From: Adineta vaga
Taxonomy: Eukaryota > Animalia > Rotifera
Assembly (NCBI GenBank): GCA_021613535.1
Contig: CP075494.1
Coordinates: 558,001-622,000 of the forward strand
Direction: 5' to 3'
Length of the DNA stretch: 64,000 nucleotides
Part shown: piece after piece, positions 1 to 64,000 of the stretch
Position numbering within the stretch: position 1 is the first letter of the stretch
Layout of the letters: each line of letters starts with the position of its first letter
Made by a program: the position numbers and the translations under genes
Notes under the pieces: model-generated
The model's input: the letters and a program-made list of their open reading frames with translations, nothing else
The model's database searches: none
What the model was told of the DNA's origin: nothing

Positions 1-549
1 AAACAGGTAATAATGGAAATAATTTAAATCAACTGAATACACCTGTTGCATTACTTGTGGATACCAATGGATACATGTATATAGTAGATAATGGAAATGA
101 TCGTATTATGCAATGGATGATTGGTTCAACATCTGGTATAATCATTGCTGGTAGTTCTACGAATGGAATTTTATCAAATCAATTAAGTATTCCATTTAAT
201 ATTCGATTTGATTCAAATGGAAATCTATATGTTGCTGATACTGATAATTGTCGTATTCAAAAATTTTCTATGTATTGTGGTAAGTCTTTTTTTTATGAAA
301 TCCAGATTATGATAAATAATATCTTTATAAAATTGAGATCCATCAATAACAAATAGTCCTCGAACAACGTCAAGTAAGTAATAGATTTCTAAAGAAATAA
401 AGTGAATTTTTCTTTTTCTTTTAGTTACAATACAATCATCTTCAACAACAACAACAACAACAAAAGGATCATCTGCTTCTCATGATTATTATCCAAAATA
501 TTCATTCTTAATCTTTTGTTTGATGATGATGATGATGATTATTATTTGA
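1..549 (+). CDS. 3' part of NHL-repeat (beta-propeller) protein with Ser/Thr stalk and hydrophobic C-terminus; 5' end lies outside the window
   Basis: NHL motifs YIVDNGNDRI and LYVADTDNCRIQKF; GTAAGT donor at 279; last exon 425-549 encodes TIQSSSTTTTTT...FLIFCLMMMMMIII* followed by AATAAA. Confidence 0.8.
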
Positions 550-992
550 ATAAATAAATAATCTAAGTATATATTCGATTTAATTTATTTCATTATTTAT
601 TCTATATGTCATATACTGCAGTCCAATCTCAGTAGTATCATATTCATGCTAGAAATCAAAGTAGCAATAGTTACTCGTAGAATTTTAATTTTCACATGAT
701 TTGTCCAAAAACTAGTTACAATATGTAAATAAAATGATATTTCGATGTTTTCAATTTAATTCATCGATTCTTGTACTTGTTGTTGAATTAGAACAAATCT
801 CTTTTAACATGTATCTATTTCTTTAAGTATTATTTTTCATAGATATATCATTTATCATATAATATATCTAGAAAGAATGTTGATGAAAAATATTTGATAT
901 TATGAAAAAAGAATTTCTTTCTATTATTAAGTATCTTTTGTAATTTGAATAAGTAAATAAATAAATTAATGTTCGAAAATTACAAAGATCTG

Positions 993-1050
993 ATAAAGAA
1001 GGGTGTGGTTGTCTCTGCTATATTCAGACTCACACCCACACCCTCAATAT
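993..1050. repeat. Telomere-like palindromic site S1
   Basis: ATAAAGAAGGGTGTGGTTG-spacer-CTCACACCCACACCCTCAATAT. Confidence 0.85.
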
Positions 1051-1156
1051 CTGAATTAGAATGACAATGGAATAAACCATTAAATTCATTATCAACTTAT
1101 ATAATAAAGAAATACAAATTTATATTTATCTTTATAATAAAATTTCATTTAGTTCT

Positions 1157-1934
1157 TTATTCAAAAGTAATTGACATTGTCTGTGAGACTGCACCACTTG
1201 TACTACATGTTTGACCATTAATTCCACCCCAATTTGTACTACCCAGACATGGTCTTAATACATAACCTTGTGCACAATTACAATATCCATTTGTAGTTAT
1301 CTCATAACCAGATCCACATGTTCCAACTCTCCAAGAAACTCCATTTGAAACTGTAACTAATGTTGTATTATATCTTAAAGCAATTGCAAGTGCAGTAACA
1401 ACAGTTGAATCAGTTACAGTAATACCCTCTGGATCATTTGAACCATAGATATGCATTTTCGAATAAGATGAACAATTTAAACCTACTCGAAATGTTACCC
1501 AATCTGTACATTGCGTTGTGGGAATTACACCACTTGTAAATGCTGCAGAATAAGTTCTTGTACATGCTATAACGAGAAAAAACAATGAATTATTTCAGTT
1601 GGAATTGATCGAAAGACTTACGTGATGTTGTAGTATCTAAAAATAAAAGAAAAAAAACAACAAAAGATTGAATATTATAAATTTTTGAAATTTACCAAGT
1701 ATAATAACTACAATTGGTATTATAATTGCTGCTAATACAAGAAGTGTTAAGAGAACTAATAATTGAATACATATTAATCGTGAAATTGAACATCGAGATC
1801 TTTAAAAGAGAAAAATAAATCATAAAATGAGAATAAGGAAAATAAATAAACTTTGGCTTGTTTTGTTGATTTTGATATACAATTCTCGGCTGTTCAGATA
1901 TTTGTTTAGAAGAAGTTTCACTCAATTTCGTCAT
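1157..1934 (-). CDS. Spliced single-pass membrane protein with C-terminal Cys-rich extracellular domain (paralog of 24907-25848)
   Basis: ATG at 1934, small exons with a TM segment, last exon CTRTYSAAFTSG...NWGGINGQTC...QTMSITFE*; clear similarity to the 24907-25848 locus. Confidence 0.7.
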
Positions 1935-2540
1935 CTTATATAATGTATTGTTTATTAGTGTAAAAGTAAAAATGAACGAAGTAGTCGAAAACTTTTTTTC
2001 TTTCTTTTTTATGTTTAAAAGTACAACAATTTACCTTTGGAAAAAGAAAACAAGCAATGCTTGTCAAAATAGATGTGTGTGTGTTATTCTCTTAAAGAAA
2101 TTATGCTTTTAGTTAAATATGAATAAAAGACGTAAGAGAAAACAGTAAGGAACAGTTACTTTTCTTAAAACATCACACATTTTTTGCATTCTTTTTCTTA
2201 TTGTTATGTGTAGAAAACGTGCATGATCATTTATCCTTTTTAAACATCAATTTCAATTCATTAAGACCTCCTATCGCACTCAAAAATCGATTTGAGCTCA
2301 TATAACTGAAACTTCCCATGGAATATATGATCTTTGAAGTTTTAGAATATGCAATCAATTACCTGAACTTCGAACAATATTCATTAATCTTTTATATTTA
2401 AAAGAAAGATTTATTGAACCAAAAATATTACCTATGGAAATTCTTGTTTACACATATAAATATATTTAAATAACTATATTTATCACTTTGTAGAAAATGT
2501 GATAAAATACAGTCAAAATTTTTGATTAAAGCAAGACTGA

Positions 2541-2590
2541 ATGAGAGTAAGAGAAAAACGTTGCATCTGCAGCACACCCACACCTTTTAA
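2541..2590. repeat. Degenerate palindromic site S2
   Basis: Right arm CACACCCACACCTTTTAA; weak left arm TGAGAGTAAGAG. Confidence 0.45.
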
Positions 2591-2773
2591 TCTTCGTATC
2601 GTGATAACAAGAGCAATAGGTATTAAATAATGCGCATTATTTGATCCTTTTAATCTTCCTAATGTAAAATGTAGTATTTTTCGACGAAAAAAAAATCAAT
2701 TAAATTTTTAGTATTTCAATGAAAACTGATAATTATATCGAGCGATCATTTTCATTCAGTGATTTTTCTCACT

Positions 2774-3937
2774 ATGTTCGTGCTTCTAGTTCTCCTCGTT
2801 TTACTCCCAGGTTATATTGCCATTTAATCACGTAATGCTTATGTTTTACCATCAGAAATCACTTCTCTTATCGATAATCGACACTGTCGTTTTTATGATG
2901 CACTCAACAAACATTTGGCTTACGATGAAAAATCTCATTTAACTATGTATTCATCCAAATATTGCGAACGATTGGTTAACATTCGTACATCATTCAGAAA
3001 TACTGAATGTCAAGATACTATTCGTCAATGTTTACAAACAAATCTTCACGACAAACTAAAACCATTTAATACAACGACTAACATTTGTGATTCGATAAAA
3101 CAAATAGATCTTGAATCACATGTCAGTTGTCTAAGTAAATGTTTTCACAGACTTGAGGCTATAGATATCGAAAATTTCATAAGTATATTTAATGATACAA
3201 CTATCAATTATGCGCAACTTTGCAAATTATCTGAAAATGTTCGAGGTCATTTTAGTAAGTGATGTAAGTTTTTATTTTCTTATTAAAATATTGAATTCTT
3301 TCTTTTAGATGTACATGTACTGAATGGTAATGTGGCAGATTTTATTAAAAAACAACTTCAAAAAGTGTTCCCTGAAGGTGATATTTTAAAATGTACTATT
3401 AAAGAGAAAGAAATACAAGAATCGGCTACAGATATCAAACTAATAAAAAAGATATTGGGTCAAGTCAACAAAATTAAAGGAAATATTAATTTAGTAACTG
3501 AAAAGAACAAAACAATTGGAAATGATTTCAAGACTATTCGAGACATCGTTAAAGAAATAGAAAATGACCCAACAGAAATTAGAAGTGGATTAAAAAATAT
3601 TCTCGAGAAAAGTAATACAATTTCAACAAATTTGATAATGATTGTGGAGACCATCGAGAGTCTCGACAATGAAACAGATCTATCGACATTAATGGCTCAG
3701 TTTAATATGGTGACAGAAAGTGGTCATGATCTTCGTTTTATTCTTATTTCGATTAATAGTATCATCAAAAATATTGGAAATGGTGTGAAAAGTATTGAGG
3801 AAGGTCTATCATCTCTTGTCAAACAGATTGAAGAAGGTATTGATAGAATCTATTCAATCTTCGATACACTATATACTATCAAAGATACAATGTTTGATTT
3901 GGTTGAATCGTTAACTAAAAATTGTAGTAACATTTGA
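2774..3937 (+). pseudogene. Secreted protein with Cys-patterned N-domain (stanniocalcin-like spacing) and helical/coiled-coil C-domain; in-frame TAA at 2825-2827
   Basis: ATG 2774 (MFVLLVLLVLLPG, signal-peptide-like) is in frame with ORF 2915-3262 but interrupted by TAA; intron ~3255-3309; exon 2 heptad-rich. Confidence 0.55.
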
Positions 3938-4145
3938 AAAATTTATCATTTGTGATTCAAATAAAACCACATAAAAAATTTAACTTTGTCACATTCTGAA
4001 AAGAAAACATTACTTTTATGCTGCGGAAACACATAACTTATATAAAGAACACGCTTTGTGAGAGACATCATTTTTTATGAAATAGTATTTTAACTAACAA
4101 AGATCGAGTATTTAGCTTATAGTACGTGAGATCAACAATAATACA

Positions 4146-5510
4146 ATGACTGGCAAAGAAACCAAACAATTGAAGACCGAAAATAAATCGCTGAAAAAGT
4201 CTCATTCATGGTTTGATTGGATACAGTTAATCGCTACTATATCTGTATCAATTGCCATAGCTATTTACACAATTTATCAAGACAAAAGTCAAACTCGAAT
4301 TGCAATCGAGAATAGACAAAAAGATCACGAGATTGCTCAAGAAAATCGAGTTCAAGATCTTGAGATTGCATTGGATCAACAACGAGAAAATACTCTTAAT
4401 GAGTATATAGATTTTTTAACAAATATATTGATTATGGACAAAACAGACGTCAATATGAATGCAAAAGATAAACATGCTGCATGGTTTAGAACACTCACAG
4501 CAATGAAACGACTCGATGCTGAACGGAAAAGTTTTCTTTTGAAAGTATTATATTCGGCTAATCTGATCAAAAAACAATCGCCTGATGATCCAGATGGTGA
4601 TGGTGTATTATCGTTTAGAGAGGTCGATCTCTCCGGTATTACACTCGGATCGACGTATGATTCTACTGTTAGTCATTGTGAAGAACATCGTGTTGACTTA
4701 ACTTATCTATCCTTGGCTTATGCAGATCTAACAAATGCTTCATTTCGACATACTATTTTGGGAGATGTAAATTTTATGGCATCTGATATGAATTGGACAG
4801 ATTTTAGTCGCACAGTAATCTTTCATCGTGCAGGTTCATGTAGATTTAATCGTATTATTTTCATACGAGCTTTTCTAAGTAATGCAATATTTTTTGGTGC
4901 AGAATTTTATGGTGCAGATTTTCAATGGGCTATACTTATTAATGCTAATCTAACTTATTTTAAATGTTCTTTATGTACCTTTGCAGACGCTCGTTTAGAT
5001 CATGCATATATTGATCAAGCGTATTTCAAGAAATATGCTGATTGTACAACGGATTATTCCAGTTTTTCTCGTGCACATATGAATGGAAGTTTTCTACAGG
5101 CAGTTCATTTTGTTCAAGTTGATTTTACTTCAACATTTCTAACAAATATACGTGGAATGAATGTATTCTTTAATCAATCAATATTTCATCATGCTCTATT
5201 GACGAATTCTTCATTTCGATATAGTACCATTGTTAATTCAAATTTTAATGACGCTGATTTATCTTATTCTGATTTAAGCGATTCTCAAATGACTAATGTT
5301 AGTTTTATTCGAGCCAAGTTACAAGGCACAAATATGAGCAATGTTAGATGCCACTTTTGTATCTTTCAACACGCAAATTTAAATGAATGCATATTCAAAA
5401 ATGCTATATTGATCAATTGTGATTTTCGTTTTAGTCAGATAACTAACAAACAATTGTCAGACGCAGCTGTTTTGAATGGATCAATACTACCTGATGAGAC
5501 TGTTATTTAA
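4146..5510 (+). CDS. Pentapeptide-repeat protein with N-terminal TM helix, intronless
   Basis: 454 aa ORF with many A(D/N)LxxAxF-type repeats (ADLTNASF, ADLSYSDL, ANLNECIF) after a TM segment. Confidence 0.9.
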   Translation: MTGKETKQLKTENKSLKKSHSWFDWIQLIATISVSIAIAIYTIYQDKSQTRIAIENRQKDHEIAQENRVQDLEIALDQQRENTLNEYIDFLTNILIMDKTDVNMNAKDKHAAWFRTLTAMKRLDAERKSFLLKVLYSANLIKKQSPDDPDGDGVLSFREVDLSGITLGSTYDSTVSHCEEHRVDLTYLSLAYADLTNASFRHTILGDVNFMASDMNWTDFSRTVIFHRAGSCRFNRIIFIRAFLSNAIFFGAEFYGADFQWAILINANLTYFKCSLCTFADARLDHAYIDQAYFKKYADCTTDYSSFSRAHMNGSFLQAVHFVQVDFTSTFLTNIRGMNVFFNQSIFHHALLTNSSFRYSTIVNSNFNDADLSYSDLSDSQMTNVSFIRAKLQGTNMSNVRCHFCIFQHANLNECIFKNAILINCDFRFSQITNKQLSDAAVLNGSILPDETVI

Positions 5511-6032
5511 TAAGACATCTCTCGTACATGGGCGAGAGTAGGACAAGAACACTATGATGTTGGTAGGAAATTACCAGTTTAAGTTGAATGTTATAAAGAA
5601 TAAGAAATGTAATCGTACTTTTTTTTTATCAGTTAAGAATATAAATAAAAATACGGTTGTTTTCTTCCTTCTTTCAAGAAGATATACATTCTGTATTATG
5701 AAACAATGTCACTATCACAAATTAACGAAGAGATTTAAAAAAATGACAGAGAAGGATTCTGATTCAGTCATAACATAGACAGCTGTTGCTGTTTGGAAAT
5801 AGGCTAAAAAATAACCAGGCAAAGCTGTCACAAAACAGGCCGTTAAAGTATAGTATTATTAGGTGCTGTAATTTCGGCTGATCCAGCAGGTATTGTTGCA
5901 GCTCTCATTGCATCAATGCTTATCGATACGAAAGAAGCAGACTAACTTAACAATATTCTGACGATTCTTTTTTAAATAATTTTTCAAGTTTGAAAATAAA
6001 TCGAACATTTTAAAATTATTACAATTAGATTA

Positions 6033-6102
6033 TGATGGGTGTGGGTGTGGGTGTGGGTGTGGGTGGAGATACAGTAAGATGCAATCTCACCCACACCCTC
6101 AA
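6033..6102. repeat. Telomere-like palindromic site S3
   Basis: (GGGTGT)4GGGTGGAGAT-spacer-ATCTCACCCACACCCTCAA; pairing extends into the spacer (GAGAT/ATCTC). Confidence 0.9.
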
Positions 6103-6425
6103 CATGCTTTTTGACGTTGTGAAGCCCAAATCGGTTGTCAGTATTTCAAAAGACTGACATTTGATGTTAGAGATCAAGAGCTCTCCTCCCCATGCGCCAG
6201 CACCAATGATAGAGAATATAAATCAGAATGGATCACTATCAGTATAGATGAGAGCATAGGTGTCTTTTATGTCCCTACATCTTCACCTGTATCTACAGCC
6301 ACATCCACACGTACTTAAGATAATTAACTGTAATTTTTTCCTTTATATTCTTAATCAATAATGGTAAAAAAAGGGAGTCAGTTTGCGATTATTTGTTGGT
6401 AGCCAACTACGCGCTTAGAAAAGGT

Positions 6426-6704
6426 TTAATGCTTCCAAAGTAATATGCACTTTTCAGCATAGAATAGATATAAAAACTTAGCATCGTCGTGAGTAATACC
6501 GAAGGAAAACTTTGGACCGACAACACAGTGCCATGTTGGTTTGTGTACTTCGTCTGCCTCCTTTTTAACTCGAGCAGCGATTTCTCGTTCCATCCCTCCT
6601 TTGTCCACAGAAGCTATGATCACAGCAATCATCCGCTCTTGCAAGTATAACGACATTTCACAGCTTTTCACTTCGAATGTTTTCTTTGGTGAACAGAAAT
6701 TCAT
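6426..6704 (-). CDS. Divergent dynein light chain (LC8/DYNLL family), intronless
   Basis: 92 aa with EREIAARVKKEADEVHKPTWHCVVG..F...ITH....FLYLF...ILLWK, matching the LC8 signature. Confidence 0.85.
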   Translation of the reverse strand: MNFCSPKKTFEVKSCEMSLYLQERMIAVIIASVDKGGMEREIAARVKKEADEVHKPTWHCVVGPKFSFGITHDDAKFLYLFYAEKCILLWKH

Positions 6705-7526
6705 TATGTATAGAGTGGGTCAGAAGTCCCTGAAAAGTCTTTCATTATAAATAACTTTTAATACAAACAAAATAGAGCTGTAATTTACAAAGTTTGACAG
6801 ATGGGAGAAATGTGCACCTGAATGAATGTTAATAATAAATCTGACGTATGCAATAAGCAGAGCTCAGTGACGTTCGATCATTAGATGTGTATTCGAAGTG
6901 ATGATAATCAAAGATTCTAACATTTGATCACTCTAAAGTGACAAAATTTCTACTGAAGACCCTCAATCAAGCGAGTTCGCTGCCGAATCCTATGAAAGCA
7001 CTAATATTGCGATGCTTTTTAGAAAGAAATTACTAGAGAAATTTCAAAACCAGGTTAGAAAAAGATATACACTTTAACTCGTCAATATCTTCTTTTTCGA
7101 GAGTTAAAAATGCACAATTTTCTATCTTTTGCCACTGTCAGAAGCTTTTTACAATCAAATATACTTTTATTTTATCAGTTGTGAATATCCTATAGGCTTC
7201 ACAGAAAGTTAGAAATAGAATAAGATCTCTTCTAGTTGTGAGAATGAATTCTTCATATTGTTATAAACTTTAAAAAATGAATATACTTTACTTAGGCTCG
7301 AAGATGCAGAAACCTTATCAGTTTTATCAAAAACTGCATTATTTTCGGCTTTGAACACAGATGATTTGTCAGACCATAGTTTAGGTTTTGTTGTCGAATT
7401 GACAACTGAAACCTTTACTTGTGTTGATGTGTTATGATCTATATGTAAGTAAACAAGATAAATGAACAAAGCATTCAATTCAAAACTCATGCTGAAACTT
7501 ATAGACAAAATCCATTAGTCGATAAC

Positions 7527-8591
7527 ATGTATCCTTTAAAATGCTATATCCATAATCTTACCAGGTTGCAATGGAGTCGGGCGTGGGTTTGGGTGAAGAG
7601 AAGAGTATCACCCACACGCACATCCTCAAGATTTACCATTCTTTCGTATAACTGTCTGGCCTCACATTTAGCTACTCCTGAAGTGTGTCCTCGATCAGAT
7701 CCCAACTATTTGCAGTTTGCCTATCGGTCAAAAGTACTCGAGCAAGAGTTTCGGCAACTTAATGCTGACATTGCGTGCTTACAGGAAATCGTTATCGATG
7801 ATTTTCATACATGGCTTTTGCCATTTATGCTTTCATTGGGCTATGCTCAAGGGCTACATGCTAAAAGTAGCAAATCGACTATGGGAGTGGCGATTTTCTT
7901 CAAGAACGACAAATTTTCTCTAGTTGAACATCGCTGTGTTGACTATCATGCTCGAGCTCAACCAGTCTTCTCTTCGCTGGAAAACGGGAACAGTGGACTT
8001 CTTTGTGTATTGGAAATCCTCGATGATTTTCACAAACGAAAAATATGTGTTGCCAATACACATCTGTCACATCACTTCGAACTACCACAGATTCAACTTT
8101 TTCAATTAAAAACGCTTTTAGCCGAAGTGGAAAGCATGGCGTCTTTTTCTTCATTTGTGCTTGTCGGCGATTTAAACAGTTCCTGGTTATCAGTGACCGT
8201 CAATTACATTCGTCACGGATGCATATCAGAAACTTCACCGTTCTTCAAACGCTTGCTCGTTGTGTTCACGCCGATATTCAACGGTGACGCACAGAAGGCC
8301 ACCGATTATCTAAATGAAAAACATCATTATTCCGATGAAAAACTGTTGTTAGCATACAATAAGCAAACATTCGAAATGATATTTACCGTTTACAATGTGC
8401 CTCTGTGGAGTAGCACAATTGATTATATCTGGTTTGAACCCGATCACATGCGACCTATCGAATTACTCGATGCACTGACAAACGATACTGGCCTCGTACA
8501 TTTGCGCAATTTCACTCTACCGAATGCGGAACATCCTAGCGATCAATTGCCTATTATGGCCCGACTGCAGTTGCTACCGCCCACTTACTGA
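7527..8591 (+). CDS. EEP-family phosphodiesterase (CCR4/Nocturnin/Angel/PDE12-like), intronless; N-terminus encoded by site S5
   Basis: Motifs FTILSYNCLA, ADIACLQE, ANTHL, VGDLNS, IDYIWF and PSDQ(H)LP. Confidence 0.85.
   Translation: MYPLKCYIHNLTRLQWSRAWVWVKRRVSPTRTSSRFTILSYNCLASHLATPEVCPRSDPNYLQFAYRSKVLEQEFRQLNADIACLQEIVIDDFHTWLLPFMLSLGYAQGLHAKSSKSTMGVAIFFKNDKFSLVEHRCVDYHARAQPVFSSLENGNSGLLCVLEILDDFHKRKICVANTHLSHHFELPQIQLFQLKTLLAEVESMASFSSFVLVGDLNSSWLSVTVNYIRHGCISETSPFFKRLLVVFTPIFNGDAQKATDYLNEKHHYSDEKLLLAYNKQTFEMIFTVYNVPLWSSTIDYIWFEPDHMRPIELLDALTNDTGLVHLRNFTLPNAEHPSDQLPIMARLQLLPPTY
7579..7632. repeat. Telomere-like palindromic site S5 (inside the 5' end of the EEP ORF)
   Basis: GGGCGTGGGTTTGGGTGA-spacer-TCACCCACACGCACATCCTCAAGAT. 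Confidence 0.85.
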
Positions 8592-8763
8592 TGGATCATG
8601 CGTGCATCGTGAAACCAATGCAGAATCGTATTCATACTTGGAACCGGATTGGTCGGTTTTTACTGGTATTTTTTTGATTAAAAAGTTTTTTTGAGGTAGT
8701 AAAAGCTACCCGTTTTGCTTGTTTTTGACAGTTTTCATGAATTTCACTGATCAAGAGATAGGA

Positions 8764-8826
8764 ATCTGGGAGGGTGAGTGGGTATGGGTGTGTATCTTTC
8801 CTCTATACCACCTACCAACACCCTCA
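8764..8826. repeat. Telomere-like palindromic site S6
   Basis: ATCTGGGAGGGTGAGTGGGTATGGGTGTG-spacer-ACCACCTACCAACACCCTCA. Confidence 0.75.
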
Positions 8827-9000
8827 GCGACAACATATATAGTCGGTGGACTAGTGAATGTTATCACTTTAGATAATGCTCTAAACACTATGTCGACATG
8901 CATATCACGTGTATCGAGTTCAATGTCACACGAAGGCGACATTAATGATTTTCGAGTTTATAGTCGAGAATTATCTTCAAATGATATTCATACACTATAG
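8827..9000 (+). pseudogene. C-terminal fragment of a LamG/concanavalin-A-like domain gene
   Basis: GDINDFRVYSRELSSNDIHTL* matches the LamG_3 C-terminal motif G.IDE.RIY.RAL...EI; no upstream exons, starts right after S6. Confidence 0.55.
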
Positions 9001-9489
9001 AGCAATTAAAAATGAACAAAAACTTCTTTTTATAGCATATTCCCTCGACTGAAGGGAGGGTGATACGAAAAAAACTAAAATGGTTTGTGTGTTTGTGGCA
9101 GGTCGAAAAATCATTTTCTCAAAATCATCGAAAACATTCAAAAATGATAAAAGGGTGGGTCTAGGTCCAATGAAGAGCGTAGCAGAGGGAGGTCAGAGGT
9201 AAAAAAAACAGTTTTTCGAAGTCGCTTTAAAAGTCGGAAAAACTCGATCTTTGATGAGTTCTGGGGCCAAACAAACAGATTCTCTTGGCTGAAGGGACGG
9301 TAACACCAAATAACTGAAACAGTATATTTATTAGTTTATAGCAGGTCAACGGCCAGATGTTCTTACTTTTTAGAGTGTGATGAGGGGAGATATCGTCGAC
9401 CAGCAGTAAATAAAGTTCAGTTGAATTATCAGTTAGGCTCTTATGTACTTCTGTGTGATCTGTTAACCAGTCTTTTTCAACTAGATCCG

Positions 9490-9553
9490 ATCTTGAGGGT
9501 GGGTGTGGATGCAGGTACCGTAAGAACGAATTTCATCCATACCCTCTTTTATT
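9490..9553. repeat. Telomere-like palindromic site S7
   Basis: ATCTTGAGGGTGGGTGTGGATG-spacer-CATCCATACCCTCTTTTATT. Confidence 0.9.
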
Positions 9554-9907
9554 GAGTGACAGATCCATTGAATGAAATGGTGTCAATTTAATAGTTTCAA
9601 TGTATTCGACTATCATCGAATTATCAGAGAGACAATAGAGTTTGTATGCACACCCATGGCTAGAAGCACCATTGATAATGATATTTTTTTCTTTTTCGGT
9701 TGTAGGAGAAAAACTTTGATTAGTGTCTTGCATGAGATTTCCTCCTGACAGTTTCATCGCAGTTACCTGAATCCAAGGCTCGCTGGGGAGACAATGCATT
9801 GAAGGTGTCATTCATGTCTAGAATTCTCGTAGGAGTAGCCAATAATCGATGAAAACGCAAACAATACAAATGAAAAAAGTAATAAAAAAAAGAAGAGAAC
9901 ATCACGA

Positions 9908-9965
9908 GAGAGGCTGTGAGTGTTTCTCTAACTGTTACCAAGAGACACACCCATATCCTTTTTAT
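9908..9965. repeat. Degenerate palindromic site S8
   Basis: GAGGCTGTGAGTGTTTCTC-spacer-GAGACACACCCATATCCTTTTTAT, 35 bp beyond the F-box gene stop. Confidence 0.6.
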
Positions 9966-9999
9966 GTTAATTCATGAATTATTTATAAAAGCGATGTGC

Positions 10000-11725
10000 T
10001 TATGGATTGATGTCACCACGAGCAACCCAAAACCCAAACTCCATTGTCTTTAAGTCGCCTCGCTCGCGTAATATTTGTTCATAAAAAAAGATATTTTTTA
10101 ATTTTGATAATTCTTTTTTAACTTCATCAAAAGAACCACTTCGTTCACGATGATAAAAAGTAATGGTTAATCTTGAAAGTTGTGATAAATTTTGTAATAA
10201 ACATAAACAAGATTCTGATTCGTTTAACATTGAATAATTTATTTGTTCAAGATTTGGAAATATTCGATAAATTGATTTGATGAAACTCGGTTTATCAAAC
10301 GGATCTGATTGAGTAAAATGAGAAAATTGTAGTTTTTTTATCCTTTTACTTAAATATTGACAAAGTTCCTTATTCATCTTAAATATATCTACAGCAGATT
10401 GTTGAATATTAAGAGACGATAAACATGATGCTTCCTTAAGAATTTCTAATAAAATTGTTAATCCTCTTGTTCGAATACATATTGAAATTTTTAAATAATT
10501 TAATTTTGATAAATTTATTATTCTTTTTAAAGATTGAATAAATCTTTGTTCATTAACTTTACTAATAATTGTAGATAAAGAATCAATAGTCAATGATGTA
10601 ACATTAGGAAAATAAAAATCACTAGAAGTTTTCAATTCTCCATTTGATAGATGTAAACATGTAACTGTATCGAATGTCTTAGAATTATCAATATGTATAT
10701 TAAAAATTCGATCATATGTTAAATTCATTGGTCTTATGCCATTTAAATAAGGAATTGTAAAAATACAGAAATCATATGAATTTCCTAATAAACATTCAGT
10801 GTACCATTGATGTTCTTTGATCCAAAAATCACTTTGAAATTCATTATATTTTTGAATAATTTCATTTCGATCACGTAAACTAAATTTAAATCGAAATATC
10901 TTTAAATATGGAAATGAAGATGTTATTAATTGTTGCCAACGAGAAGCATTAACAATATCAGAATTTTCACATGTAGAAATAGTTAAACTTTGTAAATTAA
11001 TCATATGTGAAATAATATCCATTAAATTATCAGTATTAACAAGGATATTATCAGACATAATTAGATGTTTTAAATGATTTACATGACCATGTAAACGATT
11101 TATTTCAACAGAAGACATTGGTTCATGTTGAATGCCTCGTATAATATTCAAATATTGTAATGATGGGATCTGTGGTAATAATTGATAGATATCATTTAAA
11201 ATAGGAAATTGTACAGTGAACTTTGTAAGTGGTATCATTTGTTGAAAGGATAATTTTGGAAGTTTTGAAATAAGTGTATGGAAACCTTCTGATAATGAAG
11301 GAATTAATCGAAGACATGTTAATTGTGTTAATAATGGTAATATTGATGATAATTGTTCGATATTATTCGAGTGATATTCAATTAAAGTTAATGAACGAAG
11401 TCGAGTAAATTCAGTCAATAAGAAATATGTAAAGAATGATTGAATTTGACCATGTGTTTGATCATTTGATAATTTTATTGAATAAATTTGTTGTTGAATT
11501 TCTGTATAATCTAACATTTTTTCACAAAATCGATCAAAAATAATTTTATCAATATTTTCAAAATTGAGACGTAATGGAATAGTTCGAATTAAACGATAAA
11601 ATCGAGGATTTAAATATTCAAATGCATAGAATATATCTGGAGCATTGAGATATTCAAAACAACATATAAATATTTCATTTGGTAGATCTTCAAATTTTTT
11701 TTAATGTTTCAATTTCAACTTTCAT
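10000..11725 (-). CDS. F-box/LRR-like protein of the expanded bdelloid type; 1-nt frameshift in an A8 run near 11695-11702
   Basis: Reading frame is open upstream of ORF 11517 with an F-box motif (FEDLPNEIFICCFEYL); ATG 11725 joins it if the A-run is 7 nt; LxxLxxLxI repeats; FxSDFWIxEHQW motif. Confidence 0.8.
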
Positions 11726-12021
11726 TTTCTTTCGAAACATTTTTCAGATGCAAAAACAAAAGAATACTTCCTTCTAATTTTCTTCTTGATAAGTAAAATA
11801 TTATCACATCCAATGATATGTCGCTCAATAGTAGAGGTCGCAAGTTTATTATCTGTTTTAATAGGGTTTGGTGAAAAGCAGAGATGCGTACGGTTAGGCT
11901 TTTTTTAGATTTAAACCAAACCGAAACCGAAAAAGACAGTTCATCAATTTTATTACGGATAGTTATAGCTATGCAATCACTCTATGAGTTCGTTCATTCT
12001 TTTTAAAATGATAATTATCTG

Positions 12022-12046
12022 TTGAGGGTGTGGGTGTGAAGGAGAT
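12022..12046 (+). repeat. Half site S9 (left arm only)
   Basis: TTGAGGGTGTGGGTGTGAAGGAGAT, no C-rich arm visible. Confidence 0.65.
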
Positions 12047-12469
12047 AACGAGGCACAAGCTAACGAGGTTGTACGAGATCTGTTGTAAGAATTGCAAAAT
12101 TCATCGATGTTGATGGTTAATGGGTCATGGCGATTGCACCGTCAGTCGTTACAAACAGTCTTTTTTTCTATAAATGAATGAATTCTAAGGAACAACAAAT
12201 TTTAATAGATATTCCGTGTTCGAAGTGAAAATATAAATGTTAGACAAACAGTAACAGTTACATTAATCTCCATTCTTGGAATATCTCAAGGACTACATTC
12301 TCAACGTCAAACACAAGACATAACTATTCTATAAGTTGACAAGAAAAGTACGATGAATTAATTTTAATTTTCTCTCTTAAATGATTTCTATTATAGCTTC
12401 TTCTTTTGATATTCTTTTCCTAATATCTTTTGCTCATATCATGTCTCGACAACTGATGCTTACAACCTG

Positions 12470-14423
12470 TTAGAAATTGAAATAACCAGTTGCGAGAGAA
12501 GATGGAAATGAATTTCTACCAGTTGAATATGTTATTTGATTTGTAAATGTAAAAATTTCCATATCCAAAAAAGATACCAATATTATGAATACCTAAGTTA
12601 GCTACAATTATATCTGGATAATTATCATTATTCAAATCACCAATGGCAACAAATAATGGAAGACTACCAACGGGAAAGCTTTGTTTATCTGAAAAAGATC
12701 CATTAACATAACCAAAGAGAACAGTTACAGTGGACAAAGCCAAAGTAGCTACAATAATATCCAATCGATTATCATTATTTAGATCTCCAACTGTTAATCC
12801 ATATAGATATAAATCAACTGAATATGTAACTTGCTGGGCAAATGAACTGTTCCCGTAACCAATAAAAATACTTACATTATGAGAACCATGATTAGCAACC
12901 GCAAGATCCATCTGATTATCATTATTAGAATTAGCAACAATCACATATCGTGGATCAGAATTTGTTTTATATGTCAATGTAGTTGAAAACGAACCATTAC
13001 CATTTCCTAATAAAATACCAATTTCATCTTGAAGATAAAGGACAACAACTATATCTAATTGATTGTCATGATTAAAATCTGCCAATGCTACAAATATTGG
13101 ATATGATTCAACTGAATATTTGATTTGATTTAGAAAAGTATTATTATCATTTCCAAAGAATATATCCAACTCATAAGCATTAATATTACCAACAATCAGA
13201 TCTAATCGTTTATCTTTATTTAAATCATATAAAACAAATGAAATTGATGAAAATGATCCAGTTGAATTCATTTTTCCTTCTTGAAAACTTCCATTACCAT
13301 ATCCAAGAAATAATCCAATATTATTTTCACCTTGATTAATAATAAATAAATCTAATTGATTATCACCATTAAAATCATCAATACCAATTGAGTATGGAGA
13401 TGAAGAACCTGTTGAATAAAATATTTGTTTGGAAAAAGTTCCATTTCCATCATTTAACATTACACATATCATTTTTCTTCCATAATTTGTTATAACAATA
13501 TCAAAATATTGATCAGAATTTAAATAACCAATAGCAATTGATGTTGGTTGAGAATTAATTCCAGTTGAAATAAGTATTTGATCATGAAATGAATTATTTT
13601 GATTAGAAAAGAATATTCCAATATTATTTGTTCCATAATTAATAATAATAATATCAATGAATGTATCATTATTCATATAAATTAAATCAACTGATATTGG
13701 TCGTGATATTCCTGTTGAGATTTCTATTTGATTTTTAAATGACCCATTACCAAATCCATAAAATATTCTAATAGAATGTGTACCATAATTAGCCACTGCA
13801 ATATCCAAGTGAAAATCATTATTTAAATCATTAACAGCAACCATTGTTGGATTGGAATTAATTCCAGTTGAATAATGAAATTGTTTTGAAAATGTTTCAT
13901 CATTTAATCCCATATAAATATCAATTTGATTAACAAACCAATTTGCAATAACCATATGAATCCATTGATCATGATTAAAATCACCAATGGCAACATATTG
14001 TGGACCATAATTATATTCAATAGGATTGGAATTAGTTCGTTCAAAATTCAATTGACATTTTTTTACTAAAAAAAAGATCAAATAAAGATTTTATAAATCG
14101 AATAGAAACAAACCTTTAGGTTTTGGTACATTAAGACAAACAATAACAATTCCACTTGTCATTAAAACCAATAGAAATAGAGCAATTATCAAACAAATAC
14201 AGATTTTCATTGATATTTTCAAACTAAAACATTTCCTTTAAAAAAAAACTAAAACTAAAAAGTTCAATAAGAAGAAAAACATACAAATTCCATGAAGATT
14301 TCATTTGATTTTCTTATTCATTTCAATCTAAATACAAAATTTAAAATCAAATCATGTATTGAAGAATCTACTCGTTAGTAAATTTCGCATTTCGATATAC
14401 AATGTTGTGACAAAAACATCCAT
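12470..14423 (-). CDS. FG-GAP/VCBS-repeat membrane protein; frameshift near 12553 and apparent 3' truncation
   Basis: Repeated GDFNxDxxLDIxVAN motifs; upstream small exons include a TM segment (14115-14237); after a frameshift the repeat continues (NFTFTNQITYSTG...GYFN) then stops; start codon uncertain. Confidence 0.75.
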
Positions 14424-14594
14424 GAAAATTAAAAAAGAAAACTTTGAAATATTTCACCAAAATTGATTTTTCTTTTTACCTTCGTTGAGTGTATCGATGT
14501 AATGTTTTTCTCAATTATGTTTAACTGAAGTTTAATTAATATATAAAAAATATTTCTTTACAAAGTTTCTTTTAATGAATTATCTAATGTTTAA

Positions 14595-14660
14595 TTGAGG
14601 GTGTGGGTGGGGGTGAAGATATAGATATGAGTGAAGAAGATATACCGACAACCTCTTTAG
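14595..14660. repeat. Telomere-like palindromic site S10
   Basis: TTGAGGGTGTGGGTGGGGGTG-spacer-ATACCGACAACCTCTTTAG. Confidence 0.75.
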
Positions 14661-15072
14661 TTGATAATAAAGAACCTTTTTTGGTCATGATGATGTTTAA
14701 CAATGACAAAGTATTTGATAGAAAATAATTTTATCATTCGTATTTTCACATTCACGAATAAAGAATGTTAATCTCTCGTTAATAAAAAAGAATTGATGAG
14801 TTTTCAATCAATCAATATCACAGAAATATTTCATCGCGTATCAAACACCAGCAGATGGAAAAATCCAGTCCAACAAAATCGATTATTTCATATGATCCTT
14901 ATCTTTATTACATTAGAGAAAAAAAGGCTGACAATAAAAGAAAAAAGAGAGAGAAGAAATTTCATTTAATGCTGAATTGTTAAGCTAATAAATAGTACTA
15001 GATTATTTCCTTTTGTAATACTCTGTCATCTTCCATACTCCTAAAAAGAGACTTGAGATTGTAACTAATGGT

Positions 15073-16814
15073 TTAATATCCAGCTTGGTTGAATTCTCGG
15101 TGAGAAAGAGTGTGATCGTGATTAGCATCGGCAGCGTTGAATAGAGTGGAAGAGGCGAACGCTGAACCTGGTCCAGAGGCAGAACCAGCACCAAAGGTAG
15201 CAAATGACTCTCCTGCATCTCCTCGCGAAACCATGTGTGTTGCTCCGAAACCGGTCAGACCTTCACCAGCACCACCAATGTGAGTAGAGGCTGCTGCGGG
15301 TCCTTCGAGACCAAGGACACCACCACCAGCTTGTTCGAAGGCTGTAGCACCAGTATTGTAGGCTGATCCAACACCACCAGCGGTAGCTTCATAGTTAATT
15401 TCACCGGCAATACCACCAACACCTTGTCCAGTCAAACCTCCAGCACCACTAGCACCACCAGTGGAAGAAAATTGACCTTCGGTAGCGGCAAAGGAGCCAG
15501 GGACTACGGGAGGTGACTATTTACATCAACGAAGAAATATTAATAGAAGAAGAAGAACTATAATATGTTGACTTACAATATCTTCAAAAACACCAGCAGC
15601 TCGTGCTTGTTGAACGAGAGTGACCGAATCAAGAAGTTGAGCACCATAACGTTGAAGGTATGCTTGAGGATTTTCAGGTTGAACACCCAATTTTTGGAAT
15701 TGACGAGTGATACGTACTTGTGCTGCCTCGTATTGGATGACCACGTTGCGTGGAGCTGCATATTGTTGGGCAGCTGCAGCGCGTTGAACAACGGTACGAC
15801 GTTTGGCAGCAGCACCGTATGGGACCCATCGTTCAATGATGATGTCACGTGGACGAGGTGGAGCAGCTGGTAAGCGTTCAATGATCACTGAACGTGGTGG
15901 TACAGGTAGAGCAGCAAGCTTTCGAACGACTACATAGATGATGAAGTAGAAAGTGACAAGAAAAATAATCAAGTTTTCACTTACCAGTCTGCGAGGCAAC
16001 ACTTCGAGGTACTGCTGGTGGTCGTTCACGAAGAACAAGTGGTGGAGGTGCAGGAAGAGATGGAGCTTGTTGACGAATGCGAAGAGGTGGTGGTGGTGGT
16101 GGTTGAGGTGGTCGAACTTCTTTGATGATGAGAGGCTGAAGATATAAGAAATTTGAATGAGAACAAGGGACAAACAGAGAGACTTACGCCTGGAGGTGGA
16201 ATAGCTGGTGGTTGAAGAAATCGTACACGAATATTTTGTGTATAAGTCAATGGACCACCAGGAGCTGGTCGTCGAATAATTTGTGGATTACTATCCTGGA
16301 AGAGTCCTCGAGCATCTGTTGGATAAGATTGAACAGCAGACGAGGCTGAATACTGACTCGATGATGCTCCGTATCCTTCAGCACCTACAGCAGCAGCACC
16401 ACCACTAAGACCAGCAGCTCCATAGTTGCTAGATTCGTAGCTACTAGATTCGTAGCTACTACCACCACCAACACCAGCAGCTCCGTATCCAGCACCAGCA
16501 GCTCCGTATCCAGCACCAGCAGCTTCGAATCCAGCACCAGTAGCTCCGTATCCAGCACCAGCAGCTTCGAATCCAGCACCAGTAGCTCCGTATCCAGCAC
16601 CAGCAGCTCCGTATCCAGCACCACCAGTAGCTCCATAGCTAGAAGATTCGTATGAGGACGAGCTGAAGTTACCGGCACCAGCAAGACCAGCCTGTGCACC
16701 ATAGGCGCCGCCAGCAGATCCAGCGGGAATATTATGGTTAATATAATTGCGAAATTCGCCTAAATCTACTCGGTTGTCGTGATTAACATCAGCTTGTGCA
16801 AATTCTGAAGCCAT
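15073..16814 (-). CDS. Four-exon Gly/Ala-rich protein with terminal EF-hand-like motifs and a central Pro/Arg-rich domain
   Basis: DVNHDNRVDLGEF and DANHDHTLSHREF EF-hand loops; VRFLQPP...PPRSVIIER...DIIIERWVPYG core; introns near 16187, 15984 and 15575; biased codon use. Confidence 0.85.
16474..16637 (-). repeat. Coding 21-bp tandem repeat (GAAGAGY/F heptapeptide)
   Basis: Repeated CCAGCACCAGC/TAGCTCCGTAT units. Confidence 0.8.
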
Positions 16815-18480
16815 AATTATAATTTCAAAAATACGAAGTTTATTCGACGATTAATGACGGGAAACGAAGAGTGGTGAAGAAGCACAGAGAAAGCTCGCGG
16901 TTTTATTGCACACAACCAAAAGTATACGTGATGAACCGCAAATGTTTTTTTCTTTTGTTATCGATTGCATCTGGTTTCTCTCATCTTTTTTTAGCTTTTT
17001 TTTCTTCTTTTGAATAGACTAGATCATTTGTATAGAATCTTCATATCTCTGGATTTAACCATGCATTACACACAGAATGATGAATATTGTTCGTTTAATA
17101 TCTATACATTTGTGTCCATTCTTGTTTATTGATTGACAGATTCTATGCGGCCTTAACGTACGATTTTATACAAAGAAAATACCAAATGACGCGTTTTTTT
17201 CTCGATATGATTCAAACAACAAAAAGTACTGTATGAAGTGTCCTTGAGAAGAAACATGCTTCGTTTTTATGTATCATCAAGGTAAATATAATGAGGAATA
17301 GATAATTTACAAAACGTAGTCTCTTTTCGATACAAGAACTTTGAAACTTCCACTGAACAAAAAACGAAAAGTAGATGAATTGTGATCATAAAATATATTT
17401 GAAGGAAAACATCTTTTCAAATATTTAAATCTGTTTTGAAAATATGAGAAGAAAAGAATGAGTATATTTTTCTGCTTCATCGAATTTCTCCCAAATCGAG
17501 TGAAAATCCCTGAACAATAGACTAATTTGTCATTGAAATTGTTTACACTGTATACGTTTTTTTTACCTTGGTATTTTCGAAAATTGTTTTTCACAATAAG
17601 CAATCAAGTAATATCGATTTCTTATTTGAAGATTCTTCTCACAAATTTCAACATTTCTTTTTAGATAAAAGCTTAAAAACGTTACGAACAAATTGATCTT
17701 CGAGAATTTCTCATTTGTTCCGAAGAAAACTTCATTGATATAAAAGTATCAAGACTCGAAACATATTCTGATTCGTCTTTTGAAACTGATCACGAATAAC
17801 ACTTTATCGGCCTTCAAAACCTCTTTGTTCACGAAGAAAAATCGAATAGAATGAAATACCTCTTTTCAGAAAATATTTTCAAGTGAAATTTCATGTACAA
17901 TGCAAAAGTATAGAGGCAATTTTTTGAAAGACATTCGAAATGATTGCATATCGTTTGAAAATAATTGAATAATTAAACTTAAAAATAAAGAAGATTCGAC
18001 CGATAATCAACCTTGAATCTACAATGACGCATTAAATATTCATCATATATTTACTGTATACTTTCACCTTTACTCAAATAGTGTGCTTTATGAGTCACTC
18101 AAGGTGATGCTTTATAGTAGATGGCGATTAGTTAGTTTTAGTGTTGAAATACTACAAAAATGTCTCCATCTCATATCCAATAAGAGGTATACTGGTGAAT
18201 GTGTCCTCATTCTATTTACACCGACCTTCCTCAATCTAAAGGGTGAGGATGGGTGAAACTATTGAAAAAGATCTGATTGACATTCATACATTGTTGAATA
18301 TGATTCTGAATTTCATATAGTTTATGAAAATTAGTTTCGTATTAAGCATAGTAATTATGAGAAATGAACATATCAGCTAAAATGACGAGTTGAACGTCAG
18401 TAAATTATTGTCGATGTTCATGCCATGAATCATGATGTGTATGACGAAAATCAGATAGACATTTTTTAATTGATTTCTAA

Positions 18481-18557
18481 AATAAAGAAGGGTGTGGGTG
18501 TGGGTGGGTGTATATCTTCTTGTCTTACCCACACTCCCACACCCACACCCTCAAGAT
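18481..18557. repeat. Telomere-like palindromic site S12 (near consensus)
   Basis: AATAAAGAAGGGTGTGGGTGTGGGTGGGTG-spacer-ACCCACACTCCCACACCCACACCCTCAAGAT. Confidence 0.95.
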
Positions 18558-19590
18558 GGTTAAATCTACGATTTTAATTATAGTTACTAGAACTAAAGTC
18601 AAATAATTTGCACCTCCAAGAGTTCTGATTCTAGTTCAAACTGAACTCGGAGCATATTTGAGATACTTTGAATACTCTTTTAAAGTTGAAGCAATATTCC
18701 TATACATGATTGGTAACTCACCAGTGCCTGTCATCGAAAATGAATGAGAATTTTTCGTCGCAAAACAAATATGAAAGAACATGAGAATCATTAAAAAATA
18801 ATTCACAAACAAAATTTTACCTAGAAAGTTATAGGGAAAATGTTTTAGATCGTTTCTATTTTATCATTATTTTCCATAATCTTTTTATAATGATTATTCA
18901 TCAAATCGATAATGATTCAAATATTATATTTTAAACAAAAAGAATATACATAAATGAATGTTTCTCTTAGATCACTTGACATTATACGATTTATCATCCA
19001 AATTTGTGTCTGTTTTCTCGAAAACTAACATGAAAATCTTTTGCTTTCTTCAAGTTTAAAAATATTCGTTACGATCTGAATACTTCAATCAATAGTAATA
19101 GTAAAGTAACAATAATAAATAAACAGAAGAGAATATATTGATGAAACTATTCAACTTCGAGTTTAAAATATTCTTTAGGACATGAATTATTCAACGAACA
19201 AAATGAAGCATAAACAAACATAAAAAGGCAGTTGATATACGATTGATAAAACTATTCAATTTTCTTTTTTTTTATTATTTTGTATAAAGAAGATTAAATC
19301 CTATCCGATATTCTTCAAGAAAAAAAAAGATCGATGAATTAACGTATTAATTTTTCAAATTTCATCATATTGTTACAGATAATTTCAATAGACGATACTG
19401 AATTATTCTCTTACGGTTTCAAACATGCTTTTCTTCTCGTTCTCTCTAATCATCGAATTCATTTCCCGCAGGTATAAATTCAAACTACTAGTACATATAT
19501 ACATTTATGTAAATATTACTCTTCAAAAATATTTTTTCATATAAAAATAAGCAACCGAAATTAAACTATTCATCAATTTTTCAAAGTATA

Positions 19591-21196
19591 ATGACAAATT
19601 ATTCAATTCAACATATTGCTACAGTATTTCCAATCGATGCTGACGCTTTAAAACCTGAATCAAATGTAGGTCAACGTCGTAATATAATCAAAGAATTCAG
19701 TTTAAATACATCAGCTCATGGTATTCCAGGTATTGCACGAAGTCAAAGTATTCATAATCGTATTTTTTGGCTTATTTCATTTGTTGCATTTACTGGCATA
19801 ATGATATATTTTATAACAACATCGATACTTGCTTATTATAGTTATCCAACTCAAACAATAATCGGTGCTGTTGATGAATGGCCACAAGTATTTCCAGCAG
19901 TCACTATTTGTAATTATTCACCATATCGTTATGATACATTAATTCAACCATTTCTGAATTATACAAATTCACTTCATTTAACAAATACAATGGATACAAA
20001 TAGAAATACATTTACAAAACAACAAACATTATATCTTTCTGATTTTGCTCGACATATTATAAATCTCAATAAATCTTTAAATGAATATTATTATCCATTG
20101 AAAGAAATGCTGATTAAATGTACTTATAATGGAATAAATTGTTCAGCAAATGATTTTGTTTCATTTATATCTCAAACATATGGTTTATGTTATACATTTA
20201 ATGCTGAAACACCAAAAATAAACAATGGTAAATTACATCATAATGATGAAAATGGAATGGATGGTATATTGCAATTAGATCTTTATATTCATAGTCAACA
20301 ATATGTTCCATATTTATCAAATGGTAGGAATATTCTTCAATTTATCCATTTTATCTTTTTTTGTTATACATATAGCTGCAAGTATCGTGTCAATGGTTCA
20401 TGATAATAGAAAACTACCTATTGTAGAAAGACTTGGCATTAAATTAAAGCCAGGACGACGACATAATCTAGGTTATAGTAAAGTAGTAACCACTTTTTTA
20501 CCATCCCCATACTCAACATGTGCTAATACGGTCACACCTGAAATGAAAGCTTTATATGATCAATTTTCTGGTGCAAATTATGATTATACAATTGAAATAT
20601 GTTTTGATGTAGCTATACAAACATATATCTATGAACAATGTGGTTGTGTTGAACCATTTCAATGGTCAGCTCGTTTTGTTCTTCCATTTGGAAGTACAAC
20701 TGTAATTCAATCACAACTTTGTAATATATCAGATTCTTGTTACACAAATGCAACAATTCGATATGCTAGTTCACCAGATATTTTGAAAAAATATGCTGGA
20801 AATTGTGGTTTAGATTGTTCTTATATTGATTTCCCACTAGAAATTTCGTCAAGTCTTGCACCAATGGAATGGGATATCGAAGACATAAAAGCATTTGTTG
20901 AATCATCATCAATTCCATTACCTTTAAATTGGTCAACAACATGGAGAAATGATATTGAAAGAAATTATGTTGGTTTAGATGTTATTTGTGAAACAACTAA
21001 AGTTAAAAGTTATACTCAACAAGCTTCATTAAGTCCTGTTGATGTCTTATCAAATATTGGTGGACAAACAGGTCTTTGGATTGGAATTAGTTTTCTTTCA
21101 ATAATGGAACTTGCTGAAATGTTATATCGACTTATTCGACATCAATTTCATACTTTCAGAATAAAATTAATGCAAAGAAACAACACACCTTTATAA
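19591..21196 (+). CDS. DEG/ENaC (ASIC-like) amiloride-sensitive sodium channel, 2 exons
   Basis: NTSAHGI, FPAVTICN, YGLCYTFN, Cys-rich thumb, LSNIGGQTGLWIGISF; intron ~20324-20375. Confidence 0.95.
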
Positions 21197-21258
21197 CTAT
21201 ACGTATATGAAATCGACTAATTTTGTTCAAAATAAATTGAAAATTTTTCAACTATTCG

Positions 21259-21317
21259 AAATAATGAGTGAGAGTACAAAGTGGATATAATTCTACACAA
21301 ACATAAGCATCCTCAAG
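21259..21317. repeat. Degenerate palindromic site S13
   Basis: AATAATGAGTGAGAGT...ACACAAACATAAGCATCCTCAAG, ~60 bp after the ENaC stop. Confidence 0.4.
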
Positions 21318-21899
21318 GAATAACGATGATGTTTCTACAATGCAACATTTTCTATTTCAGATAACTTGGTGATAAACATTCAAGAGCATCTTTATATAGG
21401 TAAAAGACAATGAGGAACTGATCATTGAATTGCATACATAGAATGATATTCACTATCATTGTTATTATAGTTAAAAGTGAATCATAACAGATGAAACTTA
21501 CTCTATCTTCTTTTTTTTATAAATGCGCACCTGAAAGGTAACATCGTATTATCACAATCTATAGCCAGTACACCGCGGTATTGTGTGGTATGGAAAATTC
21601 TAAATATATAAAAAAAGATATGAGTTTATATATATTTGTACATCTGAACTTTTATCTTCTCGTAATTAATATTATTTAAACGAATATTTCTTTTATTTCA
21701 TTCACAAACAATAATAAAAGCCCCGAACGCTTTCAAATATTTGTATAAGGAAAGAGAAATCATTCGTTTTTTTTACAGTATATCAACGATAGGTTTAGTT
21801 GATGTATTGATGCATAGAGCCATATCCTTAATCACATATTTTCTTGTATTTACTATCCTTATCATACAATCTGTAAGGTATTACTTTTAATTAAAGTAA

Positions 21900-21960
21900 A
21901 TCTTGAGGGTGTGGGTAAGGCTATTATCTATAGGAATACCTACATCTACGCCATCAAGAT
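21900..21960. repeat. Telomere-like palindromic site S14
   Basis: ATCTTGAGGGTGTGGGTA-spacer-TACCTACATCTACGCCATCAAGAT. Confidence 0.85.
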
Positions 21961-22185
21961 TTATGGACAAGAAAAAACTTCTAAATTTGTAAACTTCGGT
22001 GCTAAGCTTCGTGCATAGATAAATGAATAGCATCACCGCCAGTTTAAGGTTACTGTATTTATAACTTATCTTTTAGACAATGAAAAAACGCAATCTCAAA
22101 TGTTTCTGTGCGAGGTTTATTAAAAAAATCAGCTTGCAGATAAAGTAAGCAGAAGGAAAATAATAACTTTTTTACATTTGACATA

Positions 22186-23946
22186 TCACCCAAAAAGAAA
22201 ACGACCGATGTCTTTAAAGCTTGAAAACTCTTTTTTTACTGGAATAGCCGTACAGTTCGCTGGCGAGCCTTCGTCATTCACACATGGATACGAGAAATTA
22301 TAGAATTTGGTCAAGACCCACATAGTTGACTTCAATGCACCGTCACACCATGCAGCAAAATCAAGATTGTAGGCTTCTCCAATCAATGAGAAATTCTTTC
22401 CAGGCAATGGCCGATGTGACCATTCGAAGATGCGTTTATTTGAAATTGTTGAACTAGCGACTTGAAGATGCCATGCATTTTCATGTACAGCTCCGTGCAA
22501 TGCTTTAGGCATTGGAATATGTACATCAGTGAAGACATTACTGAGACTATTAATTACCGTTTTCGCTAGTAAATTTTTGTCGCCCGATGCTACCAATGTC
22601 CGCCAAGTATCCACACATGCGCCATCGTCATACACAGCTCTTGTGACATTTTGGTCCCGTCCATACGGAAATGTTGGTATATCCATTGTATTGAAGCAGT
22701 TCTCATGACTAACAACTCGACTTAGGTTACGATCAAACATTGAATTTTCCCACCAACGCTCATTCCACCATGCTGTCCAATTGATAGAGCCTTGGGCAGG
22801 ATAACGTTAAATTCCGGAGCTGACGTTATTGAATCAGCAATGCTGCCATGGACATTCCGCAAGTTAATTGGATCGATAGCGCAAAGAACACTTTGTGCAT
22901 AAAATGTATAGTTGGATGAAGCGATTACGAATCTATCTCTAACTGAGTCAAAATCGATTCTAAGCACAGGCTCATTGCGGTAAATTCGCACATTCGCTTT
23001 CTTGGCATGTGCTAACATCTTGTCAATATATTGAGACATTCCACCAGCTGCATAATAACGATCTGGATCGAGACCCATGGCCCTTAGCTCGTTAGTGAAG
23101 AAATCCAAAATGCTATGAATGGATACTGATGTAAACAAACTATTGTATCGTACTGACTCACGAATAAAAGCGAGACCTTCATCTCCAAACAGTGAAAGAA
23201 TGTAGTTTGGAAAGTCTGGATATTCAAATGCCACTGATTTGTTCGCATGATATGTTTTAAGCAAAATGGATAGTAATGCTTTATCAGTATCATGGGAATA
23301 ATCCGCATACTCACAGGTGAGATTTTGAAATACCGTTTTGCACATCAAACTAGATTCACTCACTCCTTCACCTACATTGTCCACGTCACGGTAAAAGTAT
23401 TGGCCGCGAACTCTCATAAGTTCGTTGTCTGTCTCCTGCTTTTGCAATTCAATGCCAAGTTCATTTGCTAATGCTAGCATGGTACGCTGTAGTTCCGTAA
23501 CACGAAGGGATCCCACACCGAATACTGGTCCATCTGACCAACCAGAAACATCCCATACTCGACCACCAAATCTATCTAGTTTTTCAATCAGACAAACACC
23601 ATTTCCGGAACGATTAGCAAGCTGATATGCTGCATATGTGCCAGCAAATCCCGCACCCAATATGACAACATTACAATGAATGACTTCGTTCGATGGCTCT
23701 GGATTGACAATTGGATTTATGCGTTTCAAGCCGAAGTACAGACCTAGACCAAGTGCAAGTCCGATGAACACAACTATAGCAAACAACACACTTCCAATAA
23801 AGATTTTTCGTCCTTTACACGGATGTTTAGTATCAGTCTGCAAACACTTAGTGTTAATATAAATAATACAATAAATAAGAACATACCTGTTCATCCTCAG
23901 CAGAAGTTTGCGTCTCAGGAGCAACCGTACTGTGATTCGATGACAT
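22186..23946 (-). CDS. Membrane-anchored flavin amine oxidase (L-amino-acid oxidase/achacin-like); frameshift near 22770-22790
   Basis: GAGFAG...IEK..RFGGR FAD motif, GGMSQY and IGEAY...AWCDGAL; ATG 23946, intron ~23839-23886; the two ORFs overlap out of frame. Confidence 0.8.
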
Positions 23947-24906
23947 TGACGAGTATATCGTTCTGTTTTGTGTATCTTACATGTCACTATATGTTACTCG
24001 TTTATATAGCCGATATCGCGGTGAATCATTAATATGTAAATGGTCAATAGCACGGAATAAGGGATGCAATGTGTCTCTGTTGGGAAAATCCAATTCGCTT
24101 TTGTCCTTCAACCTACGCGCATAAATATGACGTACGCTACTAAGCGCATGCTAGAGAGGTTCTCATTACTTTTTGCACTTTAGGATATGAGTAATATCAA
24201 TGCATCCTAAATGTGTGTATATGTTGGAAAGTCGTTAAACAATATTTACCTTTTGCGTCTGTTAAATTCTGATTTTTTTGCTTCTATAAAATACATTCAC
24301 TGCGAAATATTCTCAAAAAATGTTTTATGCTTCATAAATTATACTCATTTACTTACCTTTTTCACTTAACAGTATGGATGATATCATTATTTTTATACTC
24401 TGTGATAACATATGATATGCAAACATCATTCAATCGATACTAAGATTCAGTGATAGAACGAAAGAGCAACTTCTATTTCTTACACTCTTAATGTTTGATT
24501 CTAACTATAGCAAATATATATTTCAATGAATCATTTGAATAAAACATGACAAATATTGTTTTCCATTTCCTCTGTCACATTAGCAATTGATTTAAATAAA
24601 GGTAAGGGACACGTGGCAGGGAAAAAACCGAGTGACTTTTTTCTTCTTCTTCTTCTTCTTATTGTATAAGCGTTGAGTAATTTTGAGTTTCTATATACGT
24701 TCATTAAGACTATAAATAGAACAAATAGAACGTCAACGATATGATCATTTCGAAGAAAATAAAAGAAAATAAGTTCATCACTAAAGCACATTGATGAGTA
24801 AAAAAATAAGTTATAAATATGAATTTTTTACTTTCATTCATTAAACAGTAATGTTCAACAAATCAAAGATCTGGCTAATGAAACTAAAGAAGTGTTTAAA
24901 TTTTGT

Positions 24907-25848
24907 TCATTCGAAATATAGAGACATTGTCTGAGTCGGACCATAATATGATTGTGATAGAATACCACCCCAATAGCCCGCATAAATAGCACATGGTCTG
25001 ATTGTATAAGCATTATAATTATTACAAATACTTGCCCCCGATGTTATCTCATTCGGGACACTCCACGAACAAGAACCAACTCTCCAAGTGACTCCATTTG
25101 AAAGAATACTAATTGAACCATTATAACGTAAAGCTATTTTGCGAGTGCTGTAACCATGTAAGTATCTGTTAGAGTAATACCGGTTGGATCATTTGAACCA
25201 TAGATACGCATGAGTTTGTATTGTGTACAAGTCAAACTTGATGTGAATGTTTGCCATGCTGAACATTGTGTCGTTGGAACAGTATTATATACAAAAGATT
25301 GAGAATAGGTTGTGGCATATTCTAGAATAATAAGGACAAATATATTATCAATAGAATAAATCACAATCACTTACGTTTGCCGGTTGTGTCTAAACAAAAA
25401 AAAACATTGTATTTTATAACTAATGCAAGCACAGAGAGGAGAAAGAAATATAATCCGATGTTTTCTCACGAAATCTCCTCGAAGTATATTCATATTGTTA
25501 AAGGAGAAAAAAGAAGACAAACTATATATTTTGTTGACTTACCGAGTATGATGACTACGATAGGTATAATTATAGCCGCCAATGTCAGAAGAAGTAGTAG
25601 AATCAATAATTGAATACAGAGAAATCGTGATACAGTACATCTATATTCTTTTAATCGATAGAAAGAACAAGAAGATATTTCATATGTCATACTAACTTAG
25701 ACTTTGGTTTTGATGAAACCATCTGAATGTTGTTGATATTGTCTGTTGCAATATTTTTTGAGGACGAATACGATTTCTTATTTGGATTGCTATTTGCCAA
25801 ATAAGAAGGATCGAGAGCAAGCGATTTCGATGGAACTTTTTTGGACAT
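24907..25848 (-). pseudogene. Paralog of the 1157-1934 membrane protein with a frameshift near 25138
   Basis: PTTQCSAWQTF..LTC..Y..MRIYGSNDPTGIT matches the paralog; VTALA then TAG, with IALRYN continuing in another frame to TQTMSLYFE*. Confidence 0.7.
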
Positions 25849-26956
25849 TATTGTCTGGAAATTCAATTATGATTTTATTAATTTTTAATTAGATAATCTC
25901 TATCGAATTGGATTTAAACTCAGACGTATTTAAATCTAGAAAATATGTGACAAATGATTCTTTCACAAAAAATCTTTAGAGAGACTTGACCGCATAGTAA
26001 CACATACTATGATATGATTCTTAAGAAGACATATTGTCTAATTCTAGATTTTAAAAAAAAGTCTCACATAGGGAATGTTTGAAAAAGAAAGCTGATAGAT
26101 AGATAGGCGACCTGTTTTAATCTACGGTATGTATTTAAACAAAGTAATCAAAGAAAAATATGAGAATAGAAGGGAGAGAGAGAGAGAAAAAGAATTTGCT
26201 CGCACAACATCTTCAAAAATATTTCATGATGTTGTTTCATTAATGCCTAATACACATACGTTATTTCGATGGAAAAGAGTTGTTGCTCGATTGATACACT
26301 AAAACATCTCACTAGGTAGAGAATATTGCTTGAAAGAAAACAAAAAATTAATTTACTTTGAAGGACTATGCAGCAAACATCAAAACTATGCTTTATTAAC
26401 TGAGCAAATAATTGCCTACTTTGAAAAATCAACAAAATGCACTTCGTTGTTATTTATCATAACACTACGAATAGAGAAAGTAATACAGTAGAATAAAAAT
26501 GCAATCGATTTTATACAACAACTTAAAAGTTTCTGCATCCATCAACTGTTGTGCAGCTTATGTTTTGCACTTAATATCATCGCATATTTAACAAACTGCT
26601 ACGAAGAGCAAAAAAATATTCACAATCACACTTTCTAAGTAAATTTAGTTTATGAAGCAGACATATTTTCTTCTTTTATAAAAATATATCTGATATTTCA
26701 TATAATGTTACCTTAATTGAAATTAAAATAAGAGGTTATTTGTACTTTGCATTCTGAAATACAAAACATAATCAAGAAAATGAACTTTTTCTGTATTTAG
26801 AAACTGTTATTGGTGTTAAACCAATTACTGATGTTCTTTGGTATATTAAACTTGTTTCTGTTAATGAAAATGAAATAACAAAATTCATGAATCTTAAACC
26901 ATATTTAATAAAAAGAGACTAAAAGAAGTTGAAGTTATTTGACATTTGGAAAATTT

Positions 26957-27029
26957 TTGAGGATGTGGGCGAGGATGTGAAAGCTAATGTCTTCTTTCTT
27001 TAGTTAAATCCACACCCATCCCTCAAGAT
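26957..27029. repeat. Telomere-like palindromic site S15
   Basis: TTGAGGATGTGGGCGAGGATGTG-spacer-TCCACACCCATCCCTCAAGAT. Confidence 0.8.
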
Positions 27030-28278
27030 ATAGATCTAGTCTTTATTCATACCGCTCTAGTGTCTACCGTCATTTCTTTCATGTCTTGTACTTCTTTTAT
27101 CTTTGCCATTATTATTAATTATATGTTGCATTTTATCTGGAGTATTATAATGGCTGTTGACAAAATTTGACAACTCTTAATTGTTTTTTCTTTCCTCTTT
27201 TTTTCGTCCTTCATTCTGTGATATACGTCGTGTTGTATTCTTATTTTCAGTTCTACTATGTCTATATGTAGATGATGTTATTGTTCGACCTTGTACAAAA
27301 GATTCAATACGTGGTGTTTTATTTCCTTTTCTATTTGATCTCGTTTGTCTAGACCATGGATTGTTGTCTATTCTGCTTTGGGTTCTTTTCAAAGACGATT
27401 TCCATGATCACTGTTAGAAATAACATATTCTTTGTTTAGCTCATCACTTTTTTAATAATTTCATTGTTACACACACGATCCTTCGCTTCTTTATTCATGT
27501 TAGCATAATAATTACAATTACCTATTCGATAGTACTAATAATACGAATTAAGTAAGTAATGATGGTTAGAAATTTTGTATGAATATGCACGTTTGTCACA
27601 CAATACGCGTGTGTCAGCAGAAGAGAAATAATACGTCCACCTTCTACGTATACAATGCGTTGAATGATCTTTAGTATTTCCAGTAGGGAAAGTGAGAAGA
27701 TTGCTTCGATACCAATAATAAATATACTAAATTTAAAACTTCCTCGATGCCGTTGTTTCTAAAACCTATGAAAAACTTATGCATACAGGCATTTTATCTG
27801 TATTATGTATATATTAACTATAGAATTCGAGTAATCATTATGACATAGATGAAACCTACGCGGAGATCTGAATGATTATATGTCATAAGTGTGAAAATGA
27901 TGTTCAAGGTTTCTTGTATATCACACTTTTCAGTTTAATTGAAAGCAAACTATCGTTCACTTCACTTTTTGCGGTACACATAACTCTCGGATTTGAATCC
28001 GAGGTTTTCGCATTTATTTTGTTCACAGTGACGTGATCAGAATTTTGATGATGGTGGGACTGATCCCTCTTGTCCCCATCCTAGTTACGCCAATTTTACT
28101 ACAAGTATTATGGCGTGTACTATTCCAACCACATCGAGTAGTAAATAGAATTTATCTGAAGAATCCTTTAGCATCAACAAAATTATGATTACGTTAGCTA
28201 CACTCGCATCGTCTCCCTCAAGATGGCAAACAAAGAGTATATATTGTTTTACCGTTATATGATCTCGTGTTGTAAACC

Positions 28279-28500
28279 ATGTTTGAGGATTAACATGCTC
28301 TACATACCAAGGGGAGAAATCCATACTGTGAACGTTGTTTGAAGGTTTCAAGGTTTTAAATACTGAGGGGAGATATCCATACTGTGAACGATGTTTGAGG
28401 ATTAACATACTTTACATATTGAAGGGGAAACCCAGACTGTTTATGATACTTGAGAATATACATGCTTTACATACTGAGGGAAGAAATACATATTGACATG
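28279..28500 (+). repeat. ~56-bp minisatellite, 4 units (3 in copy 2, 2 in copy 3)
   Basis: GTTTGAGG-like starts at 28281, 28337, 28393 and 28448. Confidence 0.75.
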
Positions 28501-29132
28501 TTTTTAAAGGGAAGGGCATATATATATGAAGAAACAGTCGGATGAAAATATATCATTAGATTTGCATTTTCGAGAGCGATAGTAGAAATCATTTCATAGT
28601 ATAAGATTGTTAAAAGTTTCACTTGTTTTTCGCTTAATCTTCGTAGACCTTTGCATCTATGACACATTGAAAAGATAGTCAGTTCAACATGTCCTCTTCA
28701 AATGTATGTAATGTTAAATTATTTTCTTCACGAATCGTAGGGATTTTATTGGAATCCTTAATTTATAGCTTTTATGCAGCAATACAAGATCAATTGATCT
28801 AAGTTTGGGCTATCAGTTAGATTCTTATAATTCGTGTAGAAAATAATTGAGCAGGATAAACCTTCTGTACATTTGCAGAAGACATGTAAACCATATTTTG
28901 CATGCATTATACATACAGATATCTATGAGAATTGGGAGAAAAGCAACTAAAGCCTTTTACGTGGACTGCGCAAGATTGCGAATGCGATTTTTCCCACTTC
29001 AATGCTATACCATATACATCTGTAGATATTACAAAATATGAGTATTCGATATTTTTACGATAGATATATGAATTAGTATTCATTGATTTCTTTTATTTTA
29101 AGAACTTATTTGTGCTTTGTCTTTTTGCGAAA

Positions 29133-30984
29133 ATGCCAAAAATTGTCGAAACTAATACTTCATTTGAAGATATTGATACGAATCGGGACGGAAAGTAAGA
29201 ATCAAGAATTTTCTGTTAAAATAATAAATTTATACATATATATATATATATGGATATAGTATTGATGAACATGAATTTCGAAACTGGGCTTCAAATACTG
29301 GAGGGATATCTTCTTCATCGTATGAAACATCAACTAGTGGCGTGTATCTTCGTGATACTGGTGATAGCCGACTGAATCGAAATAATTATGAAACATCGAC
29401 AAGTGATATTTACCTTAATGGTAATAATATTAGACGATTGCAACGAAATACATATGACACACACGGAACTGTAACAGTAACTGGTGATTTTACGAATGAA
29501 TCGGTGATTGAAACACATAGTTTGGAAGAGACCAACAGATATCTTGAAAGATCGGTTGATATTTATAAGGATCGTAATCCATTAGTTATTCAAAAAGCAG
29601 TAACGGACAAACCGATAACATATCAACAACGAATTCTTGTTCGATATCTTCAACCACCAGCTGTTCGACCACCAGGAGTAATCAAACAAAAATTTGTAAA
29701 AACAATTTTACTAATGTTTATATGATTTTAGCCACTCATTATTAAACAAGTGCGTGCACCTCAACCAGCACCACTTCCACCACTTACCATACGTCAATAT
29801 ATGCAAGCTGCTGTTGCACCACCTCCACTTATCTTACGTGAACGACCGCCCACGCCACCACCAGCTATTCCTAGTGAAACAGGTTAACAAAACAACAAAT
29901 TTAAATTACATATAAATATATCTATGAGATTAATCAATATATTTCATTTTATAGTTGTTCGTCAGGTACCTGCTCTGCCTCCTCCACCACGATCAGTTAT
30001 CATCGAACGTTTTCCACCTGCTCCGGAAAAACCACGTAAAAAGAATTATTTTCACTTTCATTGTTGTTCTTTTTAACGCGATACGAAGAATGAGCTGAGC
30101 ATTACTGTAGTGCTTCGCGAGTTTTCTATTTTTCTTACTTTCTAACCTTACTCGACGTACACATCTCAAGTCCTCATTTTGTGATGCGATGATCTCAAAA
30201 ATTGGACATCAGAAAAATTTCATTCAAAAATAAAATAAAAATAACAAAACTCCACTTGAAAAATCTGTAATCAGAATTTAATTCTGACGTTCTATATGTA
30301 TACAGAAAGCCTAGAAAAAGACGATTTTGACTTTAAAATTTTTTGAGATAATTAAAATCAAGTTGTTAAGAAGAAAAGTTAGGCGCGAACTTCGTTCAAC
30401 AGATATTTTACAGCTGATAGTATACATGTAAAAAACGATTATAAAAATGATTCTTGAAATCATTTTAACGAATGCTAATCGCATCGCATTCTGTAGTCGA
30501 GTAAAGCTTGAGTACCGTCTAGTTTTAATTGAAGATCGTTGTTTTCTTACGATTTAGGTGACATTATCATTGAACGATGGCTTCCTTATGGACCTTTACC
30601 TGAACGTCGTACAATTGTTGAAGAGGCTTCGGGTGCTGCTGTAGCATATCCAGAACCACGGAATAAGATCATTGTTTATGAACGTGCTGAACCACATGTA
30701 GTTCGACAATTTGACAAAGAAGGTGTTGTCAGCGAAGATCCTGCCAGTTATGTAGCTCGTTATGGAGATTCACTTCTAGATTCAACAACACTTATCAAAA
30801 TGGCTCGTAATGCTGGCGTTTTTGAAGATCTGGTAAATTTCTTTCCATATAATGGTGAAAAATATCTAATGAATTGTTTTCCTAGTCTCCACCCGTAGTA
30901 CCATATTCGAATATACGTGAAAGTACCAGCGATTATGAATTATCAAGTAGAAACAGATACGTGCAGGGTAAGACTTGTTTGTAA
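29133..30984 (+). CDS. EF-hand plus Pro/Arg-rich domain protein, copy 1 (homolog of 15073-16814)
   Basis: MPKIVETNTSFEDIDTNRDG..IDEHEF EF-hand; VRYLQPP, PPRSVIIERF, DIIIERWLPYG, GVFEDL; canonical introns; 3' end uncertain (possible donor at 30968). Confidence 0.8.
30074..30526. mobile_element. ~450-bp intronic insertion unique to copy 1, possibly Helentron/HINE-like
   Basis: Absent from the same intron in copies 2 and 3; subterminal inverted repeats TTACTCGAC (~30148) / GTCGAGTAA (~30496); ends in CTAG within a T-run. Confidence 0.55.
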
Positions 30985-31100
30985 TTTCTATATCCTATTC
31001 TTCTCTAAAACTTCCACATTTCGACACATGTATATATCTGACAGAGAATGTCATTTTTCTGTTCGTCACTCACTCAGTTTCTGAGATAGCTATCGTCACC

Positions 31101-31161
31101 AAAGTAGGGTGTGGGTGTGGGGTATCCTTATTGCTTTCTACGTTACCCACACCCTCAATAT
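31101..31161. repeat. Telomere-like palindromic site S16
   Basis: AAAGTAGGGTGTGGGTGTGGGGTA-spacer-TACCCACACCCTCAATAT. Confidence 0.9.
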
Positions 31162-31470
31162 TACATGACTTTCACTCGATTTTATCTTACGATATTTTAA
31201 AATAGATAACCAATACATAAGCAGTAGATCGACTCGACGACAAGGACTATTTAATTTCTCTCAATATGGTCTTCTTCCATCTGATTGTGAGTATATCAGT
31301 TTCATCATATATCATAGCTAGTTGTCTTGTTTGCTTGTTCACAATATTAGATACTCCTGGTATGAAATTTACTCGGAAATTCGTTAGACCAAGTAAGTCT
31401 ATTCATATAATTTCTCCGGGTTGAACTGTATTAAATATATATAGCAAACTTCTCCTTTCCTTCATCAACA

Positions 31471-32080
31471 ATGTGGTCAATTAGAACTGCTAAATATAAG
31501 GAGCAAGTTACTGATGGTCAAATTACAAGTGTTACTGTAGAATTAATCGAAGACGGCGTAGTTATTCATTCTCGTACAGTGACCAAACAAGAGTACAAAC
31601 GAGGTGAGGATAATCTATTCATAAGTCTATTACATATGTATGTAATCTTTTGTTTATTCATTCTATTGTAGCAAATGTTTCTTCATCAGTTCCGAAATTG
31701 GCATGGAATGAGTTCATACAAGTCTTGCAAGTATTCATGTTAGGCAATAATCAGGAACGAGAATCCGATATTGCTCGCGCCTTCGACATTCTCGACCAAG
31801 GTAGAAGAGGCCTCTACAACCGAACAATCAGTCTGTCGGATGGTCTGATTTCACCTGATGAATTACGAGCCTTTTTGTCAATCCTCACCGATGAAGTAAT
31901 TTTTAGTTTAATTGAAAAGTTGAGTTTATTTTGTCTTTAATCATTGTTTTGTTTTAGTATCGTGTTGATCTTTGTGTTTTTCTGGCTGACACAGATGGAT
32001 CTGGTAAAATTAACTTGTCTGAATTTACTCGAATGGTCAAATCAGGATTGGCAAGAGATATTATCTGCGAATGCATCTAA
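31471..32080 (+). CDS. Small EF-hand (calmodulin-like) protein, 3 exons, copy 1
   Basis: IARAFDILD...DGLISPDEL and ADTDGSGKINLSEF; GT-AG introns. Confidence 0.85.
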
Positions 32081-32577
32081 TCGTCTGAATGAATTTGACG
32101 AGAACTTTTAAAATGCTTTTGAAGGGGATGCTTTTTTAATCTAGATTATAGAATAAAATTTGGTGAAAAATTACAATGAGTTTCATATGAAAAGAGAAAA
32201 TAGCCTTAATCTTTCTCTGTCTGTTTCTATTGGCATTCAGTGGTGAATCGTCTTTAACATGTCTTTTGCATAGCATTCTACTTAGTTTTCTCTTTTTCGA
32301 ACGGAAAATAGACAATAATAAATGAAAAATTCAGTGTAGAAGAGTATATAAAATAATTTTACAGTTTCATTTAGTTCTTAGTTTCAATATTTATTATATT
32401 TGCATACGAACAAATTAAAGAATATCTTAGATAATTATGATGAGTACATGTTTTGCATACTAGAAAGCTGTTGAGACTAATAAAATTACAAATGCAATCA
32501 TCAGGACATTTAGTCAAAATAGAAAATGCGATATGTACTTGACCAGAATTTAGTGTATCAATATGACACATTGTATA

Positions 32578-35500
32578 CACTGTAAAACAAATTGGTGTTT
32601 TACCGAATCTAGAAAATTTTGAATGGTTCGGTGCAAATATTAAAGGATCGGTGAGAACTATACGAAATCATTGATTAATTTACAAATTTCCCAGAATATA
32701 GTGAGATTTTTTGGAGGTTTTCAAATTTTCGTAGGCCAGTTGAAGGTTCAGTACACTTGATCCTGAACGATTGACCGTGTCGTACAGATTACGCGAAACT
32801 TTAAGCCTGCGGAATCTACATCAGAAGTTCAGCAAATATTTAGCTGAACCCTAATAGCTTTGCGTATCTTCTACTGAACCACGAGTGTTTCATTTGGTTT
32901 GAAAAAAGCTCAGTGGATTCCAAAGGAAACCTTTTATGGTTAAATTATTGTTACGAACATTTGGTTTGTCCTATACGGAACGATTCATACTCGCAAAAAC
33001 CCTTTTTTTTTATACAAAACCCACAGATACCAAAAGGTTACAGCCGGAAAGCCGCCTAACCTGCAATAATTTAATCGATCTCTCATAGATGAAATCGAGA
33101 ATGATAATTACAACAGTTTCCATAACCGTCTTCGTATCGACCTATATTATTCACTTACCTGCGGCTCGGAGTTGAATTCACCAAAGCAGACGTTTTTATG
33201 TATCTCTTCAAAAGCTACTCTTTCAATCTCGAACAATCCTAAATGAAGCATACCAACAAACGCCGCTAGACAAAATAGTTTCTAAGGCTTTTTATGAACC
33301 TAAATAGAAATCTTATTTTAAGATATCATATGAAGATAAACCTAAAGAAAATAAGACCTTATGAACGGAGTGCTGTGACGCAAAAAGTGAACGACTAAAA
33401 GTTGTATATTTCGAGTGATGACAACTTCCCTATAGAGTATTTAGCTGTAAATTTATTTCTAGAATAAGCTATTAAAAATGATGTTTCTCGATTACTTGCG
33501 TCAGATGTATTTGCTAAACTATTTCTATTATAGATAGCATGTGGAGTAGACCTGTGCTGTGTAATGATTTCTTGATTTGATTTAAGATCCTTCTCTGAAC
33601 GAACATTTAATTCAAACGTTAGAAGAGATTTTTTGAGTTATAATCTAAAGTGTGTGCGTGAATGATGGTACTTATAATATTTGTCGGACAATCTACTGAA
33701 AATAGGCCTACGATTAATTTTAGAAAAGAAATCAAAGTTTGAACAGAATGATATTATTTGAATTTACCCTTCCGGTATTTAGTTTTAACTACCGTCCGCG
33801 TAGAAAGTGGTATTGCACAAGCTGTATCGAGTATATCCCTTGACAACTCCTGAGAGATCCGAACACGTGTATGTTTCATCATAGATTACTATGTATTTTT
33901 AGGTACGCTTAACTCTACTAGTGTCATTATATGAAGATATTTTCGGTGCTCAAGTGTATACGAATACCCCTACAGGCTATCAATTGAAGACTGAACGATA
34001 TCTCTACATAGTCGAATAGAGGAACCGCTGAAAAGATCATTTCATTTGCAAAGAATATTTGAAAAGGGTTGAGCTTGTTGAAATGATGAAGTCTTGAGCA
34101 ATTCTTTAGTTTATTTCACAAGAGTTCACGCACGAAAGCTGATCAACCACTACTCTCTATGGTCGACATGACATGTAAGTTAGTTTGAGCTATATTAGAG
34201 TCGTTCTCTCTTAACTTGTAACTAGCCTGAAAATGATTTTGTTTCATATAAGTAATAAAAGAAAGAAACTGCCTCTAATTTGAAGTGCTGAAAAGTTGTT
34301 TGGGATATAAGCTGATATTGAATTCCCATCATAGTCGATGCCAAAACATTAGGTGGTTCAGTTCATGTCTAAGATCGTTATTCACAATTTAAAATGGCCG
34401 AAACATGTCGGCTTTTCGTTAAAATATAAGAGAAAAGAAAACTGTTAAATTATTTTTGACTCGAATGAACAAACGAACGTGTATTTATTTTTTCAGTGTG
34501 TGAATTTCTTCTTGAGAAGAGGAACCTTACTATAATCCAATATTCACTGAGGAAGCTATATCAGGTTGCGTATTGTAGAAAAGAAACTTTATGACTAGCA
34601 ATGTTCAAGGGAAAAATCTTTACGTTTCGATATTATCAGACAGAACCCTTTCAGGTTCAGCATTTTCGGTCAGAACTCTTCAGGGTTCAGAATTTAATCA
34701 GCAGAACCATCTCGGTTTCTTATAAGCCTTTGCATAATCTTACATGTTTTCGGATTGATCTACAGAACTCTTCATAGTTGAAAATTGTTAGACAAAGCCT
34801 TGCTTGGTTCGTCATATGTGAGGCACGACGTTTTTTGGTTCTGCAGGTATTCCAGAACCAAAACAGATTTTGAAACACTCCTTTTTTTCAGAACACCGTC
34901 ATAGATGTTAGGATTAGTAGAAGATATAGCATTTGAACCTGGGTGTGGTATAAAAACAAAAATATAATAATAGTGGTGGATGAACACATGAATATTGGAC
35001 AAAGGGATAATCAATAAAAGAATGGTTTAGATATCGCTGATAAGTGAACAAGAAAAGAAAGTTCGAATAATTTGCGCTATTGAACCATCTTTAAACATCT
35101 CGAACCATTTCGAAATCCATCACACTCTAAAAAAGAAGGTACTTTACTGTACTTTAAAGGTTCAGTAGTTCTGCGGCGAACTATTATAAGTTCGGCAGAG
35201 TGAAGAAGCTTCCATAGTCGACGAAGAAAACGTTTTTAGGTTCAGAAACTCATACATAGTTTCGTAGTCTTCCTGCTGAACCTCGAAAAGGTTCTTTATG
35301 TGTCGAACCAAAACCGCTCTAAGGGTTCGGTACAATATCTACGAAACCAGTGGCAGTTTCATATACCACCCTAATGTATCGTATGCACTATACGAAACTA
35401 GTGGGATTTTTGTAAACCATCGTAAGACTTGGTGGATTTTTTGCCAAACTTTCGCTGGCTTTGTACATTGCCCAGAGGTTTGAGAAAATTTACGCTAAAC

Positions 35501-36053
35501 TATGATGACTTCTATATGCTTGTAACTGGTTCAGTATAGCTTCAACGAGACGATAATCCACTTCGTAGAATGAGCAGAGACTTGAAAGAACTTTTACCAA
35601 CCTATCAATTGTTTCATGTAACGGTTAAAGGTTTCATAGGATATATTCAAATATATGAACATATCCGTATACTTTAAAGTGGTTCGATGTAAGATGTACG
35701 AAACGATCAATGGCATCGTAAAGATTGTTAGAGTTCAGAGAACTATCTGCAGAACCATTGACAGATTTCACTGGTTGATTTATCTAACAAAGAGATAAGT
35801 GACGATATGTTATGAAGTACATCCTATCTTTTTGACTGTTTAGAATAAATCTCAATGGATTCAGTGCAATGGCCAACGCCCAGACTCACATCCACACCCT
35901 AGAGAAAGATCCTTTTTCTGAAGAGTACATGGTTCTTAAAATCGTACAGAATCTTTTCATAGTTTATCGATAACAGAATGCAACCTTAAAAGGATTCAGA
36001 CGATCACTAAAACAATTAATAGTTTATTATGATCCCGTTTTTTTTACAGAGTA
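32578..36053. mobile_element. Decayed CACTA/EnSpm-like non-autonomous DNA (probably two or more nested or adjacent pieces)
   Basis: Terminus-like CACTGTAAAA (32578), TTTTCAGTG (~34490), CACTCTAAAAAA (35123) and TTTTTTACAGAGT (~36041); dense GAACC/GGTTC motifs; no long ORF; TSDs not resolved. Confidence 0.45.
35882..35900 (-). repeat. Half site S17 (right arm only)
   Basis: AGACTCACATCCACACCCT. Confidence 0.45.
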
Positions 36054-37895
36054 TTTTCACACGTCTGCATTTATCAGCTGAGCATAAAAATACGACACAA
36101 TACAAACATGAATCCTTTCGTGTTGCTTAGTATAGTGAAAAAACTTGTATTATGAGTATATGTTCACCAAATTTTCGTTTTTTAGCGAGAAATATCTTAG
36201 ATGTAATTCCGCTGTTAAAATATCTCTAGTATTTTCAGTAAGAAAAGTGAGAAAATTCCTTCGACATCAGCGTGAAGTGGACATCTCGGAGCACCAGCAT
36301 CATCAGATGAAAGTCCTGAAAAATTCGTTAATACATGGTTAATTCGTCGGTGAGCGCCCACATGTTACAGTACTTTGAATGATGACTTCCCCACAGAGAT
36401 ATCTGTCGCCCACCCTCCTCTATGGAATGGTAAAAACCGCAGGTCGAAATAACTTTGCACTTAAAAGTAATACAATTTTTTCCCATGTGACTTTTTTTAT
36501 TTCCATAGTAATAATAAATATATTGAGTTTAAAACTTATATGTCATAAGTGTGAAAATGATGTTCAAGGTTTCTTGTATATCACATTTTTCAGTTTAATA
36601 ATACTATCAGTCGCCTCTTTTAGACAGTTTAATTGAAAGCAAACTATCGTTCACTTCACTTTTTGCAGTATACATAACTCTCGGATTTGAATCCGAGGTT
36701 TTCGCATTTATCTTGTTCACAGTGGCGTAATCAGAATTTTGATGATGGTGGGACTAAGCCCTTTTGTTCCTATCCTGGTTACGCCACTCTTTCTACAAGT
36801 ATTATGGCGTGTACTATTCCAACCACATCGAGTAGTGAATAGAATTTATCTGAATAATCTTTTAGCAACAACAAAATTATGATTACGATAGCTATACTCG
36901 CATCGTCTCCCTCAAGATGGCAAACAAAGAATATATATTGCTTTACCGTTATATGATCCCATGTTGTAAACCATGTTTGAGGAGTCAAATGCTTCACATA
37001 ACGAGGGAAGAAATCTATACTGTAAATGATATTTGAGAATTTAAATGTTTTACATATTGAGGGGGCAAATTCATACTGTCAATGATGTTTGAGAATTTAA
37101 ATGTTTTACATACTGAGAGAAGAAATCCATATTAACATTTTTTTAAATGGAAGGGTATATATATATATAGAGAAAGAGTCGGATGAAATAACATTGTCAA
37201 ATTTGCATTTTCGAGAGAGCCAGTAGAAATCATTTCATAGTATAAGATTGTTAAAAGTTTCACTTGTTTTTCGCTTAATCTTCGTAGACCTTTGCATCTA
37301 TGAAACATTGAAAAGATAGTCAGTTCAACATGTCCTCTTCAAATGTATGTAATGTTAAATTATTTTCTTCACGAATCATAGGCATTCTATTGGAATCCTT
37401 AATTCATAGCTTTTATGCAGCAATACAAGATCAATTGATCTAAATTTGGGCTATCAGTTAGATTCTTATAATTCGTGTAGAAAATAATTGAGCAGGATAA
37501 ACCTTCTGTACATTTGCAGAAGACATTTGGGCTATCTTTTGGATCTATTATACATACAGATATCTATGAGAATTGGGAGAAAAGGAACTAAAGCCTTTTA
37601 CGTGGACTGCGCAAGATTGCGATTTTTTCAAGCAATCATTCACGAATAGATGAAGTCATATGTGCTTTAATAAATGCTAACAACCAAAGGTCTCTATCTA
37701 CTTTTGTTCGAAAATCATTCCATAAATAACCGACAGCATGCATCCGCGAGTCATTCTTAGCATATCTAACCATTTGTAGCCATTCGAGTCAAATGAACGG
37801 GTGCGAATGAGATATTTTTATGACAGATATATTAACTAGTATTCATTGATTTCTTTTATTTTAAGAATCTATTTGTGCTTTGTCTTTTTGCGAAA

Positions 37896-40385
37896 ATGCC
37901 AAAAATTGTCGAAACTAATACTTCATTTGAAGATATTGATGCAAATCGGGACGGAAAGTAAGAATCAAGAATTTTCTGTTAAAATAATAAATTTATACAT
38001 ATATATATATGTATATAGTATTGATGAACATGAATTTCGAAATTGGGCTTCAAATACTGGAGGGATATCTTCTTCATCGTATGAAACATCGGCAAGTGAT
38101 ATTTACCTTAATGGTAATAATATTAGACGATTGCAACGAAATACATATGATACACGCGGAAGTGTAACAGTAGCTGGTGATTTTACGAATGAATCGGTGA
38201 TTGAAACACATAGTTTGGAAGAGACCAACAGATATCTTGAAAGATCGGTTGATATTTATAAGGATCGAGATCCATTAGTTATTCAAAAAGCAGTAGCGGA
38301 CAAACCGATAACATATCAACAACGAGTCCTTGTTCGATATCTTCAACCACCAGCTGTTCGACCACCAGGAGTAATCAAACAAAATATTTGTAAATACAAC
38401 TTTACTAATGTTTATATGATTTTAGCCACTCATTATTAAACAAGTGCGTGCACCTCAACCAGCACCACTTCCACCACTTATCATACGTCAATATATGCAA
38501 GCTGCTGTTGCACCACCTCCACTTATCTTACGTGAACGACCGCCCACACCACCACCAGCTATTCCTAGTGAAACAGGTTAAAAAAACAACAAATTTAAAT
38601 GGCATTGGCAGTCGGTTAGGGAATTTAGTTGAGACTGGAATATAGAAAAATAGAAAAATACTATCTAAATCTATACTTTTATTTGTAGAGAGGAAAAATA
38701 AAATTGATAATTGTATAAATAGACAGATTATTCTGATGTGCGAGACATATGGGACATTAAATTTTACATTGAAAAAGAGAGATTTTCGTACAAAAATAGC
38801 TTTCTCTCCTAGGTGGGACATGCGGGTCAGAGAAATTTCTTTCTTTTGGCATTAAGAGAAAGACTTTTGCTACCTATTTCTCCTGTTACGGTATATTTGA
38901 CACTGTTTTAAATAAATCTCTCTCTTTTTCTAGAATATATGTTTGCGACGCATAAATTATATGAATGAAAAAAGAATTATCGCTCAGATATTTTTTTATT
39001 GACAAATTGAAAATAGAATGTAATGAGTGGTATACTACTTTAGACATTGATAAAAATTTAGTGAAGTTTGGAAACATTACGAGCAGAGAGCTGGTGAAAA
39101 TGGCGACATAAATTAAAACGAGAAATAAAGCAGTTGAGTTTCAGGAACAGAAATATCGTTTTTTAGTGCCCCTTGAAATCAAAATAAATTTGGAATAGTT
39201 TAGACGAAATGATTTCGAGTAGGAGGTCAAAAAGAGAGGGAGTATAATTGGTTAATGAAGTGAATATTTCTACAAAATTTGACAAGTTAAACATGAAACA
39301 ACGAATACAATAACTTAATTAAAAAAGGTTATGATAGGACTATCGCTGAATCTACGTGTTGTAGGAACGAACATCTACTAAGAGAATATAAAATAGAGGA
39401 TTGATTGTGTCACGAAGATTTCATACATAATAATTTTTTGAAATATACTCTTTTACGAATTGTTCATTTACTATTATCAATCACGGAATCTTTATAAATA
39501 TCATCTATGTATAATCTTAGGAGTATAGCGAAAACGAAACTGTTCTTTGATAAAAAGAAAACAGTATTGAATGTCAAAACGTTTTTTCATGAAAATTCAT
39601 TTATAAAACTTCATTCGATTCAAATAGATTTATTGATGAAATGTATTTTATTTTCATTCTGTTTATCATTTTCGAATCTCTGTCTATATTTAATTTTCGT
39701 TTCTCTTTTTTCTTGTCTATTTTTTCACGCATTCCAATCTCAACTGAATTCTCATGTCAACTGTGGCATATATATGAGATTAATCAATATATATTTAATT
39801 TTATAGTTATTCGTCAGGTACCCGCTCTGCCTCCTCCACCACGATCAGTTATTATCGAACGTTTTCCATCTGCTCCAGAAAAACCACGTAAAAAGAATTA
39901 TTTTCACTTTCCTTTCTGTTGTTTTCTTATTACAGATCGTTGTTTTCTTACGATTTAGGTGATATTATCATTGAACGATGGCTTCCTTATGGACCTTTAC
40001 CTGAACGTCGTACAATTGTTGAAGAGGCTTCGGGTGCTGCTGTAGCATATCCAGAACCACGGAATAAAATCATTGTTTATGAACGTGCTGAACCACATGT
40101 AGTTCGACAATTTCACAAAGAAGGTGTTGTCAGCGAAGATCCTGCCAATTATGTAGCTCGTTATGGAGATTCACTTCTAGATTCAACAACACTTATTAAA
40201 ATGGCTCGCGATGCTGGCGTTTTTGAAGATCTGGTAAATTTGTTTCCATATAATGGTGAAAAATATCTAATGAATTGTTTTCCTAGTCTCCACCCGTAGT
40301 ACCATATTCGAATATACGTGAAAGTACCAGCGATTATGAATTATCAAGTAGAAACAGATACATACAGGGTAAGACTTGTTTGTAA
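37896..40385 (+). CDS. EF-hand plus Pro/Arg-rich protein, copy 2 (66-bp in-frame deletion; 1.15-kb TE in an intron)
   Basis: Same exon structure as copy 1. Confidence 0.75.
38609..39763. mobile_element. Non-autonomous TIR element (CAG...CTG ends), intronic
   Basis: ~50-bp imperfect TIRs: CAGTCGGTTAGGGAATTTAGTTGAGACTGGAAT versus reverse complement CAGTTGACATGAGAATTCAGTTGAGATTGGAAT; absent in copies 1 and 3; TSD ambiguous (TGG or TGGCAT). Confidence 0.8.
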
Positions 40386-40449
40386 TTTCTATATCCTATT
40401 CTTCTCTAAAACTTCCACATTTCGACACATGTATATATCTGACGGAGAA

Positions 40450-40813
40450 GAGTAGCTGCCTAATTCGAGTTATAATATAAATGGAGATTTTAGAAACATA
40501 TCTTAGCACAAAAATGGTGCTGGAGGAAGAGATAGTTTTACTTATTTATACCTATGATTCATATTTATACATAGATGTACCTTCATATGTGAGTTATAAT
40601 TAAGTAAGACTGAAACAAATCTAATCCTACCTATTCCTAACGATTCCTAAATCTACAGGAGAGTATATAAATGAACTATAAATGTATCAAAACAAAATTA
40701 CAAGTAGTCCTATTATATACTAAAGTTTTAGTTTTCGTTTTGTTGATTTATTTTCGAAGTTATAACAAGCGGCTGAATCTTCATTTATATTATAACTCAG
40801 ATTAGGCAGCTCA
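40450..40813. mobile_element. Mutator-like MITE, 364 bp, with 10-bp TSD
   Basis: ~38-bp TIRs AGCTGCCTAAT(TC/CT)GAGTTATAATATAAATG; TGACGGAGAA duplicated at 40440-40449 and 40814-40823; empty site in copy 1. Confidence 0.9.
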
Positions 40814-40875
40814 TGACGGAGAATGTCATTTTTCTGTTCGTCACTCACTCAGTTTCTGAGATAGCTATAGTCACC

Positions 40876-40936
40876 AAAGTAGGGTGTGGTTGTGGGGCAT
40901 CGTTATTGCTTTCTACGTCACCCACACCCTCAATAT
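40876..40936. repeat. Telomere-like palindromic site S18 (duplicate of S16)
   Basis: AAAGTAGGGTGTGGTTGTGGGG-spacer-CACCCACACCCTCAATAT. Confidence 0.9.
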
Positions 40937-41245
40937 TACATGACTTTCACTCGATTTTATCTTACGATATTTTAAAATAGATAACCAATACATAAGCAGT
41001 AGATCGACTCGACGACAAGGACTATTTAATTTCTCTCAATATGGTCTGCTTCCATCTGATTGTGAGTATATCAGTTTCATCATATATCATAGCTAGTTGT
41101 CTTGTTTGCTTGTTCACAATATTAGATACTCCTGGTATGAAATTTACTCGGAAATTCGTTAGACCAAGTAAGTCTATTCATATAATTTCTCCGGGTTGAA
41201 CTGTATTAAATATATATAGCAAACTTCTCCTTTCCTTCATCAACA

Positions 41246-41856
41246 ATGTGGTCAATTAGAACTGCTAAATATAAGGAGCAAGTTACTGATGGTCAAATTA
41301 CAAGTGTTACTGTAGAATTAATCGAAGACGGCGTAGTTATTCATTCTCGTACAGTGACCAAACAAGAGTACAAACGAGGTGAGGATAATGTATTCATAAG
41401 TCTATTACATATGTATGTAATCTTTTGTTTATTCATTCTATTGTAGCAAATGTTTCTTCATCAGTTCCGAAATTGGCATGGAATGAGTTCATACAAGTCT
41501 TGCAAGTATTCATGTTAGGCAATAATCAGGAACGAGAATCCGATATTGCCCGCGCCTTCGACATTCTCGACCAAGGTAGAAGAGGTCTCTACAACCGAAC
41601 AATCAGTTTATCGGATGGTCTGATTTCACCTGATGAATTACGAGCCTTTTTGTCAATCCTTACCGATGAAGTAATCTTTTAGTTTAATTGAAAAGTTGAG
41701 TTTATTTTGTCTTTAATCATTGTTTTGTTTTAGTATCGTGTTGATCTTTGTGTTTTTCTGGCTGACACAGATGGATCTGGCAAAATTAACTTGTCTGAAT
41801 TTACTCGAATGGTGAAATCAGGATTGGCAAGAGATATTATCTGCGAATGCGTCTAA
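41246..41856 (+). CDS. Small EF-hand protein, copy 2
   Basis: Near-identical to 31471-32080. Confidence 0.85.
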
Positions 41857-42049
41857 TCGTCTGAATGGATTTGACGAGAACTTTTAAAATGCTTTTGAAG
41901 GGGATGCTTTTTTAATCTAGATTATAGAATAAAATTTGGTGAAAAATTACAATGAGTTTCATACGAAAAGAGAAAATAGCCTTAATCTTTCTCTGTCTGT
42001 TTTTATTGCGTTCAGTGGTCAATTGTCTTTAACATGTCTGTTGCATAGC

Positions 42050-42095
42050 AGGGTGTGGGTGTTAGATAGATGTAGTGCCCGCAATCCCACCCTTC
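42050..42095. repeat. Telomere-like palindromic site S19 at the duplication breakpoint
   Basis: AGGGTGTGGGTGT-spacer-GCCCGCAATCCCACCCTTC. Confidence 0.75.
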
Positions 42096-42255
42096 CCATA
42101 ATAATCTTTTTTATCACCAATGTGTTGCTTGTCATTTTGAATGTTTAAATTGGTCGGAATACCGTATACCATCGGAACTAACGATGAATTGTAATACTTG
42201 TAATGCAAGTGCATGTTGAAAAACGAGTGTTACTTGTTCACATGGAAGTATTTAT

Positions 42256-42940
42256 TTATATATATATTACAGCGAAACTTGATTTGAAAACACATATAGA
42301 TACACTTAATACAAGAGCACGGTAAAAACAAGTAACAAGTTTATTTGTAAAAGCTAAAATTAATAACATAATACAAGTTGTAATACCATAAACACCTAAC
42401 ATTAAAATAACAATAATATTACGGCGAAAAATAATCATATCACGGTCAGGAGATTGTTTAATGTGAATAAGGTTTGAATTTAAACTTTGTTGACGTAAAA
42501 AATACGTACCGCAAATATAAATTAATGTTATTAATAGAAAAGGTATTCCATATATTTGTTAAAAATTAGTGTGATGCTAACTCCGTCGTGCTAGCTTCAC
42601 ACCGATCATCACTTGTAAAATAAATGAGAGATAAACAGCAGACATAAATACATGAAAAATATATGATTAATTACGACAAACTGATGTTTCTTTTTCATTA
42701 TTAAATTCAATTCAATTAAACCACCTTGAAATATTCGAATATTTATTGTAAATGGTAAAATACCAAGAAGAAATGAAATAATATGATTATTTGTACAAAG
42801 AAGTAATTGAATATTATAAAGATTTTTTTGTCGTAATAAAATACATATTACTATACTCATTGTTGTTATTAAAAGAATAATGCTTTGAGAGTATGACGCA
42901 CTTGTCTCATCTTCAATGTCACCCATCCATATTTCCAACA
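42256..42940 (-). pseudogene. Degraded class-A GPCR-like pseudogene
   Basis: Hydrophobic segments with LLCTNNH and DMIIFRRNIIV motifs; frameshifts and missing middle region. Confidence 0.5.
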
Positions 42941-43291
42941 GAATATAGGCAGCGTCCGTATTCAAGTAATTTTTTAATTATAATATTGTATCTTCATTCT
43001 CAATACATTGGTACAATACTTATAATAAACGAATGTGAAATTACTGTGTTTTCTGTCGCTCAGGGAAAATGACAAACAGTATCGAACATGTTTTTTGAAC
43101 CCCTTATATTCTCGAGTGGGAAAATTCTGCTGTCCCTGACAAGCAAACGTGAGATATGAGAATGAAGCAGATGAATAAAAATAAGATTTTTATAAAACTA
43201 ATATCTTACTATACATATAAGTGAATAAGTAAGGAAAAAACCTTTTGTAACGGAATTAAATAAAATATATTATGATTTTTATAAAGAATTA

Positions 43292-43756
43292 TTAATTTGT
43301 TTGGAAAATATTTTCATTCGTCTCTCTCGTACTTTTATTGTTTGAATAGATGTAACAAGTGTTATTTGCGTTGAAAATGACTTCGAATATAGTTTGTCGT
43401 ATTTCTCGATCTGATAAGATACTAAATAATGTTGTTAACCATCGATATTTTGTTGATAAGATTGAAGAAAAGAAACGAGATATGGCTTGAGTCATATATG
43501 AATGTATCATTCCTCCAATTGAAACATAGATAAAATTACTTGTATCCGAAAGAATAAAAATAGAATGAATGTAATTAATTATATAAATAATTGAAAGATA
43601 CATTGATCCAAATGATGTATTACAAATAAGTAAATGATTTACTGTATGTAAACGAGGTTTTGTTCGATAAATAAAGATGAAAATAAATCAATCAATAATT
43701 ATACAGATAAAACCAAATATTGATAAAAGAAGAGCTGTTGTTTGAAATTCATTCAT
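43292..43756 (-). pseudogene. Internally deleted class-A GPCR-like pseudogene
   Basis: MNEFQTTALLLSIFG...LHTVNHLLICNT...QAISRFF...KYRWLT joined directly to TM7/helix-8-like LFSILSDREIR; frameshift near 43690. Confidence 0.6.
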
Positions 43757-44107
43757 GTCAAAAATGAAAATGGTAAATAACTTCAAACGTATATGCTAAA
43801 AAATGAAATTAATAGAGAAGAAAGAAAATTTGCTAATGGTTAATTCAAGTGTGACTAATAAAATGAGAATGATTTAACTTTTGAATTGAAAAAAGTTATT
43901 TTATCTGTTTTATTTTAACTCTAAAAATTAAACGTCGAATTATATTGAGGAAAGAGTATCTTATCTATTTGTTTTTAAAATGAAATAAAAAATGAACGAA
44001 AAGATTTTTTGTTAATATGTTGCTTATTTCTTTCTTTGAAACTAATAATTATTTCGGTACTTTGAAAATTAACACATGACTTACTTCAAGTTTGATGATG
44101 ATATAAA

Positions 44108-44182
44108 AATAAGATGGGTGTGAGTTTGGAAGGGGGCAAGTCAATGTCTCTATCCGCTCTCACTCACATCCACCCTCAAAAT
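44108..44182. repeat. Telomere-like palindromic site S20
   Basis: AATAAGATGGGTGTGAGTTTGG-spacer-CTCACTCACATCCACCCTCAA. Confidence 0.8.
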
Positions 44183-44332
44183 ATGATTTGAATAATGCTT
44201 TTTATTAGGTTAAATATGAGCACAACACAACATCTTTCATTGGAGATTTAATATAGTAGGATAAAAATAAGTTTGTTTTTTTCCTATTCAATTGTATAAT
44301 AAACTTAACGTAAAATATATACGGAAAAGTAA

Positions 44333-45358
44333 TTAGATTGTTGGTATGTTATGTCTTCGACATCGTTTAAGTATTTTTCTTTGAATAATTTGTTTTAATT
44401 CTTGTCGAAATAAACCGGATGTTGAAATAAAATTGATAAATGTTAAAGCATAACCAAGATAAATCATATCATAAAAGATATTATTCATAAATGTGTCGAT
44501 CAAAGCACGTGATCCTGATAATGAACTAACACCAAGATATGTTCGATAAATTGTGTACACAGGATATGGTACATTTAAAATCAAATAAATAATAATTTGA
44601 TTAGCTAACATTTTATGAAATTGTATGTCTTTTCTTGATATTCGACCATTCGTAAGAATCTGATTTCTTTCAAGTATTTCAGTTGGTGAAACACGTTGTT
44701 TACTTTGATGAATATTACGAATAGTAAGTAATCCAAAGAATAACATTGGAATAATGGGAAAAAATCCATTTTCTGCTGTGATAAAAAAACTAAAATATTT
44801 CATAACATTTACTACGAGAATTCTACATTTGTCATTTGTGACACCAAAGGAAATAAGAACTTGGATATAGAAAAGAAGCCAAAAAATAGTAGCGATAATG
44901 ATAAGATAAAGAGCAATCTTTGGTGAACTCCATCGACGAAAACGAACACTGTGAGAACTACAAAAAAAACGATCTGCTGCAGCAAATATAATATTATAAC
45001 GAGCAGTAGCCGCAAACACATAAAAAATATAGTAACGGGTTTTACAAAACCATTCTGGAAGTGAATTAACTGGAACACCATAACCATATTGAATCATTCG
45101 AATAAAAGTTGCCGAATTGAAAACAAAAATTTGTGAAATACTTGAAGCTATGAAATATATAGCACAAGGACTTTTACGAAATACTGGTTGATAAAATACA
45201 ATACAAGTACCAATCGATCCAATACTGCCAACAATCCACAAAATACAGTCAAGACTTTGTGAAGCGATTTGAATTAAAAAATTGAAAAGAGTTATCAATT
45301 GAATTTCTCTGTCTAAAGCAACAACTACAGTAATAGTAATTATTGTCGTGTTACTCAT
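44333..45358 (-). CDS. Class-A (rhodopsin-like) orphan GPCR, intronless
   Basis: Seven hydrophobic segments; FRKSPCAIYFIA, WFCK, AADRF and FRQEL helix 8. Confidence 0.9.
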   Translation of the reverse strand: MSNTTIITITVVVALDREIQLITLFNFLIQIASQSLDCILWIVGSIGSIGTCIVFYQPVFRKSPCAIYFIASSISQIFVFNSATFIRMIQYGYGVPVNSLPEWFCKTRYYIFYVFAATARYNIIFAAADRFFCSSHSVRFRRWSSPKIALYLIIIATIFWLLFYIQVLISFGVTNDKCRILVVNVMKYFSFFITAENGFFPIIPMLFFGLLTIRNIHQSKQRVSPTEILERNQILTNGRISRKDIQFHKMLANQIIIYLILNVPYPVYTIYRTYLGVSSLSGSRALIDTFMNNIFYDMIYLGYALTFINFISTSGLFRQELKQIIQRKILKRCRRHNIPTI

Positions 45359-46606
45359 GTTTTAAACTTTAAAAGAAAAAGAAGCAATAAGTCTGTCAAT
45401 TATAGGAACCTTTTTTAGATAAAAATAAATGCTTTATTTATAGAAGATAATTAAGGATTTGTATTTATTCAAGCGATAATAATTAAAACGATAATAAATT
45501 GGCACAGAGCGATGAACATATCAAAAAAGGTTTATTATAGTCTTTGAGTCTTTTATTCTGCAGGTTTTGAAGGATTATTCGAAATAGTTTGTGAAAGAAT
45601 TTATAATTTAATAATAAATACAGAAAACATATCATTTAAAATCTAATTATTAAGTGAAATATCAAGTTTAACTGGATATTTGAAGAGTATCTTAAATAAT
45701 CAAGAGAATTGCACTAACTTTAAATGTAGTTTATAAAGATTTCGATTAGTTTTGTAATAAGAACATGTTCTAAGTTAGTGAAGCCGATCAAATTATTCAA
45801 AAAACATTTTTAGTTTTAAAACCTCACAACTTTTGTTCTAAGATGTAAAAGCGCATTAATTAACATCATAGATCAAATGTTTAGAATAAATACTATGAAG
45901 TTTGTATAGAACTATTTCGACTTATCGAGTATCAACACCTTTTATTTCATTATTAATTTGTTTTTATGAGAACAGTTACCGAATTCAGGATGTGCACTGT
46001 TTGTACTTCCACCAATTCAATATATCAAACATATCATCTTCATTTTAATATCTTAGTCATATTTTTTGATAATCTCTCAACAATTTTTCTAAACTTAAAT
46101 ATTCTCAACTGGAAATTTTATGTTAAGAAATCGGCAATAATGAAAGTATATATTCAATTACTAATAAAGATTATGCTCAAAAATCCTCATTGATTACTGA
46201 AATGATCATATCTCTTCTCCACCTTCACCAGCGAAGAACCTTTTCATAATGACGGAGCACTTGTATAGCAGAAAAAAAATTATGGTGTAGAAAATGACGC
46301 ATCGTCATCAACTTATAATAGAAAAAAGACGGCATTGAAGTACGTTTAGGTACAAAAAGCACGTTTTTTTCTTCTCTTTCGTCTAATACACATTAGCCCG
46401 TGCAATAATATGTCGTGGTATAAATACCGACAGTTTCTTTTTCTTTTTCTAGCATTCTTGCCATTTATTATATTAACGTACGAATAGAGTAACATTCAAG
46501 TAGATACAGGCAAATATTCCACAGATACTAAATTATTTTTTTTTAACCTATCTATTTCATTGTTAATCATTCTATTTCTTATGTTTAGATATTCATAGTT
46601 TGAAAT

Positions 46607-47879
46607 ATGCAACCAGCACCACCACCAATTAGTGCTCTTGCACGATATCGTATTCTAGCACCTACTGCAGCTGTTCGTGTATCACCATTATGTCTCGGAG
46701 CAATGTCACTTGGCGATGCTTGGTGTGAATTTTTGGGTACACAATCAAAAGAAAACTCCTTTAAGATACTCGATGCTTTTTTTGATGCTGGTGGAAATTT
46801 CATCGATACTGCAAGTAATTATCAAGATGAACAAAGTGAAATAATAATAGGAGAATGGATGACTAAACGACAGAATCGAAGTCAATTGGTTATTGCGACT
46901 AAATTTAGTACTGGATATCGATCAGATTGGAATAAAGAACCGATTCATGTGAATTTTGCTGGTAATTCAACGAAATGTTTACATGAAAGTGTTGCTGCCT
47001 CTCTGAAAAAACTTCAAACCGATTACATCGATTTACTCTATGTGCATTGGTAATAATTTCTCTTTTTCTCTCAAATATTATTAAACAATATTAGCTCTGA
47101 AAACATTATAGGTGGGATTATACTTGTTCTATTCCTGAACTCATGCAATCACTTGATCATTTGGTTAAAGCAGGCAAAGTGTTATATTTAGGTGCCAGTG
47201 ATACACCAGCATGGGTTGTTGCCAAAGCAAATCAATATGCTCGAGATCATGGAATGCGTCAATTTTCTGTTTATCAAGGTTTGTACAATGCTGCGAAACG
47301 TGATGTAGAAAGAGAGATTCTTTCAATGGTACAACATGAAGGAATGGCTTTCGCACCATGGGGCACCTTAGGTAGAGGTAATTTTAAAACCAAAGAGCAG
47401 ATAGAAGCAATGGAGAAGGCTGGTGATAAAGGAAGAACAGCTGGTGGTCCAGTCAAAGGCAAGATTATTGAATAACTTTGAAAACATATTTTATAGTGAG
47501 TTTTCAACTAAAATTCGTCTTTTTTGAAATGTTTGTAGGTCCATCTGCAGAAGATCAAGCTGTGACTGCTGTATTAGATAAAATTGGCAAGAGTAAAAAT
47601 GTCTCTCTTACTCAAATTGCCCTCGCTTATGTCATGGCAAAACAACCTTATATCTTTCCTATTGTAGGTATTCGAAAAGTTGAGCAATTACACGATAACA
47701 TCGAAGGATTAAAAATACGTTTAAGTAAAGAAGAAATAGAAGAAATCGATAAAGCATATGACTTCAAACTTGGATTTCCCGTGGATTTTATTGCACAACA
47801 TCCAAGTCAAAATTGGCTTTTAAAAGTGGCTGGTAATTACGATTGGGTGGAAGAAATAAAAAGTCTCAATGTGAACTAA
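46607..47879 (+). CDS. Aldo-keto reductase, fungal aryl-alcohol dehydrogenase/NorA-like subfamily, 3 exons
   Basis: VSPLCLGAM, GGNFIDTASNYQDEQSE, IATKF, LQTDYIDLLYVHWWD, GKVLYLGASDTPAW; introns 47050-47112 and GC-AG 47459-47538. Confidence 0.93.
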
Positions 47880-47949
47880 AATCAAATGATTATCATATAC
47901 ATATTAATTCTCTTTTATTAACAAACACATATAATTTCTTATAAATAAA

Positions 47950-48012
47950 ATCTTCAGAGTGAGAGTGAATGTAATTATGTTCTTTCCCTATCCTCAGTCG
48001 CATCTCTTTTTA
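47950..48012. repeat. Degenerate palindromic site S21
   Basis: ATCTTCAGAGTGAGAGTG...CATCTCTTTTTA just after the AKR poly(A) signal. Confidence 0.35.
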
Positions 48013-48034
48013 CAATACAATATTAAATCTATAT

Positions 48035-48583
48035 CCCTTTCGGGACGGGAAACCACTATAGTGGCTTCTGGTAATTTTTATACAGAGAGATATATTATTC
48101 ATTGATGATCGAAAGTAGCTGCATATGCGTTAGAGTATCTCATTGTAGTGATATGTATATGTATATCTAATGATATATATGTGATCATTCTTCATTTTCT
48201 TTTGTTTCTGCCTTGTCTAAGCTTATCACATTGGATCATTCTGATTTATTTTTCTGCACACGCATATGAGCATGGTTTGAATGAGAGGAGAGTTTTAGAT
48301 GGTGTCATCAGTTGTGCATCTTCTTTTATTTTCCATTAGTAATCAATGGGGGACTATGACAGTGTATTGACTGTAGCACGGTAGTCAAACGACAAAAAAA
48401 CGATTTCGCACCAGATATAAATGTGCAGATTGCGGTGTCGGTTTATGCGTCGCAAATTGTTTTCGAGAATATCATACCTGGAAAGCGTATTGATAAACTT
48501 TGATGAAAAATAAAAACAGTCGATTCCTAAAATCTTATTTTTCTACTTCTTTTTTTCCAAGAAATAATCCCGTCCTGAAAGGG
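48035..48583 (+). mobile_element. Internally deleted piggyBac-superfamily element (549 bp) with ATAT TSD
   Basis: 16-bp TIRs CCCTTTC(G/A)GGACGGGA; ATAT on both flanks; 48407-48493 encodes RTRYKCADCGVGLCVANCFREYH, the piggyBac C-terminal Cys-rich domain. Confidence 0.88.
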
Positions 48584-49654
48584 ATATGGGCAAAATCATT
48601 TTAATAGCGACATGACACCGTAAAATTGCAACATGTGTATATCAGGCTAATGTAGTTCTTCAGAGCTGTTTTTTTTATATTGCATACATGTTCAAGTGTT
48701 ACAAAGCCAGTAACCATTTACCCTTTGATAATGATGGGACTGAATCCTCTTGTCTCCACCCTGGCTAAGCCAATATAACCACATCGTCTCCTCCAAGATA
48801 GTACATAAAGAATATACATTACCTCTTGCATCCATAATATATATATTGCTTTACCGTTATATGATCTCATGTTATAAACCATGTTTGAGGATTAACATGC
48901 TCTACATACCAAGGGAAGAAATCTATACTGTGAACAATGTTTGAGGATTTAAATATTTTACATACCGAGGGAAAAAATCCATATTGACATGTTTTTAAAG
49001 GGAAAGATGTCTTTTTCTCCCTCTCTCTGTCTAAATATGTATATATATATGAAGAACAAGTCGGATGAAATAATATTGTCAGATTTGCATTTTCGAGAGA
49101 GCCCGTAGAAATTATTTCATAGTATAAGATTGTTAAAAGTTTCACTTGTTTTTCGCTTAATCCTGGTATATTTTTGCATGTATGATACATTCAAAACACA
49201 GTCAATTCAACATGTTCTCTTCAAATGTATGTAATGTTAAATTATTTTCTTCACGAATCATAGGCATTCTATTGGAATCCTTAACTTAGCGCTATTATGC
49301 TGCAATTCAAGATCAACTGATCTAAGTTTGGGTTATCAGTTAGATTCTTATAATTCGTGAAGAAAATAAATTTGCAGGATAAACCTTCTGTACATTTGCA
49401 GAAGAAATGTAAACCATATTTGGATGCATTATACATACAGATATCTATGAGAATAAAGAGAAAAAAAACGGAAGCCTTTTATGTGGACTGCTCACGATTG
49501 CGAATGCGATTTTTCCCACTTGAATGCTATACCATATACATCTGTAGATATTACAAAATATGAGTATTTGATATTTTTATGACAGATATATTAATTAGTA
49601 TTCATTGATTTCTTTTATTTTAAGAACTTATTTGTGCTTTGTCTTTTTGCGAAA

Positions 49655-51037
49655 ATGCCAAAAATTGTCGAAACTAATACTTCATTTGAAGATATTGATA
49701 CGAATCGGGACGGAAAGTAAGAATCAAGAATTTTCTGTTAAAATAATAAATTTATACATATATATATATATATGGATATAGTATTGATGAACATGAATTT
49801 CGAAATTGGGCTTCAAATACTGGAAGAATATCTTCTCCAACGTATGAAACATCAACTAGTGGCGTGTATCTTCGTAATACTAGTGGTAGCCGATTGAATC
49901 GAAACAATTATGAAACATCGGCAAGTGAAATTTACCTTAATGGTGAAAATATTAGACGATTGCAACAAAATACATATGATACACGCGGAAGTGTAACAGT
50001 AGCTGGTGATTTTACGAATGAATCGGTGATTGAAACACATAGTTTGGAAGAGACCAACAGATATCTTGAAAGATCGGTTGATATTTATAAGGATCGTAAT
50101 CCATTAGTTATTCAAAAAGCAGTAACGGACAAACCGATAACATATCAACAACGAGTCCTTGTTCGATATCTTCAACCGCCAGCTGTTCGACCACCAGGAG
50201 TAATCAAACAAAATATTTGTAAATACAATTTTACTAATGTTTATATAATTTTAGCCACTCGTGATTAAACAAGTGCGTGCACCTCAACCAGCACCACTTC
50301 CACCACTTACCATACGTCAATATATGCAAGCTGCTGTTGCACCACCTCCACTTATCTTACGTGAACGACCGCCCACACCACCACCAGCTATTCCTAGTGA
50401 AACAGGTTAACAAAACAACAAATTTAAATTACATATATATATATATCTATGAGATTAATCAATATATTTCATTTTATAGTTGTTCGTCAGGTACCCGCTC
50501 TGCCTCCTCCACCACGATCAGTTATTATCGAACGTTTTCCATCTGCTCCAGAAAAACCACGTAAAAAGAATTATATTCACTTTTGGTATTGTTGTTTTCT
50601 CACGATTTAGGTGATATTATCATTGAACGATGGCTTCCTTATGGACCTTTACCTGAACGTCGTACAATTGTTGAAGAGGCTTCGGGTGCTGCTGTAGCAT
50701 ATCCAGAACCACGGAATAAAATCATTGTTTATGAACGTGCTGAACCACATGTAGTTCGACAATTTCACAAAGAAGGTGTTGTCAGCGAAGATCCTGCCAA
50801 TTATGTAGCTCGCTACGGAGATTCACTTCTAGATTCAACAACACTTATCAAAATGGCTCGTAATGCTGGTGTTTTTGAAGATTTGGTAAATTTGTTTCCA
50901 TATAATGGTGAAAAATATCTAATGAATTGTTTTCCTAGTCTCCACCCGTAGTACCATATTCGAATATACGTGAAAGTACCAGCGATTATGAATTATCAAG
51001 TAGAAACAGATACGTACAGGGTAAGACTTGTTTGTAA
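49655..51037 (+). CDS. EF-hand plus Pro/Arg-rich protein, copy 3 (no TE insertions)
   Basis: Same exons as copy 1. Confidence 0.8.
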
Positions 51038-51512
51038 TTTCTATATCCTATTCTTCTCTAAAACTTCGTAATTTTGACACATTTATATCTGAAGAGGAAA
51101 ACATTGATTGAGGAGCGTACGAATAACTGTAGAGTCTAGTGTGCTCATACTGTAAAAGCTAAAACGACTTAGTTGAACATTACTTATCGCTTGTACTCAA
51201 TATTACAAGACTTTCACTCGATTTTATCTTATAATATTTTAAAATAGATAACCAATACATAAGCAGTAGATCGACTCGACGACATGGATTATTTGATTTC
51301 TCTCAATATGGTCTGCTTCCATCTGATTGTGAGTATATCAGTTTCATCATATATCATAGCTAGTGGTCTTGTTTGCTTGTTCACAATATTAGATACTCCT
51401 GGTATGAAATTTACTCGGAAATTCGTACGACCAAGTAAGTCCATTCATTTCATTTCTCCGGGTTGAACTGTATTAAATATATATAGCAAACTTCTCCTTT
51501 CCTTCATCAACA

Positions 51513-52122
51513 ATGTGGTCAATTAGAACTGCTAAATATAAGGAGCAAGTTACTGATGGTCAAATTACAAGTGTTACTGTAGAATTAATCGAAGACGGCG
51601 TAGTTATTCATTCTCGTACAGTGACCAAACAAGAGTACAAACGAGGTGAGGATAATCTATTCATAAGTCTATTACATATGTATGTAATCTTTTGTTTATT
51701 CATTCTATTGTAGCAAATGTTTCCTCATCAGTTCCGAAATTGGCATGGAATGAGTTCATACAAGTCTTGCAAGTATTCATGTTAGGCAATAATCAAGAAC
51801 GAGAATCCGATATTGCTCGCGCCTTCGACATTCTCGACCAAGGTAGAAGAGGCCTCTACAACCGAACAATCAGTCTGTCGGATGGTCTGATTTCACCTGA
51901 TGAATTACGAGCCTTTTTTTCAATCCTTACCGATGAAGTAATTTTTAGTTTAATTGAAAAGTTGAGTTTATTTTGTCTTTAATCATTGTTTTGTTTTAGT
52001 ATCGTGTTGATCTTTGTGTTTTTCTGGCTGACACAGATGGATCTGGTAAAATTAACTTGTCTGAATTTACTCGAATGGTGAAATCAGGATTGGCAAGAGA
52101 TATTATCTGCGAATGCATCTAA
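51513..52122 (+). CDS. Small EF-hand protein, copy 3
   Basis: Near-identical to 31471-32080. Confidence 0.85.
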
Positions 52123-52878
52123 TCGTCTGAATGGATTTGACGAGAACTTTTAAAATGCTTTTGAAGGGGATGCTTTTTTAATCTAGATTATAGAATAAAA
52201 TTTGGTGAAAAATTACAATGACTTTCATACGAAAAGAGAAAATAGCCTTAATCTTTCTCTGTCTGTTTTTATTGGCATTCAGTGGTGAATTGTCTTTAAC
52301 ATGTGTGTTGCATAGTATTCTACTTAGTTTTCACTTTTCAAACATAAAATAGACAATAATGAATGAAAAATTCAATAGAAGAGTATATAAAATAATTTTT
52401 CAGTTTCATTTAGTTCTTAGTTTCAATATTTATTATATTTGCATACGAACAAATTAAAGAATATCTTAGATAATTATGATGAGTACATGTTTTGCATACT
52501 AGAAAGCTGTTGAGACTAATAAAATTACAAATGCAATCATCAGGACATTTAGTCAAAATAGAAAATGCGATATGTACTTGACCAGAATTTAGTGTATCAA
52601 TATGACACATTGTATACACTGTAAAACAAATTGGTGTTTTACCGAATGTAGAAGATTTTACATTCTTCTATCGATCGATTTTAAGTTCGGGTTTCGGATA
52701 TTTGATCGCAATTGCGATAATTGTTCGATTGTAACTGATGGAAGTCAGAATGAAAGTAACATAATTAGTTAAGCTGTATATATAGGCGATTGATGATCAT
52801 TATCCTTATAATGAGCAGCAATATTCAATCAACACACTGCTATACAAAGGTGATTGTCGAAGTCACATACTACTACTA

Positions 52879-52896
52879 TCACCCACACCCATCCCA
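52879..52896 (-). repeat. Half or degenerate site S22
   Basis: TCACCCACACCCATCCCA, ~90 bp beyond the F-box gene stop. Confidence 0.5.
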
Positions 52897-52987
52897 GTTT
52901 AGGAATATCTTTTTTTTCTTTATTCGACATTACACACAAACAAAAAGTATTTTAAGATTATTTTTTTGATCATAGAAAAACGAAAGA

Positions 52988-54113
52988 TTAAAAATCCTCG
53001 TCATATTGAACACTGAATATTTTAAGGATTGCCGTCTTCAATAAATTGTTATTTAGAAAGAAATTTCGTGTTAAATTTCTATTTTCTTCTTCATCATCAC
53101 CATCAAAACGATCAATCCAGATTGTAATCTTTCTTAAATTCAATGGTACCGTTAAATTTGTTGTTGTCATCTATGATAAAAAAATTCAATAAGAGAAATA
53201 GTCGAAAAGTTATTTTCTCATATCTCGTATTTTATATTATTACCAATAGGTAGAAAATGTATCGAATTGATAAATAGATTTTTTAATTTTGGTAGACATG
53301 GTAATAAATCTATTATTAATGAATAATAACCTAGTGTTGGTGTCGACATAATATAATCATCATCATCACATAATTCTATGTATATAGAATTTGTTATAGA
53401 TATGTGTAGAAAAAGAACTAAACCTACCTCCGATAATAAGAGTTTCTAATTGACTTAACGATTCACCTCTTTTTGATAATTCTTCAAAATCTAAATGAAT
53501 ATCACCTAAAAATGAATTTCTACAATTATGACATCCACATTGATATGGTTCAAAATTTAAATATAAATATATTAATGATTTCATTTGAGATGATATTAGA
53601 TTGTTACATAATTCTATAAAAGATTCAATTTTTTAAAATAAAAGTAGATTTCTGATTCTTACTTTGTATTTTACCATCTTTATGTTTCGTACTAATTCCA
53701 TTTAGTAATTTTAATTGTCTTAAATTTTCATATAATTGTTCTGTTGTTTCAAATATTATAGAATATATAGTTTCAACTTTTATATTTGATAATATCATTG
53801 ATTTTATATTATATAATTTATCTTTGAATAAATCATCGTAGAATATTATACGAAGATTGTATTCATCATGAGTTGTAACTGATATTGGATAGTTTTGACT
53901 TGTTGTTATAAATTCATTCAAGTTCAAATAAAAGGTTAAGCGTTTTGTCTCTGATACTGCATCTAAGTTGATGTATAGTTTTGATTCATGCCGAATAAGT
54001 TGATGAAACCGTTGATTTAAGTTATAGAATAACTCATATACTTGCAAGAAATCGAGGTATGAAAAGCAGCGTAATATTAATTCATTCGGTAATTGTTCGA
54101 ATTTTGTAAGCAT
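52988..54113 (-). CDS. Spliced F-box protein (possibly degraded)
   Basis: MLTKFEQLPNELILRCFSYL F-box; later exons with LRR-like LSQLETLII and LNLRKITI. Confidence 0.65.
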
Positions 54114-54267
54114 TATTGAAAGAAGAAAAGCTTGGTTATGTTAATGAACAATGAATGATATGATATAAAAGAAAAAGATAGAATACGACTTTTAGCGCCC
54201 ATTGTAATGTATCAACATGATTGCCTGACCTTTTGCTCGCTTAGACATATGATGTCCGCTCTCATAG

Positions 54268-54330
54268 TGAGATGAGTTTGGGTAAAGATATTTATCTTTT
54301 CTTCACTGCACTTTCACTCTTTTTTTATTT
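54268..54330. repeat. Degenerate palindromic site S23
   Basis: TGAGATGAGTTTGGGTAAAGAT...CACTGCACTTTCACTCTTTTTTTATT, 50 bp beyond the FG-GAP stop. Confidence 0.4.
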
Positions 54331-54379
54331 CTGTGAAAATAAAACAAAATCATTCTGTTAACAGAGCGCATTTTTGAAA

Positions 54380-55995
54380 TCAATTACAATCTGCTAAGAA
54401 AACACCAACACTGTCTGAGCCAAAGTTCGTGACAATAAGATCCAATTTACCATCTGAATTGACATCAGCTACAGTGACGGAACGTGGCATAGAACTAGTT
54501 GCATAGGTCATTTGAGTAGCAAATGTGCCATCACCTTCGTTAAGTAGAATACCGACAGTATTTGAACCTAGATTTGCGACAACAATGTCAAGTTTATTGT
54601 CTCGATTAATGTCAGATACGAATATAGAAGATGGCTCAATATCAGTCCAATATGTGACTTGAGAAGCAAATGTACCATCACCTCTATTTAAAAAAATACC
54701 AACGTTAGTTGCACCACTATTTGCGACAATAATATCAAGATTTCCATCTTCATTAATGTCAGCTGCAACAACAGATTGTGGATCAGATCGTGAACCAGTT
54801 TTATAAATAACTTGATCAGCAAATGTACCATCACCTGTATTGAAAAGAACACCAACATTCTGTGTATAATAATTTGCGACAATAAGATCAAGATTTTTAT
54901 CATCATTGAGATCAGCTGCCACAACAGATAATGGCTGAGAAAGTGTATCATAAGTGACTTGTGATGCAAATGTACCGTTGCCTAAATTAATAAGAACACT
55001 TAGATTGTTTCCTGCACCATTGGTAACAACAATATCAAATTCTCCATCTCCATTGACATCAGCTACTGTAACAGAGTATGGCTCAGGACCAGTCTCATAT
55101 TTCACTGGTGAAATAAATGTACCATTGCCTGTGTTAAAGAAAACAGCAACGTTGTTTGAACCGGAATTTGCCACAATTAGATCAAGTTTGCCATCTCCAG
55201 AAATATCAGCTACGGCAACAGAATGTGGTGTAGTTCCACTTTCATAAGTCACTCGAGAAGCGAACATTCCATCGCCTTTATTGAAAAAAATGTCGATATT
55301 ATGTGAACCTTGATTTACAACAATCAGATCAATCATGCCATCATCATCCAAATCACCTGTTGCTACAAAATTTGGTCGATAACCAGTAGAATAGGCGATT
55401 TGTGGTGCAAATCCAATACATGGTGCTATTATTTTAAAAAAAACTACAATATTCAAAGCAATTGCCTGTGATATAACGATAATGTTTACCAGGTTTTTGA
55501 GTAATGGTTGTAGTTGAAACCATCGTTGTAGATGCAATTGTAATATTCGATGGTATCTCACTTGTTATCAATGGACAAATTGTTTCATCTATCATTGATA
55601 CTGGATAACAGACAGGAAGATCATTACATCGAGGATGTCGAACACAGATAGTATTAGGTTGAGTACATGAATTATCCAAAGAATTACATGGTGTTAATCT
55701 CGAACAAGTTGACCAGAGAAAAGCACAAACACCAACTTGAGAAGTATCTGTCATATGAAAACAACCACAAGCACTATTCAATGAACATCGATCATATTGA
55801 TTAACTTGTTTGCATATTTGAGATCTAATTTGTACTATATGATAAAAGAAATGAAATAATAAATATATTCAATAATATCAATATCAAACCTGAAAGACTA
55901 AAATTTAAAAGAAAAATTAATTAATATTAAGAGAATTGAAAATATATTTACTTGAGAAGAACAAAAATAAAACAAAATATATTCGTTTTATTCAT
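54380..55995 (-). CDS. Secreted protein: Cys-rich N-domain, Thr-rich linker and 7-bladed FG-GAP/VCBS propeller
   Basis: Signal-peptide exon from 55995; CGCFHM..VGVCAFLW.TC domain; regular ADVNxDGKLDLIVAN repeats. Confidence 0.88.
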
Positions 55996-56239
55996 ATTGT
56001 ATGTTTCAATAAAACAATGTCCTGAAAATATTTTTTCTTTTTATATGAAAAAAAAAGAATCCGAAGTAATCTCAAACGCAGATGGGTAGTATTTAAATGA
56101 AAATTTGATATTTGTCCGTATAATACCAATGTTATTGTTCTATTTTATAAAATAAATCAATAATAAGAAAAAGAAAAAACATTTGCATTGTCATCTTTAT
56201 ATTTTCGTGTTAGTGAGTGTCAAGAAAATTTTTTATTAA

Positions 56240-57382
56240 TCAAAACTTTTCAAATTTTTGAATTCGATAATTCCATTCATCAGCAACATAAAGATTTCTT
56301 TCATTATCAAATGTTAAACTAGTAAGACCATCTAATTGATGTGATTGATTTCCTCTTTCACGATCACCAACTATCAATTCACCTTCTGTAATTTCTTCAT
56401 TCCATCGTACAACTCGATGATTTCCCCAATCTGCAACATAAATTTGTCCCAAATGATCAACAACTAATCCTTCAGGAAAAGACAATTGTTTAAGACTCTT
56501 TCCTTTTTTATTTCCACCAGAAACAATAATACCTTCTTTGGCATCTTTTATCCATTTCATTACACAATTATTTTCTTTATCAGTTACATAAAGTGAATAA
56601 TTATTATCAATAAAAATAAATTTTAGTCTATTGAATTGATCAAGTTGATTTCCTTTTCCATTTCCTCCTGCTATTGTAATAGCATTTTGTTTCCATTTAG
56701 TATTATCTCGAATGTTAACAGAAGAAGAATATTTTCCTAAAAAAGATAAATCATCTATTCGATGTATCAAATTAGAAAAGATACGAATGTATTTAACATA
56801 CTTAGTTTCTGTGGTAAATCATTCAATTGATCTATCAACATTTGAACATCTTGACGAGAATTATTATAATTTCTTTGTACAATAATAAGAATTTCAGTTT
56901 TTTCTTTCAAATGTTTATTTCGATTATTGATTTTCATAGAAAAAGAATACTTATCAATATGATGATCACTAATATGAATAGAAATTGTGTTGTTCGTTTT
57001 AAGAGATATCTTTTTCTCTCAGATGCTGAAGAATGTTCTTCTATTATCACATTATTGTCTCATATGTTCTATATAAAATAAAAATAGATAAATAATGATG
57101 AGAAAGATTTCATCGTATATAGAAATAACCTCGGAGAATTTTAACAGCATCAGTACAATGAATTTCATCAAATGCATCGATAGGAAAAGTAAAATCTTGT
57201 TCATTTATTTTATCTTGATCAAAAAGAGATTACATTAAATTCAGTGTACCACAAAGTGATGAATCATCTCGAATTCGTCGTGGAACATCATCACCCAAAA
57301 AGAAATGTAATCGTTGTCGATCATTATCAGTAAGTAGATCTTGAGTTTTCAACATAATCGCTCGTAAATGATGAGAATCCAT
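56240..57382 (-). pseudogene. Death-effector-like domain plus NHL-repeat gene with premature stop
   Basis: MDSHHLRAIMLKTQDLLTDNDRQRLHFFLGDDVPRRI...; in-frame TAA at 57230-57232; downstream NHL exon KWKQNAITIAGGNGKG...LYVADEWNYRIQKF with fewer blades than a full propeller. Confidence 0.7.
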
Positions 57383-57877
57383 TATTATTTGTTCTTCTTT
57401 TCTGCGTGTTAAGGAGAAAATAGCATATTTTATTTAAATGATAAAGAATGCTGTGAAGGTAGAAAAATATCTTCTCGTAGAGAATGATCGAGACAAATAC
57501 AACAGTACGTGTACAGGGTTATAAGTGAAAAAGAAGCTTGTGCTTTATCGTCTTTATAGATAAGAAAGAAATAGCGAATATTCGATGGATTAAAAATTTA
57601 TTCCGTGTGAATACGTCGTATGTTCAAATTACTTGAGTAATAGTAAAATTTATTATTTGACAAAGTTGTTGGAAAACAGGTCACATACTTCACTAAACTG
57701 TATGACGGACATTATATGTGTTATAAATACTGATACAGCATATCTTAAATTTTCAATAAAAAGATCTTTAACTCCTTATATTGAAAATCGAAAGTAGATT
57801 TTAGTCAAATGAGAAAACGTAGAATCTTTGTTCACTCTCATAGGATAATTCCAGTCAAAAATTGATAATCTATTCCA

Positions 57878-58734
57878 TTAAACATCACAAATATTGTCTT
57901 TAGATTCTTTTGTAGCAAGAGGTTTTTCATCTCCATGATAATTTTTCACACTTGGTTCAATAATCTCATTGAGACAAGGTAACAAACAGCGATCATTCCA
58001 TATACAAATGCATACATAACTAACGCCTATAACATATTGTAGAAATACGGGAATGAAAACAAATCCTTCAGTAATATGTTCTTTGCTTTCACATCGGTAA
58101 CAGATTATAGAAAAACATACTATTGACGGCAAAGTAGTAAAAACGATAATTTGATTAACGAAAAACCAAATGATGCCAACTATAATGAGAGTATTGGAAC
58201 ACAAAACAATCAATTTGATAAAAAAACGCTGATTTTGTCGATAATGTGCCATGTTATCTCGTATCTTCCTAAAAAAAAAGAATACTCACTATTATTTTAA
58301 GCATACACATCGTTTGAACATAGAAAGTAGTAAATTAAAAAATAAGTTTGACAAGAAAAATCAAGGCATTCTTACCGAAACAAAACTGCCATCCATTGAA
58401 TCATAAGGATAGCAAATCCAAGAGAAGTTTGTTTAATCAGAGAAGAACCCTTTGTGCTTCCATAACTACAATCGCCAAAGTAGATTAATCCATATATGGT
58501 ATGAAAGTTAAAAGTGATGAATGAGACGAACAATAATAAATGATCTATCGTATAGTTCTTCTTCAATACATAAGATTTTGATTCAAATAATTGATTAGCT
58601 TTTCTAATTGAAAGGAACAAAAGACATGATAACCTCCATTCTTTCTTGTCGAGTATTTTCTTCACATAATTTCTATCTTCAATAGAAACAACTTGCTCGT
58701 TAGATACGTCTCTCTCTGATACTATAGTCGTCAT
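57878..58734 (-). CDS. Two-exon multi-pass membrane protein of unknown function
   Basis: ATG 58734, donor ~58375, acceptor ~58269; about 4 hydrophobic segments. Confidence 0.6.
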
Positions 58735-59335
58735 CGAAATTTTTGATAAAATAATTTTATATTTATGCAATCGAATATTTTCTTGACGATATTACGCTTC
58801 AATAATATGACGTCTCGTCTCGACTGAATGCATCGAAATATCACGATTATGATTGATTTCTTCGTACTATTTCGAAAGGCGATACCTGTATAGTATAGCC
58901 ATACATTTAGAAAAGAAAAAAACAAATACCATGTACAGCATATAATGTGATATAATTGATGCATGATATATTCGAAAATTAAAACTAATTATAAATAAAT
59001 GTGAAAACTTCGGATTTTATCCGAGAGCTATGTGTATTGTAATGGGTGTATGAGAAATATGAGTCACTCTCGAATGTCTGATCATTAAAATTATCGACAG
59101 TACTCTTTTTAATGAGCTTGATTTTTGATCACTTGTTTTTTAATAAATTTTCGTGTTTGGACTTATCGAAATGACGGTTATAAGCAACGAGAATACATCC
59201 TTTTCCGCAATCCTGCTGAATAGGATGACTACTCTTAGAATAAAGATAACATATCGAATACCAAGATCTAATAGAATAATAATTATTATTATAACGATGC
59301 GTATCATCATTTTTGATTCACGCCGTGCACGAGCC

Positions 59336-59406
59336 TCTTGAGGGTGTGAGTGCGGGTGTTGGTGATAAGCTAGTCTTCATTCCACACCTACACCCACATC
59401 CTCAAG
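59336..59406. repeat. Telomere-like palindromic site S24
   Basis: TCTTGAGGGTGTGAGTGCGGGTGTTGG-spacer-CCACACCTACACCCACATCCTCAAG. Confidence 0.9.
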
Positions 59407-59852
59407 TAACTATGGGCTAGCTTTTCGATAATAACAGGGAGCTTTGCAACTTTTCCTAATATGATCATAAACTTCTGTGTTTTCACAAGGATGCAAAACA
59501 TGTAGGTACAACAGCTACTGACAAAACTGATTATTTTACCTTAGATGAAATCTGTATACTTTTTATTATAGTGAACAAGTTGGACAGATAGTAAGATTCA
59601 ATAGAACTTCTTGTACATGTAAAAACAATGTTTTATGATCAGTTTTAAACAAGTGAATTTAATTTCCACAATGTGTGGTTTTTTTATTGAGTTAAAAGTT
59701 GATTTTGTTATTTGATTTTATTTATATTGTGTTTGGAATAAAAATTTAAGTAACGTAAAAGAAAGTATTATCTTTCTATTCAAATGAATCAGTCTTGAAA
59801 CTTATAAGAAAACAGAGCTATAGCATTCTTTCAATTAATCTATTCCCATAAG

Positions 59853-59918
59853 TTAAGGGTGTGGGTGTAGATGTAAGTAACGGTTCTACACCCATCCACC
59901 CACACCCACCCTCTAGAT
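59853..59918. repeat. Telomere-like palindromic site S25
   Basis: TTAAGGGTGTGGGTGTAGA-spacer-TCTACACCCATCCACCCACACCCACCCTCTAGAT. Confidence 0.9.
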
Positions 59919-60217
59919 GTCCACTACAAGGACATATGAAAACACGTCCACTTGATGTCGCTAGTTGAACACAACATTCAGATGGTGATAACGCTGTTTC
60001 ATTAATTAATCGACAGCATGTCTTCGAATATATTCCACATATTTGTCCAGGACAAAAAATATCAGTTGAGTTATTACATGATTCAAGTGTTCGTCTACAT
60101 GGCCTTTCCATACATTTCTCTCATCACAACAGATTCCACTATAACATTCTTTTGAAGACGTACAAGCTGATTGATCTCTTAAACAAATAGCTTTTAATAC
60201 AAGTTCATTAAGTCGAC
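59919..60217 (-). pseudogene. Cys-rich (knottin-like) coding fragment filling the interval between S25 and S26
   Basis: AICLRDQSACTSSKECYSGICCDER, then a frameshift, then CMERPCRRTLESCNN...CPGQICG...CC...ECC; no in-frame start codon, signal peptide or promoter room. Confidence 0.55.
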
Positions 60218-60277
60218 ATCTTGAGGGTGTGGGTGTGGGTGTTCATTTTATCATCAACTACGACCGCACCCACACCC
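60218..60277. repeat. Telomere-like palindromic site S26
   Basis: ATCTTGAGGGTGTGGGTGTGGGTG-spacer-CCGCACCCACACCC. Confidence 0.9.
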
Positions 60278-60449
60278 GGAAGTCCATCATATACATTCGG
60301 AAGTGCCGCACGAATATACCATGCCATGAACGAATGTCTGAAAGAGTTTTTCATAAAACTACTTCGTTGAGTCTCAAAATGATCCTCTGAGATTTTCCGG
60401 TTGAACTGCTCTTATGGGTATGAAACATACCTTGATAATCAAATGATCA

Positions 60450-60553
60450 ATCTTGACGGTGCGGGTGTGGTTGAATGTTTTTTCTGTACCCTCACCCTCA
60501 CCCACACCCACACCCACACCCACCCACACCCACCACACCCACACCCTCAAGAT
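60450..60553. repeat. Telomere-like palindromic site S27 with expanded C-rich arm
   Basis: ATCTTGACGGTGCGGGTGTGG-spacer-(ACCCTC)2(ACCCAC)n...ACCCTCAAGAT. Confidence 0.92.
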
Positions 60554-61031
60554 GGGCCACAAGCGGATACAATGCTTGCATAGATCCAAAAGGTTTGTTC
60601 CTCATATGGATACACTTGGAAAGGCTCTGGAATGGATGGTGTCACATGGCACCTCAGACTCGGTAACAGCAGTAAACGAAGACGAACTCATATGCTTTGC
60701 GCAATTTCCAGAAACTTATTAACTAAATTAGCAGTTTTTCAACACAATCCTAACACAAAATTAGTCTCTCAATGTCACGGCAACAAAAAAAAAAGAGTGA
60801 GAACAAGAGAGACATGAGAGGAGCATAAAAAAAGAGGAGAGGAATGCAGTGATGAAAGTAAAAATAAACAAAAATGAAGAAATGAGAAAAAAAGAGGATT
60901 ATAACACAGAGGGAGAAATAAACAAAATAACAGAAAATAGATATGATACTATACATTCCTTTCGCTCGTCTTGCTCTCTACTTGCTCTTCGCTCCATACA
61001 GAACAAAAATAAATAAATTCAACATTTTCAT

Positions 61032-61757
61032 ATGATACTGCGCATGATACACTGTACAATCATTATCACTCTAATCGAAACAAACGCAAGTACTGTAACA
61101 ATGTTCTTAAAGTGGTGGTATCTGATCCTCTTTTTAAACATGTATAACCCAACAAGCTCGTCTGATGCTCGGGATGTGTCTGACCTCGATCGAACCTTGC
61201 AAACAGCACTAGCTGCCGCACGACATAGAGAGAGAGTCAACTCACACCATGATGAAGAACAACTGATGAACGAGAACAAAAACCAGGGCTTGATCAACAC
61301 AATAGTAAATCATAACAACAAAATTAAAAATATCGAAAACAAATTTAATGTTATGATCAATAATTATGCTAACTCGAGTTATGTAAAAGAAGTACTTGAA
61401 AAAACAAAAGAAATTGAAAAACATGTAATTGGAGCACCTCGTCCTCATCTATCGTGGAGAGATTTCATGATTATGATTACAGCTGGAGTAATACTAGCCG
61501 CTATCCTTATCATGTCAATGAAGAAACTAGTGGGTCCGTGGATAGTGAACTACATTAGCTCAAAAACAAATGTTAGAACAATACAAAAAAACACGAGTAT
61601 AGACCGGCTGGTAAAGACTGGCTTGGAGAAGATCTCGGTAATTGAACTCAAACATGAAATGGAACAGCAAATTGCTACACAAAACGAGAAATTAAATAAT
61701 ATACTGGTTATGTTGCAGATGGAACAAAATAGAAACAAAGAGAACGAAATGCATTAG
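61032..61757 (+). CDS. Intronless coiled-coil/TM protein, possibly an accessory ORF of a retroelement
   Basis: 241 aa with two heptad-rich segments flanking a TM helix; purine- and pyrimidine-skewed flanks; poly(A) run at 62203-62227. Confidence 0.5.
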   Translation: MILRMIHCTIIITLIETNASTVTMFLKWWYLILFLNMYNPTSSSDARDVSDLDRTLQTALAAARHRERVNSHHDEEQLMNENKNQGLINTIVNHNNKIKNIENKFNVMINNYANSSYVKEVLEKTKEIEKHVIGAPRPHLSWRDFMIMITAGVILAAILIMSMKKLVGPWIVNYISSKTNVRTIQKNTSIDRLVKTGLEKISVIELKHEMEQQIATQNEKLNNILVMLQMEQNRNKENEMH

Positions 61758-64000
61758 CATAAAAACGTGGTATAGAATAGTGGATGAAACAGGTCTCAAA
61801 CTGGTAAAAAAAAACAAAAAAAAAACAAACACATTGTATGTCCATAACGTGCTGCCCTTCTTGTAATAGCTTAACATCGCATCACTTCTCTCTACTCGTT
61901 CGTTATCTAGATAATGCGCAGAATAACAGATGAGTATATATCTTCTTTTCTTTTTTTCTTTCTTTTCTCCCTTCCACTTTTCAAGCAGTCAGAATTTCTC
62001 GCTGGTCAAATTTCGTCTTTGGGTCTACCTGGTGCAGTTCACCACTCGCTTCTCTCTCACGTGTATTTCTTATTTTTTATTTTCTCTCTTCGTTTGCTCT
62101 CTTTTTTATCTAAACTTTTCATTCTTACAAATATCAATACACAGCTCATGCTCAAATTGTCCCTATAGGACCGCCATGGTCACTGGGATATAGTATGCTA
62201 ATAAAAAAAAAAAAAAAAAAAAAAAAAGTTGTCATCCGTATGCAAGCGTCATTTTTCTCACACAAATTTAATATTTTTGTTACTAGTATGTTGGTTTTTT
62301 TCGTTTCTTCAATTCATCAGGTGAAATAATTACAAAAACTTGAAAAGATAAGGGAAAAAAGAAGTTGCAACACATTCGATTAAAAACAAGTTAAACAACA
62401 ACAACACATATATGACATATTAATATTAAAATAATGTACATATTCACTACGTTACCCGTCGAATTGGTCTATCGAATTCTCGACAAGCTTCTCAGTCGAG
62501 GGAAAATCTTCTAAATGTAAAATTTTGTTTTATTCCATAAGAAATATAATATTAAAAATAATTTGAATACCATTAGAGTTTCATTAAAAAAATAATTTTA
62601 AAATAAAACTGTAAATCAAATGAACTTATTAAACAATAAATTTATTAAAAATATAAATTAGAAATAATATCAGCTATTGTTTATGTTTACATTATAAGAA
62701 AAATGTTCGTTGAATAGACTTTTTTATGAAATTAACGAATAAATTTAAAGATAGAAATAATTTTTGAATTTCATTTTTCATTATTACGATATTGAATTCT
62801 TTAGAATTTTACAAAAACAAAAGATTCGAAAATGTTTTTATTTATTTTTATCAGAGAAATACTATTATATTCAGCGCGTCTTTTTTCTGGATATAAATAT
62901 CATCATCATCATCATCATCAGAAAATTGAATCAAGAAAATCATTCATATGAGAATTTTGTTTAAAATACACTTTCATTGACAACCGATCAAGAACAAATC
63001 GGTGAATAAAATCAACAGAAATTATTCCGAAAAAAATACGTTTTGGAAGAAAACCAGCGAAATTTATCGGTATTATTATGCTTACATTCATCACTATAGT
63101 TTATTTAGTTAACCTTAAATGATATTTTTCTTCTTCGTTGGAAAGATGAACAACTTCGTGAACTTTATATGAATTCACCAGTAGATATTTTCTTGTTTAT
63201 ATTTCGATTTGAAAGGAATTACGAACGACTTTTTTTTTTCGATTATTTACGCATTGAATTGGATTAGTCTTTATAACTTATAATTCTTTGAGATCAAAAT
63301 TTGATTTACTGATTAATTCTGTGACTGGAAAATGGAGAATTTGAATTACTATTGATACCATTAAAATTGGCAAATACGGAAGGTATGTATAATGACGAAT
63401 GTTGAGTATCAGACAAAAATTGAGATATTATTATCTTTGTTCCTCTTCGTTATTGTCGTTAATCTATCAAGGAGATATGGGAAAGATAAATGATGATATC
63501 ATAATAAATATCAATAGGATTAAATCAAATCAAATTTGTATAGTTGGTTATTAAATTGATTTAGATGGATGAATAAATAAATAATAAACTAGAAAAACAG
63601 TTTATATACTATCTATCTCTCGAATATCATATAGTACAGAAGAATACATAGACAAGGCCTAGATTAAACGATTATTATCATTACTGTTATTCTTATACGA
63701 ATAGATTTAATACAATTCTAGGTATAAAGAAAAGAAAATAGAAACATCTCGTTCATTACGATATATGTTCGAGGTCTTTATCGATATAGATAGAAAAGAA
63801 TGAATCGAGGGTATTCGAATTATAAATAGATTATAGAAGATTGCTAAGAAGTGAATAACAATTTCATATTCTTTTATACATTCTTATTATAAGGTTCAAA
63901 ATAAACATACATGTGAAAAAAATCATATTATTATCCATTCAAGACTGATACTTTGACTTAAATGGACGACTATTTATATCATAGATTTCCATTTATATTA

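Follow-up and report, generated by a model that had tools for sequence, protein, structure and literature searches.

Along the subtelomere of Adineta vaga chromosome 5, short palindromes built of TGTGGG, the telomeric repeat of this species (PMC7943196), recur between genes, and the question arises as to what produced them and whether they move the genes that they separate. The window analysed here is a stretch of 64,000 nucleotides lying 558 to 622 kb from one end of the chromosome. An earlier note on this DNA had proposed a cassette array, with the sites acting as recombination or processing junctions for accessory genes. Our analysis upholds the sites as junctions, but speaks against an integron-like recombination system. 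They resemble scars of chromosome breaks that were healed as by telomerase and then rejoined, and seams that were used more than once. Specifically, we give roughly even odds to the view that they are junctions where broken ends that telomerase, or a reverse transcriptase related to it, had lengthened were joined head-to-head and later re-broken.

Each site runs from a G-rich (TGTGGG)n tract through a spacer of 10 to 48 nt to a C-rich tract. The arm ATCTTGAGGGTGTGGGTG, with up to three mismatches, occurs 17 times in the window versus 0.03 expected. A sequence profile, R1, trained on 45 sites that all lie outside the window, found 19 distinct loci at E<0.01 (993, 6033, 6274, 7579, 8764, 9490, 12020, 14592, 18481, 21900, 26954, 31101, 40876, 42050, 44108, 59336, 59850, 60217 and 60450) and three half-copies at E 0.02 to 0.13 (2566, 35877 and 52864). 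The palindromes are real, with G-rich arm, spacer and C-rich arm where the earlier note had placed them. Its list of degenerate or half copies was sound for 6249 (our 6274), 12022 and the half-copies at about 2541, 35882 and 52879; another four to five found no support, since 9908, 18179, 47950 and 54268 score E>2 and 21259 has no R1 match at all.

Table. Sites and related features of the window (window coordinates; E values are those of profile R1).
Position	Strand	Feature	Evidence
993..1050	.	Two-armed site; left arm abuts AAAGAA, right arm with leader ATATTGA	E=1.3e-7
2566..2590	.	Half-copy, C-rich arm only	E=0.13
6033..6105	.	Two-armed; five hexamers left, two right; spacer family GAGATACAGTAAG..AATCT	E=9e-14; hairpin -16.5 kcal/mol, z -2.9
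6274..6312	.	Degenerate copy	E=0.004
7579..7632	.	Two-armed, just upstream of EEP nuclease domain	E=8e-8
8764..8827	.	Two-armed, decayed; ~170 nt downstream of EEP stop codon	E=2e-4
9490..9550	.	Two-armed; left-flank homology (9038-9491) to C5:2.68 Mb stops at arm's outer edge	E=5e-5
9908..9960	.	Claimed degenerate copy, not significant	E=2.6
12019..12047	+	Half-site: G-rich arm with TTGA leader, no C-rich partner	E=7e-5
14592..14660	.	Good left arm, decayed right arm; spacer contains GAAGAAGATATAC	E=3.7e-6
18179..18265	.	Claimed degenerate copy, not significant	E>2
18481..18557	.	Best-formed site; left-flank homology (18299-18489) to C2:1.06 Mb stops where G tract starts	E=2.7e-14; hairpin -23.3 kcal/mol, z -5.8
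21900..21960	.	Two-armed, between convergent ASC channel and amine oxidase genes	E=5.9e-6
26954..27029	.	Two-armed, leader on both sides	E=9e-7
27931..52659	+	Three diverged tandem copies of a ~5-kb segment (27931-32620, 36625-42050, 48840-52659)	
31101..31162	.	Site in copy 1 of the three-copy segmental duplication; copy-3 homology resumes at 31154, within right arm	E=5.6e-8
35877..35903	.	Half-copy, C-rich arm	E=0.03
40876..40937	.	Paralogue of the 31101 site, in duplication copy 2	E=3.6e-7
42050..42091	.	Duplication copy 2 ends at an arbitrary base; leaderless GGGTGTGGGTGT directly after	E=0.009
44108..44182	.	Two-armed, ~150 nt downstream of GPCR stop codon; spacer family GCAAGTCA.TGTCTCTAT	E=7e-5
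47950-47995		Claimed copy, not significant	E>2
52864..52891	.	Half-copy, C-rich arm	E=0.02
54268-54306		Claimed copy, not significant	E>2
59336..59408	.	First of four clustered sites; whole site 84% identical to one on C3:6.80 Mb	E=1e-10
59850..59918	.	Second clustered site	E=6e-11
59919..60217	.	299-bp non-coding piece with a site on either side; further copies at C5:625.9 kb (92%) and C3:3.82 Mb (88%)	
60217..60281	.	Third clustered site	E=1.3e-11; hairpin -16.6 kcal/mol, z -4.5
60450..60553	.	Fourth clustered site; right arm long, ~10 hexamers	E=4.6e-11

In 264 kb, 41 pairs of arms are head-to-head, one is tail-to-tail and four lie on the same strand, and spacer lengths stay within the same tight range, none being shorter than 10 nt. 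A very rough extrapolation gives about 6,000 sites genome-wide, enriched toward chromosome ends; subtelomeres have about one site per 2.5 to 3 kb, and the chromosome centres, home of most genes, have few. Sites occupy nearly all gene boundaries of this subtelomere, at about one per intergenic region, with a spacing close to that of the genes. Site midpoints avoid ORFs of at least 150 aa: only 1 of 41 falls inside one, versus an ORF coverage of 27.6%.

The arms had been described as conserved. This is true of the telomeric hexamers that recur in them, but not of their number, which ranges between 2 and over 10 per arm, nor of the leader, (CC)ATnTTGA, which is present on only about half of the arms, the other half abutting arbitrary sequence. 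The first repeat after the leader is usually the variant TGAGGG. Within a site, arm lengths are uncorrelated (r = -0.18), and an arm is no more complementary to its own partner than to a swapped one (10.12 versus 9.79 +/- 0.30, P = 0.14). This suggests that the two arms were made independently; nothing in it points to a recombination hairpin kept intact over time. Variable repeat numbers, and arms set on arbitrary sequence in half of the cases, are what is expected from end healing rather than from site-specific exchange. Leader presence is concordant between the arms of a site (17 sites with both, 23 with neither, 17 mixed). The leader has one degenerate position amid conserved neighbours, and among arms with a letter other than C at -5, 33% still have AT at -7/-6, versus about 12% expected; it looks like a motif more than just a variable start of copying. 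Its outer limit is fairly sharp near -8/-9; conservation decays gradually outward. The leader travels with the arm in one paralogue comparison (A2) and stays with the flank in two (copy 3 at 51196, and the C3 copy of the 299-bp piece).

Spacers had been thought unrelated and unique to each site, which our comparison refutes: they group into families common to sites with unrelated flanks. Their mean best local score is 21.7, versus 15.9 +/- 0.3 in shuffles, and a score of at least 24 is reached by 16 spacers, with 0.3 expected. Families in which both ends are conserved are present on chromosomes 3, 5 and 6.

Homology between duplicated segments stops at arms far more often than chance predicts. 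Among alignment ends of duplicated segments, 8 of 77 fall at an arm, versus 2.07 expected and a maximum of 6 in 500 trials. At least seven individual cases of homology stopping at an arm were found in A. vaga, among them ends at 9491, 18489 and 60219/60221, and one within a C-rich arm (-63897 versus -32005). In A. steineri, three tandem-duplication boundaries are exactly at an arm (unit starts 8030, 9648 and 15017). Differences among the three ~5-kb tandem copies cluster at sites. In a ~3% divergent contig (2013 run), 171 different letters stand at the outer edge of a left arm (21901-21907).

In two truncated copies, fresh repeats stand right at the point of truncation. Duplication copies 1 and 3 continue through the point matching 42050, where copy 2 stops, and repeats are added straight onto the ...GCATAGCA of truncated copy 2, a healing signature. 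Relative to its paralogue A2, A1 is missing 300 nt and bears a fresh perfect G tract at the place of the decayed one of A2. The species' own telomeric repeat is found internally without target-site duplication, and on a broken end for which an unbroken copy exists, as in interstitial telomeric sequences inserted during break repair.

Homology was one-sided in every paralogue comparison, and none of them yielded a collinear pair of filled and empty loci; the flanks of a site have separate histories, and we found no collinear empty locus pointing to a one-step insertion. Three indels of 170 to 1000 bp lie exactly at the outer arm edge. They involve non-coding pieces (the sequence was read for one), and the variable pieces examined are non-coding shards, not genes. 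At C5:625.9 kb, the 299-bp piece and the next arm stand about 1 kb apart, with other DNA between them.

How could such seams be generated? That broken DNA ends of A. vaga can acquire telomeric repeats we count as established. Joining two healed ends would then leave the G-rich strands facing each other, as (TGTGGG)n, a short filler and (CCCACA)n. The seam may remain fragile and re-break; one side would then be resected, gain new repeats and be joined once more, in many cases to different DNA. Through such repeated breakage and rejoining, the flanks would turn over, while the core would survive and spread with duplications. Part of the patch may be copied from an RNA template, either telomerase RNA beside its template region or an Athena-type 3' end; such RNA-templated copying is suggested both by the leader in front of the usually variant first repeat TGAGGG and by spacer families that recur. 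To our knowledge, no rotifer telomerase RNA has been described. Seams would last only where harmless, which would explain their intergenic position and their pile-up in the gene-family-rich chromosome ends.

The head-to-head excess, the independence of the arms and the arbitrary sequence that half of them abut, the direct healing signatures, the homology ends in A. vaga and A. steineri, the one-sided homology, the lack of target-site duplications and the like structures in Rotaria argue for this scenario, to the even odds given above, as do the published neotelomeres and interstitial telomeric sequences described below. Against it, spacer families with both ends conserved across chromosomes fit the copying of whole units better than random filler. 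The motif-like leader and its concordance between arms, the tight spacer length, the lack of hammerheads near C-rich tracts, and the leader remaining with the flank in two comparisons also count against it.

Several known systems can be compared. In ciliate breakage sequences (Cbs in Tetrahymena, E-Cbs in Euplotes), a short conserved motif adjoins the point of telomeric-repeat addition, and the chromosomes stay broken in the somatic nucleus. In A. vaga, by contrast, the healed ends are joined in the germline genome and half of the arms lack the motif. Experimental deletion breakpoints in A. vaga lines were seen to carry telomeric repeats and Athena fragments, interpreted as scar-leaving neotelomeres (PMC13564844). 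Vertebrate interstitial telomeric sequences were inserted by telomerase at double-strand breaks, sometimes with fragments copied from telomerase RNA (PMC8537989); they likewise are short internal telomeric tracts without target-site duplication (PMC8537989, PMC2246262). However, a head-to-head arrangement, the rule in A. vaga (41 to 1), was seen at 3 of 41 loci with telomerase-RNA fragments (TERC-ITS), where it was attributed to a second enzyme on the other DNA end (PMC8537989). Vertebrates have tens of loci per genome, far from the density of A. vaga subtelomeres, and A. vaga sites have a stereotyped leader, spacer families, and flanks that were usually not former neighbours. Athena elements, from the same organism and associated with the same repeat, prime on exposed 3' ends, their truncated 5' end being then capped by repeats (PMC13564844, PMC3846280, PMC6431247); in these papers TGTGGG was counted as density only. 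In Athena chains, however, all tracts have one orientation and a hammerhead motif lies beside the C-rich tract, whereas the sites sampled had neither hammerhead nor reverse transcriptase nearby: the core CUGANGA...GAAA was found within 70 nt of none of 244 C-rich tracts (~0.4 Mb), and no Rfam hammerhead in 307 kb.

Alternatively, the sites may be a non-autonomous, MITE-like foldback family of 60 to 100 bp, with inverted ends CCATnTTGAGGG(TGTGGG)n, copied whole into the DNA between genes, where their telomere-like arms would then attract breakage and telomerase, giving leaderless arms and flank turnover. We consider this unlikely, although it accounts well for spacer subfamilies conserved at both ends amid unrelated flanks on several chromosomes, for the tight spacer length, for a leader that is palindromic, concordant on both arms and fairly sharply limited (CCAT precedes 89 of 567 exact half-sites genome-wide), and for a copy number apparently in the thousands. 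REP/REPIN-RAYT, foldback and MITE families are similarly short extragenic palindromes with subfamilies and hundreds to thousands of copies. However, no target-site duplication was seen around the 14 well-formed sites with both leaders, where an ordinary MITE would have left them; arm lengths are unequal and uncorrelated; conservation fades outward without a sharp stop; and homology is always one-sided in paralogues, with no filled-versus-empty pair. Nor is there a candidate enzyme: IS200-type Y1 HUH transposase (Pfam PF01797), TnpB (PF07282) and integrase-type tyrosine recombinase (PF00589) had no match in the 100.8-Mb genome, PF00589 matching 14 of 14 control genomes, and the only transposase found in 264 kb is a mariner.

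Less probable still is that the sites, whatever their origin, are kept by selection as cis-elements, be it as boundaries between subtelomeric genes, bound in pairs by a YY1-like factor or a protein that recognises telomere repeats, as hairpin terminators, or as seeds already in place for the quick capping of shattered chromosomes. Having about one site per intergenic region, and sites in both Adineta and Rotaria, would fit, as would the predicted folding into hairpins (-10 to -23 kcal/mol, with z from -2.9 to -5.8) and the leader CCATnTT, which we take to match the YY1 core. ORFs are avoided too, but purifying selection alone would equally produce this. The arms, moreover, do not co-vary, many copies are decayed or halved, gene 3' ends are not preferred over 5' ends (21 versus 19 sites), and sites are rare in the chromosome centres, where most genes lie.

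As to an array of integron type, with gene cassettes inserted and excised at hairpin sites by a site-specific recombinase, it is largely refuted and very improbable: like attC sites, these are imperfect intergenic palindromes bordering units that vary between copies, at gene boundaries with gene-sized spacing and with three pieces present or absent exactly at an arm edge, but the genome has no integrase or Y1 HUH transposase match, arms of variable telomeric hexamers differ in length without co-varying, half of them abut arbitrary sequence, spacers are common to unrelated 'cassettes', the variable pieces seen are non-coding, there is no polarity along the chromosome (spacers 10 versus 13, leaders 9 versus 14), no cassette excision or insertion was seen in the copies compared, and no collinear paralogue was seen to lack a gene 'cassette' found at the matching place of another array.

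Sites occur beyond A. vaga: Adineta steineri and a Rotaria species also carry them head-to-head, with longer arms in Rotaria. In A. steineri, one site lies within an annotated gene range (L041:13807, gene 12170-16228). In the A. vaga window, the long ORF 7527-8591 spans the site at 7579..7632, and P0057 (254 aa; 100% identical to 72% of this ORF) would begin past it.

The sites, in which a G-rich (TGTGGG)n arm, a short spacer and a C-rich arm follow one another on the reading sequence, are a real, abundant and structured feature. An 18-nt arm with at most 3 mismatches occurs 17 times in the window, against 0.03 expected. To avoid circularity, the site profile R1 was trained on 45 sites lying outside the window, which was then searched with filters off. 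Since arm lengths differ, RNAalifold derived no consensus pairing from the MAFFT alignment, and R1 is therefore a sequence-only profile. Of the roughly 27 sites claimed for the window by the earlier note, R1 supports 19 loci at E < 0.01 and, less firmly, three half-copies at E 0.02 to 0.13, whereas those at 9908, 18179, 47950 and 54268 are non-significant and that at 21259 goes undetected. Genome-wide, perfect 15+15 palindromes number 20, and CTTGAGGGTGTGGGTG has 567 exact copies (reversed control, 0), overwhelmingly within the terminal few megabases of the chromosomes. On chromosome 5, telomere-like tracts form about 107 clusters in the 264 kb of C5:358001-622000, where 10 exact 16-mers also occur; extrapolated very roughly from this single region, the whole genome would have about 6,000 sites.

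Among tract neighbours at most 70 nt apart in these 264 kb, 41 pairs are G-then-C, that is, head-to-head, one is C-then-G and four are on the same strand. Arms comprise 2 to more than 10 hexamers, with TGAGGG variants now and then. Their lengths are uncorrelated within a site (r = -0.18), and arm complementarity is 10.12 with the own partner against 9.79 +/- 0.30 with arms of other sites (P = 0.14). About half of 151 distinct arms start as GA/GGG (the slash marks the junction), preceded by TT in 89% of those; outward from TT conservation is weaker (C 48%, T 64%, A 55%, C 34%), and there is none past about -9. The arm consensus reads (C)(C)ATnTTGA, which we call the leader, then GGG(TGTGGG)n. 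The remaining arms, again about half, adjoin arbitrary, often A-rich, sequence. Leader status agrees between the two arms of a site (17 both, 23 neither, 17 mixed; chi-square about 10). In leaderless arms of both Adineta species, A. vaga and A. steineri, the junction (A)AAGAA/GGG recurs (993, 18481 and 44108 in the window; 9700 and 8080 in the A. steineri locus L040), and it may be a second leader type.

Spacers measure 10 to 48 nt (median 23). They had been described as unrelated, which does not hold: best local scores average 21.7, against 15.9 +/- 0.3 in shuffles, GAAGA is present in 22 of 57 (4.2 expected), and sites with unrelated flanks have spacer families in common, among them TTAAGAGTATAGCCTGA, TGAAGATACAGTAAG..GAATCTCA, GGATGCAAGTCAGTATCTCTATT and TGAAAGAAGAGGAGATAC, the last found on chromosomes 3, 5 and 6. 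Target-site duplications are not visible at the sites. Folded as single strands, sites reach -10 to -23 kcal/mol. The ATG in TCAAGATG was considered as a start codon and discarded, as ORFs from such ATGs have a median of 8 codons, below background.

Comparisons between paralogues are the most informative evidence. Three diverged tandem copies of a segment of about 5 kb, which has no Pfam hits, lie in the window at 88 to 98% identity, and insertions of 0.36 to 1.2 kb set them apart. Copy 2 ends at an arbitrary base, 42050, with GGGTGTGGGTGT directly after it, and copies 1 and 3 continue; copy 2 is thus truncated here, its end capped with telomeric repeats. The site at 31101 in copy 1 and 40876 in copy 2 is absent from copy 3, where homology restarts at CTCAAT within the right arm, and at another three-copy site the right flank of one copy switches within the C-rich arm. 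In a paralogue pair upstream of the window, A2 has 300 nt ending in CTTGA and then a decayed G tract, while in A1 this 300-nt stretch is missing and ...GCA is joined to a perfect three-repeat tract; beyond the tract the two paralogues agree. Such a difference fits re-breakage, resection and re-seeding. At its left end, A2 homology begins directly past a C-rich arm plus AAGATG, both absent from A1.

In genome searches, flank homology halts at the arm at 9491 and 18489. At 60219/60221, a paralogue 8 kb distant carries some 1 kb of additional DNA at the arm edge, and the 299-bp piece that separates two of the clustered sites recurs as a copy on chromosome 3. A contig from a 2013 run, about 3% divergent, carries 171 nt of other sequence on the outer margin of the 21900 arm. 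Alignment ends fall within 15 nt of a site in 8 of 77 cases, against 2.07 expected. All paralogue cases have one flank only in common, and a clean insertion of a site into collinear sequence was seen in none of the comparisons.

The question arises as to how such junctions could be generated. Most likely, the sites are a bdelloid-scale version of the scars of telomerase-mediated break repair. Both DNA ends would gain telomeric repeats on the 3' strand and then be joined, and the arms would face inward because two 3'-extended, repeat-bearing ends meet; the seam, being fragile, would be re-used repeatedly after healing and rejoining. Independent arm lengths, arbitrary junctions, capped truncations, one-sided homology and the lack of target duplications all fit end healing, rejoining and seam re-use. 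Deletion breakpoints in A. vaga carry telomeric repeats and Athena fragments, interpreted as scars of transient neotelomeres (PMC13564844). In vertebrates, telomerase inserts interstitial telomeric tracts at breaks, sometimes with pieces copied from telomerase RNA, and 3 of 41 such telomerase-RNA loci are head-to-head, which was attributed to the action of a second enzyme at the opposite end (PMC8537989). End healing alone leaves the leader and the spacer families unexplained. We propose that both could be templated by the stretches of telomerase RNA that flank its template, or by another small RNA; CCCUCAAnAUGG would then be placed 3' of the template, and for the spacer families the reverse complement would be expected 5' of the template or in some other part of the telomerase RNA.

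Chief among the rivals to break-repair scars is a mini foldback element that is copied whole. It accounts well for the spacer families and the leader, but leaves the missing empty sites, the missing duplications and the missing enzyme unexplained: the A. vaga genome has no Pfam match to Phage_integrase, Y1_Tnp or the TnpB zinc ribbon, all of which match in control genomes. Possibly, on top of either origin, sites are selected as a boundary, a protein-binding site or a telomere seed. Position and persistence are the sole positive support for such a role: one of 41 site midpoints falls inside an ORF of at least 150 aa, against an ORF coverage of 27.6%. Many sites lie 40 to 500 nt beyond stop codons, but a terminator or 3'-end element is rejected, since the nearest ORF end is the 3' end for 21 and the 5' end for 19 of 40 intergenic sites, near the values for random positions. 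The integron-like cassette array proposed by the earlier note fails, as its defining features are lacking: no integrase was matched, and unrelated flanks have spacers in common.

Other origins were discarded. Polarity along the chromosome is absent (spacer strand, 10 versus 13; leader side, 9 versus 14), on which ground one-directional terminal accretion was rejected. Fold-back copying or sister-end fusion disagrees with flanks that are not mutual inverted copies and with arms that do not co-vary. With up to 1 mismatch allowed, the unsplit sequence CATCTTGATCAAGATG, two leaders joined with no repeats, has 31 occurrences genome-wide and its reversed control a single one; the sequence lies mostly in chromosome centres, away from the ends (for example, C2:7184255-7184270), with a single exact copy and no intermediates, and is absent from the 435 kb of sequence examined. 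We therefore reject insertion into a pre-existing palindromic target; the excess may reflect coding or word usage, or the sequence may be a separate motif. A hammerhead/Athena origin of the spacers is likewise rejected: Rfam searches of 307 kb gave no hammerhead and no other family at the sites, and of 244 C-rich tracts not one carries a hammerhead core on its upstream side. An Rfam mir-466 match at 18487 reaches 27.5 bits, where the gathering score is 85, and is an artefact of a GT-rich hairpin.

Bdelloid rotifers withstand massive fragmentation of their chromosomes, and foreign genes are unusually numerous close to the chromosome ends. If the sites are indeed such seams, the genome would be a physical record of end healing and rejoining, probably with thousands of junctions, that could be dated, compared across species and matched to experimental breaks. 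The leader and spacer families may point to the rotifer telomerase RNA, and the question of interest is what templates them. We consider it rather unlikely that bdelloids have a dedicated templated break-stitching pathway, routine for shattered chromosomes and a route for sewing in fragments. In such a pathway telomerase, or an Athena-type enzyme acting as a pair, would extend both break ends from the same RNA, copying the leader CCATnTTGA first, the repeats next and a short run-on as the spacer before ligation; gene-sized and foreign fragments would be stitched in at chromosome ends, and thousands of legible seams would be left behind. Were the sites a mobile mini-element or a selected boundary, it would remain unusual for an animal genome to bear a telomere-armed palindrome at almost every border between subtelomeric genes. 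Two earlier papers use TGTGGG only through its density, as a marker of subtelomeres (PMC7943196, PMC11258130); the original Athena/Terminon papers may mention the inverted arrangement.

The A. vaga genome comprises six contigs (100.8 Mb), and the window, C5:558001-622000 with a GC content of 32%, lies on chromosome 5 some 0.56 Mb inward from a chromosome end. Its genes are ordinary host and gene-family members: pentapeptide repeat, EEP nuclease, F-box/LRR, FG-GAP, ASC channel, amine oxidase, GPCR, aldo-keto reductase and NHL. The 200 kb upstream is much alike, and the ten long ORFs tested there included one mariner transposase and no reverse transcriptase.

Features of the window and of the flanking subtelomere (unprefixed coordinates are window positions; C, chromosome; L026, L030 and L034, flanking pieces of chromosome 5)
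Feature	Coordinates	Remarks
F-box/LRR protein	10000-11517	100% identical to NCBI Adineta vaga protein
FG-GAP repeat genes	12815-12967; 54496-55389	147-153 nt tandem periodicity, reflecting the protein repeat
ASC channel gene	19512-21238	85-86% identical copies at C2:0.56 Mb and C1:15.94 Mb; homologous over the gene only, stopping about 20 nt short of the claimed, unsupported copy at 21259
Copy 1	27931-32620
Copy 2	36625-42050
Copy 3	48840-52659
Segment between first two clustered sites	59409-59852	444 bp, mosaic; 59435-59502 and 59581-59689 match two chromosome 1 places at 80-82%
Mariner-type transposase ORF	L026:8011-9066 = C5:466011-467066	Transposase_1, HTH_48
Segmental duplication	C5:479-506 kb; C5:511-551 kb	about 25 kb, 98-99% identical
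Two tRNA genes	L030:3784-3857; L034:8772-8845	at matching places of the duplication

A 2,039-nt contig of depth 367, from run X7 (guessed to be RNA), has an interior site-like stretch corresponding to 18490-18554 of the window; if it is RNA, some sites would be transcribed inside abundant transcripts.

Outside A. vaga, a locus of A. ricciae (21.7 kb, 37% GC) has no sites, and EEP homologues on contigs of up to 3 kb gave a mere hint of a decayed site downstream of one of them. Sites of this kind, with ATTGA as the leader, also occur in an A. steineri locus, where the unit boundaries of a tandem duplication fall exactly at G-arm starts (8030, 9648 and 15017). At L041:13807 and L040:19823, also in A. 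steineri, a site lies within the annotated range of a 972-aa TraB-family gene; either it is intronic or the gene model merges two genes. A Rotaria sp. Silwood1 locus shows the same head-to-head structure, with arms of 60 to 230 nt and spacers of 15 to 25 nt.
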